In this document: one piece after another, positions 1 to 64,000 of the stretch
Position numbering within the stretch: the stretch's first letter is position 1
Layout of the letters: each line of letters opens with the position of its first letter
IMG/VR virus record: IMGVR_UViG_3300031555_004120
Location: 4,145-68,144 of that record
Direction: 5' to 3' (one strand)
DNA from: a virus
Taxonomy: Duplodnaviria; Caudoviricetes
DNA: 64,000 nucleotides
The notes under the pieces: generated by a model
What the model saw: the letters and a program-made list of their open reading frames with translations, nothing else
What the model was told of the DNA's origin: nothing
Database searches by the model: none
Made by a program: the position numbers and the translations under genes

Positions 1-1031
1 TTATCAGCCTGAGCCTGTGCAGCAGCAACAGCATCAGCATTAGCCTTAATTTCTCCAGCCTTAAGAGCAGCAACAGCATCAGCAACCTTCTTATCTACAG
101 AACCTTCAGTAGTAGAATCACCATTCAAAGTTGCAATAGCAGCCTTGTTAGTATCAGCCTGAGCCTGTGCAGCATCAGCAGCATCCTTAGCTACCTTAAC
201 AGCAGCATCTACTTCAGATTCAGTGTAGTAGTTAGAAAGATCAACTTTCAAACCAGCTTCAGTTAATACAAGAGCGTTACCTTCTACAGGATCAACAACT
301 ACATCAACCTTGATTACGTTGTCATCACCTACAGCAACATTTGCAGAGTTGGTCTTACCACCAGTATAGATGTCAACCAATGCAGATGCAGGGATAATCA
401 GCTCAGTACCATCATTCAAATGAAGTTCGATATTCTGAGTTTCCGGATTGTACTTATTTTCTGCATTGGGATCAAGGAAGATATCCTTACCAATGTTAAC
501 TTCGATAGCAGTGCCACCAGATACAGGTAAAGTTAACTTACGAGTAGTTGCATCCCAAGTAGGAGTTGTAACAACGCCAGGTACAGTTACAGTAGAGGTA
601 GAATCATCACCCTTAGTAACAACAACCTGAGCATCTGCAGTACCAGCAGCTACTTCCTTAACGATAGCAGTACCACCAGTTACTTCAGCAATAGCTGCAG
701 TAATAGCACTGTAAACTGCCTTAGCAGAAGCAACATGCATATCATCGCTGTTCTTATCAACAGCAGTTACCATAGGATAGCTGAGAACAACCCAAGCACC
801 GTTTACATAAGTTTCTACAGTATTAGTATCAGCTAATACATAGATCTTACCAACAACAGGAGTACCAGGCTTAGTAGCTGCAGCTACTACGGAATTAGTG
901 AAATCAACGTCACCTTTGTACAGCTTTCCGGTATCTGTACAGAAATACAATACGTTAGCATCCTTTGTTGCTAAAGCGTTGTAGCTAGCCTGAAGACCAG
1001 CTAAGAGAACTTTGTTATATGTGTTCGCCAT
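1..1031 (-). CDS. Tail-fibre-like structural protein, N-terminal ~343 aa, runs off the left edge of the window (missing from the ORF track)
   Basis: ATG at 1031 with GAGG RBS. Stop-free frame MANTYNKVLLAGLQASYNALATKDANVLYFCTDTGKLYKG... to position 3. Ala/Val/Thr/Asp-rich with coiled-coil-like AAQAQAD repeats; codon usage like the major structural genes. Confidence 0.7.
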   Translation of the reverse strand, partial: MANTYNKVLLAGLQASYNALATKDANVLYFCTDTGKLYKGDVDFTNSVVAAATKPGTPVVGKIYVLADTNTVETYVNGAWVVLSYPMVTAVDKNSDDMHVASAKAVYSAITAAIAEVTGGTAIVKEVAAGTADAQVVVTKGDDSTSTVTVPGVVTTPTWDATTRKLTLPVSGGTAIEVNIGKDIFLDPNAENKYNPETQNIELHLNDGTELIIPASALVDIYTGGKTNSANVAVGDDNVIKVDVVVDPVEGNALVLTEAGLKVDLSNYYTESEVDAAVKVAKDAADAAQAQADTNKAAIATLNGDSTTEGSVDKKVADAVAALKAGEIKANADAVAAAQAQAD

Positions 1032-1251
1032 AATCAAATTCCTCAACTTTCTTTTTATTATTTTTTGTTTATTTAATTTAAGGGAACCAATATCTTCTAA
1101 ATATCAATTCCCTAAAATCCATGAGTTTCATTCTTCCGACTTTGCGATTAGCCAGAATACATTAAGCACATCTGGTAGTTTTATATGCCAATAATCTAAA
1201 AAATATACCTTAACCAAAAGCTAGTGAATATTTTTTATATTAATGTTGACA

Positions 1252-2178
1252 TTAAAAGTCTCCCCAAGATGCGGTTGTCATCGCACCGAAGTAATCCTCC
1301 ATTGTAGCATCTGGTTTTCCGATAGCTTCTTTCCAGAGATCAAATGCAGATTTACCATCAACACCATCTCTACCATCTTCCCCATCTTCTCCTTCAAGAG
1401 ATTTGATAAAGTCTTCTTCAGTACCAACATTTCCCAAATCCAACCAAATTTGATAAGCAGACTTACCAACTAATGAATTCAAGAAATCAACAATAGATCC
1501 TTCATTACCAGCATCGAGCCAGAGGTCATAAGCAGATTTGCCATTAACACCATCTTTACCTTTGAAGTAATTGAAGTAATCATCAAGATTTGCGTCAGGA
1601 CCACCAATATTATCCTTCCAGATTTCAAAAGCAGACTGACCTTCAAGAGATTTGATAAACTCTTCCTGAGTACCAATGTTACCCAAAGCAAGCCAAATCT
1701 CATATGCTGATTCTCCATGTAAATATTCGAAGAATGCATCCATGTCACCTTTGTGACCCTCTTTCAGCCATAAATCATAAGCTGAATCACCAGCATCACC
1801 TTTGGCTCCCCTAATATCATCGATAAAGTCTACAACTGTACCTTCGTTTCCGATAGCCAGCCAAATTTCATAAGTAGATTTACCAGCAGGTCCAATAAGA
1901 GACTCTAAAAAGTCACTTGTAGTTCCAGTATTACCAGCTTCTACCCAAATTTCATAAGCAGACTTACCATCTTCAGGTTTACTATGATCTCCCACATAAG
2001 GGAGTCTGATATATCGAGTTTCACCATCACCGATTTTCAGTTTCTTAGTATCCCATTCAAATGCAGGTTCACCATTTAAGAGAATAGGGTTCGCTCTACG
2101 GAATGCTCCAGAGGAACCCCTCTTAAACTGTAAAGGTTTTGTCTTGGGTTTAGGTATAGATGAACCGTAATCTACCAT
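1252..2178 (-). CDS. Repeat-containing virion/tail-fibre-like protein (GKSAYEIW repeats)
   Basis: About 7 imperfect G(K/E/D/Q)SA(Y/F)(E/D/Q)(I/L)W repeats with short Gly-X-Y stretches; lies in the structural cluster. Confidence 0.6.
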   Translation of the reverse strand: MVDYGSSIPKPKTKPLQFKRGSSGAFRRANPILLNGEPAFEWDTKKLKIGDGETRYIRLPYVGDHSKPEDGKSAYEIWVEAGNTGTTSDFLESLIGPAGKSTYEIWLAIGNEGTVVDFIDDIRGAKGDAGDSAYDLWLKEGHKGDMDAFFEYLHGESAYEIWLALGNIGTQEEFIKSLEGQSAFEIWKDNIGGPDANLDDYFNYFKGKDGVNGKSAYDLWLDAGNEGSIVDFLNSLVGKSAYQIWLDLGNVGTEEDFIKSLEGEDGEDGRDGVDGKSAFDLWKEAIGKPDATMEDYFGAMTTASWGDF

Positions 2179-2207
2179 ATGTTTGTCCTCCCAAGAATTT
2201 TATTTAA

Positions 2208-3626
2208 TTATTTTACGATATATTTAGAACCAAGAATACCTACAAGTTCTTCAGAAATAGTTACATCTGCAGAACGAGAGATCTTAATATATTCAATGAT
2301 ATCGTTAGTAGTGATAACTTCACCACCATCAGTACCAATAACGATATTGTAAGTACCAGTAGTGATATCCAGCTTAACAGAACCGGTTGTACCAGTTACA
2401 GTCTTATCTTCAGTTTCACCGCCAATGTAAAGATTCTCAATCTCACATTTGTCAATCTTGGTCTTTACAGAACCAGCTTTACCACGGTTTACAGTCTGGA
2501 ATACTTTAATTTCAGACTTAATGATTTCAGCAATATCGAAATCAGTCTTACCATTAGATCCACCACCTGCTGTGAACCAACCAATCTTAGAATTCTCTAC
2601 CTTACAATATGCATTGTTGGTATACTGGTTACCGGCATTACCTGCAGTAAATAATAATTCAATTTCAGAGTTAGATACAAACAAGTTAGAATTCTTAACC
2701 CATACATTACATTTAAAATCGGGATCTGCATCACTTACACTTGCATCTCTCACACCAGTAATCATTGACTGACCGGTAGCCACATTTGTAACTTTAGAAT
2801 CCTGGATACTAACGTTAACATTGTTAACTCTTACAGCACCAGCAAAACCAGTTACAAGATTCAATTCAGAATCAATAACTTTAACGCTTACATTATTTAC
2901 AGAAGTAAAAGGATTTTCTTCTGAATTTTCAAAAGTAGATCCACCGTAAACTCTAGCTACAATATCCTGATTCTTAACACCAATGATAGATACATCAGTA
3001 CTTTCAAGAGGAGTACCATCAACACTACCACCGATAATGTTAGCTTTCTTAGTAATCTCTACAGGAACACCAGTAGGACCTACAACAAAGACTTTATCAT
3101 CTTCACCATATACCTTCATGGTATTACCATTACCAACTACTACTAATTCGCAGTCCTTATGAGGTCCAACGATAGGTCCATCGATAATCATAATATCGTT
3201 CTTGTATTCGAATACAGCTACAGGAGAAAAGCTTTCAAGTTTACCCCATACATAGCCATCAATCACTTCTACATCTTCAATATTTTCCCAAGTATCTTCT
3301 TTTTCGTTGTAATGTAAAGCAACAACTTTATCAGAAGAAACCTTTTCAGGACAAAGAAGAGTAAGTTCGTTAGGAGTACCTTCTACATCATACACACCAA
3401 CATATGCAGATACAAAAGTATTCTCAGGAATAGCTTCCAAAGCAACACAGTTTTCTGTAAGTACTTCGTTTTCCATCTTCTGTACAGCAACAGCTGCAAC
3501 ATCAGACTTAAAAGAAGTAGAGAAAGTAGAACTAGAAGCAGGGAAGTCAACAGGAATTAACTTGTCCCAATACTTCTGAATTCTTCCCTGATAAATTTTA
3601 GGAAGTTCATGTTTACAAACAAACAT
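2208..3626 (-). CDS. Hypothetical structural protein with beta-rich C-terminal half
   Basis: 472-aa ORF with RBS; V/I/S/N-rich repeats suggestive of a beta-solenoid. Confidence 0.5.
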   Translation of the reverse strand: MFVCKHELPKIYQGRIQKYWDKLIPVDFPASSSTFSTSFKSDVAAVAVQKMENEVLTENCVALEAIPENTFVSAYVGVYDVEGTPNELTLLCPEKVSSDKVVALHYNEKEDTWENIEDVEVIDGYVWGKLESFSPVAVFEYKNDIMIIDGPIVGPHKDCELVVVGNGNTMKVYGEDDKVFVVGPTGVPVEITKKANIIGGSVDGTPLESTDVSIIGVKNQDIVARVYGGSTFENSEENPFTSVNNVSVKVIDSELNLVTGFAGAVRVNNVNVSIQDSKVTNVATGQSMITGVRDASVSDADPDFKCNVWVKNSNLFVSNSEIELLFTAGNAGNQYTNNAYCKVENSKIGWFTAGGGSNGKTDFDIAEIIKSEIKVFQTVNRGKAGSVKTKIDKCEIENLYIGGETEDKTVTGTTGSVKLDITTGTYNIVIGTDGGEVITTNDIIEYIKISRSADVTISEELVGILGSKYIVK

Positions 3627-3669
3627 ATCTTTTATCTCCTTTCAGATTCTTTACATATTTATGATGGTT

Positions 3670-4185
3670 TTACCATACTGCATCTTCGATGCCGTTATCA
3701 GGATTAGACATATCCGTATTAATAGCTTCATGACGAGGAACAGGCATAGTTCCTTCCTGATCTAAGATCTCATCTCTGCCAACTCTAATCGGATACCAGG
3801 TACAACCATCTTTACTCCACTGGAGTCTTCCTTTGACAATTCTCAAATAAGGAACTGCCATATCACCTTTTACTGTACAAACAGTTTCGATGTTATCACC
3901 TTTGGCAATCACTTCAAGTTCGAGAATATTCATAGGAGAAAATCTAGCTTTGCTAGAATCGAAGTCATCTGAACTATCAACGATAATATACCAACCTTTA
4001 GGATCATTGCCAGTAGCTGATACTACAAGTACCTTGCCACATGCATGTTTTCTGATACCATTAGCATTGTATACTACGTCAATTAAATCTCCAACGCCAA
4101 TAACAGCTTCTTTCACTGCACCATTATCATAAGTGAGATTGACTCTTATAGACGTAACTGCTGAGCATTTAATATTCATCAACAT
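3670..4185 (-). CDS. Hypothetical protein
   Basis: 171-aa ORF with AGGT RBS and a late-type promoter motif upstream. Confidence 0.6.
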   Translation of the reverse strand: MLMNIKCSAVTSIRVNLTYDNGAVKEAVIGVGDLIDVVYNANGIRKHACGKVLVVSATGNDPKGWYIIVDSSDDFDSSKARFSPMNILELEVIAKGDNIETVCTVKGDMAVPYLRIVKGRLQWSKDGCTWYPIRVGRDEILDQEGTMPVPRHEAINTDMSNPDNGIEDAVW

Positions 4186-4313
4186 ACTTCTATTTACCTA
4201 CCTTTCTTAGATTTTATTTTAATTTACAGTATTTATACCAAAACCAAAATAATATGATTTTATTATAAAGTTCAGACTAAAATGGGGATACTGGTCTCCC
4301 AGTATCCCCATCT

Positions 4314-5531
4314 TTAAAATTTATTTCTTTCATTAACATTTTTGATTACATCGATAAGATTATTCCTGAATTTATCAGATTTGTCTCCATCTAACATTAC
4401 GCAGTAATATAAGAAATAGTACATGTAAGCATGTTCAAGAACATTATCTACAGAATAACTCTGACATTGTCTACAGAAAGCAATAAGAAGCATAATGACA
4501 TCAATTTTATCATATCCAAGAGGAGCAAGATGTCTTGTTAATACAGTTTCTGCAATTGTAATATCATAAATATTATTTACAGAATCCCTATATTTGGACA
4601 AAAATCCTGCATAAACTCTCTTATCAGGTCTTTCGATATCATAACGTTTAATCTTACAGGTCTTAGCAAACTCTTTTAATTCAGTAAGATTTCTTGCTTC
4701 TTCGATTCTATCAAGAATTGCATTAAGTCTTTCTCTCTTACCTTCATCTTCAATAGAATTTGCAGCTTCTCTGTAAGCAGCGTTTCTTTCATCAATATAT
4801 TCAAGTCCACCTTCTGCTGTCATAATAGATGAATTATTATAGATATTTTCTAATTCTTTTGCAAAATCTGTTTTAGCTCTATCCATCTTAATATTATGGA
4901 TAAATTCATCCAACAAACTATGTGCAATTCTATTTCTTGCTGATGCAAGCATTTTAGCATTAGCAATAGCCATATTACCAATACCTTCTGTGATATAAGA
5001 ATCAACCAGTTTCTTTACTTCATCCGGAGATTCTTTATAAGCATTGAACTTTTCTCCTTTAATCTTACGATTAACAATATCAAGAAGATCTCTTAAAGCC
5101 TGAGCAGAAATATCTACATCTGGAGCAAGTTCTTCAACTAATGTATCATCGTCAGCAGATTTGAGATATGAAATAATCTCCTCCTCTGTAAACGGTTTGC
5201 TTGTCAAAATATCAGGATCTCCATCATTAATTTGTTTAATAACACCAGCAAAGTCATATTTTAATTCTTCACCAGCTCTACCAATGATTTTATGTTCACC
5301 AGTATTAGGATCTACAAGTACATTCATCTTTACTGCTTCTACTTCTTCTGATCCTTCTACATTCATATTATCAGAAGTAACAAGATTAGGCTCAATGCCT
5401 TCCGTATCCTTCTTAAGCTGTTCAATAAACTGGTTAGATTCATCAATAGACTCTTTATTAGCTTCTATGTATTCTTTCATATCTATAATTGAAGCATTAT
5501 TTCCTTTTAAGTCTTCTCCGAAAGTACTCAT
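4314..5531 (-). CDS. Hypothetical acidic helical protein
   Basis: 405-aa ORF followed by a hairpin terminator at 4282-4311. Confidence 0.6.
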   Translation of the reverse strand: MSTFGEDLKGNNASIIDMKEYIEANKESIDESNQFIEQLKKDTEGIEPNLVTSDNMNVEGSEEVEAVKMNVLVDPNTGEHKIIGRAGEELKYDFAGVIKQINDGDPDILTSKPFTEEEIISYLKSADDDTLVEELAPDVDISAQALRDLLDIVNRKIKGEKFNAYKESPDEVKKLVDSYITEGIGNMAIANAKMLASARNRIAHSLLDEFIHNIKMDRAKTDFAKELENIYNNSSIMTAEGGLEYIDERNAAYREAANSIEDEGKRERLNAILDRIEEARNLTELKEFAKTCKIKRYDIERPDKRVYAGFLSKYRDSVNNIYDITIAETVLTRHLAPLGYDKIDVIMLLIAFCRQCQSYSVDNVLEHAYMYYFLYYCVMLDGDKSDKFRNNLIDVIKNVNERNKF

Positions 5532-5537
5532 ATAATA

Positions 5538-5870
5538 TCATGTCTCCTTTTTATTAATTTCATCTAATTTAAATTCTAATATTGTTGAAGTTTGCATTTG
5601 CAAATCTCCAACAATACTAAGCATAAGCTTATTATCTTTAAAACCATTATATTCTGCTCTGGGAGATAATAAGGGATAAACCTCTCCATTTTCTGTTTCT
5701 ATCATGATAGGTTTATCTAAAGATGATAAATGTTTATTTGTCAAATTTACAACTTCTTGAGAATAAGTTCTCATATTTCTACTTGGAGAATCAAATTTCA
5801 TTAATACTGAAGAACAAGTTATTTTTTCTTTAATATTTTTTAAAACCTCTTCATTATCAATATTATTCAT
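5538..5870 (-). CDS. Small hypothetical protein with a prohead-protease-like N-terminal motif
   Basis: FDSPSRNMRTYSQE resembles ADEKNRNGRFYAHE in the protease at 33963; no catalytic His/Ser motifs seen. Confidence 0.35.
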   Translation of the reverse strand: MNNIDNEEVLKNIKEKITCSSVLMKFDSPSRNMRTYSQEVVNLTNKHLSSLDKPIMIETENGEVYPLLSPRAEYNGFKDNKLMLSIVGDLQMQTSTILEFKLDEINKKET

Positions 5871-5880
5871 TAGAATCTCC

Positions 5881-6654
5881 TTATAAATTTACAGTATCTC
5901 TTACATTAAAAGATTCCTGAGTTCTAGACTGAAGCTGTAACTTAATAGTTGTCAACAACTGAGCCATATATCTCTGATCCTGTAAGAAAACCGCATAATA
6001 ATTTTTGTAAATATCACCGGTATCAACCAATAACTGAGATAAAGTTAATGCTGTTGGTTGATCAACAAAATACTGAAATAGAACCTCGATAGGTACATCA
6101 TAAGCTGTCATGTTCAAAATAATCTTATTAAGATTAGCATGAATTAACTGAAATTTAGGATCAATATAACTCTTAGCCATCATATCCTTTTCTCTTGGCT
6201 TTTTAATATTATCATCAGCTACAAGATAAGCATAAATACTATCCATATTATTGATAATATATTTGATATAGAAATCTACCATATAATCAGTAAACCGAGA
6301 GATAAAAATATCGTACAGAGAATGAGCTATACCATAAAGCTCAACAGGGTTAATTTCTTCAAAAGGTTTTGTAAATACCAGATTATAATACTGACAAATA
6401 ACCTGAATAATTTCCTTATAGCTTTCTAATCTTGTTTCATTTACTTTTTCCTGATAATCAGGAGCTGCAATTAATACGGTATTAAATTGTCTTTCCAATA
6501 TATCTACAAAATTGGGCATAGGCTGAGCAAAAGGTCTAAATCTCATCTGTAAAGAATCATGTACCGTATTCATGACCCAAGCAGAATCAAAATTACTCAG
6601 AATAGACCCAATTGCCACATCTGTATCGATAGATCCAGCAAAGTTATTATTCAT
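5881..6654 (-). CDS. Hypothetical protein
   Basis: Start refined to ATG 6654 (AGGAGG RBS); 257 aa. Confidence 0.6.
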   Translation of the reverse strand: MNNNFAGSIDTDVAIGSILSNFDSAWVMNTVHDSLQMRFRPFAQPMPNFVDILERQFNTVLIAAPDYQEKVNETRLESYKEIIQVICQYYNLVFTKPFEEINPVELYGIAHSLYDIFISRFTDYMVDFYIKYIINNMDSIYAYLVADDNIKKPREKDMMAKSYIDPKFQLIHANLNKIILNMTAYDVPIEVLFQYFVDQPTALTLSQLLVDTGDIYKNYYAVFLQDQRYMAQLLTTIKLQLQSRTQESFNVRDTVNL

Positions 6655-6843
6655 AACAAAACATCCTCCTAGTATCGTATTTATCATAAAGTTGAATAAC
6701 CATTAAAAAAGAAAAATAGCAGTCCTAGTGGATCGCAACCACTAGGACCACTTCTGATTATATGAAAATAAGTCTCAAGAAAAGTGCACTCTTTCGAATA
6801 CATTTTCTATTATATAAAGGTTAAGATTTTTAGAAAAAATCTT

Positions 6844-9084
6844 TTATAGCATATCATAGAATTTAGACAAATTACCTTGCAAGTATTCATGTTCAGGATG
6901 ATAACCTTCATTTTCATCATCAAAATCTGTATCATTTAAGAATAATGAATTTGGTAATGTTGTTAATTGTTGATTTGCAGCATAGCCAAGATTTACTACA
7001 TTAATACCTGTGTCTATTTCTAATGATGCAGCAGCACCTTTATCATTAGCAATTAAAATATTTCGAGCTTCTATTTTTCCAATAAATTGAGAAGCAGCAA
7101 GATCATCACTTGTAATAAATCTTGTATCCTTCTCAATCCATTCTAACTCTGCAGCAATATCTTCTTTAACTTCAAAAGTAGAACCATTAAAATCAATTTT
7201 TTCTCGTGCTTCGAGAGCATCTTCAATTTCTACAGATTCAATATCTTCATCAGTATCAGTTTTAATTGTAGACTTTCTGATTCCGAAGTTCTCTATCAGA
7301 TTATGTCCATCATACCATACATAAAGAGCCATTAAGTATGAGAATACCTGGTCATCGTGAGATCTATCAGAGTGCTCAACCTTACCATTCTTCTTAACTT
7401 GCATTGCCCTCATTTCTTCAAGAATTATAGGAGCTACGAACTTATCCTTATGATACATTGCTCTTTCCATAAGAATTTCTACAAGTCTTGCTCTTACAGA
7501 CTTTGTAGAGTCTAAGCCGTAAACTTTAACTTTACGATTCTGTTTCTGTACTCTTGTACCATTGTAACTTTCTTCGACAACTCTGTCTTTGATTTCCCAA
7601 TAAAGGTTCTTCTTAACAGAAGTCTTAACCAAACGTTGAATAACTGCAGATCCGAAACCTCCATTACGTTCGATATTTATTATAGCATTTGGCATATATT
7701 TGGTTACAAGTTCATATATTACTTGAGCCAAATCATCTGCAGGAATAAAGTTACAATTTAATGTAGCACAAACTCTAGTTGTTCTAGAATCTATTACAGT
7801 AATAGCAGAAGAGTCATTAAATGTAGCACCAGCAACGTCGACTCCAATAATAGGAGGATATGATAAATCAAGATCCTCATATATATTAAACTGATACTGT
7901 CTAAACTTGCCAAAGAAAATAGTTCTAATAGGTTCCTTAATATGAAGCTTAATAATATCCAAATCTTCTTGAGCAAAAGGACAATCAGTTGCAGTTTCTG
8001 CCCATTCAAGCATAACTTCTCGTCTTATCTTAGCCCAGTTAGATTGCATTTCTACTACCATTCGTTTAAAGTAATCCTGACCAGAACCTAACTGTTGATA
8101 TGTATAAGATACCAGGAACATGTTAGACTGATTATTAGAATCTCTAAGTCCAATAAGTTCTTGATATGACATATCATAGTATTCTTCTTTCCAAGGTGTA
8201 GCCTTATTTCTAATCTCATAAGCATAAATACCAGAGTTAGTCAACAAGTCACCAGGTGTTGTTGTAATAAGCATTCCATAAGGAGCATTATTTTGTCTTG
8301 CATTTTCTGAAGCTTTGGAGAATGCAGGAACAGCTGCCATAAATACTTCTTCATTCCAAGGCATGAAAGCAAACTCGTCGTAATACTGAACAGGAATAGT
8401 AGCACCACGACCAAGGTTGTTAGCTGCATCTTTTGTTCTAGCACTTGGATAAGTATTAATCTTATTATTATTGAACGGATGCTGAATCATAACAACTGTA
8501 TTTGGAACTTTTAGTTTATTACCATTAATATCAATATTTGAAGACATTTGTAAATAACTAGGTAATGCATCTCTAATATTCTTTAATGTCTTGAGGTTAC
8601 CCTTAGAACCAGAATGATCTTTATGCATAAACATAATTTCAGAGTTGGATGTACCAAAGTTATAAATCCAAAGATATCTACAAACAGCAGCAATCGTTTT
8701 ACCATGCTGACGAGGCATTTCTACAAACATATTGAAGTTCAATATAAATAAGAAATTCATTGCTAAATTGCCTCGATGTAATTTATATCTAGCACCGCTA
8801 CCTACAGTACCACCTTGAACTGGTATTCTTATAATTTCTCTAAGGTAATACCAATAATTCAGTCTACATTCTTGTAGAATTCTTGCTTTCATATGAGTTG
8901 GAAGATTAGGATCTCGTGGATCTACTCCAGCTAATCCTGAATCTAATAACGCAAGAAAGAAATCGTTATTCTGAATACCTTTATTCTTGAGATAATAATG
9001 CATATCTAAGAATGATTGGTTAGTTGTAGACTTGTGAATCAGTACAGTTCTTTGCTGCTGTGGTAGCTGATTCATAACAGCCAT
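6844..9084 (-). CDS. terL: Terminase large subunit
   Basis: Walker A PRQHGKT, Walker B QYYDEFAF, motif LITTTPG, RNaseH-like nuclease IIGVDVAG and HDDQV; adjacent to the portal gene. Confidence 0.92.
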   Translation of the reverse strand: MAVMNQLPQQQRTVLIHKSTTNQSFLDMHYYLKNKGIQNNDFFLALLDSGLAGVDPRDPNLPTHMKARILQECRLNYWYYLREIIRIPVQGGTVGSGARYKLHRGNLAMNFLFILNFNMFVEMPRQHGKTIAAVCRYLWIYNFGTSNSEIMFMHKDHSGSKGNLKTLKNIRDALPSYLQMSSNIDINGNKLKVPNTVVMIQHPFNNNKINTYPSARTKDAANNLGRGATIPVQYYDEFAFMPWNEEVFMAAVPAFSKASENARQNNAPYGMLITTTPGDLLTNSGIYAYEIRNKATPWKEEYYDMSYQELIGLRDSNNQSNMFLVSYTYQQLGSGQDYFKRMVVEMQSNWAKIRREVMLEWAETATDCPFAQEDLDIIKLHIKEPIRTIFFGKFRQYQFNIYEDLDLSYPPIIGVDVAGATFNDSSAITVIDSRTTRVCATLNCNFIPADDLAQVIYELVTKYMPNAIINIERNGGFGSAVIQRLVKTSVKKNLYWEIKDRVVEESYNGTRVQKQNRKVKVYGLDSTKSVRARLVEILMERAMYHKDKFVAPIILEEMRAMQVKKNGKVEHSDRSHDDQVFSYLMALYVWYDGHNLIENFGIRKSTIKTDTDEDIESVEIEDALEAREKIDFNGSTFEVKEDIAAELEWIEKDTRFITSDDLAASQFIGKIEARNILIANDKGAAASLEIDTGINVVNLGYAANQQLTTLPNSLFLNDTDFDDENEGYHPEHEYLQGNLSKFYDML

Positions 9085-9345
9085 ATATTATTTTCTCCTT
9101 TCCTCTGAGATTTACAATCCTAGTGATTGTATTTTATTTAGAAGTGTACAAAATCAAAAGCAAGGACAGTAGAGATTACTCTCTACTGTCCAGATTTGGG
9201 CTTTTTAAGAATCTCAGATTTCAATAAAGGACCACTATCACAATATTTCCCTCTAGTACCAAAGAAAACTATATTATGAGCAGCACAAAACCAAATATTG
9301 TTATCCAATAGCTGTTTAAAACAACATTTCTTGCAAGTATCATCA

Positions 9346-11751
9346 TTACATGTCATCATCTATCAACCCATTAACATCAGCACCATCTGAAGCTGCTGGT
9401 AATTTTGCCTGTTCTACATTTACTTTTGCTACTTCTTTAAGTCTGTCTACCAAACCAAAATCAATGTAAGTGTTAAGATGTTCTCTTACATAAAGTTTCT
9501 TAAATTCAGCTTTTACCTCTTCAGATTCTGCTGCCAATTCATCTTCATTGATTTTATCAGCCATCTGAGTTATATTATCAAATAACTGAGAAGTATTTGT
9601 AGTTACTAAATAAGTAGGAGGTGGTAAATTAATCTCAATATAAGAATTATTTTCACCAAATTCGTAATTATAGATCTTGGTATAGATTTTAGAGAAGAAA
9701 GCTTCTGTCTTTCTCTGTCTTGTATAAATACTCTTTAAGAATCGTGTATTAGACATAGTAAATCTGCTAGCAAAATCCTGTTGCATTGTAGAATTTACAA
9801 ATTCCATAGGCATGATTGTATTAACTGCAGCTTCTTCCATCTTATCCATAATCTCAGTTGGAGTCTGAATATCCTGACCCTGCATAACCTCAAACTGGAT
9901 TGGTGGATCTCCTGACTGACCCATAGGAATAATATAATCGTTGTATTTGCCAACTATATTAAGAATATTATTCATACTTTCGATCTGTCTAACACCAAAG
10001 TTGCCCTTTTTAATTTGTTGAACTACGTTCATCATAGTTTTCGCAACGTTTGTTTCTACATTCTGTTTTACATAGAAAACTCTTTTATCAGTAGATCTTG
10101 TAATCTTACCAATAATATCAGTTAAATATAACAGAATATACAACATTGCAGGCATAACAGCTCTTGACAAATCAGAAATACCTCTATGGGTTGTTTCGTT
10201 AAGTTTGAAATAACAGTGAACAATATCTTCTGCAGGAATAAATGATACACCAATATCATTTGATCTTGATACATCAAATTTATCATTGTAATTCAACATT
10301 GCATATATCTCTTCTTTAAGATCTTTATTAGCATTAATAAATTTAGTATCAATACTATGAGAAATTCTCGAAGCAATATATCTAATAGCAAGTTCCTGTT
10401 GATTCTGAGTCATATCCATAGAAACTTTACTACCATTTCCAATCATAGGTGTAGTATGATGACCTCCACAGAATCCACAAGCATTAGGATCTTCTGCAAA
10501 TTCAAAATAATAATAACCAAGACATTTCTTACCAATATATACAGGTAAGATATTTTCTCTCTTGATTCTTTCTACAACTGCACCTAAAAAATTATCATCC
10601 AAATCTTCAGGATTTCTATCCCCACCATTTGCAAGTGTAGTAACAAATAAACCTTCTGAACTATTGCTGTTTTTAGAAAGTTTTCTATTTGTTTTCTTTA
10701 CATTAGCAAACATAGAGTCCATTTTATTACCTTTTTTAGGACCATCTTCTGTTGCTTCAGTAACAGCTTCTCCAAATTCAGAACCAAAGTACATTTCTGC
10801 TACAGAAGTAAACATTTCAACATCTTTCTTACTTTCAAGAATACATACTTCATGGATACCAGAAGGAATAACACCAGTCATGTTGAAATGAAGTTTAACT
10901 TCTCCACATTTAGGCATATCCTTAGATACAGCAGAATCCTCTTCATTTATAATAAGAGGTTTTACAGTCTCAACAAAGGTTGTAAATTCACTGGATTTTT
11001 CAAATCCTGATTCAAGACAAGATACTTCTTCATATCCTTCAAATAGACTAATTTGTCCAACTCTTGATCCTTTATTTACTCTATATTTCTGCTTGTTAAA
11101 TAATCTTGCAAATGCTGTTCTGTAAGGTACAATATATATGAAATCCTCGCCATACTTTGACGCATTCATATAAGTCTGATCAAGGAATTCAGTAATATCA
11201 TATTCTTTTTCAATTCTTTTCGTGTTAGTTGAAAACTTTAAGTTTTCATCTTTAGAAGACTTATTAGATTTCGGATTAACAAAAGATTTTGAAAAGTTAT
11301 CAGAACACAGAACATTATCTCTTTTTATTTCAAGAGCATCCTGTAATCTTGGCAAATACTTACAAATCATATCATAATTATAATTCTGACCTGCGATATA
11401 ATTATGAATAGTATCATTTGCAAATAATGATCCAATTAAGTTCTGATCATTAAACAAATCCTGTACACTACTCATCAATTTTGTAGTATTAGATTCACCA
11501 GTTTTGTCTATTCTTCTTAAAAGTTCAGACATACTTGAAACCGATGCATCCATACCCTGCAATTTGTCAATAGCAGTATCGAGACCATCAATCATACTAT
11601 CAAGATTCTGTTTATTATCAGGTCTAGAAATATAAATATCTTTATATAATCCATCCATTCTCTGATCGAGTAAATCTAATTTGTGTGATACTCCTCTACT
11701 AGAAATTCTTCTAATACCTCTAGTATCAGGACCTTGTGTAATTACTGGCAC
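9346..11751 (-). CDS. Portal protein, T4 gp20-like, with a large acidic insertion
   Basis: RSTDKRVFYVKQ resembles gp20 RAPERRIFYID; LQDALEIKRDNVL resembles the gp20 N-terminal helix; lies next to terL. Confidence 0.75.
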   Translation of the reverse strand: MPVITQGPDTRGIRRISSRGVSHKLDLLDQRMDGLYKDIYISRPDNKQNLDSMIDGLDTAIDKLQGMDASVSSMSELLRRIDKTGESNTTKLMSSVQDLFNDQNLIGSLFANDTIHNYIAGQNYNYDMICKYLPRLQDALEIKRDNVLCSDNFSKSFVNPKSNKSSKDENLKFSTNTKRIEKEYDITEFLDQTYMNASKYGEDFIYIVPYRTAFARLFNKQKYRVNKGSRVGQISLFEGYEEVSCLESGFEKSSEFTTFVETVKPLIINEEDSAVSKDMPKCGEVKLHFNMTGVIPSGIHEVCILESKKDVEMFTSVAEMYFGSEFGEAVTEATEDGPKKGNKMDSMFANVKKTNRKLSKNSNSSEGLFVTTLANGGDRNPEDLDDNFLGAVVERIKRENILPVYIGKKCLGYYYFEFAEDPNACGFCGGHHTTPMIGNGSKVSMDMTQNQQELAIRYIASRISHSIDTKFINANKDLKEEIYAMLNYNDKFDVSRSNDIGVSFIPAEDIVHCYFKLNETTHRGISDLSRAVMPAMLYILLYLTDIIGKITRSTDKRVFYVKQNVETNVAKTMMNVVQQIKKGNFGVRQIESMNNILNIVGKYNDYIIPMGQSGDPPIQFEVMQGQDIQTPTEIMDKMEEAAVNTIMPMEFVNSTMQQDFASRFTMSNTRFLKSIYTRQRKTEAFFSKIYTKIYNYEFGENNSYIEINLPPPTYLVTTNTSQLFDNITQMADKINEDELAAESEEVKAEFKKLYVREHLNTYIDFGLVDRLKEVAKVNVEQAKLPAASDGADVNGLIDDDM

Positions 11752-11917
11752 AGTCTTCTCCTCCTTTCAGATAATTAATAATATGTGAAATTATCTAACT
11801 TTGCTTGATAACGAAATCAAATCTCATTACAGGAGTGTTTTATTAGTCATTTATGAAACGAATAAAATGGGGTGGAGATATTACTCTCCACCCCATTTAT
11901 TATATGCTCATAATTGA

Positions 11918-12811
11918 TTATACACCCTGAGCAGCTGATACTAACTTCTCAACTTTATCAGGACTAGAACCGTTCATGATACCATACTTGTAATCTGCAG
12001 AATCAAGAACAGTAGGATTAAGCTTATTACCATTAATGTCATTAGACATATTAACAGTGCCACCATACTGAACAACAGAGTTGTTGACATTAACTCCAAC
12101 ACCTGTGATTTCATGCTCAAGCAGATACTTAGCAGCCTTATCTACTTCATATCCATAAATAGGGAAACAGTTAAACTCAATAGTCATTTCCTTGTTAGAA
12201 ATGTTATCACGAGAACCGTTGTACATAGAAAGTTCAGCTCTTGTAAGCTGGCAGTTTGCAAGCAATACTGCACGCTCAAGTCTAAGCATTGTATTATCTG
12301 TTACATAATACATCAAAGTGAATACTTCGTTTTCAAGACCCGGAGGTAAGATATTGTCAGCGATAAGACCATGATAAGTCTTAGCCTGAGTCTTAGGATC
12401 CTTGATACCAGTCAAGTAATACTCAGAGAACTTAGTAATCAATCCACCAGCTTTTTCAAAGTACTGCATAGAAACTGTTGTAGAAGTTTCCATTGTAACC
12501 TTGTTAATCATTCTCTGGCTGTTGATACCATCAGTAATCTCGAAAGTATCAGCCTGAAGATCAGGAAGACCATCCATACCACGGAACTCAAACTCAAGCA
12601 TGTGTCTGAAGTTCTTACACATCTGGTCCATAGAAGCATTCTTCTCCAAGAATGTAGGCATCTGGAGAACACTCAGGAACTGATAACCAGATTCATACTG
12701 GTTAAACTGTCCAATCTGGCTAAAGTCTGTAACTCCTCTGTATGCTGTATACTGAGTCAGATTACGAGGAGTAACAGTATAGTTATTGAAAATTCCATTG
12801 TTTACTGCCAT
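11918..12811 (-). CDS. Tail tube protein
   Basis: Immediately downstream of the sheath gene; ~300 aa, beta-rich, highly expressed codon usage. Confidence 0.7.
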   Translation of the reverse strand: MAVNNGIFNNYTVTPRNLTQYTAYRGVTDFSQIGQFNQYESGYQFLSVLQMPTFLEKNASMDQMCKNFRHMLEFEFRGMDGLPDLQADTFEITDGINSQRMINKVTMETSTTVSMQYFEKAGGLITKFSEYYLTGIKDPKTQAKTYHGLIADNILPPGLENEVFTLMYYVTDNTMLRLERAVLLANCQLTRAELSMYNGSRDNISNKEMTIEFNCFPIYGYEVDKAAKYLLEHEITGVGVNVNNSVVQYGGTVNMSNDINGNKLNPTVLDSADYKYGIMNGSSPDKVEKLVSAAQGV

Positions 12812-12829
12812 GACTATTTACTCCTTTCC

Positions 12830-14557
12830 TTAATCATTATTGATCGCATATACATCAAAGATTTCTGTCTGAGCCCAATTAAGGAATGCAAACTCGATAG
12901 ATGCATAGAAGATCTTCTCTCTTGTCTTAAGAGGATCCTGAGTATATACGAAGTTTAATACAGCGAAGTTAGTTACAAAGTTGCTGAGAACATTGCTAAC
13001 TGCCTTAGCATAGTTACTAAGATCATTAGTCGTAGACAGAGTATATCTCTGCTTAGGACAAGCAGTTCTAACAGCACGAAGAACTCTCTGGATAGCAACT
13101 ACGTTGTTGATGAAGCTGAGCTGAGTATACTTAACCTGACTAGAATAGCAAAGCTGAGCAACACAATTATCATCTTCGAATACAGCGTAGTTAATACGCA
13201 ACTCTTCGATAGCACTCTTGTAGTTAATCTTCTTTGTATTAACCGGAGTAAAGTTAATAGTACCCTTGATAGCTTCTTTCAAGATAAATCCATTTGCACT
13301 TCCACACATAGGAGCATAAGGATTCTTAGCAATATGGTTAACCATTAAAGGAGCCATATCATAAAGCATAGTTACTTCGATATTCTTCTTAGTCTCAGGA
13401 TCTTTTACAAGATAACTTGTAGCGTAGTCTGCTGTAAAGTAGTTACGCTGTTCGATATACTTGTTGTGAGCTGCTTCGATTTCGATGAAAGTCTTAAGAC
13501 CTACACCGTAGTCTCTTAAATAGCAGCAGTCCTTTCTGAACTCAACGAATTCAAAGATTGCTTTCTTAACAGAATCAGGATAATTTGCATCACAAACCAA
13601 AGCGATCTTGTGAGCGTCAACATCCCAAACTTCATCACTGAAGTTTCCATAGAATACATCAGCGATAGCTTCTGCCCAAGCTTCAGTTCCAACAGGAGCA
13701 TCACCAAACGCACCATTAGAACCTTCAGCCAACATAATACCATTTTCTGCATCAAGATCTACAGACTCTTTATCAAGAGTAAATCCATCAATAGCAGAAC
13801 CGGAATTGGTATAACCATACACAAGGTCATAACCTCTCAAATCTGCAGGCTCCATAGCTAAAGCATCAGCCAAAACAGTGAGATAATTTTCATAAATATC
13901 GTCCGAAACAACACCGCTAATCTGAACATTGGTGAACTTATCAAGACCATATGCAACATTTGCATAGATCAAAGTAGGATCCAATGAAATAGTGGTCTGC
14001 TCGATAATCTTAGATCCTTCATATACAACGAGAGTATACAAAGTAGCTCCTACCGTCTTAGAAGTAGAATAATCAGGGTTCAGTCTGATTGACTTGTTGG
14101 ATACACCTCTACCATTATCAGTGTAGATAAAGAGAGGATATACAGAGCCTTCAACATAGAGGGCTTCTGCTGCTTTTACTACATCGTCGTAAGTTGTACA
14201 TCCAGTAATACTCTGAGATGTCCACTTAACAGTTACTCCATCATCACCACTAGTAACGTTAGCACATAATACAACGTTAGCTAATGTAGAATCCTTAGCA
14301 ACTACACGCTTAGCATAAAGCTTTCCGCCAGCATCAACAATTCTTTTTGCCTGGATTGCACTCTGTCCATGACGACTAAAGCTCATAGTTCCATACATAG
14401 CAGTGAAATCGTTACCAGAGATTTCTACAAGATCTTCAGTTCCCTTATCAGCAGAAAATACCTGCATAAATAAAGGAGCATCATCTGTAACAACAGTGTC
14501 CTGTTTTCTGATAATCTCTGACTGATCATGCCAATTATAAATTGTATCAGGATACAT
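12830..14557 (-). CDS. Tail sheath protein
   Basis: 575 aa; sheath-like C-terminus (LSFINNVVAIQRVLRAV...YASIEFAF); N-terminal MYPDT and RVVA motif. Confidence 0.8.
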   Translation of the reverse strand: MYPDTIYNWHDQSEIIRKQDTVVTDDAPLFMQVFSADKGTEDLVEISGNDFTAMYGTMSFSRHGQSAIQAKRIVDAGGKLYAKRVVAKDSTLANVVLCANVTSGDDGVTVKWTSQSITGCTTYDDVVKAAEALYVEGSVYPLFIYTDNGRGVSNKSIRLNPDYSTSKTVGATLYTLVVYEGSKIIEQTTISLDPTLIYANVAYGLDKFTNVQISGVVSDDIYENYLTVLADALAMEPADLRGYDLVYGYTNSGSAIDGFTLDKESVDLDAENGIMLAEGSNGAFGDAPVGTEAWAEAIADVFYGNFSDEVWDVDAHKIALVCDANYPDSVKKAIFEFVEFRKDCCYLRDYGVGLKTFIEIEAAHNKYIEQRNYFTADYATSYLVKDPETKKNIEVTMLYDMAPLMVNHIAKNPYAPMCGSANGFILKEAIKGTINFTPVNTKKINYKSAIEELRINYAVFEDDNCVAQLCYSSQVKYTQLSFINNVVAIQRVLRAVRTACPKQRYTLSTTNDLSNYAKAVSNVLSNFVTNFAVLNFVYTQDPLKTREKIFYASIEFAFLNWAQTEIFDVYAINND

Positions 14558-14700
14558 CCTTTTGTCCTCCTTAATAAATTTTTTTAAACTTTGCGTTTAT
14601 TAGTTTAAGCTACACATTTTCTTGAGAAATAACATGTAGATTTTATATACATGTTAAAAAATATTCCCTGGACCTAATCAGTCCAGGGAATATTAAAACA

Positions 14701-15444
14701 TTACTGAGTCATAACCTTTTCAAGAGGTGATAAAGGTGCATTTTCCTTATCTTTCATTAATACTGCAGCTCTTACAGACTCATCCCAGTTTTCGGATGTA
14801 ATAGCTGTATAAGGAGAAATATACTTAGGAACAATACGAATATCAATTGGTGTATAATCATTCATATTCTTCATATCTGTAGCACAGAATGGTCTTGTAA
14901 TATCATTCTTATCTCTTGATATGGAAGCAATTAAAATACCGAATAATTGTACATTCATACCATATGAGAAACCATTCAGCTTAGCAGATTCAAAATATAA
15001 TTCCCACAGCTTATCATAAGGAATAGTTGTAGGAATCTTTGCTGTCATAATAGCCATTTTGAAGAAGATTTCTACATTATCAATTAACTGAGGTACTTTG
15101 GTACTTGTTACAACTTCATCACCTTTTCTGAACTTGAGCAGCATATAGTCAGAAGGTTCGGTATTATCTAATTTAAGATTTTTAACCTTTTCTATTTCAT
15201 AAGGTTTACAAATCATCATAGTAGGGAAAGTAAAAGGTTTAATTTCACTACGCTTTCCTTTTTCATCTATAATAGCCCAATTACATACTCCTATAAAGGA
15301 TACATATTCACCGATAATAACTGCTATATTTACCTTTGACGTATTATTGAAGTAATTAGCAGGTACATAAAATACAAAGGTAGAATTGTCCTGATTGAAT
15401 ATAAGGGAATTTCCTTCTTTTTTCAAAAAACTTGGCAAATTCAT
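14701..15444 (-). CDS. Probable C-terminal fragment of multisubunit RNA polymerase beta-prime
   Basis: NGFSYGMNVQLFGILIASISRD resembles QGVKINDKHIEVIVRQMLR; SPYTAITSENWDESVRAAV...SPLEKV resembles [20 protein letters not shown]...GLKENV of bacterial beta-prime. Confidence 0.55.
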   Translation of the reverse strand: MNLPSFLKKEGNSLIFNQDNSTFVFYVPANYFNNTSKVNIAVIIGEYVSFIGVCNWAIIDEKGKRSEIKPFTFPTMMICKPYEIEKVKNLKLDNTEPSDYMLLKFRKGDEVVTSTKVPQLIDNVEIFFKMAIMTAKIPTTIPYDKLWELYFESAKLNGFSYGMNVQLFGILIASISRDKNDITRPFCATDMKNMNDYTPIDIRIVPKYISPYTAITSENWDESVRAAVLMKDKENAPLSPLEKVMTQ

Positions 15445-15538
15445 ATTTTTGAACTCCTTCCTGATAAATTATTTATAAGTTCTGGATATTGATAATTAAG
15501 CGAAAAACACCTAGAGGCTGCAAACCTCTAGGTGTCCA

Positions 15539-15715
15539 TTATTTTTTAATTATTCCGTCTTCAATTATTTCAACTACTCCAGCAGCTATAGCAGCAAGAA
15601 GAAGCATTATAGCATTTCCATCTTCCTGACCATCTGTGCTTTCATAATTATATGAACGATCTTCTGTAGATTGCAATCCTGATATCTTTCGAATACCATT
15701 GGCTATCAAACCCAT
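15539..15715 (-). CDS. Small hypothetical protein, 58 aa (not in ORF track)
   Basis: GGAGG RBS; MGLIANGIRKISGLQ...AAIAAGVVEIIEDGIIKK; terminator follows. Confidence 0.55.
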   Translation of the reverse strand: MGLIANGIRKISGLQSTEDRSYNYESTDGQEDGNAIMLLLAAIAAGVVEIIEDGIIKK

Positions 15716-15724
15716 ATAGACCTC

Positions 15725-16249
15725 CTATTCTTCGTCATCAGAACCACCTAAATATTTAGGACATTTTGATGAACTAACAAGCTTTGTATATCCTAACGTA
15801 GGAACCTTCTTTGTAGAACCAGGATTATCCTTATCGGGAATAAGTTTTTCTGTAGCTTTGATAGGTTTTGTAAAAAGACTTGCATCTGTATCTGCTGACT
15901 GAATAATAGTAATCTTTCTACCAGTAGACATATATACATTCATAAAGTCTCTCATATTACCAAGCAAGAAATTAGAATCTTTCTTAGTAAATTCATAATT
16001 CTCTGCCAGATGCATAGAATCTTTACTATCAAGTCCTGTGGCTCCACTGATTACATTTTTAACAAATTTTACTGCTTCATCATGAGGTGATCTTTGTCCA
16101 ATATAACCCTGTGTCTTGTCATAAACACCAAGGCTAAACTCTTTGTCGTTAAGCATAGAAGTCATTACTCTAACTTCATCTACTTTATTAATAGCTACCT
16201 GACTTGTACTCTTTCTAATATCATATACTAACTGCTCTAATTCTGTCAT
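15725..16249 (-). CDS. Hypothetical protein
   Basis: 174-aa ORF with AGGAG RBS. Confidence 0.6.
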   Translation of the reverse strand: MTELEQLVYDIRKSTSQVAINKVDEVRVMTSMLNDKEFSLGVYDKTQGYIGQRSPHDEAVKFVKNVISGATGLDSKDSMHLAENYEFTKKDSNFLLGNMRDFMNVYMSTGRKITIIQSADTDASLFTKPIKATEKLIPDKDNPGSTKKVPTLGYTKLVSSSKCPKYLGGSDDEE

Positions 16250-16291
16250 TGTTTTATTCTCCTATTCTTTCTTCTTGGTGTTGTTTAAAAA

Positions 16292-16579
16292 TTAATAATT
16301 TGCATCCATAATTTTATCTTCATCTTTTTCATCGATATCTTCAACTTCTGCGTTTAAATAAACTGTTTCAATCTCATCACCATGATTAGCTCCAGCTATA
16401 AACTTTGCAAAAATCTCCATAATATCTTCAGCAGAAAGATATATAGATACAGGCATTACTCTGGAAATATTTCCTTTTTTCTCAACTTCAACATTTTGAA
16501 CAATTCTTACCCCATTATTCCCTATTGTAACTTCTGCAAATTTATCTTCAGGAATATCTGAATTATTAAACTTAGCCAT
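16292..16579 (-). CDS. Hypothetical acidic protein
   Basis: Start refined to ATG 16579 (AGGAGG RBS); 95 aa. Confidence 0.55.
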   Translation of the reverse strand: MAKFNNSDIPEDKFAEVTIGNNGVRIVQNVEVEKKGNISRVMPVSIYLSAEDIMEIFAKFIAGANHGDEIETVYLNAEVEDIDEKDEDKIMDANY

Positions 16580-16739
16580 TTTCTTTTTCCTCCTTTTCAA
16601 AATTTTCTTTGTCTACAAACATTATTGGACAAATTGTTTTTGGACCTTTTCCATTCTCCATCATGAATTTTTTGATCTGTTTAGAATCATTTAGACACAG
16701 TAACTCGAAAAAGGTGTCTATTTTTTCAGTTTTAGCCAT
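16572..16739 (-). CDS. Small hypothetical protein, 55 aa (not in ORF track)
   Basis: MAKTEKIDTFFELLCLNDSKQIKKF...; AAGG RBS; overlaps the start of the next gene. Confidence 0.5.
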   Translation of the reverse strand: MAKTEKIDTFFELLCLNDSKQIKKFMMENGKGPKTICPIMFVDKENFEKEEKENG

Positions 16740-16799
16740 TTTTCAATACCTTTCTACATCGGTTTGCTTGCAATCTTTTAACTATATGTACCCTTGAGT

Positions 16800-17400
16800 G
16801 TAAAAATTAATCTGCTCATTTTTTCGTATAAGCATCAGATTAGGTATTATTATATAATATAATAGGATAACCACCATATATTATAGATAATTTTTTAAAT
16901 GGTAATTTAGTGAAGTAAACTACTAATAAAATAGTTGTTTAGAAATTCTAAATACCCTAAAGCACAGTAACTATAATGGGAGTTTTATCAAAATGATAAA
17001 AAATAGCTTAAAAGCGAGATCTAAATAGGTTTCTCATAGTAACTCTATTTCTAAATGATTTCTAAATAATGAAGAAACTACTATAAATACTGGATAAATT
17101 GATATTTTTAACTTTTTTAGCACAGTTAGTTTTTCTCGAAATTGATCGATTTTTAAAACAATTTTACTTCACTAAATTACCATTTTAAAAATAAAAATTT
17201 CGAGATGGCAAAAATTACCATATTTTTTCAAAAAATAAAAATTTGTAATTAGCCCATTTCTGGGCTAATTATGATTATTTTTTGAGTTACTGTGCTTTTT
17301 CAGAAAATTATTTAGAAAAACGGAGAAATGTTAAATCATTATTAAGAATTATTTATATTTATTAAAATTTTTTAACGAAATTTTATATAGTTACTTACAC
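16800..17400. other. AT-rich non-coding region with long inverted repeats (candidate replication origin or partition site)
   Basis: Perfect 23-bp inverted repeat at 16897-16919 and 17163-17185; 12-mer AGCACAGTAACT at 16961-16972 and inverted at 17285-17296; sits at a transcription divergence point. Confidence 0.45.
17331..17343 (-). repeat. Cassette site 1 (AATAATGATTTAA), followed by only an 11-codon frame
   Basis: One mismatch to the consensus; back-to-back with the site at 17422. Confidence 0.55.
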
Positions 17401-17421
17401 TGTAAAATTCTACCAATATAT

Positions 17422-17434
17422 AATAATGATTTAG
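17422..17434 (+). repeat. Cassette site 2 (AATAATGATTTAG)
   Basis: Exact consensus, preceded by TATAT. Confidence 0.85.
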
Positions 17435-17664
17435 TTGGTTATGATGGATCATTAAAAATACATGATATAATTGTATCTAAAGATAATGGAGAATCTTATA
17501 TTTCTTTAAATTATAATCCTGGAGGAATTGGCTATTTAATAGGTCAAGTAAATTCTAATGGATCTATAAGTAGAATTGTAATAGATGGAAACAAACTCAT
17601 ATTTCAATATTTTTCTGATATTTCAACTTTTGTTGGGCAAACAATTATAGCAGAAATTATATAA
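17422..17664 (+). other. Startless cassette A, 80 aa (NNDLVGYDGSLKIHDIIVSKDNG...QTIIAEII)
   Basis: Stop-free frame from the site; no ATG/GTG/TTG or RBS upstream in frame; its stop codon lies inside the next site. Confidence 0.7.
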
Positions 17665-17675
17665 TAATGATTTAG
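17663..17675 (+). repeat. Cassette site 3 (AATAATGATTTAG)
   Basis: Shares 18 identical nt (TATATAATAATGATTTAG) with site 2. Confidence 0.85.
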
Positions 17676-17950
17676 CATCAATTGCAGGTATGAATGATGG
17701 TATTAAACTTAGAGTAAAAACTGGAACAAATACTTTAACGTCAATATTTTCAAACTTAAATCCTCCAGCTATTTGTTTTTGTAGCACTGAGAATATAACA
17801 GATAAACCATCTGGAAAATATGGTACAGTTCTTATAATGAAAGCTTCAGATAATAGAATGAGTGCAATTTGTATTACTATAGACGGATTATGTTATATTA
17901 ATTCTTATAATACGTCTACTTCTGATTTAACTGGTTGGAAATCATTATAA
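17663..17950 (+). other. Startless cassette B, 95 aa, tail-fibre tip-like (NNDLASIAGMNDG...PSGKYGTVLIMK...LTGWKSL)
   Basis: The track ORF 17690-17950 extends in frame to the site; the internal ATG has no convincing RBS; P-x-G-x-Y-G...GW-K end is typical of phage fibre C-terminal domains. Confidence 0.75.
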
Positions 17951-18047
17951 TATAATATCCAGATAGGTTTTAAAACCTATCTGGGCTTTTACTTGTGAAT
18001 AATTTAATTTGATTATATATTATATTTATAGAAAGGAAAAGCAGTTT

Positions 18048-18521
18048 ATGATTTTTGATACTTATAAAGAAATTATAATTGAAGAAGATAGTATAAAAAA
18101 CCTACAGTATGTTTTACATATAAGAGACGACAAATCATTAGATATAGAACTATTAGATTTTAATAAAAAGTATTTTGGTTCTATAAATACCATTATTGCT
18201 AGAAATAAAGATGATGAATCTATAAAATGTATTTATATTGAAGATGTTAGAACTAACTATATTAACCAAGGAAATGGTACACTTTTATTACAAAGATTAA
18301 TTAAATATTGTAAAGAAAACGATATTGATTTTATTTATGGAAATTTATCCAGATTTGATTATGAAGATCACCAAGAAAGATTAATTCATTTCTATATAAA
18401 GAACGGTTTTGAAGTTCTTATATTTCCTAAAATAAGTAATAATGGAATCGATGTGGGTCAGATAAAATATAATGTAAAAGGTGGTGATAATAATGAAAAA
18501 GCTTATAGTAGGAAAGACTAA
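18048..18521 (+). CDS. GNAT-family acetyltransferase
   Basis: Acetyl-CoA-binding motif YINQGNGTLLLQRLI and LIHFYIKNGF; early-type promoter upstream. Confidence 0.75.
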   Translation: MIFDTYKEIIIEEDSIKNLQYVLHIRDDKSLDIELLDFNKKYFGSINTIIARNKDDESIKCIYIEDVRTNYINQGNGTLLLQRLIKYCKENDIDFIYGNLSRFDYEDHQERLIHFYIKNGFEVLIFPKISNNGIDVGQIKYNVKGGDNNEKAYSRKD

Positions 18522-18756
18522 AGTTTCGAAATATTTTGCTATATACAAATGTCCTATATGTAATACTCTTATGAAAACAACAAATAATCCTATTGAAATA
18601 CCTGCAGAGGAAATACCTAATTTGTTAGCAAAAGTTATTAGAAACCAATCTTTTATAGGTAATCCTTATTTATATGAAGCTCCGATGCATATACCTCATA
18701 ATTGTTCTAATGGAGATTTTGGATTAGCTCAATTTGCTGGATTTAAAAGAATATAA
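18493..18756 (+). CDS. Small Zn-binding protein (paralog 1)
   Basis: CPIC...HNC...FGLAQFAGF. Confidence 0.6.
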   Translation: MKKLIVGKTKVSKYFAIYKCPICNTLMKTTNNPIEIPAEEIPNLLAKVIRNQSFIGNPYLYEAPMHIPHNCSNGDFGLAQFAGFKRI

Positions 18757-18771
18757 AAGGTGGTGATAATA

Positions 18772-19008
18772 ATGGCTGAAGTAATACAGCGTCCAATGAA
18801 ATGGTATCCGATTTATAGATGTGGTATATGTAAACATTGTATATCATATAAAACACAAACTGCTGAAATGAAACCTGAACAATTAGAAGATGAAATGGCT
18901 AAGGTTGTTTCAGGACACTATAAAGACAAGATTCCTATGTATGTTACACATAAATGCTCTCATGAGCATTTTGGATTAGCAACTTTTGTAGGTTTTGAGA
19001 GAGTATAA
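18772..19008 (+). CDS. Small Zn-binding protein (paralog 2)
   Basis: CGIC...HKC...FGLATFVGF; same AAAGGTGGTGATAATAATG RBS context as paralog 1. Confidence 0.6.
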   Translation: MAEVIQRPMKWYPIYRCGICKHCISYKTQTAEMKPEQLEDEMAKVVSGHYKDKIPMYVTHKCSHEHFGLATFVGFERV

Positions 19009-19031
19009 AAAGGAGGAAAGAGGTAATTATT

Positions 19032-19574
19032 ATGAAAGAAAGATTAAATGATTGGTGGAATAACAATGAGCCCGATGAAGGTCTTATTTATCGTCATGGA
19101 TTAGGAAAACAGTGTATATTTGTTAGAGATACCATTATGCTTAATCTGTTTCTTGGAATTGCTACAGATTATCATAAATATAATGATTTCTCTGATGAAC
19201 GCTCTAAATTGTATGAGAGTTTTCATCCTTCTGTTATAGGTACCCATACATCTAAATCTGTAAAGTTGCCGGTTATGGAAATGGATATGTCTGAGAAACT
19301 TGGTATTAAGATTATTCTTAGAAACAACTTCTATGATTGGTGTATTTCTGTAGAATCCGAAAATGAAATAGATTGTGATTGGTTAAGATTAATTAATCCT
19401 ACTATTAAAGGTTACTTTGAAGGTTTCCCTAAGGACAGAATATATGCTCCTTACAGTGAAACTAATAGAAAGAACTTTAGTGTAGTTCTTAATGGAGAAT
19501 ATGAAGTTTACACTTTCATGTATATCTTAAAGAACTGGGCTATAGATAAATTTAATATTTTTGGAGGTATGTAA
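19032..19574 (+). CDS. Hypothetical protein
   Basis: 180-aa ORF with GAGG RBS. Confidence 0.6.
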   Translation: MKERLNDWWNNNEPDEGLIYRHGLGKQCIFVRDTIMLNLFLGIATDYHKYNDFSDERSKLYESFHPSVIGTHTSKSVKLPVMEMDMSEKLGIKIILRNNFYDWCISVESENEIDCDWLRLINPTIKGYFEGFPKDRIYAPYSETNRKNFSVVLNGEYEVYTFMYILKNWAIDKFNIFGGM

Positions 19575-19575
19575 A

Positions 19576-19932
19576 ATGAAGATTGAAAGAATGATTGAAC
19601 AGTTAAAGAACATTGCAGAAAAGTGCCCTGGTGCAGATGTCAAATTACATCATCCTACAGGTAATGTTGCTCTGTTTTGCCTTTGTACAGTAGCTTCTAC
19701 TGATCCTACTCGATCAGGTTCTGTATTTATTGAAGATGCTTCAGATATTGATGTAAGAAATGAGTTATATGCTCAGATTGAACATGCAAAAGATGTAAAA
19801 ATAAAAGATGTTGATCTTATAAATAATCTTCTTGATATTGGATTTACTTGGAAAGATTTTGAAGAATATCTTGATGAATCTGATTTCAGACATTTTGTAG
19901 ATATAGCAAATGCTCATGGTATTATCATATGA
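19576..19932 (+). CDS. Hypothetical protein
   Basis: Start refined to ATG 19576 (GGAGG RBS). Confidence 0.55.
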   Translation: MKIERMIEQLKNIAEKCPGADVKLHHPTGNVALFCLCTVASTDPTRSGSVFIEDASDIDVRNELYAQIEHAKDVKIKDVDLINNLLDIGFTWKDFEEYLDESDFRHFVDIANAHGIII

Positions 19933-20150
19933 ATAAAATAAAATTGCTTGTAATATCTATATTAGATGAATTTGAACAACTTCTTGAAGATACTGATACT
20001 ACTATTCCGGATGAATTTAGAGAAGGTGAAGAAGGAGAAGCCAGATTATTTGGAGATGGATATTATAGATTAGAAGATAGTATTTATAATATGATATACA
20101 GGGAATTTATTATTCAACCAATAGAATTTATAGATAAAGGAGAATTATAA
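19929..20150 (+). CDS. Hypothetical acidic protein
   Basis: 73 aa; ATGA overlap with the previous gene. Confidence 0.55.
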   Translation: MNKIKLLVISILDEFEQLLEDTDTTIPDEFREGEEGEARLFGDGYYRLEDSIYNMIYREFIIQPIEFIDKGEL

Positions 20151-20620
20151 TGAATCTCAAAACAAAAATAAGAATAGAATCTAAGGATATAGCAGCTATT
20201 AATTTATTAATGACTCATATTAAAAATGAATTCCTTAGTAGAGCTTTTATTTTAAAGAATGGTATTGTTGAACTGGTGGATTATTCTATTGAAGAAACAA
20301 AAGATGAATTATATTATATTGAACTTAATTGTTCCGGTAGATTTAATAAAGTTCTAATACCTACATTGATAGATAAGCATACACTTGGAATGGAGTCCAC
20401 TAAATTTGATCTAATAACTATCCATATTTATCCCGAAGACGATAGTAAAAATGGTGATATTGGTAATATGGTTTATGAGCAGTTTGTTGGTCATGAAGAT
20501 TATATTGATAGTGCTGTTGTATTAAATACAGATGAAGGTATTCATAGTTTTATTTGTGATGATAGTTCTAAATTTCCTTTATTTATATTAACCAAATTTT
20601 ATACAGCTTTTGACAAATAA
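20150..20620 (+). CDS. Hypothetical protein
   Basis: 156 aa with GGAG RBS; bidirectional terminator follows. Confidence 0.55.
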   Translation: MNLKTKIRIESKDIAAINLLMTHIKNEFLSRAFILKNGIVELVDYSIEETKDELYYIELNCSGRFNKVLIPTLIDKHTLGMESTKFDLITIHIYPEDDSKNGDIGNMVYEQFVGHEDYIDSAVVLNTDEGIHSFICDDSSKFPLFILTKFYTAFDK

Positions 20621-20692
20621 TAAATCAAATAAATAATCCCCTGGGTTTTACAAAACCCAGGGGATAATATTTTATTTTTTCACCGGATAAAA

Positions 20693-22165
20693 TTATACAC
20701 CAATACTGTCAATATTATCGATAATATAATCAGCTGTAGCGATAGCAATCTGTGTAGCATTTTCGCTCATAATTTCTTCTTCAGACATGAAACCGCCAAT
20801 AACTGCTTCGATAAGACCTTCATATTCTTCATATTCGAAGTTTTCTTTAACTTCTTCCTGATTCTGCTGAGCAGCTTTCTTCTTATCAGAAATCTTTTTA
20901 GCAGCAATTGCAGCAGCTGCACCTGTAGCAGCAACACCAGCACCAATAGCAGCAGTCTTACCAGGATTATTCTTGATAGCAGTACCAACATTCTTAGCAG
21001 CAGTACCTACTGCACTGGCAGCATTCTTAATCTTAGATCCAAGAGTTTCCTTAGCCTTATCACCAACAACCTTAGTATCAATCATCTGAGATTCGATCAT
21101 ATAATCAGCTACTTCACAAGCAAACTCGGAAGCATTTTCAGCCATGATTTCTTCTTCTGTCATGTTAGCAACAACGAATTCTACGAGCTCTACATATTCA
21201 GGATACTCATAGTTTTCTTTTACTTCTTCTTCTTTTTCCTTAGCAGCAGCTTTCTTTCTGTCAGCAATCTTCTTAGCAGCAAAAATACCACCTGCAGTTG
21301 CAGCAGCTACACCAGCACCGATACCAGCAGCTTTACCAGGATTAGCCTTGATCCAATCAGCAGCTTTACCAGCAATATTCTTAGCTTTCTCTCCACCTTC
21401 TGAAGGAATAGTAGCAAGACTTGTATTCTGATTAACTACTGCAGGAAGATTCTTCTCTTCAGCAGCTTTCTTAACAATTTCACTAGCCTTAGCAGCAGCT
21501 TTAGAATTCTTCTTTGCAGCTTCCTTAGCAGCAGCTTCAGCAGCTTTAATCTTCTTCAGAGAACGCTGTTCTCTTGCTTTCTTAACATATTCACTCACAT
21601 CTGCTTTCTTATCAAGGCTTCTACCTTTACCAGCAAAATCTCCAGCAAGCTTTCCTTCTTCTTTAGATTTCTTAACAGCATCAAAAGCCTTAGTTAAAGT
21701 TTCCTTAGCAGAAGCCTTAGTATCTTCATCACCACCGGAACGATTTACTAAGTTATGAGCTTTAAGAACAGCTTCTCCAGCTTTCTTCTTTGCTTCATCA
21801 GCCTTAACACCACCAGCCAACTCAGACTGAGTTGCTCTCTTAAGTAATTTTGCTGCCTTTTCAGCTGCCTTCTTTTCTTTAACTTTCTTGAACTCATTCA
21901 AGATATATAAAGCAGCTTCCATAACAAAATCTTCTGCGTTTTCCATAGCAAGCTGATCTTCGGTCATAAGACTTGTAATAGCTTCTACGAGAACACCGAA
22001 GTTAACCTCTTCGTCTAACATAATTTCTTCTTCAATAGCTGCTTCGCATAAAACATTAGCTGCTTCAACAAAGAATTCATTAACAGGCTGTTCGTTAGAT
22101 GATTCAGTCATAGTTTCATAACGTCTTGCTTTAACAAGAGCATCAGCGTATGTTACACCATTCAT
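20693..22165 (-). CDS. Probable internal head protein: Ala/Lys-rich with two Gly/Ala hydrophobic repeats and many hydrophobic-X-Glu motifs
   Basis: Acidic segments rich in MTES/VNEF/FVEA/LCEA/AMEN alternate with basic AK-rich segments; KxAxIGAGVAA...AAKKI(A/S)DxKKAA occurs twice. Confidence 0.5.
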   Translation of the reverse strand: MNGVTYADALVKARRYETMTESSNEQPVNEFFVEAANVLCEAAIEEEIMLDEEVNFGVLVEAITSLMTEDQLAMENAEDFVMEAALYILNEFKKVKEKKAAEKAAKLLKRATQSELAGGVKADEAKKKAGEAVLKAHNLVNRSGGDEDTKASAKETLTKAFDAVKKSKEEGKLAGDFAGKGRSLDKKADVSEYVKKAREQRSLKKIKAAEAAAKEAAKKNSKAAAKASEIVKKAAEEKNLPAVVNQNTSLATIPSEGGEKAKNIAGKAADWIKANPGKAAGIGAGVAAATAGGIFAAKKIADRKKAAAKEKEEEVKENYEYPEYVELVEFVVANMTEEEIMAENASEFACEVADYMIESQMIDTKVVGDKAKETLGSKIKNAASAVGTAAKNVGTAIKNNPGKTAAIGAGVAATGAAAAIAAKKISDKKKAAQQNQEEVKENFEYEEYEGLIEAVIGGFMSEEEIMSENATQIAIATADYIIDNIDSIGV

Positions 22166-22308
22166 TGTTTAATCCTCCATTAAAAAATATTTTCTGATTT
22201 TTAGCATAACTTTTTCTATTTTGAAGAAAAGTGTAGCTTTTAAATATATGTGAAAAGAATTTAGTATTAACTTAGTTTATAATTAATACTATAAGGAGGG
22301 TTCATAAT

Positions 22309-22680
22309 ATGAGTAATATGAATAAAAGAATCAGCAAAGATATAATTATTTACATTGATGGAATTAAATGTAGATGTAATACTATTAATATTACTGTATA
22401 CGAATCTTATAATATCCCTAATGATAAAATTGAACAATTTGTGAATAGATTAAGAACCGAATTATCAGTTGTTGATGGTATTGAATTTAAAAGATCTAAA
22501 GAAAGTTTTATCAGAGAAATATATGCTCATAATGTTTTATATAGAAGAAATATTTATGTAATGAGCTCTAAAGATACTGATATTACTGATAATGAAGAAT
22601 GGTATAGATTATTAGCTTTCGATACTATATATTACATTGGACAATTGACATATAAACTCAAAAATATATTCAAGAAATAA
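22309..22680 (+). CDS. Hypothetical protein
   Basis: 123 aa with AGGAGG RBS. Confidence 0.55.
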   Translation: MSNMNKRISKDIIIYIDGIKCRCNTINITVYESYNIPNDKIEQFVNRLRTELSVVDGIEFKRSKESFIREIYAHNVLYRRNIYVMSSKDTDITDNEEWYRLLAFDTIYYIGQLTYKLKNIFKK

Positions 22681-22691
22681 AAATATTAAGC

Positions 22692-23300
22692 TCAGGGTAG
22701 TTTTCTACCCTGAGCTTTTTCGTTTTGATTATTCACTTTTTCTTCTTCATCAAAATGCATCATTTCTTCTACAATACCGATATTTTTTCTAAGTTCGTTT
22801 AATTCTCTATTATGAAGATTTAATATATTTTGTTGAATTTCTTGAGCTTCTATAATTTTCTTTAACGATTTTTTATAGTTTTCAAACTCAATTCTTCTAA
22901 TATCATTATATATTCTCTTTTCAATTCTTCTTAGAATTCTACTATCTACAGCTGTTGATACTGTAGCTGCAATAAAAGGAGAAAATAAGATATTCCAAAG
23001 TATATCATTATCATAATATATAAATGACGTAAACCAATAGCACAAAGATATTGCAAGAAAGTAATTAAATGCAATTTGTATTATCATGGCACCTTTATAT
23101 TTTTTGTATACTATATCAGCTTTGTTAAATTTGTTGATAGAACTAATAAAGCTTTTATAGTGAAATGCAAAATATATAAGTATTAGCAGATTATTTATTA
23201 AAAATATTTCAATATTATATACTCTACCATATAGAGAATTTATAAATTCTTCTATAAAAAACATAAAGGGGAGATTAATAAACAATTCTGTATCGTTCAT
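22692..23300 (-). CDS. Membrane protein with about 3 TM helices plus coiled coil; holin-like paralog of 55569
   Basis: Start refined to ATG 23300; WNILFSPFIAATVSTAVD resembles WNIVVAPLVGFLASIWFD in the 55569 protein. Confidence 0.5.
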   Translation of the reverse strand: MNDTELFINLPFMFFIEEFINSLYGRVYNIEIFLINNLLILIYFAFHYKSFISSINKFNKADIVYKKYKGAMIIQIAFNYFLAISLCYWFTSFIYYDNDILWNILFSPFIAATVSTAVDSRILRRIEKRIYNDIRRIEFENYKKSLKKIIEAQEIQQNILNLHNRELNELRKNIGIVEEMMHFDEEEKVNNQNEKAQGRKLP

Positions 23301-23384
23301 GGTGTCATTCCCCCTCTCGATATTATACATAAGTTGATCAATTAATACAAAGAAGGGAAGATAACTACCATTACACTGGTACAC

Positions 23385-24113
23385 TTATCCATTAATTTGA
23401 ACATCATCACAAACTGTAGATATCCATCCACGATGATTAATAGTAAGATTACATATTGCTAATCTTTCATCTTCCATCTTTTCAAATGCTCTAAGATATT
23501 GATTAAATCCACTATTTTCAGGATGTTTATATAAGTCACACTGTTCAGAATGTCCAATTATGATAACTTTACAATTATCATGGATTCTAGTTAATGTTTT
23601 CTTGAGATTGGCTCCATAGAAGTTCTGTGCCTCGTCAATAATAACTACTTTATTTTCAAAATTACAACCTCTCAAATATGTATCAACTGTAAATTGAATA
23701 TAAGCAGTACCATTCTTTAAAGCTTCAATATTACTATCAGATTGTAATACCTGTGTAGGAACTAATCCTATAGTATATAATGCTTCAAGTAATGGTTCCA
23801 TATAAGGAGCACTTTTTTCTTCCTGACTACCAGGTAAATAACCCTGTCTTTGTTCATTAGTAGGAGATGCTATATAAACTATTCCATCGTACAAACCATA
23901 TTGTACCATAAGATTTGCTACACCAACAGAAATAGTTGTTTTACCAGTTCCAGCTTTTGCATTACACATAATGATTCTAGTTTTAGGATCATATATAGCA
24001 TCTCGGAACTTCTTTTGCTCTTCATCTAATAATAATCCGTAAAACATGATATCATCCAAGGTATCTGGAGCTTCATATGTTTTAATATTACTCTGGTATT
24101 GTTTCTTCTTCAT
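23385..24113 (-). CDS. phoH: PhoH-family ATPase
   Basis: AKAGTGKT, YLRGCNF, IIDEAQN, GHSEQCDL and HRG motifs. Confidence 0.9.
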   Translation of the reverse strand: MKKKQYQSNIKTYEAPDTLDDIMFYGLLLDEEQKKFRDAIYDPKTRIIMCNAKAGTGKTTISVGVANLMVQYGLYDGIVYIASPTNEQRQGYLPGSQEEKSAPYMEPLLEALYTIGLVPTQVLQSDSNIEALKNGTAYIQFTVDTYLRGCNFENKVVIIDEAQNFYGANLKKTLTRIHDNCKVIIIGHSEQCDLYKHPENSGFNQYLRAFEKMEDERLAICNLTINHRGWISTVCDDVQING

Positions 24114-24215
24114 AGATCAATCCTTCTTTCTATAAATTTTATTATGATGTGCAACTTATATCAACAATCTTTATTGTAAAAAATTACAAATTATTTTTAC
24201 CCATAACAATAAAGT

Positions 24216-24935
24216 ACTGAAAAAGTAGAAGATAGTATTGTTATATTTAAACTGTGTGTTATTAATATCCTGGTGCATAACTACAATACCATGTAATCCA
24301 GGGTGCCTCAATCTCATTCTTTTATAACTGATAGGGAACTAAAAGGGTGATTAGTATTAGCTATAATCAATGAAACTATACTAAGAATGGTCTAACAAGC
24401 TAAAGTGTTGAGGTAGCATAGACTAATATGATGCTAATGCATTCGATCTTTCCTATATAATAATAGACGCTTCCTGTGGAAGAATAATCCTTGGACCTAT
24501 AGGACGGTAGGCAACCGACTATAATAATAAGGAAATTGCCAAATATATAGTGCTCGTGACTGTTTATCTGAAAAGGTAAACTATAAGAAAGATCGTGAAG
24601 TTCGAGTAGCCCAATCGAGCATGAAAACATAATATATATGTTTTCGGTAGAGGACCGAAAGGATTGAACATATCTGAATGGTGGGTGAAAGTTGGGAGTA
24701 TCATTCTCCTTAGAGCAATGGGCAGATTTTTATCTGCTGCGGTGAAAAGTTTATAATCGACGGGTTATGGGCTCAGATTCATCGTCTCTATAGCATAACA
24801 AGTAGTAGTATTAGCGAGTAGGCTGAAGAGTCATTGATAATGCATGGTTTAAATGTAATAATATTATCCAATACTGATTCTAAAATATTTTTATAAATGA
24901 AATAAAGATTCCCATAGGAAGAGATTCCTATGGGA
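24216..24935 (+). ncRNA. Large structured non-coding RNA candidate (~720 nt; ROOL/GOLLD size class)
   Basis: No credible ORF; locally higher GC; AACA-N6-TA promoter at 24205-24216; 5'/3' end pairing (24234-24252 with 24847-24875); many hairpins; terminator at 24910-24935. Confidence 0.7.
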
Positions 24936-25048
24936 GTTTTGTTTATTTTTTCATATTAACTATCTGAACTTCTTATTAATATACCGATTATCGATTTTAT
25001 AATACGGTATTCTAAAAATATAATATAGAAAAATAGGAGGTAATTATT

Positions 25049-25903
25049 ATGTCTATCTATGGTCATGAATTAACTACAGATTTCGGAAGAGATAACAAAA
25101 ATACTCTTTATATCGAAAATCATGTAAGTTTCAACCGTGAATTAGATGAAGCTGCAATGCAGCCATATATTGATGAGTTGACAAAAGAAGTATTCAATGA
25201 AAAAATAGATATGGATGAAGGTTTTGGAGGTAAACTTAGACCTGTATTTATAGTTTTAACTTATTCTGATTCCAGATTCGATCATATCGCTGAAAAATTT
25301 GTAAAGAATCAGACGTACTGGCACGCTTCTATAGGATTTGGACCTTCATTGAGTAGAACTTATTCATTCAATTTTGGTGAAGCTGATAGCAATAAATTCA
25401 AAGGTGGATTATCTTTCGAATCTATGAAATTCTACCAGGAAGAACATCCTACAGGAACTTGTGAAGTATCATGTATTTTCTTGACACCTTATAAGTACAA
25501 GAAGCTTAAAGCTACTCTTGAATATTATTTGAGAAATAAACAGAAAACGAGATATTCTTTTGTAAATCTTCTTTATTCTTTATTTGGAAAAGGTACTAAG
25601 AATGGTTTAAAAATGAATCTTGTATGTTCTACTTTCGTAGATACTATTCTCAGATCTGTAAATGTAAATATTTCTGGAGATAAAGCAACTAATCTTACCA
25701 AGCCTGATGATTTGAAAGTTGGAAAACATGAAAAACAGTTTAAGGTATTTGAAGGAAGATTGCTTGATTATGATGCAGAAAAAGTTGCAAGAAAAGTTGA
25801 GAAATTATCCAATGATGTAAATAGTAATTTCTTTAAGAAACATGTTTCTGAAGCAGTACAGAATTGGATACCTGTAAAAGAATCAACAATTGACGAAGGT
25901 TAA
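25049..25903 (+). CDS. Permuted papain-like NlpC/P60 (YiiX/YaeF-type) enzyme, probably virion-associated
   Basis: His motif WHASIGF precedes Cys motif LVCSTFV, followed by TKPDDL; hydrophobic-X-E motifs at both ends. Confidence 0.55.
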   Translation: MSIYGHELTTDFGRDNKNTLYIENHVSFNRELDEAAMQPYIDELTKEVFNEKIDMDEGFGGKLRPVFIVLTYSDSRFDHIAEKFVKNQTYWHASIGFGPSLSRTYSFNFGEADSNKFKGGLSFESMKFYQEEHPTGTCEVSCIFLTPYKYKKLKATLEYYLRNKQKTRYSFVNLLYSLFGKGTKNGLKMNLVCSTFVDTILRSVNVNISGDKATNLTKPDDLKVGKHEKQFKVFEGRLLDYDAEKVARKVEKLSNDVNSNFFKKHVSEAVQNWIPVKESTIDEG

Positions 25904-25997
25904 TATTGTCCCTAGGGTCGAAAAGATCCTAGGGATATTTATTTTTTATCAATCTAGATACTCTCTTATAAATAAAGAAATTAAGGAGATAATCTCA

Positions 25998-26360
25998 ATG
26001 GAAATTACAGGTTGTATTAGTGTTCCTGAAGAAGAAACAGAAAGATTTGATAATCAGTGTGATAATGGAGTATCATTATTGATGGTTGATAATGATGAAC
26101 CTTTAAATATGGATGAAGATGGTAGTATGTATATAGAAGACAATCCTAAAGTATTAGGAGTTTTTGTATCGAGATATAATATTCCACTTTTACAGAAAGT
26201 ATTAGAATTAATAGATGAATATGAACCTCAAATTGAATTTTCTGTAGACGGTATTCGAGCTACATTTACTCCTGATTTTGATGACGATATGGAAGAAGTT
26301 ATAGATTGTACTTCTACTGTTTTTGATAATCCCAAATTGATAGAATATAAAGAGGAATAA
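25998..26360 (+). CDS. Hypothetical acidic protein
   Basis: Start refined to ATG 25998 (AGGAG RBS). Confidence 0.55.
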   Translation: MEITGCISVPEEETERFDNQCDNGVSLLMVDNDEPLNMDEDGSMYIEDNPKVLGVFVSRYNIPLLQKVLELIDEYEPQIEFSVDGIRATFTPDFDDDMEEVIDCTSTVFDNPKLIEYKEE

Positions 26361-26364
26361 TTTA

Positions 26365-26676
26365 ATGAATAATAGATTGAGACAAATTAAGAAACCATTT
26401 GGTCCTTATAGATGTCATTCATGTCAATATAGATATAGTGATTGTGATCATGGTTTTGGTAACAAACCTGATTATTGTAAAGATTATTATCCTGGTGGAT
26501 GTTTATCTTGTAAATATCGTTATGGTATATATGGTAATGATTTTACAGCAAAAGAAGATACTCAATGGCTACAAAGAGGATGTGATGTATTCTTTCCATC
26601 TTCTTTAAGATGTACCAAGAGAAAACGTTTAGGAAGAAAACGTAAGAAAAGATTAAAGAAAAGAGGATTATTATAG
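26365..26676 (+). CDS. Cys-rich basic small protein
   Basis: CxxC motifs and a K/R-rich tail. Confidence 0.5.
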   Translation: MNNRLRQIKKPFGPYRCHSCQYRYSDCDHGFGNKPDYCKDYYPGGCLSCKYRYGIYGNDFTAKEDTQWLQRGCDVFFPSSLRCTKRKRLGRKRKKRLKKRGLL

Positions 26677-26779
26677 AATTCTCCATCATCTATAGGAAAT
26701 TTATTAATATAATTGATTTTATTTAATCATATTAATTGTAATTGCATCAAATTTGGTACATATTGAAAGGAAGTTAAAA

Positions 26780-27346
26780 ATGAATAAAACAGAATTCTTT
26801 TATAAATATACAACAGCATCATCTGAAATGGATTATGATGAACGAATTAAAATTGAAAGAGAATCTATTGATACAAATCCTATCAATATAGGATATGGTA
26901 ATAGAAATCTTATTATTGTAATGGAAGAGTGTAGTGAACTTATACAAGAGCTAATAAGTATGCAGTATGGAATTGGAGATAGATTATCTTTAATTGAAGA
27001 AACAGCCGACGTAGAACAAGGATTGGATTATGTTAAATTAATTTGCGATATTTCTGATAATGAGATTAATTATGATGTGTCGTTTGATACAGAAATAGTG
27101 TATAATAAAGCAACGAATCCAATTGTAGCATTATCGTTATTACAACAACAAATTTCTAAATATTTACGAAATAAATTATCTCATAAATACGATCTTATAG
27201 AAGCTGTCAAAAATGTATATATTTCTCTTGAATATATTAAATATGCATATTCTATAGATAAAAAAGAAATCAATAAAGCTATGAATGTAAAGTTACAAAG
27301 ATTAGTTGAAGTTAAACAAAATAACCCATCAGCAATATATCAATAA
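26780..27346 (+). CDS. MazG-like nucleotide pyrophosphohydrolase, tandem domains
   Basis: VMEECSELIQEL...LIEETADV; the second helical repeat is degenerate. Confidence 0.65.
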   Translation: MNKTEFFYKYTTASSEMDYDERIKIERESIDTNPINIGYGNRNLIIVMEECSELIQELISMQYGIGDRLSLIEETADVEQGLDYVKLICDISDNEINYDVSFDTEIVYNKATNPIVALSLLQQQISKYLRNKLSHKYDLIEAVKNVYISLEYIKYAYSIDKKEINKAMNVKLQRLVEVKQNNPSAIYQ

Positions 27347-27371
27347 TAAAATAATAGAAAGGAAAAATATT

Positions 27372-27914
27372 ATGGCAGATGTAAATTTATCGGAAGTTGT
27401 AAAAGTAACAAATAATACTGACTTAAGTTTTGAGATCGGTGGAGTTAATGTTCCTATAGGACAAATTTTGGGAGAAAAGTTAGTTGCTTCTCTCATGGAA
27501 AGAATTACAGATGAAGAGTTTGAAGTTATTTATAAATATATGCATGATCAGACTTGGAAAAAAGATTATTGTGGGGAGAAAGTTATTCTGAATTATACAA
27601 AGAAGGATAATTATTATAATACTCAAAGTACACCACCAACTATTGCTACATATGCTGAAAATCTTTTATCAGAAAAAATGAAAGAAAGAATCAAAGCTAA
27701 AGTAGAAGAAATAACTTCATCTGAAGAATTCTTATCTAAGGCAGACCAGATTGCTCAAGAGATTGTAGATTATGCTACAGAAGGTTATAAGAAAGATATG
27801 AAAGCAAGAGTATATGAACGTCTTGTTGCTAATACTGTAGATGCATCTCCTTGTTATGGTGGTGTGGATTTGAGATCTATTATCTTTCAATGTATTAATG
27901 ATAGATTACGATAA
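27372..27914 (+). CDS. Hypothetical protein
   Basis: Start refined to ATG 27372 (AGGA RBS). Confidence 0.55.
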   Translation: MADVNLSEVVKVTNNTDLSFEIGGVNVPIGQILGEKLVASLMERITDEEFEVIYKYMHDQTWKKDYCGEKVILNYTKKDNYYNTQSTPPTIATYAENLLSEKMKERIKAKVEEITSSEEFLSKADQIAQEIVDYATEGYKKDMKARVYERLVANTVDASPCYGGVDLRSIIFQCINDRLR

Positions 27915-28052
27915 TATCAATATAATAATCCCTAGGGTATTATCTACCCTAGGGATATTAGTTTCATTTCAATTTCATAAAAATTCCCTCTAGAGATTTC
28001 TCTCTAGAGGGAACATTATTATTCTTTATAACCCGCTGCTATAATCAGCAAA

Positions 28053-29795
28053 TTATGCACGTCCCTGAGGATTCAAGATCTGGATACGGCTCTGTACAGG
28101 CTGATATTCCTTCATCAAGAATCTCTCAAAGCTGTGAATTGCAGGCAGAGAAGGATTAGCAGCATTACGGATCTCGTTAGAGATGTACATCTGGTAATCA
28201 TATAATCTGTAGCAGATTCTTTCAGTGTTACGAGGATTCAAGATAATCATCAACTCGTTGGTATTTCTGTACTTGTCAGATCCTACGAAGTTGTATACTC
28301 TGTGATCCTTGGTGTTAACGATGGTCTGAGTGTAATCAAGAGTTACAGGACCAATGTTAGCAGGAGCCTGGTAAGCATACTCTGTAGGAGTGATCTTTCT
28401 TACGATACGAGGATCACCAACGATAGAAACAGTCATGTTAGGATCGTTGAGAACCTGAAGCATCTTAGTTACAAGGTCATCCAAGTAATCCATGAAAGTA
28501 GCATGACGGAAAGTTACCCAATCAAGAGCATAGCCCTCATTAGGAGCAAAGTCAAAGCTGCCCTGGAAGCTTGTTCTTTCATCCATTCTTTCGAATGAAG
28601 CGTCGAAGAACTTCTTCATCTTCATATCTTTGTACTCAGACAATACAGTCTTAGTCATAGACATGATCTTAGTTACCTGGTTTGCATCATACATAGCAGA
28701 TACATCCTTAACTTCTTCAGGAGATACGGTTGTATTGATAGGAGTTGCTTCCGGAATCTCAACGTAGTCAGAATCAACTTTCCACTTAACAGATACCATA
28801 TCAAGCTGAGCGTTAGAAGTATTCAACTTAGCAGCAAGCTTAACCTTAGAGATCTTGCCCTGAAGAGTATTGATACCGATCTTACCATTGTTCATAGAAC
28901 CGAAGATAGTATCAGTCAATACTGCAACGCCACCGTTAGCGTCAGTCTTATACTTGATAGTGATAGGCTGATTTAATACACGCTCGTTACGGTTAGGTCC
29001 ACCGTAAGAAGGAGTGAAAGGAATGCTGCAATGGAACCAAAGGTTCTTCATACCAGCATCAGCTGCAGTAGCAAGTTCAGTCTTATTGCTGTACCAACCA
29101 TTAGCATCCGGCATATGGTCACCTTCAGCGATATATACATTTTCTACATAGATACCACAGATGTGAGTTACAGAACTCAATTCATCAGTAGTAGTTCCAC
29201 CGAGCTTACCGATAATATCAGTAGTACCAGTTTCAGGAAGAGATAACTCAAATTCCTTAGTAGGTGCTGTAGCATCGATAGCATCAGCGATTCTGTTCTG
29301 CTCTAAGAACATATCGATTTCTTCACCTTCCGGAGTAACGAGGATACGTCTTTCCATAGAAATGGTGAAAGAAGGCTGCACTGCAGTTACTCTCTGAACT
29401 ACGTTACCCTGAGAGAATACGTTGTTCATAAGGATTAATTTATGGATAGGCAATGCCATACCAACCATAGGAGAATACTCTGTCTGGTAAGCGTTTTCCT
29501 GCATAGCATGGATATCGTTCTCAAACATAGCTTCTACATCTTCATGCATCTCTTCGAGCTGCTCAGAAGTTAAAGTTTCATTGTTATCGTCGATGAAGTT
29601 TTCACAGAAGAATTCCTTCAAAGCGTCTTTTGCTCCAGCGGAGCGAATTGTACGGGTAGGTTCTGCAAAGAAATCATAGTTCTCTACTGTAAGAATAGAG
29701 TTTGCAGCTTCAGTAAAAGCTTTACCGTAAGCATACAAAGGATCGTTTCTGTAAGCAGTTCCGCCGATCGTTTTCTGTCTAGTTCCTGCGATCAT
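28053..29795 (-). CDS. Major capsid protein (HK97 fold, T4 gp23-like)
   Basis: 580 aa; very strong codon bias; acidic N-terminal propeptide with x-E motifs; TAVQPSFT resembles gp23 VQPM; AACA-N6-TA promoter at 29894-29905. Confidence 0.8.
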   Translation of the reverse strand: MIAGTRQKTIGGTAYRNDPLYAYGKAFTEAANSILTVENYDFFAEPTRTIRSAGAKDALKEFFCENFIDDNNETLTSEQLEEMHEDVEAMFENDIHAMQENAYQTEYSPMVGMALPIHKLILMNNVFSQGNVVQRVTAVQPSFTISMERRILVTPEGEEIDMFLEQNRIADAIDATAPTKEFELSLPETGTTDIIGKLGGTTTDELSSVTHICGIYVENVYIAEGDHMPDANGWYSNKTELATAADAGMKNLWFHCSIPFTPSYGGPNRNERVLNQPITIKYKTDANGGVAVLTDTIFGSMNNGKIGINTLQGKISKVKLAAKLNTSNAQLDMVSVKWKVDSDYVEIPEATPINTTVSPEEVKDVSAMYDANQVTKIMSMTKTVLSEYKDMKMKKFFDASFERMDERTSFQGSFDFAPNEGYALDWVTFRHATFMDYLDDLVTKMLQVLNDPNMTVSIVGDPRIVRKITPTEYAYQAPANIGPVTLDYTQTIVNTKDHRVYNFVGSDKYRNTNELMIILNPRNTERICYRLYDYQMYISNEIRNAANPSLPAIHSFERFLMKEYQPVQSRIQILNPQGRA

Positions 29796-29948
29796 TTGCT
29801 TGTCCTCCTTATAGGGTTTTAATATTGATATTTTTCATATAATCAGTCAAAAATAGATTACTACGCAACTACCAGTTTGCGAGTACTATTTTTTATCATT
29901 ATGTTCGGTGTTTTGATTTGATATTTCGAAGAATTTTTACTCTTTTTC

Positions 29949-30596
29949 TTATTTATTACCTTTATCTTCGTTTTCTTTTGCAAATTTCTTTGCTATATCA
30001 TCAAGAATTTCGGTTATAGACTTGATAATAGTCAAAAATCTTACAAAAGTAACATCGTTTTCTACATAAGATTTTGTAGGAAATACCATTGTAAGGTAAT
30101 CAGAAATATAAACCTTTACATCGTATAATGATGTAGATATTCTGGAGATAGTTTCAAGGTTATCTTCATTTATATCAAGTTTATTGATTCTTTCCAATAT
30201 ATCATCACAAGATGAATACAGATTAGAATATAAATTCTTCAATTCTTTAATCTTGATCTGTTGTTCTTCTGCTGTCAATGAAGCAAAGATATCAGTATTA
30301 GCTTCAATCTCTTCATCACCTTCTAACTCTTCACCTTCTTCACCAGGTTGCTGAGCAGTATTAGGATCTTCTGCAGCTGGATCTGCTTCTGCATTCTGCT
30401 GAGTTTCAGGATTTTCTTCAGCTTGCTGAGCAGCATCTTCTTCTGGAGAACTTCCATCATCTAATGATGTATCTATAGAAAAGTCATCATCAATACTTCC
30501 TTCCATATCTGCTGGAGAAGCAGAAGAAGTATTATCTTCCTCTGCCTCATGTACAGACTTTAAAGAAAGAATATCATATATAGATTGCATTCCCAT
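29949..30596 (-). CDS. Acidic head/scaffold-like protein
   Basis: VHEAEED followed by a long D/E/A/P-rich linker; upstream of the capsid gene. Confidence 0.45.
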   Translation of the reverse strand: MGMQSIYDILSLKSVHEAEEDNTSSASPADMEGSIDDDFSIDTSLDDGSSPEEDAAQQAEENPETQQNAEADPAAEDPNTAQQPGEEGEELEGDEEIEANTDIFASLTAEEQQIKIKELKNLYSNLYSSCDDILERINKLDINEDNLETISRISTSLYDVKVYISDYLTMVFPTKSYVENDVTFVRFLTIIKSITEILDDIAKKFAKENEDKGNK

Positions 30597-30617
30597 AATT
30601 GATACTTTCCTTTCTTT

Positions 30618-33512
30618 TTATTTATCATCATTCTTACCTACACCAATATCTGCAGGAAGAACTCTTTTTCCAGTTCTCAGATTATATCTGATTCTCTGAT
30701 ACTGTCTTTGTAATTCTTTCTTGTATTGAATAAGAGCTCTATATTTCTTAATCTGATTATTACTATCAGCCATAGACATTTCTTTTTCTACAACTTCAAG
30801 TTCTGTTTCAATCTCATCAAGAATTAATAGTCTTTCTCTATCATTGAGCTTCTTAGAAACTGCTAATCCACCCATTGCTACAATAATAGGAATTGTAACT
30901 CCATTGGTTAATACTCCCAATATAGTCAATCCTAATCCAGCCTTAATACATCTTGAGAAAGAAGGAATCAGAGATCCTTTTATAATAGCTTCTCTTCTAT
31001 CAGAAACAAGAGCCCGTTTCATACTAGTAACTACAGATCTTACAGAATTGTCTAAATTTCTTGACATTTCTTTTTCTTTGTTACTCATATCTTTAAACTT
31101 CTGTCTTAATCCCATAAGACCAAGCTTGATATTATTTAAATTAATAATAGGTCTCTTTCTTTCTTTTTGTTGAGAATCGTTCTGCTGATTAGATTCTTTC
31201 TCTTTAGAAACATCAGATTTGATATCTGTAGATTCATCATTATCTTCTGTTTCATCTACACTATCTTCATCCTCAGGATCTTCTTCGTCTTCATCATCTT
31301 CACCATTATAATAGCCTTTCTGACGAAGTCTATCTTCAAGAGCTTTACCTCCAACTGCTGTAGGTGGTTTGGATGATGCTTCTTCTATAATATCCAAAAG
31401 ATAACCGTATGCTTCAAGCTGAATATTAGATGGAACTTCTTCCTCTCTAGTCCAATTTTCTACTGCTTCGGATACTTTCTTTTCCTGCTTAGAAAGCATT
31501 ACATAAGACTCGTTGATTACACCTTCTTCAATAGCTTTATTGAACTGATAATCAGAGAATTTATCACCGAATACTTTTACAATATCACTATCAAGATTAA
31601 GATAACTCATAGCTTCAAGAGCAAGTGTAAAATGCTCATAGGTAAAATTATCAAACTTACTGAAGTCAAGAATCTGCTCTTCAATCGGAGCCATCATAAA
31701 ACCATCATAAGTATTAAACTGACCTGAAGTTTCAACAAAAGTTTCCAGATACAAATCAATAGAAGAATCAAAATTATTTCTTACTTCGTTCATTTCTGAT
31801 TCAGTAAGTTCAATTTCTGTAGTTTCTTTAATATTGATTTCTGCAATACCAGGATTGATAGTATAGTAAGCTCTCATAGTATCCATATTCTGAGAGATTA
31901 GTAAATCATTATATTCATTACATACAGTATCTAAGAACTGAGATAATTCATTTAATTCTGATTCAGTATAAGGATACTGTCGAACACATATACTCGCTTT
32001 ACAATCTTCTCCAATATATGAATATATATTTTCTTTATATTCAGCCATTTCTCCAAAGAGAATATTTTTAGTTCTAGAAACAAAGTTTTTGATCTTATTT
32101 TTAGCTGAATTGATAAACTTCTTTTCTTTAACTTTAAGAAATTTATTAAGGTTAAAAGCAGCATTTACCAAGTTATGGAATTTAAAGATCTTATATTCAT
32201 TAAGAGGTAAGCCTTCTCCAGTACTTGTATTAACAAACTTGATACTATCAAGGTTATTTCTACTGTATAGAATATCCTTAGTATAAGACAAAGAATCAAT
32301 AGCAGGATTTAAAGCATTCTTAATAAAGCTTAAAGCTGCTGAAGAATATGCAGGATTTGAATTACCTACTAATTCCAATTCAGTCTTAATATTATCCATT
32401 TTATTAATGATTAATACAAGATCTTCTTTTGAATAATCTTCAACATTTTCTGCTCCATTATTGGCTACTAATTTAGTACAACCGGAAATATAATTGGGAA
32501 TAATACCAAATGCTTTAAATACACCTTCATCTGATTCAAATGTTTTATTCTTTACGAATCCCCAAAGTAAATAAATCAAATTTTCGATATTAGCAAGAAT
32601 ATCCTGTTTATTGGTATCATTCATAACTCTGTTAATCATAACTGGCAAACTATTGTCTGATTTATTACAATTAACCAGATATCTATGAATAGCATCATTG
32701 ATAGATTTATAAGGAGCAGTAGGATTTTCATCACTTGCTAACATGACTTGAACTTTAGCAATATCTTCTTCTTCGAGAATGTAATTCTCATTTACAGCTC
32801 TCCTGAAGTTATTCAATTCATGTTCAGAAATATAAGGATTCTGAATAAGATAGAATTCTACAATACCTTTCAGTAGATTTTCTTTATTATAATCTACATG
32901 ATTTTTCTCCAAGAGATAATAACACTCTTCGAATAACAAATTCATTTTCTGATATTCTTTGATACGATAAGTATCAATCATATCGGCACAAGAATCAATA
33001 AAATACTTCAAACCAGCAGATCTGATTCTGTTACACTCTCTTTCAATATTAAATCTCTTTGAAATAGATTCATGATTCTTCAGAATTCTATCAGAAGCTG
33101 CAATAGCAGTACAATTTTCAAAAATAGTATTCTTCTGATCTTCTGTTAAATTTTCTCTTCTTTCCAAAGAGTTTACAACAGCTTCGATATTCTCCGTATA
33201 AGGGAGAATTCTGTCAACGTATTCTGCTAATATCCTATCAGAGATAACTGGGTCAACTGTGTTGAATGTTTCTAACAAATTGAAAATCTGATAATAATTG
33301 GAACTTGCATTCTGAGTGTTACATAAACTTTCGATAAAAGATCTTAACAACTGCTGAGTATCAGCATTTCTACCATTCTTTTTGATTTCAATGCTTCGGT
33401 TAAGATTATTGAAAATTTTATTAGAATCTACTTTTGTAGATTCTGTCACAGCCGAATTCAAGCATCGAGAACGCTTAAGAATAGTAGTATAATTTACTAT
33501 CTTTCTAGACAT
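30618..33512 (-). CDS. Large hypothetical virion protein
   Basis: 964 aa; AVTES/VINES/IIEEA motifs, acidic linker, hydrophobic C-terminal helix; late-type promoter at 33544-33555. Confidence 0.5.
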   Translation of the reverse strand: MSRKIVNYTTILKRSRCLNSAVTESTKVDSNKIFNNLNRSIEIKKNGRNADTQQLLRSFIESLCNTQNASSNYYQIFNLLETFNTVDPVISDRILAEYVDRILPYTENIEAVVNSLERRENLTEDQKNTIFENCTAIAASDRILKNHESISKRFNIERECNRIRSAGLKYFIDSCADMIDTYRIKEYQKMNLLFEECYYLLEKNHVDYNKENLLKGIVEFYLIQNPYISEHELNNFRRAVNENYILEEEDIAKVQVMLASDENPTAPYKSINDAIHRYLVNCNKSDNSLPVMINRVMNDTNKQDILANIENLIYLLWGFVKNKTFESDEGVFKAFGIIPNYISGCTKLVANNGAENVEDYSKEDLVLIINKMDNIKTELELVGNSNPAYSSAALSFIKNALNPAIDSLSYTKDILYSRNNLDSIKFVNTSTGEGLPLNEYKIFKFHNLVNAAFNLNKFLKVKEKKFINSAKNKIKNFVSRTKNILFGEMAEYKENIYSYIGEDCKASICVRQYPYTESELNELSQFLDTVCNEYNDLLISQNMDTMRAYYTINPGIAEINIKETTEIELTESEMNEVRNNFDSSIDLYLETFVETSGQFNTYDGFMMAPIEEQILDFSKFDNFTYEHFTLALEAMSYLNLDSDIVKVFGDKFSDYQFNKAIEEGVINESYVMLSKQEKKVSEAVENWTREEEVPSNIQLEAYGYLLDIIEEASSKPPTAVGGKALEDRLRQKGYYNGEDDEDEEDPEDEDSVDETEDNDESTDIKSDVSKEKESNQQNDSQQKERKRPIINLNNIKLGLMGLRQKFKDMSNKEKEMSRNLDNSVRSVVTSMKRALVSDRREAIIKGSLIPSFSRCIKAGLGLTILGVLTNGVTIPIIVAMGGLAVSKKLNDRERLLILDEIETELEVVEKEMSMADSNNQIKKYRALIQYKKELQRQYQRIRYNLRTGKRVLPADIGVGKNDDK

Positions 33513-33659
33513 TATAATCTCCTCCCTGTATAATAGGATATTTTATAAGAGTGTTGAATCTTACCGTACTACAATTTATTATTTATTCTTATAATCACTT
33601 TTAAATAATATAATAAATGATATTATATTAAATAAAAATCATAGGTAAGGAGAATAATA

Positions 33660-33842
33660 ATGAGTAGCCGTAAAGAAGATCTGCAAAAGAAAATTAGTAA
33701 CCTGAGAAAGGAATACAATAAGCTGGAAAAGCTTAAAGAAAAGCAGGAAGATAATGGTATATTTGATCCTGCTATAGAAAAGCAGATTGATGATATCTAT
33801 GAAGAAATTGCTAATCTTGATAAAGAATTACAGGAATTGTAA
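33660..33842 (+). CDS. Small coiled-coil early protein
   Basis: 60 aa with AGGAG RBS and an AT-rich early-type promoter. Confidence 0.55.
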   Translation: MSSRKEDLQKKISNLRKEYNKLEKLKEKQEDNGIFDPAIEKQIDDIYEEIANLDKELQEL

Positions 33843-33908
33843 ATCATATACATATACCCAGTAAGGTATAATCCTTACTGGGATTTTAATTTGATAAGCT
33901 CAAGGATC

Positions 33909-33920
33909 AACATTGATATA
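33909..33920 (+). promoter_or_regulatory. Late-type promoter AACA-N6-TA (representative copy)
   Basis: Also at 24205, 34885, 35155 and 42641 (+) and at 14644-14655, 29894-29905 and 33544-33555 (-); AACT/CACA variants lie upstream of other late genes. Confidence 0.65.
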
Positions 33921-33962
33921 ATTGAATAAAACTCGAATTTTATCGAAAGGAGCTTATCAAAG

Positions 33963-34835
33963 ATGATTAATTCAAAGATTGGTTATATCATCTGCGAATC
34001 TATGGGAGAACCATCTGCTGTTTTACAACCGAAGACAATTAATGGTAAAGTAGTTGCAGAATGTATTCTTCAGACAGCAGATGAAAAGAATAGAAACGGT
34101 AGATTCTATGCTCACGAAGAATTATTTCCTCAGATAACAGCACCTAGAACTTTAGAGTTGCTTCATAGTGGAACATTAAAAGCTGAATGTGGACATCCTT
34201 TATCCAAAGATCTTCAGAGACAGAGTACAATTGATGATACAAAGACATGTGCTCGCTTCTTGAAGTTATGGATTGATGGTATGAATATTATGGCTCATGT
34301 GGTTGGAACTAACAATGATCTTGGTAGAGCATTTGACCTGGATCTTAAAGAAGGTATTCTCCCTGCATGGTCATTAAGAGCTTTAGGTTCTATTACACAG
34401 ACTCGTAGAGGTGCAGAGGTTAAGAATTTGAGAGTTATTACTTGGGATAATGTAATTTATCCTTCTCACCCTGGTGCTTATACTCAGAAGCTTGTTACAG
34501 AATCAGGTATTGTACTTGGTGGAAGTACTGTTCAGGAAACAAACGACATGAGTCCTAGTGGAATTATTATTCCTATTACCAACGAACAGGTTCTTAGATT
34601 CATTCAGACAGAATCTGCTAACTTGAAGTTTGTTAGAGAATGTTTTGATTTCGCTTATTCTGGAATTAAAGTTAATGAATCTGGATCTAAGGTTCTTCTT
34701 ACAACTAATGAAGGTGATACATTGGTTGTTAATATTGAATCTTATATTCATGATGAATTGATGAGATATGATAAGAGTTACAGACAGATCTCTGAAGCAG
34801 ATGAACAGAATTTCAAGTTTAGTATCTTAAAATAA
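33963..34835 (+). CDS. Prohead core protease (T4 gp21-like)
   Basis: LQTADEKNRNGRFY, ECGHP (His), WSLRALGS (Ser), ITWDNVIYPS (Asp). Confidence 0.85.
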   Translation: MINSKIGYIICESMGEPSAVLQPKTINGKVVAECILQTADEKNRNGRFYAHEELFPQITAPRTLELLHSGTLKAECGHPLSKDLQRQSTIDDTKTCARFLKLWIDGMNIMAHVVGTNNDLGRAFDLDLKEGILPAWSLRALGSITQTRRGAEVKNLRVITWDNVIYPSHPGAYTQKLVTESGIVLGGSTVQETNDMSPSGIIIPITNEQVLRFIQTESANLKFVRECFDFAYSGIKVNESGSKVLLTTNEGDTLVVNIESYIHDELMRYDKSYRQISEADEQNFKFSILK

Positions 34836-34895
34836 ACAAATAGTACCACTAGACGTAAAAGTCTAGTGGTATTTTATTTTATTAAACATTGGTGT

Positions 34896-35097
34896 AAAGG
34901 AAATTATGCTCGGTAGAAAGAATGTCCGTTTCTGAAAAGGTGTGTATAAAGTTTGTAGGAATCGACGTAGGTTCATTTCTATGAATTTCTCCTGAATAGG
35001 TGTTGAAAATTGCAAAATTGCTGAACTCTTGCCATGGTTTAGTAAAAACTCCGAGTATATTTTTTGTAGCTGGTGAAGACTGAGTGTAATTTCCTTT
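34896..35097 (+). ncRNA. Structured ~200-nt non-coding RNA candidate
   Basis: 19-bp terminal helix (34896-34914 with 35079-35097, G-U allowed) begins exactly at the +1 predicted from AACA-N6-TA (34885-34896); internal hairpins; terminator at about 35118-35144. Confidence 0.6.
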
Positions 35098-35200
35098 AAC
35101 TCTTTAAAAAATAAGTTGCTGGTAGAGGTAAAACTCTACCAGCCTTTTAATTGGAACATTGTAATAAATTGATAAGACTATCAAAAGGAGGTTATGATCT

Positions 35201-35995
35201 ATGGCATTAGCAAATAGTATGACATTATTATTGGACAAAATAGAACGTAGATTAGGTCTAATCCCATTATCACAGTTTTTGCCCGAAAATATGCAGAAAC
35301 CTAAATGGGCTGATGTTATTCAACAGGATACATTAGTTGAATTTTCACGCTATTTCCCTAATCAGTTCAAAATGATTATTAATGATGAGAGTTGCAATAA
35401 AAAGCTTGACAAAGATACAAATACTATGTGGTATTACATTAAAGATGAAGTATTACAAGGTGCTAAGTTATTAGGATTAAAAGATATTGATTGGACTGAT
35501 GTATCAGCTGCAAATAGCTCAATGACTAATGGTAGCATTGGTACATATTACTATCCATCTGGAATGCCTTGTATCGAAGCTACATTTGAATCTGTATTGG
35601 GATTACAGATGGCTGCTGATACAGCTTCATTATACAATAGAGGGATTTATATTGACTTCCAGTATCCTAATAGATTCTGCTTGAAAGGTTTAGCTAATAC
35701 AAATTACGACTTATCGAGTTTTGTTGTAGTATTGTTAGTTGAACATGCTTCTTTAAATACTATCTCACCTACAATGATGAGTATATTTGAAGAATTGGCA
35801 CAGGCAGATATTGCTAACTACTTGTATATGAACTTGAGATATTATGATGGTATTGATACGGCTTATATTAATATTGATCTCAAGTTGAATGAGTTGCAGG
35901 AAATCGCTAATAAGAGGGAGAGTATAATTGAAGAATTGAAAAACAGTTATGTTTCTGCTTCTAACTCAGCTATTCCTTATATTTGGTCTGTATAA
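35201..35995 (+). CDS. Neck/head-completion protein (T4 gp13-like)
   Basis: N-terminal LLDKIERRLG resembles gp13-type ILRRLG; size and late-type promoter fit. Confidence 0.45.
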   Translation: MALANSMTLLLDKIERRLGLIPLSQFLPENMQKPKWADVIQQDTLVEFSRYFPNQFKMIINDESCNKKLDKDTNTMWYYIKDEVLQGAKLLGLKDIDWTDVSAANSSMTNGSIGTYYYPSGMPCIEATFESVLGLQMAADTASLYNRGIYIDFQYPNRFCLKGLANTNYDLSSFVVVLLVEHASLNTISPTMMSIFEELAQADIANYLYMNLRYYDGIDTAYINIDLKLNELQEIANKRESIIEELKNSYVSASNSAIPYIWSV

Positions 35996-36009
35996 GGAGG
36001 TAGCTAGCA

Positions 36010-36459
36010 ATGAAAAATGATACTATGTATAAGCTCTCTTATGGTGCTGAAAAATTGAAGACAGTTAAAGAGAAAATTATCGAAGATATCAAAACGATCA
36101 ATGCTGCTATGAAAAATATATACAGTAATAACTGTGTAATCGTGGTACTTTCTCCATGTAATAAACATGGAGAAATAAACCATGAATGTACTATTCATAT
36201 CTACGATAATTTTTTAGAAGCAAATCCGTTGCTAAATCAGGAGCAATATTCTGATGATAAAAATATCTCAGTAATTCAATACGATCTTAAACATGATAAG
36301 TTTTTGTTTATTCTGTTAAAGACATATGATACTCGGAATTACAAGAGATTAAACAAACGACAGATACAAAAGATGTTTAGTGATTTGGAATTAGAATCCA
36401 AAGTACTATTTTTATACAATCAATTACAAACGAAAATTATACTTCACAAATCAGTTTAA
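36010..36459 (+). CDS. Hypothetical protein (paralog of 36721)
   Basis: Shared VVV...C..HG....IH..D...AN.LLN.E.Y pattern. Confidence 0.6.
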   Translation: MKNDTMYKLSYGAEKLKTVKEKIIEDIKTINAAMKNIYSNNCVIVVLSPCNKHGEINHECTIHIYDNFLEANPLLNQEQYSDDKNISVIQYDLKHDKFLFILLKTYDTRNYKRLNKRQIQKMFSDLELESKVLFLYNQLQTKIILHKSV

Positions 36460-36465
36460 TATAAA

Positions 36466-36496
36466 GGTCCCTAGTAGAGAAAATCTACTAGGGACT
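36466..36496. terminator. Intrinsic terminator (representative of a family of CCTAG/CTAGG-stem hairpins)
   Basis: GTCCCTAGTAGA-GAAAA-TCTACTAGGGAC; near-identical hairpin at about 39318-39343; similar hairpins follow most operons. Confidence 0.8.
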
Positions 36497-36532
36497 ATTT
36501 CTTTAAAATGTAAAAGTGCTATTTTTTAATTA

Positions 36533-36540
36533 TATATTAT
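36533..36540 (+). promoter_or_regulatory. Early-type promoter core TATATTAT (representative copy)
   Basis: Also at 18016, 42140 and 48512, with variants at 57026 and about 51146; most lie in a TTTT.A.TTATATATTATA.T.ATGA-like context upstream of small AT-rich genes. Confidence 0.6.
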
Positions 36541-36586
36541 AATTATGAATCAACCAATGATAATCTCAAAACATGGAGGTGTAAAT

Positions 36587-36724
36587 ATGAGAAATGGAAG
36601 ATTTGGAAGAATTGAAACTGTAAAAAAGAATGCTGAGCAGCCAACTGAAGAGGAAATCAGAAGACGAATAAAAGATGCTCAGATAGCTAAGAAATTATTA
36701 ATTTATAAGGAGAATACAAAATGA
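36587..36724 (+). CDS. Small basic protein, 45 aa (not in ORF track)
   Basis: GGAGG RBS and early-type promoter; ATGA overlap with the next gene. Confidence 0.5.
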   Translation: MRNGRFGRIETVKKNAEQPTEEEIRRRIKDAQIAKKLLIYKENTK

Positions 36725-37170
36725 AAAATATCAAATTTGAAAATTTACATTGGGATGCTTCTTGGAATTCAGAAGGAGTTCAGGAAGACATCGAGTTCCG
36801 GCTTGGGAAAATTGCTAACGAAATGTCCAAGGAATATACTGTTTCTTGTGTAGTTGTAGTTATTAAGAATTGTGATATTCATGGTACATATGATACTATG
36901 GATATTCATGTATTTGCAGACTTTGGCGACGCAAATAATCTGCTTAATAGTGAGATGTATGAGTCTTATCATGCTCTTGACATTTATCATTATAATTGTT
37001 TGAAAAACGAGTTTACTCTTGTCATGGACAAACCTCATGATAGTTTCAAGTTTGGACGGCTTGCTTGTATTAATACACAGAAAATGTTTGATGGGCAGTT
37101 TGTAACAAGAATGAGGAAAGTATTTGATATGAAGAATACTAACGTTACACTTCATTGTATGAAGTTGTAA
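36721..37170 (+). CDS. Hypothetical protein (paralog of 36010)
   Basis: Same length (149 aa) and shared motifs. Confidence 0.6.
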   Translation: MKNIKFENLHWDASWNSEGVQEDIEFRLGKIANEMSKEYTVSCVVVVIKNCDIHGTYDTMDIHVFADFGDANNLLNSEMYESYHALDIYHYNCLKNEFTLVMDKPHDSFKFGRLACINTQKMFDGQFVTRMRKVFDMKNTNVTLHCMKL

Positions 37171-37232
37171 TCTTCATTATATTTTCCAAAGTAGATCGGT
37201 AAGGTGCACAAAACACCTTACCGATTTATTTT

Positions 37233-38165
37233 TTATTTTCTTTTATCAAAGATAAACTTTTTAGTTGTACAACCAGCAGCGTGCATATGTCCACCACCCT
37301 TAGGGTCAATAGACTGAGCAATCTTATAACAATTAGCTCCCTTTTCTGCATCAGAATAGAAACTATATTCCCACAGACCATCTTTTGTGTAATGGAAACT
37401 GCAAACGAAATCGTATTCTTTTACTTTATTTCCAAACCAAGGAGATCCACCAAGAATCATATTCATACAGAGACCTTTCTTACCATCAATCTCATATTCG
37501 AAAGCACCAGAATTGACAGCACATTCGCCCATAGAATCTCTATACTTCTTACAAATCTGTCCTACTTTTAAAACTTCTTCAATATCATGCTTGCTGGTAA
37601 ACAATTCATCCCATCTTTTATCAATAGGATACTGAATAGATTCAGCATCAAGACCTAATTTGAACCATTCAGTCTTCTCTCCATATTCATATCTCCATAC
37701 ATCATTATCATGAACATATCTTACTAACAATGGAGCAAATTTGTAGAGAGATTCACATTTCTTCTGGTCAATATTTTTCAACCATTTCTCTCTTTCATCA
37801 GCTGCCTGGTATTCTGATAAATAAAAGTAAATATATGTAAGCATACAAGCTGCTGTACCATTAACTCTTAAGCCAGGAATAGATTCACCAAATTTACCAT
37901 ACTTCTCGATAGAAGAAATATGATGATCAATCCAAATTACATCCTTAGTGATTTCTAATAATTTCTTCATATCATCAGGACCATTTTCAAAACTAAAGTC
38001 ACAAATAACAACTTTTTCATCTTTCTGAATTTTATTCAAGAAATCTGAGCCTTTTCTATAATCTGTCATGATAATGTCATTCATATCAGTGATATTGAAT
38101 TTCTTTGCTACTAAGAATGCTGATACTTTACCATCAGCATCTGCAGAATGTGATATAATTTTCAT
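37233..38165 (-). CDS. DHH/DHHA1 phosphoesterase
   Basis: SHSADADG, CDFS, WIDHH and GGGHMHAAG motifs. Confidence 0.9.
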   Translation of the reverse strand: MKIISHSADADGKVSAFLVAKKFNITDMNDIIMTDYRKGSDFLNKIQKDEKVVICDFSFENGPDDMKKLLEITKDVIWIDHHISSIEKYGKFGESIPGLRVNGTAACMLTYIYFYLSEYQAADEREKWLKNIDQKKCESLYKFAPLLVRYVHDNDVWRYEYGEKTEWFKLGLDAESIQYPIDKRWDELFTSKHDIEEVLKVGQICKKYRDSMGECAVNSGAFEYEIDGKKGLCMNMILGGSPWFGNKVKEYDFVCSFHYTKDGLWEYSFYSDAEKGANCYKIAQSIDPKGGGHMHAAGCTTKKFIFDKRK

Positions 38166-38303
38166 AATACAAACCCTTTCTAGTTTTATTTTTTATTACT
38201 AGTAAGTTTTTATTATAGTAGCTTATTAACTATTAAACACTGAATTAATAGGAAATAATTCCTTTGATTTTAATTTTATTATGAAAAAGGAGGTAAGAAA
38301 ATC

Positions 38304-39311
38304 ATGGGAGTAAAGATTGGTAGTGCTCGTCTTGACGAACGTGGAAAAATTACTGGTGGAGCCGCTGGAGATAATACCGGTAATGAGGTATCTTATCAGA
38401 ATTGGTATAAGCATTCAAAAGGTTGGGTAGTAATCAGAGCTAAAGATGCTGCTGTAAGAAAGAAAATTGCTAATGCTATGAGAGCTGCTTGTACTAATAA
38501 CAATATTGGTTATGATCAGTCAAACAGATCAGGATTATTTAACCTGGTAAAAAATCTTGGTTATGATCCTGCAAAATGTACTGTACCTACAGAGACTGAT
38601 TGCTCAGCTTTGGTAAGAGTATGTAGTTGTTATGCACTTAATAAGAAGATTAACGATTTTAATACATCTTCTGAAAAGAATGTACTTGTAGCAACTGGTG
38701 CATTTGATACACTTACAGATTCTAAGTATACTAATTCATCTGATTATCTTTTAGAAGGTGATATTTTAGTTACTAAGACTAAAGGACATACTGTTGTAGT
38801 ACTTAATGATGGAGATAAAGCTTATATTGATATGAGTGGAGCTGCTACACCTACATTAAAGAAAGGTGATAAAGGTTCTGAGGTAAGAAGATTGCAGGAC
38901 AATCTTAATAAAACTATCAAAGCTGGTTTGCAGATTGACGGAGATTATGGTCAGAAGACTTATGATGCAGTTGCAACATTCCAGGCTAAGTATAATTTAT
39001 CAGTAGATGGATGTTATGGTCCTAAGACGGCAGCTAAGATGGTTGATGTTCTTAACGGAAATGGTCCTGTAGTTACTGGACCGGTAAAAATTGCTACATA
39101 TACTTTGAAAAAAGGTAATAAAGGTAGTAATGTAAAGACTCTTCAGGAGAATCTTAATATTGCTATCAATGCTGGACTTGAAGTTGACGGTAGTTATGGT
39201 CCTAAAGTAGAAGCTGCAGTTAAAGAATTCCAGAAAAAATATGGATTAGCAGTTGATGGTATTTATGGTAAGAATTCTTACAATAAGATGAAATCTTTGC
39301 TTAATGCTTAA
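38304..39311 (+). CDS. Endolysin/cell-wall hydrolase: Cys-His amidase/peptidase domain plus two PG_binding_1 domains
   Basis: IGYDQ, ETDCSALV and GHTVVV catalytic motifs; two LKKG.KG..V..LQ..LN...L.VDG.YG.KT..AV..FQ.KY.L.VDG repeats. Confidence 0.85.
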   Translation: MGVKIGSARLDERGKITGGAAGDNTGNEVSYQNWYKHSKGWVVIRAKDAAVRKKIANAMRAACTNNNIGYDQSNRSGLFNLVKNLGYDPAKCTVPTETDCSALVRVCSCYALNKKINDFNTSSEKNVLVATGAFDTLTDSKYTNSSDYLLEGDILVTKTKGHTVVVLNDGDKAYIDMSGAATPTLKKGDKGSEVRRLQDNLNKTIKAGLQIDGDYGQKTYDAVATFQAKYNLSVDGCYGPKTAAKMVDVLNGNGPVVTGPVKIATYTLKKGNKGSNVKTLQENLNIAINAGLEVDGSYGPKVEAAVKEFQKKYGLAVDGIYGKNSYNKMKSLLNA

Positions 39312-39387
39312 CAATTATCCCTAGTAGAGAAATCTACTAGGGATTTTTTACCGACTAATATACTTATGATTAAAAGGAGGTATATTA

Positions 39388-39636
39388 ATGATATTCAAAT
39401 TCAGATCTGATATTAAACTAAAAAGAGGAGATAAAGGAAAAAGTGTAAAAGAACTACAAGAAAACCTTAATAGTATTATAGATGCAGGTCTAGTAGTTGA
39501 TGGATATTTTGGATATAAGACAGAAAAGAGAGTAAGAGATTTTCAAAGTAAATATGGTTTAATGAATGATGGTATTTATGGAAAAGAATCTCACAATAAA
39601 ATGAAATCTATTATAAATAATACATATTGGAGGTAA
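39388..39636 (+). CDS. Stand-alone peptidoglycan-binding (PG_binding_1) protein
   Basis: Close paralog of the endolysin C-terminal repeats. Confidence 0.75.
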   Translation: MIFKFRSDIKLKRGDKGKSVKELQENLNSIIDAGLVVDGYFGYKTEKRVRDFQSKYGLMNDGIYGKESHNKMKSIINNTYWR

Positions 39637-39641
39637 ATATT

Positions 39642-40244
39642 ATGCAATTTGGATTAAAACCTGTAGTAAGTTATACTACAAGAGGTAAGAGAGAAAAAGA
39701 AACAGAAGGAATAGAGCATTATTTTATTACTCCTGAAGAAGCTAGGGTAAAGCTGGAAACAGAACAAATTCTTGCTTATACTAAAATCGGAGAAATTGAA
39801 TACTTTGCTACGGTAGAAGCCTTAAATGGTTCTAATCTTTATATTATTGATCCCAAAGGTATTAAATATCTTAAGTCTCATTTCCCAAAAATGAATCTTA
39901 ATGTAATTTATATTATGACAGATGAAGAACTCAGAATGAAAAGAGCAAGAGAAAGAGACAATGAGGATTTTATTAAATCTTTTGAAAAAAGAAATGCTGC
40001 TGAGAATGAACAATTTTCTGAATTTGAACAGAATAAAGAATGGGATATATTATTAACAAATAATGGAGATCCTAAAGATTGTATTCAGGAATTTTATGAC
40101 TATGTAGTAGGTAAACAGTGGGATGATATTAAGAACGGATCTGAACCCACATTGTTTTTAGTAGCAGGAAGATCAGGATCAGGCAAAGATTACATAACAA
40201 CAGAAACAATTAAAAGATTTGAATTAAAGCCGTTGGAGAGTTAA
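39642..40244 (+). CDS. Guanylate-kinase-like protein, circularly permuted
   Basis: Begins at FGLKPVVSYTTR...EGIEHYF; the P-loop LFLVAGRSGSGKD is at the C-terminus. Confidence 0.75.
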   Translation: MQFGLKPVVSYTTRGKREKETEGIEHYFITPEEARVKLETEQILAYTKIGEIEYFATVEALNGSNLYIIDPKGIKYLKSHFPKMNLNVIYIMTDEELRMKRARERDNEDFIKSFEKRNAAENEQFSEFEQNKEWDILLTNNGDPKDCIQEFYDYVVGKQWDDIKNGSEPTLFLVAGRSGSGKDYITTETIKRFELKPLES

Positions 40245-40423
40245 TCTCCAACGGACTTTTATTTTAATTAGAAAATACTACATTTGTTACTTCAAGTGAA
40301 CACCATTATTCAGAATAGAATTGTGTACCCGTTGCTATCATTTTCAATAATATATAATATTACATTTCCTAAAATTCTTAATCCTGATGAAACTCTAGAA
40401 AACTATATGATAGTTGAAATACT

Positions 40424-40436
40424 AATAATGATTTAG
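40424..40436 (+). repeat. Cassette site 4 (AATAATGATTTAG)
   Basis: Exact consensus with dyad arms CTAA-N7-TTAG. Confidence 0.85.
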
Positions 40437-40795
40437 CTAATTTAACTCAATGGGAAAAAATTGGTCCATATACAGGCAAAGTATCATCAGGAAGTTTAGG
40501 TATTGGAGTTGCAACTTCTGTTATGGAAGTTATTGTAGTTGCAAAATTACAAAATAATAATAATGTTATACTTTCTGTACATATACCTTATATATACAAT
40601 AGTACTAACAATACTTCTGGTACATCATATACAAAAATAAGAAGTGGATATTTTCAAAATGGTTCCAATGGAGGATATGCAGATTTTGCAATAAATGATT
40701 CTGGAAATTATATTCAACTTCATAATGCTTATTTAAATGGAAACGATGTATCTAGTTCTACAGTATGGGAAGTTTATTATCGTTATAAAATATAA
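40424..40795 (+). other. Startless cassette C, 123 aa, fibre-tip-like (NNDLANLTQWEKIG...VWEVYYRYKI)
   Basis: The track ORF 40523-40795 extends 33 codons in frame to the site; in-frame stops lie just upstream; no RBS. Confidence 0.75.
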
Positions 40796-40836
40796 ATAAA
40801 ATATCCTCTAGGGTTTATCACCCTAGAGGATTCTTT

Positions 40837-42054
40837 TTAATCGTTTTCTTTTTTATCTAATTCATCAAGCTTATCATAGTCAATAAACAAACCATACATT
40901 CTGTCTTTAAATTTCTTCTTAGACAACGCAATTCTTAACTCACGATACTGATTACATACATATTCCCAATGCTTTCTCTCACTATCATTCATTGTTTCTG
41001 TAGCAAGATAATCTTCAAGTACACCGAGTCTTGTACTGATACTTCTCATGATACCGTAAGCTTCTGTAGGTTCTGTACAGTTCTTAACTTTCAAAGCAAG
41101 CTCATAGAGATCGTTTTCAATACCTCTCAATCCATTTCTCTTAAGAGATTTAAATAAAGAAAATTCATTCAAACTACTTACATTCTTCTGCACAAAGAAT
41201 TCATTAAGAGATACACTCTCTTCAAGAACATTACCTTCTATACGATCGATAGATGTAAGAGTTTTTTCAATCTCGGCAATTTCCAGTCTAGATGCTGTAA
41301 ATGATCTAGAATCTTTCAGAGTGTTCTTAACAACACCAGAATAGATATTCATATTACGATACATTGTAAACATCCAGTTCAAAATAACCGCACTCGGAGA
41401 TCTAAGCGATTCTCCTAATCCCTGTAAAGAAGAATCAATTTTCTGCCTTGCAGATACAATATAACTCTCAAGATTACAAGCCTGAATAGAGGTATTCATA
41501 GTAAGATCGTCCGGATTCTCTACAAATAACATACTACTTAACTTGAATAATGTGTCCTTGATAGCAAAGATAACAAGTTGAGCATAGTTTACAGATTCTC
41601 TAATACGAACAACATCTTCATTCTTTAACATGATCTTATCAACTTCAAGTCTGATCTTATCAAAGATATCATAATCATCCATCATAGAAGAGATTTCATA
41701 TACAGTCACTGCTGCTAATTCAGTCTCATTCAGACCGATATCAAATAACTTACTATCGAATTCAATCTGATACTTATTCAGCTTAACCTTTTCATCGGTA
41801 GTAAGAATAACTGCTGCATCTGAAGGACTCATATTCGGATTAATACGGATACCGAAAAACTGCTTGTCAGTATTGTTTGTATATAAGACGTTAATACAAT
41901 GATTATCATCAAATACATTATTGATAGCAGCCTTTAAGTCGTTAAGAATAGACATATCAGGTGTAATTACTCTATCTTCCGGTTTAAGGTAAAGAATATT
42001 GAGAAATACAGATTCAAGTTTTTCGATTTTTTCTGCTAATAATTCGATATTCAT
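40837..42054 (-). CDS. Hypothetical virion (head) protein
   Basis: 405 aa with VLEES/LNEF motifs. Confidence 0.5.
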   Translation of the reverse strand: MNIELLAEKIEKLESVFLNILYLKPEDRVITPDMSILNDLKAAINNVFDDNHCINVLYTNNTDKQFFGIRINPNMSPSDAAVILTTDEKVKLNKYQIEFDSKLFDIGLNETELAAVTVYEISSMMDDYDIFDKIRLEVDKIMLKNEDVVRIRESVNYAQLVIFAIKDTLFKLSSMLFVENPDDLTMNTSIQACNLESYIVSARQKIDSSLQGLGESLRSPSAVILNWMFTMYRNMNIYSGVVKNTLKDSRSFTASRLEIAEIEKTLTSIDRIEGNVLEESVSLNEFFVQKNVSSLNEFSLFKSLKRNGLRGIENDLYELALKVKNCTEPTEAYGIMRSISTRLGVLEDYLATETMNDSERKHWEYVCNQYRELRIALSKKKFKDRMYGLFIDYDKLDELDKKEND

Positions 42055-42215
42055 ATTCTCTTATCTCCTTACTTTTGTTATAGTCATAAAGCAAAATATG
42101 CTTGTATTATCTAATTGTTAAACTTTCAGTTTTCAATTATATATTATAGTAATGAATATAGTACTACTAATGATATTTAATTCAAAATTACATAAGAGAA
42201 AAGGAGGAATATGAT

Positions 42216-42614
42216 ATGTCTAATAGTAACTATATAGAATTTAGAAAGTGGCTTAAACATTTTGCAATGTTGGGAGAAGAGGACAAATCATGTTATCCTT
42301 TTCCTATTTACAAAAGAAGATTTGATAAATCGAGCATCAAATCACAACTGTCCGTAATATATACAAATTATAAGATAATCATGAATAAAGAAATTGATGA
42401 ATATGGAAAAAATAATATCATCGATAGCATTATATCTGACAGGTATGAAGTTCTTAAAAGTCTCGGTAAATCTATTCAAGAAACAAACAATAACTCCGAA
42501 ACATTTGATACTGTAAATCAATATCTTAACAATTGTGTTATTATTAGAGATGAGATTTCTATGTTAATGCATGAAAAAGATCTTGTAGAAAGACATATCA
42601 GAAAAATAAAGTAA
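42216..42614 (+). CDS. Hypothetical early protein
   Basis: AGGAGG RBS; TATATTAT at 42140-42147. Confidence 0.55.
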   Translation: MSNSNYIEFRKWLKHFAMLGEEDKSCYPFPIYKRRFDKSSIKSQLSVIYTNYKIIMNKEIDEYGKNNIIDSIISDRYEVLKSLGKSIQETNNNSETFDTVNQYLNNCVIIRDEISMLMHEKDLVERHIRKIK

Positions 42615-42679
42615 AATTCCTGTTACAATAATCCTCCAAAAACAATATATTAATATTGAAAAGGAGGATTATTGTAGCC

Positions 42680-43849
42680 ATGAAAGATACCTCTGTTATA
42701 GCAAACGAGCTTTATTTTTTGGTTTCTGATAAGCTCGATAAAAACAGTAGAAAATTTAAAGCGATGATTGGAAATTTTATCAATACAAGACATAAGGAAC
42801 TTTATGCAACCGCACCTTATGATAGGATATTCTTTAATAGAAAAGATGTAGAGAATATTTTTTCTTCTCTTGGAATTGATGAAAATGAAGTAAAAACTAT
42901 TATGGATAAATCTTTCTTGATGCATATTGATTGTAGACCTAAATGTGCACAGGAACCTTATGTTCAAGTTTTAATGTGTTGTATCAGATATTATCTAAAA
43001 AATAAAGATAGACAGTCTGCTGAAATTACAACAATATTTACTTGCTTTACTGGAAAATTTTACGCTTCTCTTCATAGTAATTTCTGGAGAACTTATACAC
43101 CTAGTGAAGCAGTAATGGAATATGTTATTAATAATATGCTTTCTGATAAATTTGATCTTAAAACAGAAGGTACTATATTTGGAGCTATTAAGAAATTATG
43201 TATTACTTGGCTCGATAAGTATAGTTCTAAGTTAACTAATAATACTGTTTCAGATGATGATATCAAGCAGCTCATTCAGCAGTTAAGAGATAGAGAAAAA
43301 TCATTCTTAAAGAATATTGCTAATCTTTATTATGAAGCTTCTGAATCAAAAGCTTATATGAATTACGAAACTGATAGTTTAGATCCTGATGATTTTAGAA
43401 TTACAGACTCTGATGCATTAAAAGCAGCAAGATTAACTGAAGCTGCTGTTGGGTTGATGACTTCTCAGAAGATTGATTTGAAATGTGTTGCTAATTGTCA
43501 TGATCATAGAGTATCTTCTAAGAATATTATGACTATTCTTGAAAGTATATTATCTGATAATGAGAATATTCCTAATTTGAAATGGGTAGTCAATGTTCTT
43601 ATTTGTGACTTTATGTCAAACTATCCTGGAAAAGAAGTAGGTGGAGCAGATTTCTTATCTTATACTATGAAATCTAAACCTAATACTAAGAATGAATATC
43701 TTCTAAAGATGAAACAAATTGTTTATAATTGGTTGAATAGAACTGATGTGTTTAGAAAATGTAAGTCTGATATAACTATGAATAGTTATTATCGTTCTAT
43801 TCTTATGTATTTCGCTTTGATGGTTTCTAAAGTAGCATTAAAAGGATAA
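42680..43849 (+). CDS. Hypothetical all-helical protein
   Basis: Start refined to ATG 42680 (AGGAGG RBS); AACA-N6-TA at 42641-42652. Confidence 0.6.
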   Translation: MKDTSVIANELYFLVSDKLDKNSRKFKAMIGNFINTRHKELYATAPYDRIFFNRKDVENIFSSLGIDENEVKTIMDKSFLMHIDCRPKCAQEPYVQVLMCCIRYYLKNKDRQSAEITTIFTCFTGKFYASLHSNFWRTYTPSEAVMEYVINNMLSDKFDLKTEGTIFGAIKKLCITWLDKYSSKLTNNTVSDDDIKQLIQQLRDREKSFLKNIANLYYEASESKAYMNYETDSLDPDDFRITDSDALKAARLTEAAVGLMTSQKIDLKCVANCHDHRVSSKNIMTILESILSDNENIPNLKWVVNVLICDFMSNYPGKEVGGADFLSYTMKSKPNTKNEYLLKMKQIVYNWLNRTDVFRKCKSDITMNSYYRSILMYFALMVSKVALKG

Positions 43850-43906
43850 AATATCCCCTAGGAGTATAAGACTCCTAGGGGAATTATTTGTCTAAGATCC
43901 TGATAT

Positions 43907-45301
43907 TTACAGAAGTCTGTCTTTTGTACAAGTGTATGTCATATGCTTGCAAGGTTCTTTACAAGAATATCCTCTCCACATACAACGAGGAAGAATTAAT
44001 TGTTCTCCTGTTTTTTCTCTATCTTCTACCATAGATACTAATCTTGCTGCGTTAAGAGGCGATACTTCTGTAAAGATATTATTTTTGATATTATGCCAGC
44101 TAAATTCAAACATAAGTCTAATCTGATCACAAGTAATATCCATAATTTCTTTTTGAGCTCGCATACATACTCTTTCTTTACATTTAAGATAAAAGTTTTC
44201 GAAAAGACCTTGTTCATGAATAAATAACATAGTAGCTTGACATACAACATTAGAATTATTGTACATATCTCTCATGTCATTTTCCCATTCTTTAATATCT
44301 TCTTCTTTTTGCAGAATATAAGGTGTATACCAAGATTCTTCAAAAATGTTTACAATAGTATAGTCTATTGTTCTATGACGCTGTTCCTGAGCAAGACATG
44401 CAAAACTATACATATTATACATATTATATGCATCATGTTTTATATAGCTATGATACTGTTTTCCAAAACCAAAAGGTTCATCTCTTTTGAAATTAGGAAG
44501 ACAACCATTGATGAAAGCTTGTCTTTCATGCTCATAAACTGGCTCATAAAATTTAATTCCGATATCTTTATGATCAACAAGAACAGGATTTTCTTTATCC
44601 ATATTCAAAGCAGCTCTAAATTCATCTGCTAATTCTTCTGCTTCTGCAGCAATCTGGGTAAAGTAATTAAATCTTGTCTTATAATGAGGAACAATAATAT
44701 TATTCTCTATCATATCATTGATAGTTTTAGCCATCTTATCAAGCCATTCACAAAGAAGAATAACTCTACTAAAAGAAATTGTAAACATCATTACTGTAGG
44801 AGTAAATACAGATAAGAAATATCTAGCATTCTCTAATGCTAATTTCTGAACCTCTTTATCTGTATAACTATCGCCATATGTATCTTTAATGATACCCTGA
44901 AGTTTCTCTGTCCATTTTTTATAATACTTCTTTTCAATCTCAGTCTCAGGATTCATACTAGTATATCTACCTGACTTTTCAGAAGTAGCATATAACTTAG
45001 TAGAATTAAGCACCATAGCCATAGCTTTGCTCGTTTCAATAACAAAACTAAAATGAGCATGTTCAAATACAGAATAATGACCAGATTTAGTATTACCACC
45101 TGCTCTCTTTATAGCAGTTACATCATTTTGAATACCATTTGACAAATAATCATCAGGCATATAACAAATACCTGCAGCTTTGCCGGAAAATACAATAGCT
45201 TCATCTCTCATAGCATCCGGATTAAAGAAAACATTATTCTTAGCTTCACCATCTACAGGTTTTTCAACTGTTCTTGCAACAACTGTTACTTTTTGTTTCA
45301 T
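43907..45301 (-). CDS. thyX: FAD-dependent thymidylate synthase-like protein with tandem ThyX domains
   Basis: Domain 1 has GHYSVFEH and SEKSGRY but lacks RHR; domain 2 has QEQRHRT. Confidence 0.7.
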   Translation of the reverse strand: MKQKVTVVARTVEKPVDGEAKNNVFFNPDAMRDEAIVFSGKAAGICYMPDDYLSNGIQNDVTAIKRAGGNTKSGHYSVFEHAHFSFVIETSKAMAMVLNSTKLYATSEKSGRYTSMNPETEIEKKYYKKWTEKLQGIIKDTYGDSYTDKEVQKLALENARYFLSVFTPTVMMFTISFSRVILLCEWLDKMAKTINDMIENNIIVPHYKTRFNYFTQIAAEAEELADEFRAALNMDKENPVLVDHKDIGIKFYEPVYEHERQAFINGCLPNFKRDEPFGFGKQYHSYIKHDAYNMYNMYSFACLAQEQRHRTIDYTIVNIFEESWYTPYILQKEEDIKEWENDMRDMYNNSNVVCQATMLFIHEQGLFENFYLKCKERVCMRAQKEIMDITCDQIRLMFEFSWHNIKNNIFTEVSPLNAARLVSMVEDREKTGEQLILPRCMWRGYSCKEPCKHMTYTCTKDRLL

Positions 45302-45485
45302 ATTGATATCAACCTCCAAATTTTTATAGTATTATAAAGTTTTATATATTATAAATTTTGACAATACTAACTTAAATTTAATGGTTAGACTGAATTGCCA
45401 TCTGGTTAATCATTCCTTTAAGACACATTCTACAAAAGAGTACCCCTAGGAGTGTTAAACTCCTAGGGGTATTTATTCATATGAA

Positions 45486-45929
45486 TTAGTTTGTTTCTTC
45501 TGCTGCATTATCAGTAGCACCTTTAGCAGCTCTTGCTTTCTTGATATACTCTTTCTGAGCAATCTTAGCAATACGAGCAGCCTTAGCACCATACTTGTTA
45601 AGAATCTTTGTAGCATACTCTTTCTTAAGTCTGCTATACTTAACCAGCTTATCAAAGTCCGGAGACTTAGCAGCCTTAGCTAACTGATAAGAAGTTAATT
45701 TAACACGACGGTTAAAATCTGATTCAAGAGTATTCATACGAACCAAAGCATTCTTCTTCAGAACTCCCTGCTCTACAAGAATAGCTGCTTCCTGAGATTC
45801 ACAGAACTGAGCGATCTGCTCACTGCTTCCTCTAAGAACGTCATCGATCAGAAATAATTCCAACAGTTCAGCATCTTTTGCAGCTTCTTCGATAGAAGCA
45901 ATATGTGTTGTGCCATATAAATCTGCCAT
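45486..45929 (-). CDS. Small virion protein
   Basis: Acidic N-terminus (IEEA, FCES) and basic C-terminus; structural codon bias. Confidence 0.5.
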   Translation of the reverse strand: MADLYGTTHIASIEEAAKDAELLELFLIDDVLRGSSEQIAQFCESQEAAILVEQGVLKKNALVRMNTLESDFNRRVKLTSYQLAKAAKSPDFDKLVKYSRLKKEYATKILNKYGAKAARIAKIAQKEYIKKARAAKGATDNAAEETN

Positions 45930-46127
45930 TTTGATATCCTCCTTAAAATCGTATTAATATTGCTCAGAATCAGCATTTTCTAAGCAGTATCATGGATAAT
46001 TATTTTATTATGGAAATAAAATTATCTCTATTTTATTACTATTAATGTTAAAAATTAACCCCTGTAAATTGAAAAATTAACTCAATTTTTACTCATATAT
46101 AATAATTATGATATATTGGAGATTATT

Positions 46128-46268
46128 ATGGATAAAAATAATATGGTGAGATTTATATCGTGTTCTCAAGCAGAATATGATAGTAGAACAAAAATAGATG
46201 ATATTGATAATCTATCTAAAGAAGATTCTAGTAATAAAAATAAAGAAGAGGAGAATAGCAAAGAATGA
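46128..46268 (+). CDS. Small hypothetical protein, 46 aa (not in ORF track)
   Basis: GGAG RBS; ATGA overlap with the DNA polymerase gene. Confidence 0.45.
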   Translation: MDKNNMVRFISCSQAEYDSRTKIDDIDNLSKEDSSNKNKEEENSKE

Positions 46269-48496
46269 TAATTTCAGAAAGTCCAACTCTAGTCAAATAT
46301 AAGGAGACTATGAGACAATGTATTCGTTTATATTATCCTGAAGCTCCCGATACAGATATCAATGCAGCTATTGATTATAGTATTAATAAGAGATTGCAGA
46401 ATGCAAATGCAAAAATATCCAATTCTTATAAGAGATATAAAGTTACAAAAACAGATCAATTCGGAAATCCATATCAAGAATATGTAGAACCTGTACAAAA
46501 TATAAGCTTACTTAAGTTGTCAGACTATATCTTAGCAAGAGAACCTATTGTAACAGCTTTTGGTACAATGTTTAAACATCATGGAACAGTCCCTAATCCG
46601 TTAATGGAAGTAGTACAATCATTCTTGGATAATAGAACTAAACATAAGAAGCAAATGTTTCAATTCCCTAAGGGTTCTGAGCAATTTGAGAAATTTAATT
46701 TGCTTCAAAGTTTGGATAAGATCGATGCTAATGGTATTTATGGATGTCTTGGACAGTATACAGCTTTAATATATAATCCAAACGTTGCCACTAGTATTAC
46801 ATCTCAGGGTAGAGCTTCTGTATCTTCTATGGCTCTTCATTTTGAAATGTTTCTTGCAGATAATGTAAAGTTTGGGTCTTTAAATGAACTTGTAGAATTT
46901 GTAAATCATATTTGTAGTGAAAGAAGACAGAGAATGTTTAACGATTCTCTTGTTCTTAATCATATTCCTACAAAAGAAGAATGCTTTGCAAAGCTTGTAT
47001 TAGATACAGGATATAGATGGGTACCTAATGATGCTGAACTGGATATTATTTGGAAGATTGTTAACAATCTTACTCAAGAAGATATTACAAGAGTTTATTA
47101 TAAGAATAATCTTTATGAGTTTGCAAGTAATACTTATGTATTTAATATTATCAAGAAAATGCTTAAGAATTTGCAAAGACCATTTTATACATCTGCAAAA
47201 GTTCCACCTGAAATTGCAGAAGATATAAATGATTTGAAAGATTTGATGATGGAATATGTATATTATAGATACATGTATATTGATAGAATTGATCGTTGTG
47301 ATAATATGATTAAATCGGTTACCATGGTATCAGATACAGACTCTACAATCATTTCTGTAGACGCTTGGTACAGATTTGTAGTAAATCAGATCAATGAAGA
47401 AGAGCTTCGTATTGCAAATTATTGTCCGGATCCAATTATGTTTTTGGATAAGAATGAAGATGGTGAATATGATTGTAAAGAATGGATGAATCATCTTAAT
47501 TTTGAACCTAAACAGTATGATTATGATTTTAATACAGATGAAATTGTAGAAATGGAAAGATTTAATAAACCTGAAGTATTGACAGCAAATGATAATGTAA
47601 GATATTCTATTATCAATATCATTGCATATGTTCTTGATAATACAGTCAATGATTATATGGTTAAATATTGTCAAAATACAAATTCTGTAAAAGAAGAATA
47701 TCATCCTGCTAAAGAATGCAAGGTATATGCAAAGAATGAATTCCTTTTTAAACGATTACTTATGACTTTGGTAAAGAAGAATTATGCATCAATAATGGAA
47801 GTTCAGGAAGGAAATATGGTTCCAGAAAAGAAACAGCTTGATGTTAAAGGTATTGAAATTCTTACTAAGTCTAGTAAAGCTTTAAGTACAAGAAAAGCTC
47901 TTCAAAAGATATTACTTGATGATATCCTTCGTGCACCTGTAATTGACCAGCTAAAATTTGTTAAAGATATTGCTATATTCCAGAAGCAAATTGTAGATTC
48001 TGTGAAATCTGGTAGTAAAGAATTCTATAAACCTGTAACTATAAAATCTATGTCTGCATATGATGACCCTATGCGTATTCAAGGTATTAAAGCATCTATT
48101 GCTTGGAATATGATTAAACCTGCTGATGTAGAAGCAATTAATTTGCAGGAAAGAAATGCTGTAGATATTGCTAAAGTTCAAATCGATATGGCAACTGTAG
48201 ATAGAATTAAAGATACTTTCCCAGAAGTATATGTTAATATCTTAAATGCTCTTGATGATGATACTTTCAAGACTTATGTAAAGAATCCTAAGACTGGTCA
48301 AAAAGATAAATTAACAAGTAATGAGATTGTTGCTGTAGCAATTCCTCTTGATACTGTACTTCCTGCATGGTTAGAACCATTTATCGATTACGATTCTATT
48401 CTTGCAGATAATCTTAATGGATTCCCTTATGAAAGTATTGGTATTAAGAGATTAGGTAAGAATAATATTAACTGTACAAATATAGTACAGTTATAA
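46265..48496 (+). CDS. Family B DNA polymerase, split-type subunit (motif B and motif C half)
   Basis: KIDANGIYG (motif B), SITSQGR, SDTDS (motif C), KKNYA and DVKGIE; no DxxSLYP motif A or 3'-5' exonuclease motifs in this ORF. Confidence 0.8.
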   Translation: MIISESPTLVKYKETMRQCIRLYYPEAPDTDINAAIDYSINKRLQNANAKISNSYKRYKVTKTDQFGNPYQEYVEPVQNISLLKLSDYILAREPIVTAFGTMFKHHGTVPNPLMEVVQSFLDNRTKHKKQMFQFPKGSEQFEKFNLLQSLDKIDANGIYGCLGQYTALIYNPNVATSITSQGRASVSSMALHFEMFLADNVKFGSLNELVEFVNHICSERRQRMFNDSLVLNHIPTKEECFAKLVLDTGYRWVPNDAELDIIWKIVNNLTQEDITRVYYKNNLYEFASNTYVFNIIKKMLKNLQRPFYTSAKVPPEIAEDINDLKDLMMEYVYYRYMYIDRIDRCDNMIKSVTMVSDTDSTIISVDAWYRFVVNQINEEELRIANYCPDPIMFLDKNEDGEYDCKEWMNHLNFEPKQYDYDFNTDEIVEMERFNKPEVLTANDNVRYSIINIIAYVLDNTVNDYMVKYCQNTNSVKEEYHPAKECKVYAKNEFLFKRLLMTLVKKNYASIMEVQEGNMVPEKKQLDVKGIEILTKSSKALSTRKALQKILLDDILRAPVIDQLKFVKDIAIFQKQIVDSVKSGSKEFYKPVTIKSMSAYDDPMRIQGIKASIAWNMIKPADVEAINLQERNAVDIAKVQIDMATVDRIKDTFPEVYVNILNALDDDTFKTYVKNPKTGQKDKLTSNEIVAVAIPLDTVLPAWLEPFIDYDSILADNLNGFPYESIGIKRLGKNNINCTNIVQL

Positions 48497-48586
48497 ATGC
48501 TAGATCAATAATATATTATAATATTGATAAAATAAGATTCTTGTTACATTGATATAATAGAAATACCAGAAAAGGAGGTATTAATT

Positions 48587-48724
48587 ATGGGACCGAATAT
48601 TGGTTTAATTACAGAACAGGGAGACCTTGGTTTAGGTTTTGATGTCCTTAATGAAAAGGACCAGTCTACTTATCAGAATGAAAGTAATAAGAATACTGAT
48701 AATGATGACAAGAATGATAAATAA
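48587..48724 (+). CDS. Small acidic protein, 45 aa (not in ORF track)
   Basis: AGGAGG RBS; ITEQ/LNEK/QNES motifs. Confidence 0.5.
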   Translation: MGPNIGLITEQGDLGLGFDVLNEKDQSTYQNESNKNTDNDDKNDK

Positions 48725-48790
48725 GATTCTTATAGAGTCCTTAGGAGTGAAATATCTCCTAAGGATTTTAGCTTATTTTTGGTAGCAATA

Positions 48791-48928
48791 ATTTCGTTAT
48801 ATGTTCAATAGGGAGAACGGTTGGCTGACACCCAGCAGAATTAAGAGAATTATGAGAGCTTAATCAAGACTTACCGGACAATGTCAAGTTTAGGTAGTAT
48901 AAGTGTGGTTCGATTCCACTAACGAAAT
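48791..48928 (+). ncRNA. tRNA-like RNA with GAC anticodon, 8-9/4 acceptor/T geometry and a ~68-nt variable region
   Basis: Acceptor ATTTCGTTA/TAACGAAAT; D arm GTTC-AATAGGGA-GAAC; anticodon arm GTTGG-CTGACAC-CCAGC; T arm GTGG-TTCGATT-CCAC; no encoded CCA. Confidence 0.65.
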
Positions 48929-48977
48929 ATTGATTACATAGATGATACTATATTAACTCATTTAAGGAGGAAAAAAG

Positions 48978-50084
48978 ATGAATGCATTATTGATTGGTGT
49001 TGGTGCAGCTGGAAATAAAGCAGTTGTAACAGCAATCGAAAACGGTACTATGAAAGTCGAGGATACAGCAATTGTAAACTCAACAAGTAGAGATTTCCCT
49101 AAAGAATATCAGGGAACAAAGATTATCTTATCTGCAACAGATACTGGTTGTGGTAAAGAGAGATCTGTAAGCAAGGCTTATACGAAGAAAGCTATCGGAG
49201 AAGGAAAGTTCAATTTCAATGAAAAGATGGCTCAGTATGCTACTGTTATTATTGTAACTTCTGTAGAAGGTGGAACAGGTTCAGGTGCTACTCCTACATT
49301 AGCTAAGTTCTTTAATAAAGTTTATACTAAGAACGTTCATATTATTGCTTTCACAGGCTTTGAAGATGATGTTAGAGGTCTTGCTAATACAGTAGATTTC
49401 TTTAAAGAAATTGATCCTGCTATTATTGTTCAGACTATCTCCAATGCATCTTTCTTACCTGCAGCTGGACAGAATAAGATGAAAGCAGAAGAATTGGCTA
49501 ACAGAGAAATGGCTGAAAGAGTAAGAGTTCTTATTGGTAAAGACTTCATTGATGGACGTCAGAATATTGATGATACTGATATCTTGAAGTTATCTAATAC
49601 TTCTGGTTATATGACCGTTGAAAAGAAGTGTTTTAGTAAATCTCTTGAAACTAGAGATGATTTTGAGAAGATTATCAAGAATATGATCTATAATACAGCT
49701 TCTATTAAGACGAGTGATCCTGCAGCTGTAAGACTTGGTGTTATTATGAATATCAGTCCTGCATCTGAAGATGCTATTGATGGTTCATTCAAGTCTCTTA
49801 AAGCAGCTTATGGTAATCCTTTTGAATTCTTTAGTCAGATTCAGTGGGATGGTAAAACAGAATATATTGCTTATATTGCATCCGGTATGAAGATGCCAAT
49901 TGAAGAGGTTCAGGCTGTATATGAAAGATATAAAGAACAGACAGCTAAGATTAATAAATCTGGTGATAGCTTCTTCTCTGCTATGGAAAGTATGGGAACA
50001 TTAGAGGAAGATTCTAAGTTCAATATGATTAAAGAAGTAGAGAAAGGTATGTCGATCGCAGATTTTCTTAGCGAAGATGACTAA
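48978..50084 (+). CDS. Tubulin/FtsZ-family GTPase (PhuZ/TubZ-like)
   Basis: IGVGAAGNKAV, GCGK, the signature EGGTGSGA and NIDDTD (T7 loop-like). Confidence 0.85.
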   Translation: MNALLIGVGAAGNKAVVTAIENGTMKVEDTAIVNSTSRDFPKEYQGTKIILSATDTGCGKERSVSKAYTKKAIGEGKFNFNEKMAQYATVIIVTSVEGGTGSGATPTLAKFFNKVYTKNVHIIAFTGFEDDVRGLANTVDFFKEIDPAIIVQTISNASFLPAAGQNKMKAEELANREMAERVRVLIGKDFIDGRQNIDDTDILKLSNTSGYMTVEKKCFSKSLETRDDFEKIIKNMIYNTASIKTSDPAAVRLGVIMNISPASEDAIDGSFKSLKAAYGNPFEFFSQIQWDGKTEYIAYIASGMKMPIEEVQAVYERYKEQTAKINKSGDSFFSAMESMGTLEEDSKFNMIKEVEKGMSIADFLSEDD

Positions 50085-50183
50085 TAATTAATGAGACAAG
50101 GTAGCTCCATTGCGTTATGAGGGGAGTATAGTTCGGTGATGTGGAGTGGGTTATTCCGAACAATGTTTATCAAGGAGGTTCCT

Positions 50184-51065
50184 ATGAGTTTATTTCCATC
50201 ATTAAATAAGGAAGATAAATCCTTAGATGAATTAAACAAATTGCAACAAGGTTCTCTATTTCATTCAATTGAATATGAATTATCTGATATTGTAAAGAAG
50301 ATAAAGAATATTGATAATTTGAATGAGGTAGAGATTAAACAAATCATCATAAGACAGCATTCTATGATATTAAACTATGATTTATTTTTAATGTCTAATG
50401 AAACTCGCCAGGATGCACAGACATTATTTATGAATGAAAAGTTCTTGAAATGTTTTTTAGATGTAATCAGACTTATTGAAATATCTGCCCATGAGAAAAT
50501 TTGTATCAATAAGCTCGCCTATGATTACTATATTAACCCATATGGATGTGATCCTAAAGTTTCAGACTTATTATATCAATTAACTACTGAAGTTAATGGT
50601 AAAGAAGTTATTGTTCTTAGTGGTATTCTTGGATTGCGAAATGCTCAAATTCTTAGCATGATAAGAAATTCTACTTTTAATATAGAGAAAGCTGTTCATC
50701 GTGTAAATACATTTCTGGTTAAATGTAATAATAATTTGAATATTACTAGTGTATCTAGTATATATTGTCATCTTTTTGAAAAATTTACAGATGTATTTAT
50801 ATATACAATGATGGAAGCTGAACCAATTGGATTGAACTTTGAACAAAAACAAAAGTTTGATCTAATATCTATTGTTATGCTTGAGATGATGAACTCTTTA
50901 TCGTGTGCTGATATTAGAAAAGTCTTATATGATTATGCTTTTATACTTAGTATGGTAAAAGTAGATACAAGAATAAGATTTGCTATTAGAACAGCAGAAA
51001 GATATAAGAGAGTTATTTCTGTTATTGAATCTATAGAGATTCAAGATAATTTGTATATACCGTAA
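50184..51065 (+). CDS. Hypothetical helical protein downstream of the tubulin gene
   Basis: Start refined to ATG 50184 (AGGAGG RBS). Confidence 0.6.
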   Translation: MSLFPSLNKEDKSLDELNKLQQGSLFHSIEYELSDIVKKIKNIDNLNEVEIKQIIIRQHSMILNYDLFLMSNETRQDAQTLFMNEKFLKCFLDVIRLIEISAHEKICINKLAYDYYINPYGCDPKVSDLLYQLTTEVNGKEVIVLSGILGLRNAQILSMIRNSTFNIEKAVHRVNTFLVKCNNNLNITSVSSIYCHLFEKFTDVFIYTMMEAEPIGLNFEQKQKFDLISIVMLEMMNSLSCADIRKVLYDYAFILSMVKVDTRIRFAIRTAERYKRVISVIESIEIQDNLYIP

Positions 51066-51203
51066 AATTAATACAGTTTTAATTGACAATAAGATTCTCC
51101 CTCTAGGATGATGAATCCTAGAGGGACTTTATTTTATTTTTTGATTATATAATATAAATATGTAAACAAATGATACTATACTAAAAAGAAAGGAAAAAAT
51201 TTT

Positions 51204-51650
51204 ATGGGTAATGATGTAATTATTATTGATATTCTTGATAAGGTTTTAGAACCTGAATTCTGGACAATGATGATGGAAAGGAAAAGGTACACTGGACATT
51301 TGTACAGAAATAGTCCTTATGAGTCTGATGATTCTTGTGGTAACTGTGATGGAGCAAGATGTGATACTTGTAAAGAGATTATTATTCCAGCAGATATCGA
51401 ATGTTCTATTAAATGTGATAAATTGGAACAAATGTTACTTGATAAGGATGCACCTAAAGATGTAGCTCAATATTTTACTTATGACGATAGTTGTAAAATG
51501 TATTATAAAGGATATCATTTTGTATTTCCAACTGCAAAAATGTTAAAATCACAGTATCCTGAAAAATATGAAGAAATTAAAACTGCATGTATTGAAAAAG
51601 ATCGCAAAGAAAGAGAAGAGATTCAGAAGCGATTTCCAAAGAAAGCTTAA
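51204..51650 (+). CDS. Hypothetical protein with a Cys cluster (CGNC...CDTC)
   Basis: 148 aa; early-type promoter. Confidence 0.55.
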   Translation: MGNDVIIIDILDKVLEPEFWTMMMERKRYTGHLYRNSPYESDDSCGNCDGARCDTCKEIIIPADIECSIKCDKLEQMLLDKDAPKDVAQYFTYDDSCKMYYKGYHFVFPTAKMLKSQYPEKYEEIKTACIEKDRKEREEIQKRFPKKA

Positions 51651-51845
51651 TATAAGTTAGAAGAAATTAGATATCTAATGGATAGTGTACATTGGAAATA
51701 ATGCTTTTATGCATTAAAGATCATATTGCTTATAAGATGAGACGACTATCTAAAAGATCTGTAACTTATTAACCCCAATTTGGTAATTAGGTATAATTAC
51801 CTAAGTAAGAGAAAGAAGTTAAGAAGTATTAGGAGGACTCGAACA

Positions 51846-52736
51846 ATGAATTTTATATCTAAAAAACTTGGTAGAAGATTAATATGTACTAGTTTTCTAT
51901 CAATAATGTTACTTTTCACATTTACTGCTGCGGTAACAACTAGCAAGGCTGAAGGAAGATATCCTGAACCTATTATAGTTGAAGCTGAAAAAATTACTTC
52001 AGAAGATATTATTATAAATAATGAAGTATCTCCAGTAATAGAATATGTATCAGAAGAAAATATTGTAGCAGAAGTTGTAGAACTTCAGCAAACTTTTTCT
52101 GCTCCTACTGAAACAATATTGTCAGAAGTTGTTATATCAGATGAAGAAAGATGGACTTCAATTTCCCATTCATGTGAATCTTATACAATGTTTGTAAATG
52201 TATCTGTAGACAGTTCTTTAAATGTAAGATCTCAAGCTATAATTGGTGATAACATTGTTGGTGGTTTACATTATGGAGATCAGGTAACTGTAGTTGGTTA
52301 CAATACATACGATCAATCATGGTCTGCTATTGAGTATAGAGATAAAATAGCTTTTGTATCCAATGAATATTTAGAAGAGTGGGTAGATTTATCTCTCCGA
52401 AAAGATGAAACTTATCATAATCCTGAGTGGGATGGAGAAACAAAATTAAATTCTAGAAATGGTAGAATTGAAGGTCCTAGTGGTCAGGAAACTTATTATA
52501 ATCTTCCAATGGGTACATGTGTTTATTATATGAACTTATTAGGATATGATTATGAAGTATGGGTTCGTGAAGATGGTGTTAAAATGTTTGGAGACTATAT
52601 TATGGTGGCTGCTAATTTGGAAACAAGACCGAAAGGTAGCTTGGTAGAAACTTCATTAGGAACAGGTATTGTTGTAGATACTGGTGAATTTGTAAATTGG
52701 AATCCAAATGGTATTGATATTGCAGTGACTTGGTAA
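51846..52736 (+). CDS. Exported SH3b plus 3D-like domain cell-wall protein
   Basis: N-terminal signal/TM helix; LNVRS...GDQVTVVG...W..I.Y...AFVSNEYL (SH3b); IMVAAN...KGSLVETSLGTGIVVDTG (3D-like). Confidence 0.65.
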   Translation: MNFISKKLGRRLICTSFLSIMLLFTFTAAVTTSKAEGRYPEPIIVEAEKITSEDIIINNEVSPVIEYVSEENIVAEVVELQQTFSAPTETILSEVVISDEERWTSISHSCESYTMFVNVSVDSSLNVRSQAIIGDNIVGGLHYGDQVTVVGYNTYDQSWSAIEYRDKIAFVSNEYLEEWVDLSLRKDETYHNPEWDGETKLNSRNGRIEGPSGQETYYNLPMGTCVYYMNLLGYDYEVWVREDGVKMFGDYIMVAANLETRPKGSLVETSLGTGIVVDTGEFVNWNPNGIDIAVTW

Positions 52737-52849
52737 AAAGTTTTTATATAAATAGTCCTAGAAGAGAAATCTTCTAGGACTAAAATTTTTATTTTTATAC
52801 ATCTCGATACAATACATTAATATGATACTATAAGAAACGAGGTTGTAAA

Positions 52850-53428
52850 ATGTCTAACAAATTACCAAAAACACCTGAACCTGAAGTTGATAAAGAAAAT
52901 TGTATAGATTGGAAAGCTATAGCTATTAATCAAGAAAAAGTCAGATTATCTTACGAGAGACAAAAAAGAAAAATTAAGATTTTTAATATTGTATGTATAG
53001 CTATCTCTATTATTTTATCAATTTTAGTTATATTTTTAGTTAGATATTGTAGACATAATATTGATAAACAAAGAGAATATCTTCAATCAGAATATGAAAC
53101 TTTTATAGAAGATGGTGTTACAATGACAAATGATGGTCTTATATACTTTGTAGCAAAAGTAAGAGATTTAGTAGTAGCACCAGCAATGGTAGGAGACAAT
53201 GTAATTAGCGGACCATCTACATATATCTATATTGTAGATTATGATGGTCATGTATTTTCAACAAAGTTTCATCCAGAGCTTTTATTACTTACAGATGGTT
53301 CATATATCAAAGTTTATTATAAACTAGAATATGTAGATGAAGTTTATATTGAACTTTCTGATTATGAAATATATGGTAACTTAGAAAATGAATATTATTT
53401 AAACGCGGAGGTCAATGGAAATGAGTAA
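52850..53428 (+). CDS. Single-pass membrane protein
   Basis: TM helix IFNIVCIAISIILSILVIFLV. Confidence 0.55.
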   Translation: MSNKLPKTPEPEVDKENCIDWKAIAINQEKVRLSYERQKRKIKIFNIVCIAISIILSILVIFLVRYCRHNIDKQREYLQSEYETFIEDGVTMTNDGLIYFVAKVRDLVVAPAMVGDNVISGPSTYIYIVDYDGHVFSTKFHPELLLLTDGSYIKVYYKLEYVDEVYIELSDYEIYGNLENEYYLNAEVNGNE

Positions 53429-54293
53429 TGAGAAAATTCAAGACACAGAAATTATTGGGGACAAAGCAGTAGATGTAGAAAATATAACTCCGTCTGCTTA
53501 TTTTGATTATGTCAAAGGTTTAAAGGAAAAATTAAATAGAGAAGAATATAATATCATTATTGATTCTGCACTTAAGATGATTGAGAAGTGTAAGATTACC
53601 AGACAGACTGCTATGGCTAAAGAATTAGCACATCAGGTTGATTTGGCTCTCAGAGAACTTAATGCTGCTAATGAAGGATTTGATATATTTGTTAATAGAA
53701 AAGTAATCGAAAAATATATTAGCGATGTAGAAGGAAAAGCTATCAAGATTATTGAACTCTCAGAATATACCAGAGAGATTCCGGAAGAAGTTATGGATAG
53801 AGTAGCGAAAGCTGCTGATATTTTTGATCAGATGTATATTGTCTTTACAGATTATACCAAAAAAGAGTCTAAGAGAGTAGCTAAAGAAAGAAGAGACAAG
53901 GATCCTATCTTATTTGGTGCATTTCAAGATAAACAAGGCGATGGTAAGAATAAAATCTATATCGAGGATAGATTATTCTTTATTGCTGACTGGGTTGATG
54001 ATACTTGTGATCTTACTCTTGAACAGATTGTAAGACAGACTCAGGGTAAATCTGATGAAGTTCTTACTTATAAGGTAAATACCCCTGAAGATTTTGAACA
54101 GGTTAAATCTTATTTGAATAGTTTCTCTAAGCCTATTGAAGAAGTTAAAGAGAGTGAGGTTATTAAACCTGTAAAACTTTTTGATAAGGTAAAAGCAGCT
54201 GCCAAGAAAGCTACTACAAGAAAGAAATCTACAACAGGTACAACTGGAGCGAAAAGAGGTAGAAAGAAGAAATCTGAAACGACGGAGGAATAA
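53415..54293 (+). CDS. Hypothetical protein with a Lys-rich tail
   Basis: 292 aa; DPILFG motif. Confidence 0.55.
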   Translation: MEMSNEKIQDTEIIGDKAVDVENITPSAYFDYVKGLKEKLNREEYNIIIDSALKMIEKCKITRQTAMAKELAHQVDLALRELNAANEGFDIFVNRKVIEKYISDVEGKAIKIIELSEYTREIPEEVMDRVAKAADIFDQMYIVFTDYTKKESKRVAKERRDKDPILFGAFQDKQGDGKNKIYIEDRLFFIADWVDDTCDLTLEQIVRQTQGKSDEVLTYKVNTPEDFEQVKSYLNSFSKPIEEVKESEVIKPVKLFDKVKAAAKKATTRKKSTTGTTGAKRGRKKKSETTEE

Positions 54294-54296
54294 TAT

Positions 54297-55469
54297 ATGG
54301 CTCTTGTAGAAGGTGATATTGACCTCACTCAAAATCTAGATTTTTACAGGAAGAAGCCCAAAAAGCTTCTTCCTGCTAATGTTAAACTTTTGGGTAGAGA
54401 TGATGTACCAGAGTCTAAATTAAATACTTCAATTGATAATCTTTATATTACTACTGTTTCTAGAAGTAGTGTGTCTATTAGTTATAGTAATACTAGCAAT
54501 TATCAAACAGTTCGTAGATGGACAATAAATAATAATAATAATGAAGAGTTTAACTATATAGATATAGATGATAGTACTATATCTAATAGTGATAATAATC
54601 TTTATATTACAAGCAGTAACTATAGTACAAGTATTACAACTACAATAAATAGTAGCAATACAACTTCTACCAGTTTTTCGATGAGATATATTTTGGATGA
54701 TAGTGATGAATTAGATTCTTGGATTACTACTAAGAAGAATTATAAGAGAAAATATAACTCTGCTATAGATACAGTAAAAAGAATATTTTCATTATGGGAT
54801 TCTAGAGACGTATTTGAAGAAAAAAGAAGTTTGGAAATTTATCAATGCGGTTGTGGAGCAGAATTTTTAGCTCCAAGAGATTTTTATGGTTGTTGCAAAA
54901 AATGTCTAAGGAACGAAGAACTTAAAAAGAAAGAAGAAATGTATGCTTCAAGAATCAGATATAATAGAATATTTCAATTCAGACATAAAAAGATCGTTGA
55001 TGATTATGACTATATAGGTGATGAAGTTCCCTGGCATAATACGGGTGAATCTTTCGGTATACCAAAACCTAGAAGTTCTATAGAAGCAAGATACTTTATG
55101 CTTTCTGGAAAGAATAATAGTACTCGTAGGTATGGTATTCCTTGGTTTCAAAATCTTAACCAAAGAATATATGATGATTATATTGATGAACTTAAAAATG
55201 GAGAGAAAGACTATAGTTCTTATCTTACAAATATGAGTTGGATAGGAATTCATAGACAAACAGATGATGAAGAGTTTATTGATTCTTTAAATCTTGAAAA
55301 CATAAGAGAAGTTTATACTGATGATGATTTTAGACCAGTCAATGTGATTCCTGATGAATATATCGAAGACGTTCCTTTATTTAGAGATGACAATCAAATT
55401 ACAATATCAAATGGTAGTGATTTATATTGGACTAACTCAGATCTTGAGACTATGGTATATAGTAGTTAA
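54297..55469 (+). CDS. Hypothetical protein with an S/T/N low-complexity region and a Cys cluster
   Basis: CGCG...CCKKC. Confidence 0.55.
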   Translation: MALVEGDIDLTQNLDFYRKKPKKLLPANVKLLGRDDVPESKLNTSIDNLYITTVSRSSVSISYSNTSNYQTVRRWTINNNNNEEFNYIDIDDSTISNSDNNLYITSSNYSTSITTTINSSNTTSTSFSMRYILDDSDELDSWITTKKNYKRKYNSAIDTVKRIFSLWDSRDVFEEKRSLEIYQCGCGAEFLAPRDFYGCCKKCLRNEELKKKEEMYASRIRYNRIFQFRHKKIVDDYDYIGDEVPWHNTGESFGIPKPRSSIEARYFMLSGKNNSTRRYGIPWFQNLNQRIYDDYIDELKNGEKDYSSYLTNMSWIGIHRQTDDEEFIDSLNLENIREVYTDDDFRPVNVIPDEYIEDVPLFRDDNQITISNGSDLYWTNSDLETMVYSS

Positions 55470-55568
55470 ACAATATGAAACCCGTAGGAGTTTGTAACTC
55501 CTACGGGTTTATTTTTTAGTTTTGATGACTTATTTTCATATTTGTTTTATCGTATACAATAATAGAGA

Positions 55569-56510
55569 TTAACTATTTCTATTGTCAGAATGATCACGAA
55601 CTTCCAGATCAAGATATCGATGTTCATAGAGATCCGCTAAATCTCCATTACCGTTATTATTACGATAATCTCTATATTTTACTCGAATCTTTTTATCTTC
55701 TGCTGGAGTTACATATCCTCTTGCAAGAGCAGCATAAATCATATCCTCAAGTTCAAACTTAATGTTATTCTTCATTAACGATTGCATGTTCTTGAGCATA
55801 GTATTCTGATCTTTTAATTCTTTTGTATGTCGTTCAAGAATAATAGATTGTTCCTTTTGTACATCAATAATTCTGTTTATTGTAGCCTCTATCTTCTTAC
55901 TATCCGATAAAGTTCCATCCTCACGCAAAACAAATTTATCATCTGTACCAGCTTCACCGTTATTGATATTAATATTAATTTCATTATGCTGATCAACCGG
56001 TTTCTTATTTTCTGACCCTTCATCATTATTAGTTTCATTTAATGGATTTTTTAATAGTTTATACTTTGATTCATGTTTTAACAAGAATTCTGTATCAAAC
56101 CATATTGATGCTAAAAATCCCACCAAAGGAGCTACAACAATATTCCATATAATGACAATCTCGTCAGAATTAGCCAATTTTACCAATAAATAACAAACCA
56201 AAAAAGCGAAAATATAACATAAAGATAGATGAGCAACAACATATGTTTTGTATCTATTAAATAGTTTCTTTCCTTCATTCTTGGATGTATCGATATCGGC
56301 ACTCTTGATATACATTGCAAATCGTGCAATAAAACAAATTAATAAGAAAATTAGATTAAGTACAAAATGTGTGCTATTATATTGAGCAGAATTAATCTTG
56401 TCAAAGAAATGAACAACAACATCTTCAGCTTCACCTATATTTCCATCTATGTTTACACTAGCAACCGCCATCAAATTAGCTAATGTAAAATTGCTAACTG
56501 GATTAATCAT
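55569..56510 (-). CDS. Holin-like membrane protein
   Basis: Start refined to ATG 56510; about 3 TM helices, a coiled coil and C-terminal GYVT...YRDYRNNNGNG...LY, as in phage holin-associated proteins. Confidence 0.5.
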   Translation of the reverse strand: MINPVSNFTLANLMAVASVNIDGNIGEAEDVVVHFFDKINSAQYNSTHFVLNLIFLLICFIARFAMYIKSADIDTSKNEGKKLFNRYKTYVVAHLSLCYIFAFLVCYLLVKLANSDEIVIIWNIVVAPLVGFLASIWFDTEFLLKHESKYKLLKNPLNETNNDEGSENKKPVDQHNEINININNGEAGTDDKFVLREDGTLSDSKKIEATINRIIDVQKEQSIILERHTKELKDQNTMLKNMQSLMKNNIKFELEDMIYAALARGYVTPAEDKKIRVKYRDYRNNNGNGDLADLYEHRYLDLEVRDHSDNRNS

Positions 56511-56626
56511 ATCATATATTATCCTCCTTTGTGAGTATTTTGATCGATTAATGTCGTTTATTATATAAAAGTTAACCATAAAAGATGCTCTTAGAGGTTA
56601 CCCTCTAAGAGCAACAATTTTGATAT

Positions 56627-56944
56627 TTATAACGGAGAGTAAACAGATGTAATCTGTCTAACAAGATTTTCAAGTGTATTCATACGCTCATACATTTCAG
56701 CAGGCTGATCCAATACACCTTTAATATTAGAAATATCATTATTGATGATACTGTTGCAGATTGATTCGACAGTCTCAATTTTGCTATATTTTCTTACTCT
56801 TACTTCTTCAAGTTTAATATCAATAATTCCACACTCTTTAACAATGAAGACATTAGTTGTATTAGTTTCAATAGAATCCAAAGTATTAGTAATATCTACC
56901 ATCAATGTATCAAAAGTGATTTCAGGAGTTGTTATTCCTTCCAT
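56627..56944 (-). CDS. Hypothetical protein
   Basis: Start refined to ATG 56944. Confidence 0.5.
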   Translation of the reverse strand: MEGITTPEITFDTLMVDITNTLDSIETNTTNVFIVKECGIIDIKLEEVRVRKYSKIETVESICNSIINNDISNIKGVLDQPAEMYERMNTLENLVRQITSVYSPL

Positions 56945-57124
56945 GATTGTTAACCATCCTTTCTTATGATTATATTTAATAAAAAGTGCTTTATAGAAAA
57001 ATGTAAAAATTGCAATTTTCAATTATATACTATAATTATGAATAAAGATACATATTACTTAAGATGATATCTTATTCACAAATGATACTCTTAAACAATA
57101 TAAAGAAAAACGGAGGAAAATAAT

Positions 57125-57799
57125 ATGAAGATTATTATGAGTATTAAGGAAATGGCAGCATTAGCAGGAGTAGCGAAACAGTTTGATGAAATTATTAATC
57201 CTAAGGACCAGAAGAGAACAGTTCAGGATATGATCACTCAGATGATCAATGATTTCAAGGAACCAGAGAAGCATAGCTTCTTTAGTATGAAGTTGGATTC
57301 TGAAATGAATCTGGTAGTAGAGTGTGAGGCAGATGCAGTTGCTAAGTTACTTGGAATTTTTAAAGACTTTGTTTCTACAATGTATCCTCTATATAAGGCA
57401 GCATGTGAATGTGGTGCAAGTTTTGGTCAGCGTATTCAGGAAGTAGTTGATGAATATAAGGAACCTGAAAAGGAAGAAGATCATCCTGTACCAGCAGCAG
57501 TTGTTGTAGTTACCAGAGGAGCAAAAGTTCCTGATGAAGAAAGCTTCGAAGAGAGATTTGCTAGAACGCAGGAAGAAATCAACGCAGCTCATAAAGAAAT
57601 GGAAGAAAGAAGAGCTGCATTCGAAAAAGCACATGCTGAAAGAACCAAGGAGATTGACAGAGCAGTTAAGAAAATGAGAAATAAATACAAGAAAGATTTT
57701 AAGTGCAATAAGTGCGGCAGAAATGCCAAGCTGGATCCTTTAGCAAATAATCATACTTGTAAGAATTGCGGTTCTACGATGGTTCAGATTTTTCAGTAA
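57125..57799 (+). CDS. Hypothetical early protein with a C-terminal Zn ribbon
   Basis: CNKC...CKNC; TATACTAT promoter variant at 57026-57033. Confidence 0.55.
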   Translation: MKIIMSIKEMAALAGVAKQFDEIINPKDQKRTVQDMITQMINDFKEPEKHSFFSMKLDSEMNLVVECEADAVAKLLGIFKDFVSTMYPLYKAACECGASFGQRIQEVVDEYKEPEKEEDHPVPAAVVVVTRGAKVPDEESFEERFARTQEEINAAHKEMEERRAAFEKAHAERTKEIDRAVKKMRNKYKKDFKCNKCGRNAKLDPLANNHTCKNCGSTMVQIFQ

Positions 57800-57861
57800 T
57801 AATATAAGGCTAGGTTGAAATATACCTAGCCTTTATTTTTAAAATTTAGGAGGGAAAAATA

Positions 57862-58506
57862 ATGAAGATTGAAGAATTGAAGAGAATGTATACTGGTGAT
57901 GAAACTAATAATTATTATGAGGTATCTACTCCTCAGAAGACAGAGCATGGATATCTTGTAGACAATCTTAAAGATGGTACAATGACTGAAATTTATAATC
58001 TTGAATATCAGAAGTCAAAATATCATCAGGAAGGATTGACAGAGCATATTGCATTGGTAGCTCACAAGATGCATCAGATGACTATGTTTACATCAAGAAA
58101 ACAGAATAGAATAGCGGTAGCAATTGCTATTCTTCATGATCTTGGTAAGAAGTTTACTATCAAGATCAATCAGGTTGGCGATGTGTGTTATTGGAATCAT
58201 GAATCATTATCTGCCAATCTTGCAAGAGATTTTCTGTTAACTCATAACGATGATGGTCACTTTACAGATGAAGAGATCAATATGATCTTTATTATCATCC
58301 ATCAGCATCTTCAGTTAAAATTAATCAAAGATGAAATTGCCAGAAGATGTTATATAGAGGGATTCAAGAAGATATATGGAGCAGAAGCATATGATTATCT
58401 TGAGCTGCTTGATCAGGCAGATCAGGGTTATCCAGAAGGAACAGAAATTGATTATAATTACATCAATGAGGGATTCTCTATTATTGAGGATTACTTATAT
58501 TTTTAA
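57862..58506 (+). CDS. HD-domain phosphohydrolase
   Basis: YHQE...EH, ILHDLGK, WNHESLS, HQH and QAD motifs. Confidence 0.8.
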   Translation: MKIEELKRMYTGDETNNYYEVSTPQKTEHGYLVDNLKDGTMTEIYNLEYQKSKYHQEGLTEHIALVAHKMHQMTMFTSRKQNRIAVAIAILHDLGKKFTIKINQVGDVCYWNHESLSANLARDFLLTHNDDGHFTDEEINMIFIIIHQHLQLKLIKDEIARRCYIEGFKKIYGAEAYDYLELLDQADQGYPEGTEIDYNYINEGFSIIEDYLYF

Positions 58507-58519
58507 GGAGGAAAACAAT

Positions 58520-58831
58520 ATGGCAAATTTAAACGAAATGCGAGAATTGAAAAACGTGGTGGAGCAGATAATGTCAGATAAAGATCTGGCGAAAGAAATT
58601 TATAATGAAGCTGATAAGTTATTAGAAATGAAGCTTCATAATGCCGGATTGTCTGCTGTGAGAGGAAACTATAATAGCAAAGATATACAAGAAGCTAGAG
58701 CTGCATATTATTTACAAGATTTGATACATGCTGTTATAATCTATATGGAGGATGGAAATTCGTCAACTATAACAATGAATGACGAATTATATCCTAATGC
58801 AGAGAAACCGGATTGGGCAGAAGAAGATTAA
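58520..58831 (+). CDS. Hypothetical protein
   Basis: Start refined to ATG 58520 (AGGAGG RBS). Confidence 0.55.
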   Translation: MANLNEMRELKNVVEQIMSDKDLAKEIYNEADKLLEMKLHNAGLSAVRGNYNSKDIQEARAAYYLQDLIHAVIIYMEDGNSSTITMNDELYPNAEKPDWAEED

Positions 58832-58875
58832 AAATTAGGGGTTAGCCATTACAGCTAACCCCTTAGATTTATTTT

Positions 58876-59196
58876 TTATATTGCATGATAATAAATACAA
58901 TAATTTGCTACTCTAGCAGAATCTGAAGGTTCCATTTCACAATAATCTTTCCAAGAATAAAGAGCATCCATTCTATAATCGAAACTTTCATCAACACATC
59001 CGTTAATATCATAATATTCATCTTCAATCTTACATATAAAATGATTTTCAATAGGAAGATAATATATTTCTCCATTGAAAACTGTATGTAAGATATGAGC
59101 AAACCAATAACAGTTTCCATTGTTAAAAGCATACTCAATTTCTTTTTTGGATATGTGTTTATAGTTATTGATAAATTTTAAAACCTTTTCTTTCAT
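58876..59196 (-). CDS. Hypothetical protein (GNCYWFA motif)
   Basis: 106 aa with GGAGG RBS; a C...H...D pattern could indicate a papain-like fold. Confidence 0.5.
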   Translation of the reverse strand: MKEKVLKFINNYKHISKKEIEYAFNNGNCYWFAHILHTVFNGEIYYLPIENHFICKIEDEYYDINGCVDESFDYRMDALYSWKDYCEMEPSDSARVANYCIYYHAI

Positions 59197-59248
59197 AATA
59201 TCTCCTCCAGAATATTAATTATTCTAAAGTATAAAATATATAAAGTTA

Positions 59249-59944
59249 TTAAGAATAAGCTATTTGTGAATTTACTATCCATAAAATAGTAATTGTATAG
59301 TCTTGAGTAACTTCTCCAATAGCTCTAACAATCATATTTCCTGTATTATTAATAGGACCATTTGTTACAAGTCTTGTATTCCAGTCAATAGATGGAACGC
59401 ATGATGTCATAATTCCTAATTGTACACCTCTTAGAGATAATCCTTCTGTAATAACAGGTGTACAAATTATTGGTTTATCAATATTTGGTGTTAAATTTTG
59501 TACTCTATAAGTATATTCACAGCATATAACATTTCCAAATGCTCCAAATCCATTGGATATATCAAAAGCAATATTACTACTTCCATCTAAATAACAAGTT
59601 TGATTTCCTATAGTTATAGAGACAGGATTGGTAAATTTATTACAATATTCTGAAGTTCCATCGAAATAATATCCTCCCCAAATTCCTTTATTATAAAGAT
59701 CTATTTCCATATGAGTTGATGCACCATTTACTTTTGAAGTACCATCAGCTGAATCTATACCTATAAAACGTAATAAACCATTATAATTATCTATACATAT
59801 TCCACTAATATTCTTAGATTTAGAACATGCATCTAATCTTAATTCTCCACCTTCACTACTAGTACCTTGTGGACTTATAGACAAATTACCAGCAAATAAT
59901 TTAGCATTAGTATTTGCTGGTAATTTATTAGCTAAATCATTATT
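59249..59944 (-). other. Cassette D, 231 aa, tail-fibre C-terminal region (NNDLANKLP...EGGELRL...ITIGNQTCYLDGSSNI...)
   Basis: Site at 59932-59944; only TTG/GTG codons 4-5 codons upstream, with no good RBS; contains the fibre-type ITIG...(F/L)DGS.NI motif. Confidence 0.75.
59932..59944 (-). repeat. Cassette site 5 (AATAATGATTTAG)
   Basis: Exact consensus, preceded by AATATT. Confidence 0.85.
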
Positions 59945-60003
59945 AATATTATACACCAAAAATCACTTCGTTATAATAAGATTGATTTAAAAGGAGAATT
60001 ATA

Positions 60004-60864
60004 ATGGATAAAACAATAAAAGGGAAATTGGTATCTGAAGAATTAAGAAAAAAGATTAAAGAAGAAGTTGACTTTATAAAAGAATCAAACAAAGAAGATA
60101 TTACTTTGGCAATTATTCAAGTTGGAGATGATCAAGCTTCTTCTACATATGTCAGAAATAAAACTAAAGCTTGTAATGAAGTCGGTATCAAATACTGTGA
60201 TTATAAGATGGATAAATATATAGATTCGTCTGATATTATAAATCTCATTAAACAATTAAATGCTTCCGAAGACATAACAGGTATATTGGTACAATTGCCC
60301 CTACCTCGTCATATTGATGAAGCTAAAGTTTTACAAAGTATAGATCCGCTAAAGGATGTAGATTGTTTCAATTATTCCAATATAGGAAGATTATATACAG
60401 GTAATCCTAGATTCTTACCTTGCACTCCTGCTGGAATTATCGAATTATGTAAGTATTATAATATCGAACTTGCAGGAAAAGAATGTGTAATAATAGGTAG
60501 ATCTAATATTGTAGGTAAACCATTAGCAGCGATGATGACTGCTCAAAATGCTACAGTTACATTAGCTCATTCTAAAACAGAAAATTTAGAAGAAGTATGT
60601 AAACGAGCTGATATTATTGTATCTGCAATTGGTTGTGCTAAGTTTATTAATAAAGATTATATTAAACCTGGAGCTGTAATTATAGATGTAGGTATCAATA
60701 GAGATCATAATAATAAACTCTGTGGAGATGTTGATTTTGATGATGTTTATGATATTTGTGATTGTATAACTCCCGTACCTGGTGGAGTTGGTCCTATGAC
60801 TATAACTATGCTTTTAAGAAATTGCATTAAAGCTTATAATTATCAAATTAGTATTGAAGATTAG
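60004..60864 (+). CDS. folD: Bifunctional methylenetetrahydrofolate dehydrogenase/cyclohydrolase
   Basis: YVRNK, GILVQLPLP, KDVD, PCTPAG, GRSNIVGKP, DVGINR and TPVPGGVGPMT motifs. Confidence 0.95.
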   Translation: MDKTIKGKLVSEELRKKIKEEVDFIKESNKEDITLAIIQVGDDQASSTYVRNKTKACNEVGIKYCDYKMDKYIDSSDIINLIKQLNASEDITGILVQLPLPRHIDEAKVLQSIDPLKDVDCFNYSNIGRLYTGNPRFLPCTPAGIIELCKYYNIELAGKECVIIGRSNIVGKPLAAMMTAQNATVTLAHSKTENLEEVCKRADIIVSAIGCAKFINKDYIKPGAVIIDVGINRDHNNKLCGDVDFDDVYDICDCITPVPGGVGPMTITMLLRNCIKAYNYQISIED

Positions 60865-60873
60865 GAGTATAAT

Positions 60874-61851
60874 ATGTTTGCAAATACATTAATTTATGAA
60901 AACGATGGTCAAGTAAATATATCAGAGGGTATAAAATATATAGATCAAACTATCACAAATTATCTATATGCTACCAAGATCAAATTATCACTTGCTATTA
61001 TTTATATTATGGATGATAATGGGGAATATGAATATACTGTAAGGGAAATGAAAAAGATAATAGAATCTCATGGGATAAAAGTAGATTGTTTTAATTATGA
61101 TACTGATACTAAAACAGATATTATTATTAATAAAATTGAAGAATGTAATAAATCATATACTGGTATCTATATCGTAAATCTTAGAAAGTCTGTATATGAT
61201 ATTAGATATTTTAGAAATCTTATTAATAAAGATAAATGTATTGATGGTTATCATGAATCTAATATTGCAGATATGATATTCTATGATTATGATACTTATC
61301 ATGACTATTTCTATCCACCTGATGTATTTTTGGTCAGAAAAATACTTGAAAATATGGATAGTGATAAAAAGATTAATGTTACTAGGGTTAGCAAGATATT
61401 AATTTTGGAAGATTTTAAAAAAGTTAATCCTAGTATGAAAATATTAAGTACTATATTATCACATTCTGGTTTACCATCTATGTATTACCAGTACTCCTCT
61501 AATAATACCGCTTTAACAGAATATCTTAAAGAAGCTGATATTATAATAGCAGATATTGATGCTGCAAGATATTTAAAATTTGATATGATACATGATCCAG
61601 AGTATCTAGTTGAAAGAGATAGAGTTGTTATAGATCTTGGATGTAAAAGAGAAGGATGTAAAACTCATGGTAATCTTGATCTAAAGAGTATGAAAGAGAA
61701 TAATACAATTTTATCAGAAAATGGTTGGACTCCTGTTAGATTTGTAGAATCTAAAGATATGTATAATATTACTTTGATATCTGATTGTTTAATTAATAAT
61801 TTGATTATTGCTTATCATAAACAAAATGAAGATACATATCCGTTGAAATAA
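60874..61851 (+). CDS. Degenerate FolD paralog
   Basis: Collinear with FolD (LAII, KCIDG, EADIII, VIDLG) but the YxxxK and GRS motifs are lost. Confidence 0.65.
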   Translation: MFANTLIYENDGQVNISEGIKYIDQTITNYLYATKIKLSLAIIYIMDDNGEYEYTVREMKKIIESHGIKVDCFNYDTDTKTDIIINKIEECNKSYTGIYIVNLRKSVYDIRYFRNLINKDKCIDGYHESNIADMIFYDYDTYHDYFYPPDVFLVRKILENMDSDKKINVTRVSKILILEDFKKVNPSMKILSTILSHSGLPSMYYQYSSNNTALTEYLKEADIIIADIDAARYLKFDMIHDPEYLVERDRVVIDLGCKREGCKTHGNLDLKSMKENNTILSENGWTPVRFVESKDMYNITLISDCLINNLIIAYHKQNEDTYPLK

Positions 61852-61930
61852 TGAACTGCTTAGATAATATATTTTTTATAATTTATGACTATAAACACAA
61901 GTAATTAATATAAAACTCGGAGGTATTATT

Positions 61931-63058
61931 ATGCTTAAAAAGAAAGCAAACGAAAATGTGTTTAATGGCTATCCTTCTAAGTTGTTAAAACAAAGACCAT
62001 TTTTCTCGATCATTATTCCATGTTATAATAGTGCTAAAACTCTCGGAACATTGTTACAGTCTATTGTAGCTCAGAATATGAATGATGAAATTGAAGTTAT
62101 TCTTGCAAATGATCATTCTCCCGAATCATATCAGAAGGTAGTTGATAAGTTTAAGGATACTTTATCCATTCGTCAGATTATGACTGACTATAATTTTGCT
62201 CCCGGAAATACGAGAGAAAAAGGTGTTAGTATTGCAGAAGGTGAATGGGTTACATTTGCTGATCATGACGATGAATATATTCCAGATACTTTTAAAGAAG
62301 TCAAACGAAGAATATTAGAATCAGGAGAAGATCAGTTTGTAGTTACAGATTTTTATGAAATGGATCCTGATACAAGAGAAATTATTAGAGAAATGAGAGG
62401 TTATCGTAATTGGATGCATGGTAAGTTCTATTCTCTTGATAATTTCTGGAAGAAGTATGATATTCATTTTAAGAAAGATTTGTTAACTCATGAGGATATT
62501 TGTGTATCATCTCAGTGCAATTCAGCTGCACATTTAAGTGGTAAAGAACCATCATATTTCGAAATATTTACTTATTGCTGGATGAGTAGACCTACTACAA
62601 TATCTAGAGAAAAATATGGTGATCATGGATTTTTGGAAGTATTTTTCAAAGATTATATAGAATCTACTGGTTATACATATTTCAATTTCTATAAGAAACA
62701 TAATATGCCTATAGAGTTTGGTTTTACATCAACTGTAGAGGTGTTGGTATATTGTTATATGTATATGCAGGGTATCAAGTTCCATCATCCTGATAACTGG
62801 ATAAGAGAGAATGAAAATTATTGTAGAGAGTATTTGATAATGATTAAAGAAGAATTTGGTGCTACTAATAAAGATATTTGGAATTATGTAGCAGCAGATG
62901 ATGCAAGAGTCTTTATGGAAGTTCAGGAGCCTGCTCATATGGGGGTTGGACCTTGGATTGAATCAGAAACTTTCTCTCAATGGTTGGATATGCTTCATAA
63001 AGATATTCCGGTAAGAACTACAATGTCAGAAGCAATGCGAAAAGAAAATATGAGATAA
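61931..63058 (+). CDS. GT2-family glycosyltransferase
   Basis: SIIIPCYN, ILANDHS, GNTREKG, FADHDD (DxD) and HED motifs. Confidence 0.85.
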   Translation: MLKKKANENVFNGYPSKLLKQRPFFSIIIPCYNSAKTLGTLLQSIVAQNMNDEIEVILANDHSPESYQKVVDKFKDTLSIRQIMTDYNFAPGNTREKGVSIAEGEWVTFADHDDEYIPDTFKEVKRRILESGEDQFVVTDFYEMDPDTREIIREMRGYRNWMHGKFYSLDNFWKKYDIHFKKDLLTHEDICVSSQCNSAAHLSGKEPSYFEIFTYCWMSRPTTISREKYGDHGFLEVFFKDYIESTGYTYFNFYKKHNMPIEFGFTSTVEVLVYCYMYMQGIKFHHPDNWIRENENYCREYLIMIKEEFGATNKDIWNYVAADDARVFMEVQEPAHMGVGPWIESETFSQWLDMLHKDIPVRTTMSEAMRKENMR

Positions 63059-63101
63059 AATTATCCCAGTAGACTGATAAAGTCTACTGGGGCATTTATT
63101 T

Positions 63102-63404
63102 TTAAATTAAATAAGTTGTACAAATACTAAATCCAGTGATATTTTCCATAAAGAAAACTTTTAATATACCGGATGTTTCTATTCCACAATAACCAACAAC
63201 AAAACGATCAGCTACTTGTGCAATTGCGAGAAATTGTAGTCCATTTTTTGGACATATATCAGTAGATAATGTACATATTGTAGTCCATGTTTTTGCCTGT
63301 ATATTAATATTACTAATAACTACAGCAATGGTAACTGCATTTCTACATTTAAATGTTCTTATACCTGACATGGGAACAGAAATTTCTACAGCTAAATCAT
63401 TATA
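63102..63404 (-). other. Startless cassette E, 100 aa, fibre-tip-like (YNDLAVEISVPMSG...WTTICTLSTDICPKN...TTYLI)
   Basis: The track ORF 63102-63371 extends in frame to the site at 63392-63404; an in-frame stop lies 5 codons upstream of the site. Confidence 0.75.
63392..63404 (-). repeat. Cassette site 6 (TATAATGATTTAG)
   Basis: One mismatch; back-to-back with site 7, 6 bp apart. Confidence 0.8.
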
Positions 63405-63410
63405 AATATT

Positions 63411-63423
63411 AATAATGATTTAG
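63411..63423 (+). repeat. Cassette site 7 (AATAATGATTTAG)
   Basis: Exact consensus, preceded by AATATT. Confidence 0.85.
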
Positions 63424-63902
63424 TTGATTATAGTAATGGTACTAAGATAGTAGGTAAAGCTACTAGTGCTACATCAGCATTATATTGTGGAAGTGCTGGA
63501 AGTGCTGGTAAAGCTACTTCTGCTACTAGTGCTAGATATGCTACTACAGCTACTAATGCTGGTACATCTAACTATGCTAAGAATGCTCCTACTTATCAAG
63601 GTGCTACTACTGCAGCTGCTGGTGTAAAAGGATTAGTACCTGCAGCTACTACTGCAACTAAAGATAACTTTTTAAGAGGTGATGGTACGTGGGCTACACC
63701 TAGTAAAGCTACTAGTGCAACATCAGCAACATATTCATCTACTGCTAATTATGCTAAGAATGCTGGTACTGCTAGTTATTCTAGCAATGGTGCAAAAGCT
63801 AGTTCTGCTACATCTGCTACATATGCAGCTACTGCTAATTATGCTAAGAAGAGTAATATTAGTATGAGTGTATCTGGTACTACTCTTACTATTACATTTT
63901 AA
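63411..63902 (+). other. Startless cassette F, 163 aa, tail-fibre C-terminus (not in ORF track)
   Basis: NNDLVDYSNGTKIVGKATSATSA... with A-T-S-A repeats, the fibre motif GLVPAA.....FLRGDGTW and the end ISMSVSGTTLTITF; no start codon between the upstream stop (63393-63395) and the site. Confidence 0.85.
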
Positions 63903-63914
63903 AGAGGTGATAGT

Positions 63915-64000
63915 ATGAGTATAAAAGTTAATGGAACTGAAATACCGGTTTCTGGTACTATAAAAGCAAATAATACTAATATTACAAAAGTTGTTGCTAA
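63915..64000 (+). CDS. Partial ORF (MSIKVNGTEIPVSGTIKANNTNITKVVA...), probably fibre-associated
   Basis: GAGGTG RBS directly after cassette F; runs off the window. Confidence 0.55.
   Translation, partial: MSIKVNGTEIPVSGTIKANNTNITKVVA

Follow-up and report, generated by a model that had tools for sequence, protein, structure and literature searches.

What is the role of a short sequence that recurs letter for letter along the genome of a jumbo phage and that, at six places, leads into a long reading frame without a convincing start? We addressed this question in a 64,000-nucleotide stretch of DNA (the window) from a livestock-gut, lytic-type jumbo myovirus with a genome of ~260 kb. An initial annotation had proposed that the frames encode alternative tips that are fused to a constant fibre N-terminus. 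That proposal is supported by an acceptor gene, two recombinant junctions, and a diversity of tips among relatives. The site is very probably the crossover site of a shufflon-type, multi-site system that exchanges the C-terminal region, presumably the receptor-binding one, of a single tail-fibre protein.

The motif WATAATGATTTAR has seven exact matches in the window, one at every coordinate that the initial annotation listed (Table 1), versus 0.14 expected, and none of 100 shuffles reached seven copies; the earlier estimate of under 0.1 expected copies had likewise pointed to its rarity. The sites span positions 17331-63423 with capsid, sheath, DNA polymerase, tubulin, and other genes in between, in keeping with the claimed dispersal over at least 46 kb. 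The coding register at the site, AAT AAT GAT TTA G, reads NNDL, and the remaining two registers are stopped by the site itself (TAA TAA TGA and ATG ATT TAG). Because TTA represents only 32% of the leucine codons in this phage, the site is conserved in its nucleotides and not merely as the peptide NNDL. A conserved left arm is absent upstream of single sites, and symmetry is found only where the sites of cassettes E and F abut. The site is absent from five jumbo relatives with a 50%-identical capsid protein.

Table 1. Crossover sites, cassettes, and adjoining genes in the window
Feature	Copy of WATAATGATTTAR	Coordinates	Strand	Remarks
Stub site AATAATGATTTAA	17331	17308..17343	-	11 codons, NNDLTFLRFSK; followed by terminator hairpin 17246-17271
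Site A and cassette A	17422	17422..17664	+	80 codons, no start; stop falls within site B
Site B and cassette B	17663	17663..17950	+	95 codons; followed by terminator 17958-17985
Site C and cassette C	40424	40424..40795	+	123 codons; flanked by terminators 40230-40254 and 40803-40831
YunG-like gene after cassette D		58876-59196	-	carries a ribosome-binding site
Site D and cassette D	59932	59249..59944	-	231 codons; common fibre domain with EGGELxL motif
Site E TATAATGATTTAG and cassette E	63392	63102..63404	-	100 codons; seen in both silent and acceptor-fused forms
Site F and cassette F	63411	63411..63902	+	163 codons; repeats with GLVPAA...FLRGDGTW
Small gene after cassette F		starts 63918		carries a ribosome-binding site

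The six same-register frames without a start that had been described were all recovered, and their products, as claimed, have no BLAST similarity to one another. In five of the six frames ATG, GTG, and TTG are absent near the site; in cassette F the first such codon comes at position 151 of the frame. Cassette D does have TTG/GTG, 4-5 codons upstream, but no Shine-Dalgarno sequence. When stop-to-stop frames of at least 70 codons were collected from the 68-kb contig and shadows of opposite-strand genes were excluded by eye, the start-less frames were the site-led frames. Cassettes E and F stand back to back with a 6-bp spacer, some cassettes lie in direct tandem, and additional cassettes occur past the window end (contigs L171, L174, and L177). 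Cassettes have their own terminators and TATAAT-like boxes and may be transcribed in place. Since they carry neither a start nor a ribosome-binding site, however, unjoined cassettes would, judging from their sequence, go untranslated.

An alternative is that each start-less open reading frame (ORF) is a stand-alone gene expressed in place, with the motif acting as a dedicated signal, promoter-proximal or for translation start, of a multigene family and the fusions described below arising as by-products. This reading draws on the -10-like WATAAT box within the site, on the terminators that flank cassette C and the A-B pair, and on a related 271-kb genome (G003), in which 33 start-less ORFs, often directly after a terminator and TATAAT, follow another invariant motif and no acceptor was found. 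We nevertheless regard it as very improbable: the cassettes lack the Shine-Dalgarno sequences that other genes of the phage have in strong, AGGAG-type form; in cassettes B and C and in one relative's cassette, the interval from the upstream stop to the site is free even of near-cognate codons; and there are abundant fusions that are in frame with a head module bearing a ribosome-binding site and ATG. RNA contigs from two RNA runs gave no cover on cassettes D, E, and F, which says nothing on expression. Several unconventional starts were also considered. The promoter patterns of phage AR9 (early AT-rich-N6-G and late AACA-N6-TA; PMC5312081), leaderless transcripts, frameshifting from the site's internal ATG, reiterative transcription on TTT, termination-reinitiation, and either trans-splicing or leader priming each fail to fit all sites, and such readings are unnecessary because fused forms were found.

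The initial annotation saw no acceptor in the window, and indeed the acceptor lies outside it. It is an N-terminal fibre module of 124 codons that has its own ATG and ribosome-binding site (AGGAGG) and ends ...NYNSQLTTL-NNDL; it thus holds the site in frame, as that annotation had suggested a fibre gene should. The module is present in two contigs, L178 and L181, and in an IMG/VR record (G006). Contig L178 (ENA ERZ27248351) is 100.000% identical to window positions 61561-63403 over 1843 nt; the identity stops inside the site of cassette E, where the acceptor module takes over, and module and cassette E form an in-frame fusion of 224 aa. In contig L181 the same module, again preceded by its 141-aa Mtd_N gene (99.93% over 1434 nt for the two), leads into another tip, in a protein of 439 aa. 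The homology between the two contigs ends immediately after the site, and together they map the exchange to site positions 2-12, an interval of 11 nt. At the putative expression locus, in G006, a 100% identical module precedes a third tip and then three further silent cassettes. Among the six cassettes in the window, a fusion to the acceptor was seen for E alone.

Tip diversity extends to the wider set of relatives. The acceptor module is matched by 187 database proteins (218-571 aa). Among 120 matches listed, most cover the whole module and mostly diverge right after NNDL, and the 71 tips parsed from the matches listed fall into 50 similarity groups. Relatives carry many different tips behind the same N-terminus, the pattern that a comparison of related genomes had been proposed to look for. 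One relative protein bears the label Acholeplasmatales in a MAG record, a faint hint as to the host.

A second junction reveals the geometry of the exchange. Contig L192 (ERZ27248370) joins window positions 38124-40435 (+) to 17344-13590 (-), with 100% identity on both sides and a junction overlap of 13 nt that is the site. Because the joined segments are on opposite strands, this is an inversion junction, namely, one junction of a 23-kb inversion between sites 40424(+) and 17331(-); the reciprocal junction was not recovered from public assemblies. The stub is consequently a working crossover site, as this contig joins the sequence running from 17344 to 13590 to the left flank of site C. A further contig from the same sample (L202) keeps the parental junction, so that two partners are seen for the left flank of site C: cassette C itself in L202 and others, and the 17331 side in L192. 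Flanks are also permuted among strains (L198 and G006). Site-specific recombination or gene conversion had been offered as the mechanism; gene conversion is not needed, because the one event with readable geometry is an inversion.

All of these junctions are known from assembled contigs, and they fall exactly on a repeated sequence, where assemblers can mis-join. Chimeric assembly at the 13-nt repeat is nonetheless a scarcely credible source for them. The contig names begin with k141_, which we take to be MEGAHIT naming for a final word length of 141, far above the length of the repeat; the same head-to-tip architecture emerges from the independent pipelines of ENA, Logan, and IMG/VR; and all fusions are in frame, to a module matched by 187 database proteins.

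A less remote, though still unlikely, alternative is that the junctions are traces of rare recombination between strains over evolutionary time, homologous or illegitimate, at a short conserved linker, and not of a programmed switch in frequent use. Several observations lean this way: no recombinase was seen in the 133 kb examined, most assemblies hold a single arrangement (9/10 places for E/F and 9/10 for the guanylate kinase/C junction), and flanks vary between more distant strains as well (L198 and L137). Against it, recombinant and parental contigs alike match the window at 100% on either side and hence belong to the same strain. The recombinant junctions whose absence from reads or relatives would have told against the initial annotation's proposal are present in assemblies of this strain. 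One sample, ERZ27248370, contains the two forms together. The crossover falls in the same 11-13 nt in all events, each cassette preserves the site exactly in spite of codon usage, and general homologous recombination would have very little to work with in 13 nt. No joint was seen at any site within positions 44001-64000 in two DNA and two RNA runs; the C locus was unchanged in 21 contigs, in a look-up keyed to the truncated silent product, where a fused form could not appear; and junction-pattern scans of viral and metagenome contigs gave no match in a set that probably lacks near-identical records.

In the shufflon-type scheme that we favor, the window would store six silent tips and one stub, and the expressed gene would begin elsewhere in the ~260-kb genome. 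Through recombination inside ATAATGATTTA, the module would be joined in frame to any cassette that follows the partner site, and the tips so joined would set host range. With sites in either orientation and separated by tens of kilobases, a switch could also invert large blocks of ordinary genes. We infer that a dedicated site-specific recombinase catalyzes the exchange. The initial annotation saw no such enzyme in the window, and searches covering 133 kb of the ~260-kb genome returned no match to tyrosine (PF00589) or serine (PF00239) recombinases in either the 68-kb contig (G000) or G006. By analogy with the Rin system discussed below, the enzyme is probably an arm-less Xer-like tyrosine invertase; in the G003 lineage a Xer-like enzyme is encoded 2.3 kb from a cassette. 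Direct-tandem cassettes are beyond the one-step reach of a simple invertase. At its broadest, the scheme would make the whole ~260-kb genome a set of interconvertible isomers, in which a small promoter-plus-N-terminus head is moved by a trans-acting recombinase on at least 20 sites, every host-range switch inverts tens of kilobases of essential genes as well, and many gene orders coexist in a population; we rate the chances of this extension as even.

The closest known system is the Rin shufflon of Bifidobacterium breve and Bifidobacterium longum prophages, in which a constant N-terminal part of a receptor-binding gene (Rc) is accompanied by several start-less, variable C-terminal genes (Rv), each behind an 11-bp asymmetric site, rix, and in which an arm-less Xer-like tyrosine enzyme rearranges them by inversion (Mavrich et al. 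2018, PMC6109161). The phage described here likewise has a constant N-terminal part with its own start that ends at the site (the 124-codon module), start-less cassettes behind the same short asymmetric site (six and one stub in the window, with more beyond), inversion with a crossover inside the site (one junction, that of L192), and a mapped crossover interval of 11 nt. Rin, however, is confined to a single compact locus in a temperate siphovirus, with Rc and rin at its borders (PMC6109161), whereas the sites here are scattered across at least 46 kb of the window and also occur beyond it, between structural and replication genes of a lytic-type jumbo myovirus; a single event inverts 23 kb, and no recombinase adjoins any site seen.

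Other systems share parts of this logic. Min (p15B), Gin (Mu), and Cin (P1) swap fibre C-termini by inversion at in-frame sites. They are Hin-family serine invertases that act with an enhancer on ~26-bp dyad sites within one contiguous segment (summarised in PMC6109161). There a small assembly gene comes after the variable parts, much as small genes bearing ribosome-binding sites come after cassettes D and F here; in contrast, the sites here show no dyad except where those of E and F abut, and the 68-kb contig and G006 yielded no resolvase-family gene. The R64/IncI1 pilV shufflon (Rci) has asymmetric sites with one arm conserved (cited in PMC9881135). It resembles the present system in pairing one of several C-terminal segments with a constant N-terminus through multiple inversions and differs in serving a plasmid pilus adhesin, with 19-bp sfx sites in a contiguous 1.9-kb region and rci adjacent. 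CDI/Rhs polymorphic toxin loci rely on general homologous recombination over longer shared stretches and keep direct arrays beside the main gene. Their orphan CT cassettes are start-less C-terminal segments behind a conserved junction motif, are recombined into the main gene (PMC3482391), and in these respects match the cassettes described here; unlike them, the recombination partners here share identity over only 13-16 nt, with no long upstream homology, and inversion was observed.

In the literature that we searched, no paper paired "jumbo phage" with "shufflon," and we found no described dispersed system, in agreement with the initial annotation. To our knowledge, tail-fibre shufflons are otherwise small, self-contained loci; here the shufflon logic is spread through a lytic-type jumbo phage, its cassettes interspersed with genes for capsid, tail, and replication functions. 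Start-less tips are missed or truncated by gene callers. If the arrangement is general, the host-recognition potential of such phages would be far above what annotation shows, genome order would be fluid within a population, and metagenomic assemblies would be prone to break at these sites. The 11-13-nt site and the defined head module offer a handle for reading which tip is in use in each sample.

Some smaller observations concern single features. The 11-mer occurs an eighth time, at 31902(-), where it is in frame inside a 964-aa ORF. We considered this ORF as an acceptor and dropped it: the copy is putatively a chance 11-mer (~0.5 such copies expected by our own base-composition estimate), and no joint or alternative flank was noticed there in comparisons aimed at other places. 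A tblastn search of cultured phages with cassette D and the 964-aa ORF found no relatives, IMG/VR look-ups with cassette D and the YunG-like gene gave no match, and the only matches to a 15-mer scan of IMG/VR were chance occurrences of NNDL in frame. No "longer" homologues of cassette C were found, and its AlphaFold model is all-beta with a mean pLDDT of only 57.8, too low to support a fold search. Protein-level conservation of cassette C with its relatives begins at the site. In strain X7, cassette D is almost wholly deleted, with the boundary at position 59933.

All seven copies of the 13-nt site WATAATGATTTAR (also written TAATGATTTAG) that the initial annotation had reported are present at their positions, where 0.14 would be expected. 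The site itself shuts two frames (TAA TAA TGA and ATG ATT TAG), while the third, AAT AAT GAT TTA G, stays open and encodes NNDL. Behind six sites this open frame extends for 80, 95, 123, 231, 100, and 163 codons (cassettes A to F); behind the seventh, at 17331(-), lies a stub of 11 codons and then a terminator. Five of the six cassette frames lack an ATG, GTG, or TTG near the site, and none of the six has a Shine-Dalgarno sequence, whereas ordinary genes of this phage carry AGGAG-type sequences. Once the shadows of opposite-strand genes are excluded, the contig's long stop-free frames that lack a start are the site-led ones. No similarity among the six products is detectable at the BLAST level; cassette D contains a domain common within long fibre proteins and cassette F contains fibre-type repeats. 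Cassette C matches relatives from the first residue past the site, which indicates that the frames are protein-coding directly after the site. TTA accounts for just 32% of leucine codons in the phage, yet the site is unchanged letter for letter, and it is thus a nucleic acid signal rather than a peptide alone. The variant TATAATGATTTAC, read in frame within a 964-aa open reading frame (ORF), probably occurs by chance, with no alternative flank seen. In a strain of ~98% identity (run X7), little of cassette D is left across 59304-59932: 51 nt by the site are gone (in frame), 41 nt are retained, and 537 nt are replaced by 5 nt, with homology to the window picking up exactly at 59933, within D's site.

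Coordinates of the site, related features, and other elements
Feature	Location	Strand	Details
Sites leading cassettes A, B, C, and F	window 17422, 17663, 40424, 63411	+	
Sites leading the stub and cassettes D and E	window 17331, 59932, 63392	-	
Extra copy TATAATGATTTAC	window 31902-31914	-	YNDL, ~residue 534 of the 964-aa ORF
964-aa ORF	window 30618-33512		upstream of capsid gene
Large terminase, 746 aa	window 6844-9084	-	profile matches split: residues 13-225 and 450-588
ROOL RNA	window 24245-24851	+	Rfam RF03087, 221 bits, full length
tRNA-like gene	window 48793-48927	+	Rfam tRNA model, 36.9 bits; anticodon loop CTGACAC
Second promoter-like motif, ATGATA(C/T)T(A/T)TA	window 33617, 42170, 48942, 51170, 52822, 57082	+	
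Xer-like tyrosine recombinase	G003 158972-159967		near a cassette
Structured repeat GTTCAACGACTATCGAAAGG, CAATCAGCAGC upstream	G005 (loci L160-L170), e.g., 54610, 55223, 55505, 164749-166860		~14 copies

Contigs found via neighbouring ordinary genes, a look-up independent of cassette state, reveal the acceptor; all junctions are known from assembled contigs. Those with the glycosyltransferase gene (61931-63058) agree with the window's arrangement in nine places. In contig L178 (ENA ERZ27248351), however, the gene adjoining the glycosyltransferase encodes 224 aa, versus 89 aa. Over 1843 nt this contig matches window 61561-63403 at 100.000% identity, and the match stops within E's site. Past the site lies a 124-codon head module (AAAAAGGAGG...ATG, starting MASYLRPRRGKK... 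and ending ...NYNSQLTTL) that reads in frame via NNDL into cassette E, and upstream of it is a gene whose 141-aa product has a fibre N-terminal domain, Mtd_N. A second contig, L181 (Logan SRR27608079), is 99.93% identical to L178 over the 1434 nt of head module and upstream gene; its module carries another tip (439 aa), and homology between the two stops just past the site. The IMG/VR record G006 (64,927 bp), which shares a 195-nt overlap at 100% identity with the right end of our contig, has a 100% identical head module on a third tip, preceded by genes of 141, 121, and 365 aa and a collagen-like fibre gene and followed by three further, presumably silent cassettes. Cassette E is the only one of the six window cassettes seen in the expressed position.

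Across databases, the head module matches 187 proteins of 218 to 571 aa, and most of the 120 matches listed cover the whole module. Most proteins examined diverge directly after L-NNDL, and the 71 tips that were parsed sort into 50 similarity groups. One head-plus-tip protein (P0150, 63% identical) comes from a 289-kb contig filed at NCBI as an Acholeplasmatales metagenome-assembled genome, a label that weakly hints at the host group of the phage clade.

In G006, a small gene with a ribosome-binding site stands behind the tip in the expressed position, and likewise behind at least two of the three further cassettes. The small gene behind F, also with a ribosome-binding site (MSIKVNGTEIP..., window 63918-64000 and on; also in L171, L174, L177, and G006), occurs in 128-aa and 171-aa versions, strains diverging exactly at the contig end. 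Its paralogues stand behind other cassettes, which makes it possibly a tip-specific assembly factor. Another cassette site lies ~380 nt beyond the window end.

A second kind of junction occurs in contig L192 (ERZ27248370), in which window 38124-40435 (+) is fused to 17344-13590 (-) with 100% identity in both parts and a 13-nt overlap that is the site. This opposite-strand join at oppositely oriented sites is the pattern that inverting 17344-40423 would leave at one of its two junctions. The parental flank-site-C junction is intact in L202, from the same sample, so both forms coexist there. Since the first site base in L178 belongs to the head side and the thirteenth in L192 to the 17331 side, exchange falls within positions 2-12, ATAATGATTTA.

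The motif might instead be an expression signal for stand-alone genes. Acceptor and recombinase were not found within the 68-kb contig, contigs aligned to window 44001-64000 contain no joints at a site, and the cassettes are surrounded by terminators of their own. The C locus is apparently invariant in ~21 contigs, but this set is biased: its contigs were retrieved with the truncated product that the unfused state encodes, which left no way for a fused form to show up. A further point is G003 (IMGVR_UViG_3300045988_139374, loci L145-L158), a complete relative of 271 kb in which all 33 exact copies of another invariant motif, TGACGCTTCT, open start-less ORFs of 20 to 302 codons (mostly 60 to 170; x-D-A-S-[INT]-K...), often directly after a terminator plus TATAAT, and in which no in-frame acceptor was found. 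Against this stands direct evidence of recombination at the site in L178 and L192, and we reject an expression signal on the fused contigs L178, L181, and G006 and the L192 inversion junction.

We propose instead that the head module (ribosome-binding site, ATG, 124 codons, and presumably its own promoter) would be the sole translatable beginning and each cassette a start-less, promoter-independent ending, the two being joined in frame by recombination inside the 11-nt core. Because sites lie in both directions and far apart, switching would invert large blocks. The E and F sites stand back to back (13 + 6 + 13 bp) and are nearly palindromic, perfectly so in the relative L132, which is how two parked cassettes would be expected to look after inversion; for direct-tandem cassettes, such as A-B and those arrayed after the head in G006, more than one step would be required. 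By analogy, a dedicated recombinase would catalyze the exchange, and its best analogue is Rin of Bifidobacterium prophages, a tyrosine invertase of the arm-less, Xer-like type whose asymmetric site is 11 bp long (PMC6109161). Fibre-domain homology and position in the protein suggest that the tips bind receptors. The Rin, Min, and R64 systems resemble this one functionally, in shufflon-type switching; all three, however, are compact loci, and the phage system is not. A literature search retrieved no paper uniting "jumbo phage" and "shufflon."

The start-less ORFs of G003 lie mostly in tandem arrays, and of 20 tandem junctions, 16 have an upstream ORF that terminates in the motif's TGA frame; G001 and G002 share TGACGCTTCT as well. 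The structured repeat of G005 looks like group I intron cores, and start-less ORFs follow some of its copies.

The source contig spans 68,144 bp in IMG/VR, 64 kb of it in the window, and a CheckV completeness of 26% implies a genome of ~260 kb. Window genes include tail sheath, major capsid protein, large terminase, a divergent family-B DNA polymerase, ThyX, tubulin, endolysin, and guanylate kinase. The capsid protein, at 25% identity, is a distant relative of its counterparts in AR9/PBS1-like Staphylococcus jumbo phages, and structural genes are preceded by AR9-type late promoter strings, AACA-N6-TA (PMC5312081). Numerous metagenomes, cattle-gut and faecal, contain the window DNA. The split matches of the terminase suggest an insertion between its ATPase and nuclease parts. 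A late-promoter string also lies at 24205, upstream of the ROOL RNA. The second promoter-like motif, which differs from the strings ahead of structural genes, stands 25 to 35 nt before the ribosome-binding sites that serve tubulin and other non-structural genes. The tRNA-like gene has an insertion of ~66 nt after the anticodon arm and no ARAGORN call, and metatranscriptome contigs span 48559-49286 and 48778-48926 in its region.

Follow-up and report, generated by a model that had tools for sequence, protein, structure and literature searches.

A bona fide but divergent ROOL RNA gene lies on the plus strand at positions 24245-24851 of a 64,000-nucleotide stretch of DNA (the window) from an uncultured jumbo phage, a reading to which we assign a probability of about 0.85. 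The copy adds a new, divergent member to a known family, in a setting that is atypical for it, and no new category of RNA is called for. Only a handful of natural RNAs are known to assemble into cages free of protein, and ROOL is among them. Work on the family includes that of Weinberg et al. from 2017 and cryo-EM structures of the env-120, E. faecalis and Firmicutes CAG:227 ROOLs. The studied copy bears on hypotheses tying ROOL to tRNA islands, and its divergent sequence is useful for testing which contacts cage assembly requires.

The assignment rests on an Infernal search of the full window with the Rfam 15 models, which returned a single hit, ROOL (RF03087), at 221.3 bits against a gathering score of 99.1 (E 8.5e-49). 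The match covers model positions 1-574 of 574, so the copy is not truncated, and a second search route gave the identical assignment for 24245-24851. Canonical pairing is retained at 142 of the 159 consensus pairs (~89%) of the conserved multi-stem structure (P1-P19), with the other 17 flagged as non-canonical, and the conserved blocks of the family are all found (AAUAGACG, GUAGCCCA, UCUGAAUG-N4-GUGAAAGUUG and GCUCAGA). An initial annotation of this DNA had proposed a large ornate RNA resembling ROOL or GOLLD, which can now be named as ROOL, with a score far above the gathering threshold. It had also suggested a comparison with Rfam by cmscan, and this found ROOL and, at E <= 10 in 24000-25100, no GOLLD, OLE, RNase P or introns. 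A permissive Rfam scan (E <= 10) added only noise on the terminator hairpin. The features of the region are collected in Table 1.

Table 1. Coordinates, strand and basis of the features of the ROOL locus, its neighbours and the RNA-library contigs that cover it.
Feature	Position	Strand	Basis or detail
PhoH-like ATPase	23385-24113	-	divergent upstream neighbour of ROOL
Candidate AR9-type late promoter AACA-N6-TA	24205-24216	+	consensus match; predicted +1 = 24216
Closing helix, 5' strand (Rfam P1 plus ~15-20 bp extension past the family model)	24219-24266	+	MFE and centroid folds, complementarity by eye
Closing helix, 3' strand	24833-24880	+	MFE fold
Closing helix segment AGTATTG : CAATACT	24234-24240 : 24869-24875
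Closing helix segment TTATATTTAAAC : GTTTAAATGTAA	24241-24252 : 24847-24858		one G-U
Closing helix segment TGTGTGTTATTAAT : ATTGATAATGCATG	24253-24266 : 24833-24846		five G-U
ROOL RNA core, Rfam RF03087	24245-24851	+	covariance model 1-574
Hairpin ATCCTGG : CCAGGGT	24267-24273 : 24298-24304
L3a hairpin, stem UACA/UGUA, loop AUACCA 24286-24291; B1 in env-120	24282-24295	+	Rfam alignment
Conserved block AAUAGACG	24462-24469	+	sequence and Rfam alignment
AAUAGACG block and P6 hairpin (CUUCC-UGU-GGAAG)	24462-24482	+	Rfam alignment, family comparison
Hairpin CGGT-AGGCA-ACCG	24505-24517
L8 hairpin (loop GGCAA 24510-24514) and J6/8 UUGCC (24536-24540), bridge B4	24505-24540	+	five Watson-Crick pairs possible
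GNRA hairpin, 8-bp stem, GAAA loop 24570-24573; A-minor contact = bridge B2	24562-24581	+	Rfam alignment
Conserved block GUAGCCCA	24606-24613	+	sequence and Rfam alignment
Variable linker, two local hairpins (24624-24644, 24643-24659)	24616-24669	+	aligns to unconserved loop of Rfam model
Hairpin TTCGGT-AGAGG-ACCGAA	24643-24659
Conserved block UCUGAAUG-N4-GUGAAAGUUG	24673-24694	+	sequence and Rfam alignment
UCUGAAUG-N4-GUGAAAGUUG core, then hairpin GGAG-UAUCAUU-CUCC (loop with B5 in env-120)	24673-24709	+	Rfam alignment
Hairpin GCAGAT-TTTT-ATCTGC	24722-24737
P18/L18 hairpin (AUAAUC-GACG-GGUUAU), symmetric kissing loop B6	24753-24768	+	family comparison
Conserved block GCUCAGA	24770-24776	+	sequence and Rfam alignment
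Intrinsic terminator, 16-bp stem, 4-nt loop, T-run	24905-24950	+	terminator scan (stem and T-run 24905-24940)
Operon of unknown genes including MazG-like pyrophosphohydrolase	25049-27914	+	downstream of ROOL
Major head gene	28053-29795	-
Run X18 RNA contig	24471-24843
Run X19 RNA contigs	24277-24500, 24471-24823
Run X20 RNA contigs	24382-24489, 24460-24844

The annotation had left room for a new class of RNA, a suggestion that falls because GOLLD, OLE, RNase P and introns are absent at E <= 10 and ROOL is matched over its full length. We regard it as extremely improbable that the region is a new ornate-RNA class, a GOLLD relative with a superficial likeness to ROOL, or a decayed protein gene, and nothing favours these readings beyond the earlier reader's failure to assign the family by eye. 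The end-to-end ROOL match (E 8.5e-49) rules out the first two. The open reading frames overlapping the region encode only 30-76 aa and have no Pfam match even at E <= 1, which rules out the third and agrees with the annotation's view that no credible ORF is present. GOLLD (RF02032), another large ornate RNA of phages, assembles into a 14-mer cage made only of RNA and usually lies beside tRNAs, but its sequence and fold are unrelated to those of ROOL and it has no match to the studied copy at E <= 10.

The RNA would very probably adopt the flat fold of the ROOL monomer, with a P1 helix of unusual length closing it. The minimum free energy of 24216-24935 is -213.5 kcal/mol, compared with -160.1 +/- 7.0 kcal/mol in dinucleotide shuffles (z = -7.6; 0 of 20 shuffles as stable), and the independent MFE fold recovers the closing helix (about 24219-24266 : 24833-24880) together with many hairpins. 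The region is as highly structured as had been claimed. All three segments of the long-range closing helix listed in the initial annotation do pair, at or near the places where it had put them, and its four named hairpins were all located within 24267-24737. The helix reaches past the family model by ~15-20 bp, which sets this copy apart from other ROOLs. When the central domains of 16 ROOLs were aligned with MAFFT and folded with RNAalifold, P6 was the one helix recovered, as alignment on sequence alone was too poor for the rest; P6 carries compensatory changes in three of its four pairs among the 16 family members, and the studied copy is canonical at all four. In env-120 the published linker comprises residues 414-464, and it is disordered inside solved ROOL cages (PMC12286853).

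By cryo-EM, the env-120 ROOL assembles without protein into a homo-octamer with D4 symmetry; bridges B1-B6 hold the chains of this hollow cage, which measures about 28 nm across, and this stoichiometry is maintained down to nanomolar RNA (PMC12286853). Two further ROOLs form the same cage, with 3' extensions displayed outward and internal loops that can be deleted; such 3' extensions and linker deletions leave the cage undisturbed (PMC12515178). The B4 kissing interaction, between the L8 loop and the J6/8 segment, is conserved in evolution (PMC12286853).

The bridge elements of the studied copy were compared with those of IMG/VR ROOLs via conserved anchors. The two B4 segments covary across 30+ IMG/VR ROOLs (UAGC/GCUA, UGGA/UCCA, UUGAC/GUCAA, CUUGGC/GCCAAG), and the GGCAA/UUGCC of this copy is a compensated variant of the same family-wide pair. 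The 'CGACGG' variant of L18 is common to L009, L023, L034, L042, L055, L061 and L066, most members having GGGUCGCUCC. The 8-bp stem with a GAAA loop at B2 is also seen in L034, L042 and L061, other members having stems of 5-6 bp, and the 7-nt form of the B5 loop, which is one nucleotide shorter, is common to L030 and L024. The L3a loop, which in bridge B1 pairs with a post-linker segment, belongs to a class, AAUACCA, also found in L009, L011 and L037, the pairing of the B1 partner being ambiguous by eye. Judged by these comparisons, every assessable bridge contact appears to fall inside natural family variation, and octamer formation by this copy is for that reason thought likely. Eight copies would self-assemble without protein into a D4 hollow nanocage, as for three other ROOLs, and within such an octamer the ~55-nt linker (24616-24669) would likewise be expected to face the inside and the extended P1/3' tail the outside. 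Cage assembly is not guaranteed, given the low score of the copy (see below) and its 17 non-canonical pairs.

A conserved-core pattern drew 61 ROOL loci from IMG/VR, of which 17 were checked with Rfam. Canonical full-length phage copies score 280-362 bits, and the studied copy, at 221 bits, is the lowest among those examined and lies ~100 bits below typical phage copies. In blastn comparisons with the 61 loci only the conserved cores align, with no primary-sequence similarity outside them, so no close relative is available for a covariation set. No match to the 720 nt was found by blastn in phage and plasmid collections, and a search of IMG/VR for an exact 29-nt ROOL motif had no result. Shared with the family are a full-length model match, the conserved blocks, a variable linker and the covarying L8:J6/8 pair, in a phage-borne, Bacillota-type RNA from a rumen/gut setting that is found as RNA.

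The family also occurs on other very large phage genomes in IMG/VR, for example L009 (181 kb), L053 (205 kb), L056 (244 kb) and L033 (402 kb), and complete genomes of 181-402 kb are among its canonical carriers. L009 and L066 share the L18 variant with the studied copy, and L009 its L3a loop class as well. Canonical phage ROOLs lie in dense tRNA islands, some with tmRNA or GOLLD, and this holds for the L009, L053, L056 and L033 genomes, with many-tRNA islands and sometimes tmRNA or GOLLD; in this they differ from the studied copy, which lies among virion and nucleotide-metabolism genes. The head protein of the carrier phage has no detectable homologue in five large ROOL-bearing genomes, and the ROOL carriers are therefore unrelated lineages. 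Among the other loci, L011 (a 122-kb IMG/VR phage contig) has a ROOL at 7558-8229 (296 bits) and a GOLLD at 12269-12780 (153 bits) in one tRNA island, and the contig also has a match to 'drum' RNA. A phage tmRNA lies ~0.7 kb from the ROOL in L009 (3098-3399) and L038 (7662-7963). The 402-kb L033 genome has a partial OLE match beside tRNAs at 507-590 (53.5 bits against a cut-off of 50, model positions 439-592 only), which could be due to chance or to a shared sub-motif.

The locus is present in RNA-library contigs from gut metatranscriptomes. Over 20000-31000, the comparison took in contigs of one DNA run and three metatranscriptome runs, of which X18 and X19 belong to one study and X20 to a second. 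RNA-library contigs of all three runs, and so of two studies, match the locus with 0-1 mismatch and lie jointly within 24277-24844, which supports the discrete RNA proposed initially, the contigs giving neither its strand nor its true ends. Contig depths on ROOL were 280 in X18, 73 and 86 in X19 and 11 in X20, and on the head gene of the same phage 51 in X18 and 30 in X19, with no head-gene contig in X20; these are depths of assembled contigs and no measure of expression. Depth in the DNA run is even across the stretch, at about 23. In both studies RNA contigs end at 24843/24844, with no loose end listed there, and the DNA runs on; this is a weak hint that the abundant species may end near the 3' end of the ROOL core and not at the terminator. 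RNA contigs cover little or nothing of the flanks (22202-24036 and 25872-27706), and none is listed over 24845-24993, which includes the terminator; in assembled contigs such gaps prove nothing. Other ROOL members in the same samples match the conserved cores only, leaving loose ends at 24460-24491 and 24671-24703.

The genomic setting departs from that of canonical phage ROOLs. ARAGORN detected no tRNA in the 68-kb record. The only match to the tRNA model on the record, at 48793-48927 (135 nt, 36.9 bits against a cut-off of 29), escaped both ARAGORN and the Rfam scan of the window; a tRNA-like gene carrying a long insertion is the presumed explanation, and with this match 24 kb away no tRNA-like gene lies closer to the ROOL. 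With just five tRNAs on the complete 271-kb relative, the lineage is poor in tRNAs. Neither ROOL nor GOLLD was found in five related phage genomes (one complete), the carrier record serving as positive control for the ROOL search. Gene order is shared with these relatives on the far side of the head gene and is not kept on the ROOL side. When ROOL and its neighbours were considered as a gene module, no neighbour was found to travel with ROOL; there was only a remote (26%) PhoH-like hit, at two related loci. Absence from the relatives and lack of synteny on the ROOL side mark the ROOL as a sporadic acquisition in a variable region of this phage lineage and not as a core element of it.

The same observations could describe a decaying, non-functional relic, gained by horizontal transfer, that no longer assembles or acts, and they would then be read together with the lowest score among the full-length ROOLs examined. 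We consider this unlikely. The copy is full length with 89% of its pairs canonical, a compensated change preserves the B4 pair, and the other bridge elements take forms that recur in the family. It also has a strong terminator of its own, it was recovered as RNA in three metatranscriptome runs, and the locus is present in faecal and bovine-gut metagenomes of 16 studies. A bona fide ROOL gene remains the preferred reading.

This ROOL is a free-standing unit that has a terminator to itself and is oriented away from the PhoH-like gene. The strong terminator described in the initial annotation was found again on the plus strand, as a 16-bp stem and T-run at 24905-24940, and terminator-like sites number three in 1.5 kb compared with 0.4 expected. 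Because the PhoH-like gene upstream points the other way, a promoter for the RNA must lie within the 131-nt gap. The annotation had also pointed to an AACA-N6-TA promoter. The late promoters of Bacillus phage AR9 have the consensus AACA-(6N)-TA/G, the last base being the transcription start site (PMC5312081). Of that claim the motif itself stands: AACA occupies 24205-24208, with T at 24215 and A at 24216, and the predicted +1 (24216) lies 3 nt ahead of the first pair of the extended closing helix. Statistically this low-information motif is weak, with no enrichment over shuffles and a rank of 564 of 127,954 for the held-out ROOL site on a local extended matrix built from nine structural-gene sites.

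The likeness to AR9 late units, which are transcribed by the non-virion RNA polymerase, lies in this minimal motif with its predicted start at the last base, in its presence before the late structural genes of the window, and in relatives with matches to multisubunit RNA polymerase genes. At the sheath, head, protease and endolysin genes of the window, and at other genes of late type, AACA-N6-TA stands 32-99 nt upstream, with sense and antisense occurrences at 11:3. Unlike in AR9, enrichment is not demonstrable, with 11 occurrences in 130-nt upstream regions against 9.6 +/- 3.0 in shuffles; a hit as good as the ROOL site would be expected by chance within 131 nt about 4 times in 10. We therefore treat the late-promoter reading of the motif as tentative, at a little under an even chance: transcription would start in the 131-nt gap, with 24216 as the best +1, from a candidate late promoter used by the phage non-virion RNA polymerase.

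The motif may instead be coincidental, and the ROOL transcribed from another promoter, either by a host sigma-factor polymerase or by the virion polymerase from an early-type site. The statistical weakness of AACA-N6-TA makes this a serious possibility, though one that we would not favour on present evidence. In prophages of Lactobacillales and Enterococcus it is the host polymerase that transcribes ROOL (PMC12286853), and the AR9 early consensus, AAATATATATTAT-(6N)-G, has a loose counterpart in the A/T-rich stretch TTTTATTATGATG at about 24138-24150. Against it, a consensus scan found no sigma-70-like site upstream of the RNA on the plus strand, the exact AR9 early-promoter core TATATTAT is absent from the plus strand of the upstream gap, and AACA-N6-TA stands exactly at the foot of the closing helix, as it does at the other non-coding RNA candidate in the window (rank 12).

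That second site, AACA-N6-TA at 34885 (+1 at 34896), was held out of the matrix and yet ranks 12 of 127,954. It lies 305 nt upstream of the next gene, where a separate ~200-nt structured RNA candidate had been noted; the interval 34885-35097 has no Rfam match at the gathering threshold. The TATATTAT core occurs 37 times in the whole window compared with 19.8 +/- 4.6 in shuffles, none of which reached 37; this excess fits a second, early promoter class.

It has been suggested by the authors of the cryo-EM work that the cage encloses or sequesters tRNAs, ribosome-related factors or other macromolecules. On this suggestion, the cage of the studied phage could be made in quantity during infection and enclose or sequester translation-related macromolecules, which is our best guess, if a doubtful one. 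The distance of the copy from any tRNA gene argues that genomic tRNA linkage is not required for ROOL and that, whatever ROOL does, it can do without a flanking tRNA island. A more radical proposal would be that ROOL has here been uncoupled from tRNA islands and placed under the phage late polymerase amid morphogenesis genes, the cage acting late on virion assembly or riding in the virion and not serving translation. The setting and the candidate AR9-type promoter both distinguish this copy from other ROOLs; the proposal itself we consider highly unlikely. A tRNA-independent role, if true, would redirect the search for the function of the family.

The carrier is an AR9/phiKZ-like uncultured jumbo phage of the cattle gut. 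The window represents bases 4145-68144 of a 68,144-bp IMG/VR record for which CheckV gives a completeness of 26%, and hence a genome of roughly 260 kb. Elsewhere in the window are genes for the large terminase, tail sheath, prohead protease, endolysin, DNA polymerase, ThyX and a PhuZ/TubZ-like tubulin, and a FolD-like gene. The only cultured relatives of the head protein are in 259-274-kb Staphylococcus jumbo phages (Madawaska, MarsHill, S6 and others), at about 25% identity. Uncultured relatives number five, on IMG/VR contigs that measure 160-271 kb and match at about 50% identity; one contig has terminal repeats and is complete. All five lack ROOL, a further difference between the carrier and its kin. 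Two RNA polymerase beta-like matches occur in each of four relatives, with a beta'-like match in two of those four, and the genes would represent the phiKZ/AR9 style of phage-encoded virion and non-virion polymerases. No RNA polymerase gene was found on the 68-kb fragment, which is 26% of the genome.

The tubulin/FtsZ-family protein (48978-50084) has a Pfam Tubulin GTPase domain just above the cut-off and matches PHROG 'tubulin PhuZ' at E 1.3e-5. The FolD-like tetrahydrofolate dehydrogenase/cyclohydrolase (60004-61851, E 4.5e-108) is followed by a second, weaker FolD-like ORF. Its nearest cellular homologues are from Lachnospiraceae (56-57% identity), from which a Lachnospiraceae-type host may be ventured as a weak guess. 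The window of this jumbo phage also includes a transposase gene at 53415-54293 (phrog_10081, E 2e-62). In a contig of DNA run X6, 30 bases at 25876-25907, where the first gene downstream of ROOL meets the second, are replaced by 1,465 other letters; this is an insertion at strain level.

What the first reader, a model, noticed from the sequence alone, without database searches (positions are those of the whole stretch)
48791..48928. tRNA-like RNA with Val(GAC) anticodon, non-canonical 8-9/4 stem geometry and a two-hairpin variable region
Seen: canonical D arm, anticodon arm (loop CTGACAC) and T loop (TTCGATT), but a 4-bp T stem, an acceptor helix of 8-9 bp extendable to about 13 bp with one bulge, no CCA, and about 68 nt between the anticodon and T arms that forms two hairpins (ATTAAG/CTTAAT and AGACTT/AAGTTT). 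Established: 8/4 allo-tRNAs with long variable arms have been reported from bacteria and mobile elements. Inference: an allo-tRNA-like molecule, a tRNA with an insertion, or a decoy against anticodon nucleases. It lies directly upstream of the tubulin gene and could instead be a cis-regulatory leader.
Basis: partly seen in the sequence, partly recalled or inferred. Interest (0 to 1): 0.7.

Follow-up and report, generated by a model that had tools for sequence, protein, structure and literature searches.

The report
Self-clamped tRNA-like phage RNA
A giant gut phage carries a conserved tRNA-shaped RNA with a 68-base extra domain that appears to pair with the RNA's own anticodon, so it is very probably a tRNA look-alike with an unknown job, not a working decoder.

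Summary
The element is real. Rfam's tRNA model matches 48793-48927 at 36.9 bits (cut-off 29), with a 63-nt insertion in the variable region. ARAGORN misses it, but calls tRNA-Val(GAC) once the insert is removed in silico.

Nine further copies come from related uncultured animal-gut jumbo phages. They keep every cloverleaf helix and two insert hairpins through compensatory changes: 22 of 40 pairs changed on both sides, 97% of cells paired.

New here: the "anticodon" loop covaries with the loop of the second insert hairpin, giving a 4-5 bp loop-loop helix. The anticodon:"codon" pairs seen are GAC:GUC, GAU:AUC, GGU:ACC, GAG:CUC and, in other samples, GGC:GCC.

- U33 is often C, position 37 is often C, and one lineage has an 8-nt loop.
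- The acceptor sequence and discriminator are not conserved.
- The acceptor helix continues into a leader-trailer helix.

I read it as a non-decoding tRNA mimic clamped on its own anticodon. It resembles a T-box Stem I-tRNA complex made within one molecule. Its function is unknown. Pairing between molecules, as in phi29 pRNA, is not excluded. I found no published description.

Allo-tRNA membership and the anticodon-nuclease decoy reading are not supported.

This scan has noted other giant-armed tRNA-like phage RNAs on other DNA. None is a sequence look-alike of this one.

The parts
48733..48770 (+). Terminator-like hairpin of the upstream 45-aa ORF. It marks the 5' boundary of the intergenic region that holds the element.
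   Evidence: 15-pair stem followed by a T run. Conserved in all relatives.
48781..48792 (+). Leader strand of the extended closing helix. It pairs with 48927-48938.
   Evidence: flank duplex -5.8 kcal/mol against -1.6 shuffled. Across 9 copies the sum is -45.2 against -11.5, and 0 of 1000 shuffles reach it.
48793..48799 (+). Acceptor stem, 5' strand (7 bp with 48920-48926)
   Evidence: all 7 pairs show changes on both sides, 100% paired.
48800..48802 (+). Three-nucleotide linker UAU at tRNA positions 8-9 (one more than canonical). Invariant.
48803..48818 (+). D arm: 4-bp stem with an 8-nt loop holding A14, G18, G19 and A21
   Evidence: stem invariant
48820..48836 (+). Anticodon-like arm: 5-bp stem (48820-48824 with 48832-48836) and 7-nt loop CUGACAC (48825-48831)
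   Evidence: 2 stem pairs with double changes. Loop variants.
48826..48830 (+). Loop-loop helix, strand 1 (tRNA positions 33-37, UGACA). Pairs with 48882-48886.
   Evidence: Natural variant 48828 A>G, compensated by 48884 T>C.
48840..48864 (+). Insert hairpin 1: 6-bp stem and a 13-nt purine-rich loop (48846-48858) that is largely conserved
   Evidence: (2 pairs with double changes)
48865..48868 (+). Invariant junction between the two insert hairpins
48869..48898 (+). Insert hairpin 2. Outer helix 48869-48875 with 48893-48898 (one bulged U). Inner helix 48876-48879 with 48888-48891. Loop 48880-48887.
   Evidence: 5 of 9 pairs with double changes
48882..48886 (+). Loop-loop helix, strand 2 (UGUCA). 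It holds the codon-like GUC followed by A.
48899..48904 (+). Invariant junction AUAAGU between insert hairpin 2 and the T stem
48905..48919 (+). T arm: 4-bp stem and canonical 7-nt T loop
   Evidence: 3 of 4 pairs with double changes. L031 and L034 have 5 bp.
48920..48927 (+). Acceptor stem 3' strand (48920-48926) and discriminator-position A (48927), which can pair with U48792. No CCA follows.
48928..48938 (+). Trailer strand of the extended closing helix
48943..48951 (+). Extended -10-like motif TGATACTAT between the element and the tubulin ribosome-binding site. It probably belongs to the tubulin gene, not to the RNA.
   Evidence: the same motif sits before the genes starting near 51204, 52860 and 57135. 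Conserved in relatives. Its function is inferred.

Best explanation
Window 48793-48927, plus a paired leader and trailer, encodes a small structured RNA that evolved from a tRNA gene and no longer decodes codons.

It keeps the tRNA body. The acceptor/T-arm stack, the D arm and the D-loop/T-loop elbow nucleotides are all present. In place of the 4-5 nt variable loop it has a 68-nt domain of two hairpins.

The second hairpin has about 10 stacked pairs, roughly the length of the D-stem plus anticodon-stem stack. I infer that it runs back along the anticodon arm. Its loop presents a codon-like triplet followed by an A. That stretch forms 4-5 Watson-Crick pairs with positions 33/34-37 of the RNA's own anticodon loop.

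The result is a tRNA clamped on its own anticodon. It would be a one-molecule analogue of a tRNA held by the specifier of a T-box Stem I, or of a tRNA engaged with a codon.

Shown:
- The tRNA-like fold and the conserved insert.
- The loop-loop covariation.
- Loss of decoding hallmarks: U33, a purine at 37, and a 7-nt loop.
- No conservation of the acceptor sequence or the discriminator.
- A closing helix that runs on beyond the acceptor stem.

Inferred:
- The pairing is within one molecule.
- The RNA is cut out of a longer early transcript by host tRNA-processing enzymes. RNase P would measure from the elbow and RNase Z would cut the 3' end, perhaps after RNase III cuts the leader-trailer helix.
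- It then acts in trans as a tRNA-shaped mimic or scaffold for a tRNA-recognising host or phage factor. The factor is unknown.

My odds: about 0.9 that it is a selected structured RNA with this loop-loop pairing, about 0.8 that it is not a decoder, and about 0.35-0.4 for the intramolecular, trans-acting mimic scenario as a whole.
For: - Rfam tRNA match of 36.9 bits over the full model, with a 63-nt insert. It is the only tRNA-type hit in the 68-kb record.
- With the insert removed in silico, ARAGORN calls tRNA-Val(GAC).
- Ten distinct sequences from ten loci (three further loci repeat three of them) keep the whole fold. RNAalifold shows 19 of 35 pairs with double changes.
- With the loop-loop helix added, 97.2% of cells pair against 83% when shuffled. 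22 pairs have double changes. No shuffle of 500 reached the observed value, and slid controls give 30-44%.
- Loop-loop helix alone: the three central pairs form in 10 of 10 sequences. Three of 5 pairs have double changes and one pair has three pair types. Slid controls give 12-44%.
- An unbiased scan of all 4-bp stacks returns only the cloverleaf helices, the two insert hairpins, this helix and one stray.
- Strain-level variants in other samples repeat the pattern. 48828 A>G is present in all four runs laid. 48884 T>C accompanies it in two of them, giving A-U to G-C through a G.U intermediate.
- Loop variants are CUGACAC, CUGACCC, CCGACGC, CUGAUCC, CCGAUCC, CCGACAC, CCGGUCC and an 8-nt loop.
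- Conservation is concentrated in the 8-9 linker, the D stem, the T loop and both insert junctions. No acceptor column is invariant and the discriminator varies.
- Leader and trailer pair beyond the acceptor stem.
- T-box Stem I carries a trinucleotide complementary to the anticodon and tracks the anticodon/D-stem stack (PMC4919913). This supports the geometric analogy only.
Against: - No data show the ends, processing, CCA addition, abundance or partners of the RNA. The metatranscriptome material is contigs only and cannot show a transcript.
- Covariation cannot tell pairing within one molecule from pairing between two copies.
- Steric feasibility of the intramolecular clamp rests on counting stacked pairs, not on a model.
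- One sample variant (48827 G>T, run X8) would break the central G-C pair.
- Only about 8 independent lineages exist, all closely related (tubulin 73-98% identical).
- The leader strand overlaps a promoter-like motif that also occurs in a relative without the element. Part of the leader-trailer complementarity may therefore not be in the RNA.
- The long closing helix would hinder RNase P.
Confidence: 0.5

Rival explanations
1. Same RNA, but the two complementary loops pair between molecules. The anticodon loop of one copy pairs with the insert loop of the next, building dimers or closed rings.
For: - Covariation fits pairing in trans as well as in cis.
- Two lineages have the palindromic GAUC in both loops.
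- phi29 pRNA multimerises through two complementary loops (PMC2241910).
- The same phage carries a ROOL RNA. From my own recollection, not checked here, ROOL is reported to self-assemble.
- Earlier notes of this scan describe other giant-armed tRNA-like phage RNAs with self-complementary tips (unchecked).
Against: - The length of hairpin 2 matches the length of the D/anticodon stack, which suggests an intramolecular reach. This is inference.
- Most lineages have non-palindromic loops, so simple self-kissing of one loop is excluded.
- No packaging system of the phi29 type is expected in a jumbo phage with a contractile tail.
Confidence: 0.2
2. A cis-acting processing or stability module. The tRNA-like fold recruits RNase P and RNase Z (and RNase III on the flanking helix) to cut a read-through early transcript between the small ORF and the tubulin gene, or to cap an mRNA end. 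The excised RNA itself has no job, and the clamp merely keeps it out of translation.
For: - The position is fixed between the small ORF's terminator and the tubulin gene in all 13 loci that hold the element.
- No terminator follows the element.
- RNA-library contigs run from about 48543/48559 across the element into tubulin (weak).
- Leader and trailer form a long helix.
- tRNA-like RNase P substrates inside other RNAs are known, for example M. smegmatis YrlA (PMC4201824).
Against: - A processing signal needs only the acceptor/T-arm half. Here the D stem, the insert junctions, the hairpin 1 loop and the loop-loop helix are all under selection.
- Close relatives express the same gene pair without the element.
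- A promoter-like motif shared with other genes lies downstream of the element, so tubulin probably does not depend on it.
Confidence: 0.18
3. A working decoder tRNA. The insert would be tolerated on the ribosome, or removed like an intron, and the anticodon has switched among Val, Ile, Thr, Leu and Ala during phage evolution.
For: - Full cloverleaf above the Rfam cut-off.
- With the insert deleted, ARAGORN accepts it as tRNA-Val.
- All anticodons seen are G34-type triplets that read real codons.
- From my own knowledge, introns of yeast pre-tRNAs also pair with the anticodon.
Against: - U33 is C in 4 of 10 copies.
- Position 37 is a pyrimidine in 5 of 10 copies.
- One lineage has an 8-nt loop.
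- The acceptor sequence and discriminator are unconstrained, so no stable synthetase identity is apparent.
- The first pair is U-A or A-U.
- The insert sits in the variable region, where bacteria have no known splicing. It matches no ribozyme or intron family.
- Related phages are tRNA-poor and lack any tRNA at this locus.
Confidence: 0.06
4. A decoy or bait for a host anticodon nuclease or another tRNA-targeting defence.
For: - Phages are known to counter tRNA-cleaving defences with their own tRNAs. This is general knowledge, and PMC2610378 appeared.
- The fast turnover of the loop sequence could reflect an arms race.
Against: - Anticodon nucleases read specific loop sequences. Here the loop differs between near-identical phages and appears base-paired, which should hide it.
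- No defence or repair genes were found nearby. RtcB is absent from the 68-kb fragment, which is weak evidence.
Confidence: 0.06

Closest known systems
Canonical bacterial and phage tRNA (Rfam RF00005), especially class II tRNAs with long variable arms
   Same: Acceptor, D, anticodon and T arms; elbow nucleotides G18, G19 and the UUCGA T loop; extra structure emerging from the variable region.
   Different: - The variable region is 63-68 nt with two hairpins, against 10-24 nt with one hairpin in class II.
- A 3-nt linker at positions 8-9.
- The anticodon loop lacks conserved U33 and a purine at 37, varies in length, and pairs with the insert.
- No conserved identity elements.
- The T stem is 4 bp in most copies.
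- The acceptor helix continues into the flanks.
T-box riboswitch Stem I bound to tRNA (PMC4919913)
   Same: An RNA arm presents a codon-like trinucleotide that pairs with the anticodon while lying along the anticodon/D-stem stack. In every copy here the triplet is followed by an A. From my own recollection, T-box specifiers are also followed by a conserved purine.
   Different: - Here both partners are in one transcript.
- No K-turn, distal T-loop platform or antiterminator was detected, and there is no Rfam T-box hit.
- There is no regulated downstream amino-acid gene.
- Pairing also takes in positions 37 and sometimes 33.
Stable tRNA-like RNAs of unknown function in phage tRNA regions (T4 species 1 and 2 RNAs; T5 tRNA-like RNAs). 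Recalled from memory and from earlier notes of this scan.
   Same: Phage-encoded, tRNA-derived, non-decoding small RNAs with extra domains and no known function.
   Different: - No sequence relation was tested.
- Those genes sit in tRNA clusters. This one is a lone gene in a tRNA-poor phage.
- I know of no report of anticodon-insert pairing for them.
Bacterial and phage Y RNA-like YrlA (PMC4201824)
   Same: A non-coding RNA with a tRNA-like D arm, T arm and acceptor-like stem. Some are cut by RNase P and receive CCA. Found in 22 phages.
   Different: - In YrlA the RNA ends leave through the Ro-binding stem, and the acceptor-like stem is closed.
- The YrlA gene lies next to a Ro60 (TROVE) gene. 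No TROVE gene was found in this record.
- I did not see the GNCGAA motif when reading the window copy.
allo-tRNAs and (8/4) tRNAs (PMC5389517)
   Same: A shortened 4-bp T stem with a possible 8th acceptor pair in the window lineage. Also an extra arm and a source in rumen or gut microbiomes.
   Different: - Normal D arm and a 5-bp anticodon stem.
- Variable discriminator.
- Two-hairpin insert.
- 7/5 relatives in the same family.
phi29 prohead RNA (PMC2241910)
   Same: Two loops of about 4 complementary bases, together with a long closing helix formed by the two RNA ends.
   Different: - pRNA is not tRNA-like.
- Its loops pair between molecules on a phi29-type packaging motor.
- No relation in sequence or genomic context.

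Membership tests
Elongator tRNA (RF00005) | Cloverleaf scoring above the Rfam gathering threshold | tested here: met
   36.9 bits against 29, model positions 1-71
Elongator tRNA (RF00005) | 7-nt anticodon loop with U33 and a purine at 37 | tested here: not met
   Met in the window copy (CUGACAC). Across the family, C33 occurs in 4 of 10, a pyrimidine at 37 in 5 of 10, and an 8-nt loop in 2 of 10.
Elongator tRNA (RF00005) | Variable region of 4-5 nt (class I) or a single arm of about 10-24 nt (class II) | tested here: not met
   68 nt with two hairpins. ARAGORN finds no gene unless the insert is removed.
Elongator tRNA (RF00005) | Aminoacylation, and a CCA end either encoded or added | not testable with these tools
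   No encoded CCA. The acceptor sequence and discriminator are not conserved.
allo-tRNA / (8/4) tRNA | 12-bp acceptor branch split 8/4 or 9/3 | tested here: inconclusive
   The window lineage has 7 bp plus a possible -1:73 pair, with a 4-bp T stem. L031 and L034 are 7/5. The helix continues into the flanks, so the true 5' end is unknown.
allo-tRNA / (8/4) tRNA | tRNA-Sec-like long D stem with a tetraloop, and a longer anticodon stem | tested here: not met
   4-bp D stem with an 8-nt loop; 5-bp anticodon stem. Definition.
allo-tRNA / (8/4) tRNA | Long V-arm plus G73 or U73 (serine identity) | tested here: not met
   The discriminator is A in the window and A, U or G across the family. The insert is a two-hairpin domain.
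T-box leader | Specifier trinucleotide complementary to a tRNA anticodon | tested here: met
   Met in cis only: the triplet in the hairpin 2 loop follows the element's own anticodon.
T-box leader | Stem I K-turn and distal platform, T-box sequence and antiterminator, with a match to the Rfam T-box model | tested here: not met
   No T-box hit at E up to 10 in 48650-49050. No terminator between the element and tubulin.
YrlA / bacterial Y RNA | Gene within a few kb of a Ro60 (TROVE) gene on the same strand | tested here: not met
   No TROVE match in the 68-kb record. The record is only about 26% of the genome.
YrlA / bacterial Y RNA | RNA ends leave through a Ro-binding stem and the acceptor-like stem is closed by a loop | tested here: not met
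   Here the ends leave through the acceptor helix. Description of YrlA.
phi29-type pRNA | Two loops that pair between molecules to form a ring on the packaging motor | not testable with these tools
   Complementary loops are present. Whether they pair in trans is unknown. No sequence or context relation was found.
tmRNA | tRNA-like domain without an anticodon arm, plus a tag reading frame | tested here: not met
   ARAGORN finds no tmRNA. A full anticodon arm is present.

The most novel reading that the evidence does not exclude
The RNA is a natural all-RNA mimic of a codon-engaged tRNA: a tRNA that carries its own codon. As such it could occupy machines that inspect the codon-anticodon helix or the tRNA body without any mRNA, such as a ribosomal tRNA site, a T-box-like sensor or a tRNA-surveillance factor. 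That would let an early phage transcript block or reprogram host translation or tRNA sensing.

Alternatively, the same two loops could link copies head to tail into a tRNA-based ring or fibre.

Either reading would be a use of the tRNA fold that I could not find described.
Probability: 0.12. Interest if true: 0.9.

Novelty: new variant of a known kind. Interest (0 to 1): 0.72.

Why it matters
tRNA-shaped RNAs that do not decode are known in phages, but their jobs are mostly unknown. Standard gene finders miss them, as ARAGORN does here.

This family gives an unusually clear structural clue. A domain grown out of the variable loop tracks the RNA's own anticodon through at least five independent compensatory switches.

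If the clamp is intramolecular, it is a natural one-molecule model of anticodon recognition by RNA, as in T-box Stem I or in codon reading. It would also be a candidate tool by which phages engage tRNA-handling machinery.

If the pairing is intermolecular, it is a new self-assembling RNA built on a tRNA scaffold.

Either way it is small (about 135-160 nt) and easy to make. Probing, native gels and cryo-EM could test it directly. It also shows that tRNA searches which tolerate large variable-region inserts can uncover hidden RNA genes in uncultured jumbo phages.

Tried and rejected
- ARAGORN on the window and six relatives found no tRNA. The 'gathering' Rfam scan of the whole window also missed the element and found only ROOL. 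Only the local permissive scan found it.
- Other Rfam families within 48650-49050 were chance-level hits only. No ribozyme, T-box, tmRNA or Y RNA appeared.
- Searches for more family members failed:
  - Exact-pattern scans of viral contigs and genome contigs found nothing.
  - The metagenome-contig scan gave 20 chance hits in coding DNA.
  - The single-protein locus search found nothing.
  - A profile search gave 26 IMG/VR relatives with tubulin at 67% identity or less. None has the element or a tRNA near tubulin.
  - Five whole records searched with model R1 gave nothing.
- The weak model hit at window 27895-27982 is a terminator-like hairpin region, not a second copy.
- A search for further tertiary pairs gave only singleton-driven noise, plus one stray 4-bp stack at columns 53-56 with 87-90.
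- TROVE, RNase III, CCA-adding enzyme and RtcB were not found in the 68-kb record. This is uninformative because the record is about a quarter of the genome.
- The RNA evidence is contigs only. Two metatranscriptome runs from one study cover 48543-49047 and 48559-49286. This shows neither transcription nor ends, and DNA carry-over is possible.
- The simple sigma-70 scan gave no convincing promoter for the element itself. The hit at 48825-48853 lies inside the RNA and the count is at chance level.
- The phage collection (INPHARED) had no DNA match.
- Six literature searches found no description of this architecture.
Full report
**1. What is at the coordinates**

The window is part of a 68-kb IMG/VR virus record. 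CheckV estimates it at about 26% complete, so the whole genome would be a jumbo phage of roughly 250 kb.

The stretch 48791-48928 lies between two features. Upstream is a terminator-like hairpin (48733-48770) that ends a conserved 45-aa ORF. Downstream is a tubulin/FtsZ-family gene (48978-50084; Pfam Tubulin). A divergent family-B DNA polymerase gene lies further upstream.

ARAGORN finds no tRNA anywhere in the window. The default Rfam scan reports only a ROOL RNA at 24245-24851. A permissive local Rfam scan matches the tRNA model end to end at 48793-48927. The score is 36.9 bits against a gathering score of 29, with E 2.5e-6 and a 63-nt insertion in the variable region. It is the only tRNA-type hit in the record.

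When I removed the insert in a script, ARAGORN called tRNA-Val(GAC). So the body is a proper tRNA body, and the insert is what hides it.

- D arm, anticodon arm and T loop.
- 4-bp T stem.
- 9-bp acceptor helix.
- No CCA.
- A 68-nt gap between the anticodon arm and the T arm.
- The first insert hairpin.

The second insert hairpin was drawn in a register that relatives do not keep.

**2. Relatives and covariation**

The tubulin protein has hundreds of homologues in metagenomes. I fetched DNA around ten of them.

Thirteen loci with 73-88% tubulin identity carry the element at the same place. Together with the window they give ten distinct sequences. Three loci lack it: L030 (77%), L006 (73%) and L007 (69%). 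In those the tubulin gene follows the small ORF or other genes directly.

None of the 26 more distant IMG/VR relatives has the element or any tRNA beside tubulin. Exact-pattern scans of three public collections found no further members. The family is therefore confined to one subclade.

That subclade comes from animal, largely bovine, gut and faeces metagenomes. The DNA occurs in runs from 14 studies.

RNAalifold on the ten sequences returns the full cloverleaf plus two hairpins in the variable region. Of 35 pairs, 19 show changes on both sides.

On the model-based alignment A6 the counts are as follows:
- 97.2% of cells pair, against 83% after shuffling and 30-44% when partners are slid.
- All seven acceptor pairs covary.
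- Three of four T-stem pairs covary.
- Two anticodon-stem pairs covary.
- Two pairs of hairpin 1 and five of hairpin 2 covary.

The thermodynamic z-score of the single sequence is unremarkable (-0.43). The evidence for structure is therefore comparative.

**3. The anticodon loop pairs with the insert**

The "anticodon" differs between close relatives. It is GAC, GAU, GGU or GAG, the last within an 8-nt loop. Position 33 is C in four of ten copies, and position 37 is a pyrimidine in five.

Each change is mirrored in the loop of insert hairpin 2, which reads GUC, AUC, ACC and CUC respectively. An A follows the triplet in every copy. The base before the triplet tracks position 37: C-G, A-U or G.U.

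Counted as a helix (alignment columns 37-41 with 95-99), the results are:
- The three central pairs form in all ten sequences.
- Three of five pairs have double changes.
- One pair shows three pair types.
- Sliding the register drops pairing to 12-44%.

A blind scan of every possible 4-bp stack in the alignment returns only the known helices, this one and a single stray.

Independent support comes from other samples. All four runs laid on the window carry 48828 A>G, the middle anticodon base. Two DNA runs also carry 48884 T>C, the middle of the GUC triplet, giving GGC:GCC. The two RNA-library runs show the G.U intermediate.

I count at least five separate compensatory events. One variant (48827 G>T in run X8) would break a pair.

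**4. Other anatomy**

Conservation is concentrated in these places:
- The 3-nt linker at positions 8-9.
- The D stem.
- G26.
- The T loop.
- The two junctions of the insert, all of whose columns are invariant.

About half of the 13-nt purine-rich loop of hairpin 1 is also invariant. No acceptor-stem column is invariant, and the discriminator is A, U or G.

Two relatives (L031, L034) have a normal 5-bp T stem and a 7-bp acceptor. The others, including the window, have lost one T-stem pair.

In every copy the helix continues beyond the acceptor stem, because leader and trailer pair for roughly 9-11 more bp. The summed duplex energy is -45.2 against -11.5 kcal/mol for shuffles, and 0 of 1000 shuffles reach it. 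Own flanks pair better than flanks from other lineages.

**5. How it is made (inferred, unresolved)**

No terminator follows the element. An extended -10-like motif, TGATACTAT, lies between it and the tubulin ribosome-binding site. The same motif recurs before at least three other genes, so tubulin probably has its own promoter.

The leader strand overlaps a TGGTAA-type motif. In the element-free relative L030, that motif sits directly before the tubulin ribosome-binding site. Two routes are therefore possible:
- The element starts a few bases before the acceptor stem.
- It is reached by read-through from the small ORF's promoter.

Contigs from two metatranscriptome runs span 48543/48559 through the element into tubulin. 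Being contigs, they prove neither transcription nor ends.

**6. Interpretation**

Several features argue against a decoding tRNA:
- A drifting, paired anticodon loop.
- Loss of U33 and of a purine at 37.
- A variable loop length.
- No conserved acceptor identity.
- A closing helix that runs into the flanks.

They also argue against a decoy for a sequence-specific anticodon nuclease.

The conserved elbow, core and insert junctions argue against a decaying pseudogene or a bare processing signal.

I think the most likely picture is a tRNA-derived small RNA whose variable-region domain folds back on the anticodon arm. Hairpin 2 has about ten stacked pairs, similar to the D-stem plus anticodon-stem stack. 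Its loop would hold the anticodon in a short codon-anticodon-like helix.

The closest mechanistic analogue is T-box Stem I. Its specifier trinucleotide pairs with the anticodon while the stem tracks the same stack (PMC4919913). Here both partners are in one molecule.

The fold keeps what RNase P, RNase Z and the CCA-adding enzyme recognise. So I infer excision from a longer transcript and action in trans on some tRNA-recognising factor. That last step is a guess.

Pairing between copies is equally compatible with the covariation. phi29 pRNA does this (PMC2241910).

**7. Comparison with known families**

It is not an allo-tRNA. It has a normal D arm and a 5-bp anticodon stem, the discriminator varies, and the family includes 7/5 members (definition from PMC5389517).

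It is not a YrlA/Y RNA. The ends leave through the acceptor helix, and no TROVE gene was found.

It is not a T-box, a tmRNA or any other Rfam family.

It shares its general kind with the stable tRNA-like RNAs of T4 and T5. I recall those from memory and did not test the relation.

Earlier notes of this scan describe "giant-armed" tRNA-Asp-like RNAs in other phages and in Bacteroidota. None is a sequence look-alike of this element, and I did not examine them.

Six full-text searches found no paper describing a tRNA-like RNA whose anticodon pairs with its own variable-region insert. That is absence from one library, not proof of novelty.

**8. Verdict**

- The element is a real, selected, non-canonical tRNA-like RNA with a newly recognised loop-loop interaction.
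- Its function is unknown.
- The family is small and known only from metagenomes, so all mechanistic steps beyond the fold remain inference.

Noticed in passing
window 24245-24851 (+): Full-length ROOL RNA (Rfam RF03087, 221 bits, model positions 1-574) in the same phage fragment, about 24 kb from the tRNA-like gene.
   Followed up: partly
window 48943, 51171, 52823, 57083 (+): The motif TGATACTAT (extended -10-like) recurs 20-45 nt before the start codons of several genes, including tubulin. It may define one promoter class of this phage.
   Followed up: partly
window 48587-48724 (+); L030 2776-2910; L002 2596-2733: A small acidic ORF of 44-51 aa, with a conserved I-T-E-Q-G-D-L-G-L-G motif, is kept upstream of tubulin in all relatives, with or without the tRNA-like gene. 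It has no Pfam match.
   Followed up: no
window 46265-48496 (+) compared with L002 741-2504, L035 783-2516 and L035 1-505: The divergent family-B DNA polymerase gene is called at 743 aa in the window and in L005, but at 577-597 aa in other relatives. L035 has a NUMOD4 (homing-endonuclease-type) ORF just upstream. This suggests a split gene or one interrupted by a mobile element in some lineages.
   Followed up: no
window 48550-48558 (+): A near-consensus extended -10 (TGATATAAT) lies before the small ORF. RNA-library contigs from two runs of one study begin at 48543 and 48559, while DNA contigs continue across. This is only a weak hint of a transcription start.
   Followed up: partly
window 48978-50084 (+): The tubulin/FtsZ-family protein has 721 homologues at E of 0.001 or better, many on contigs of 100-300 kb from animal-gut metagenomes. 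One contig was binned into an Acholeplasmatales MAG. This points to a large, mostly undescribed jumbo-phage group.
   Followed up: partly
window 48894 (run X8 variant): One sample carries a TA insertion after 48894, in the 3' strand of the outer helix of hairpin 2, together with 48827 G>T. This variant may have a shifted register that I did not resolve.
   Followed up: no
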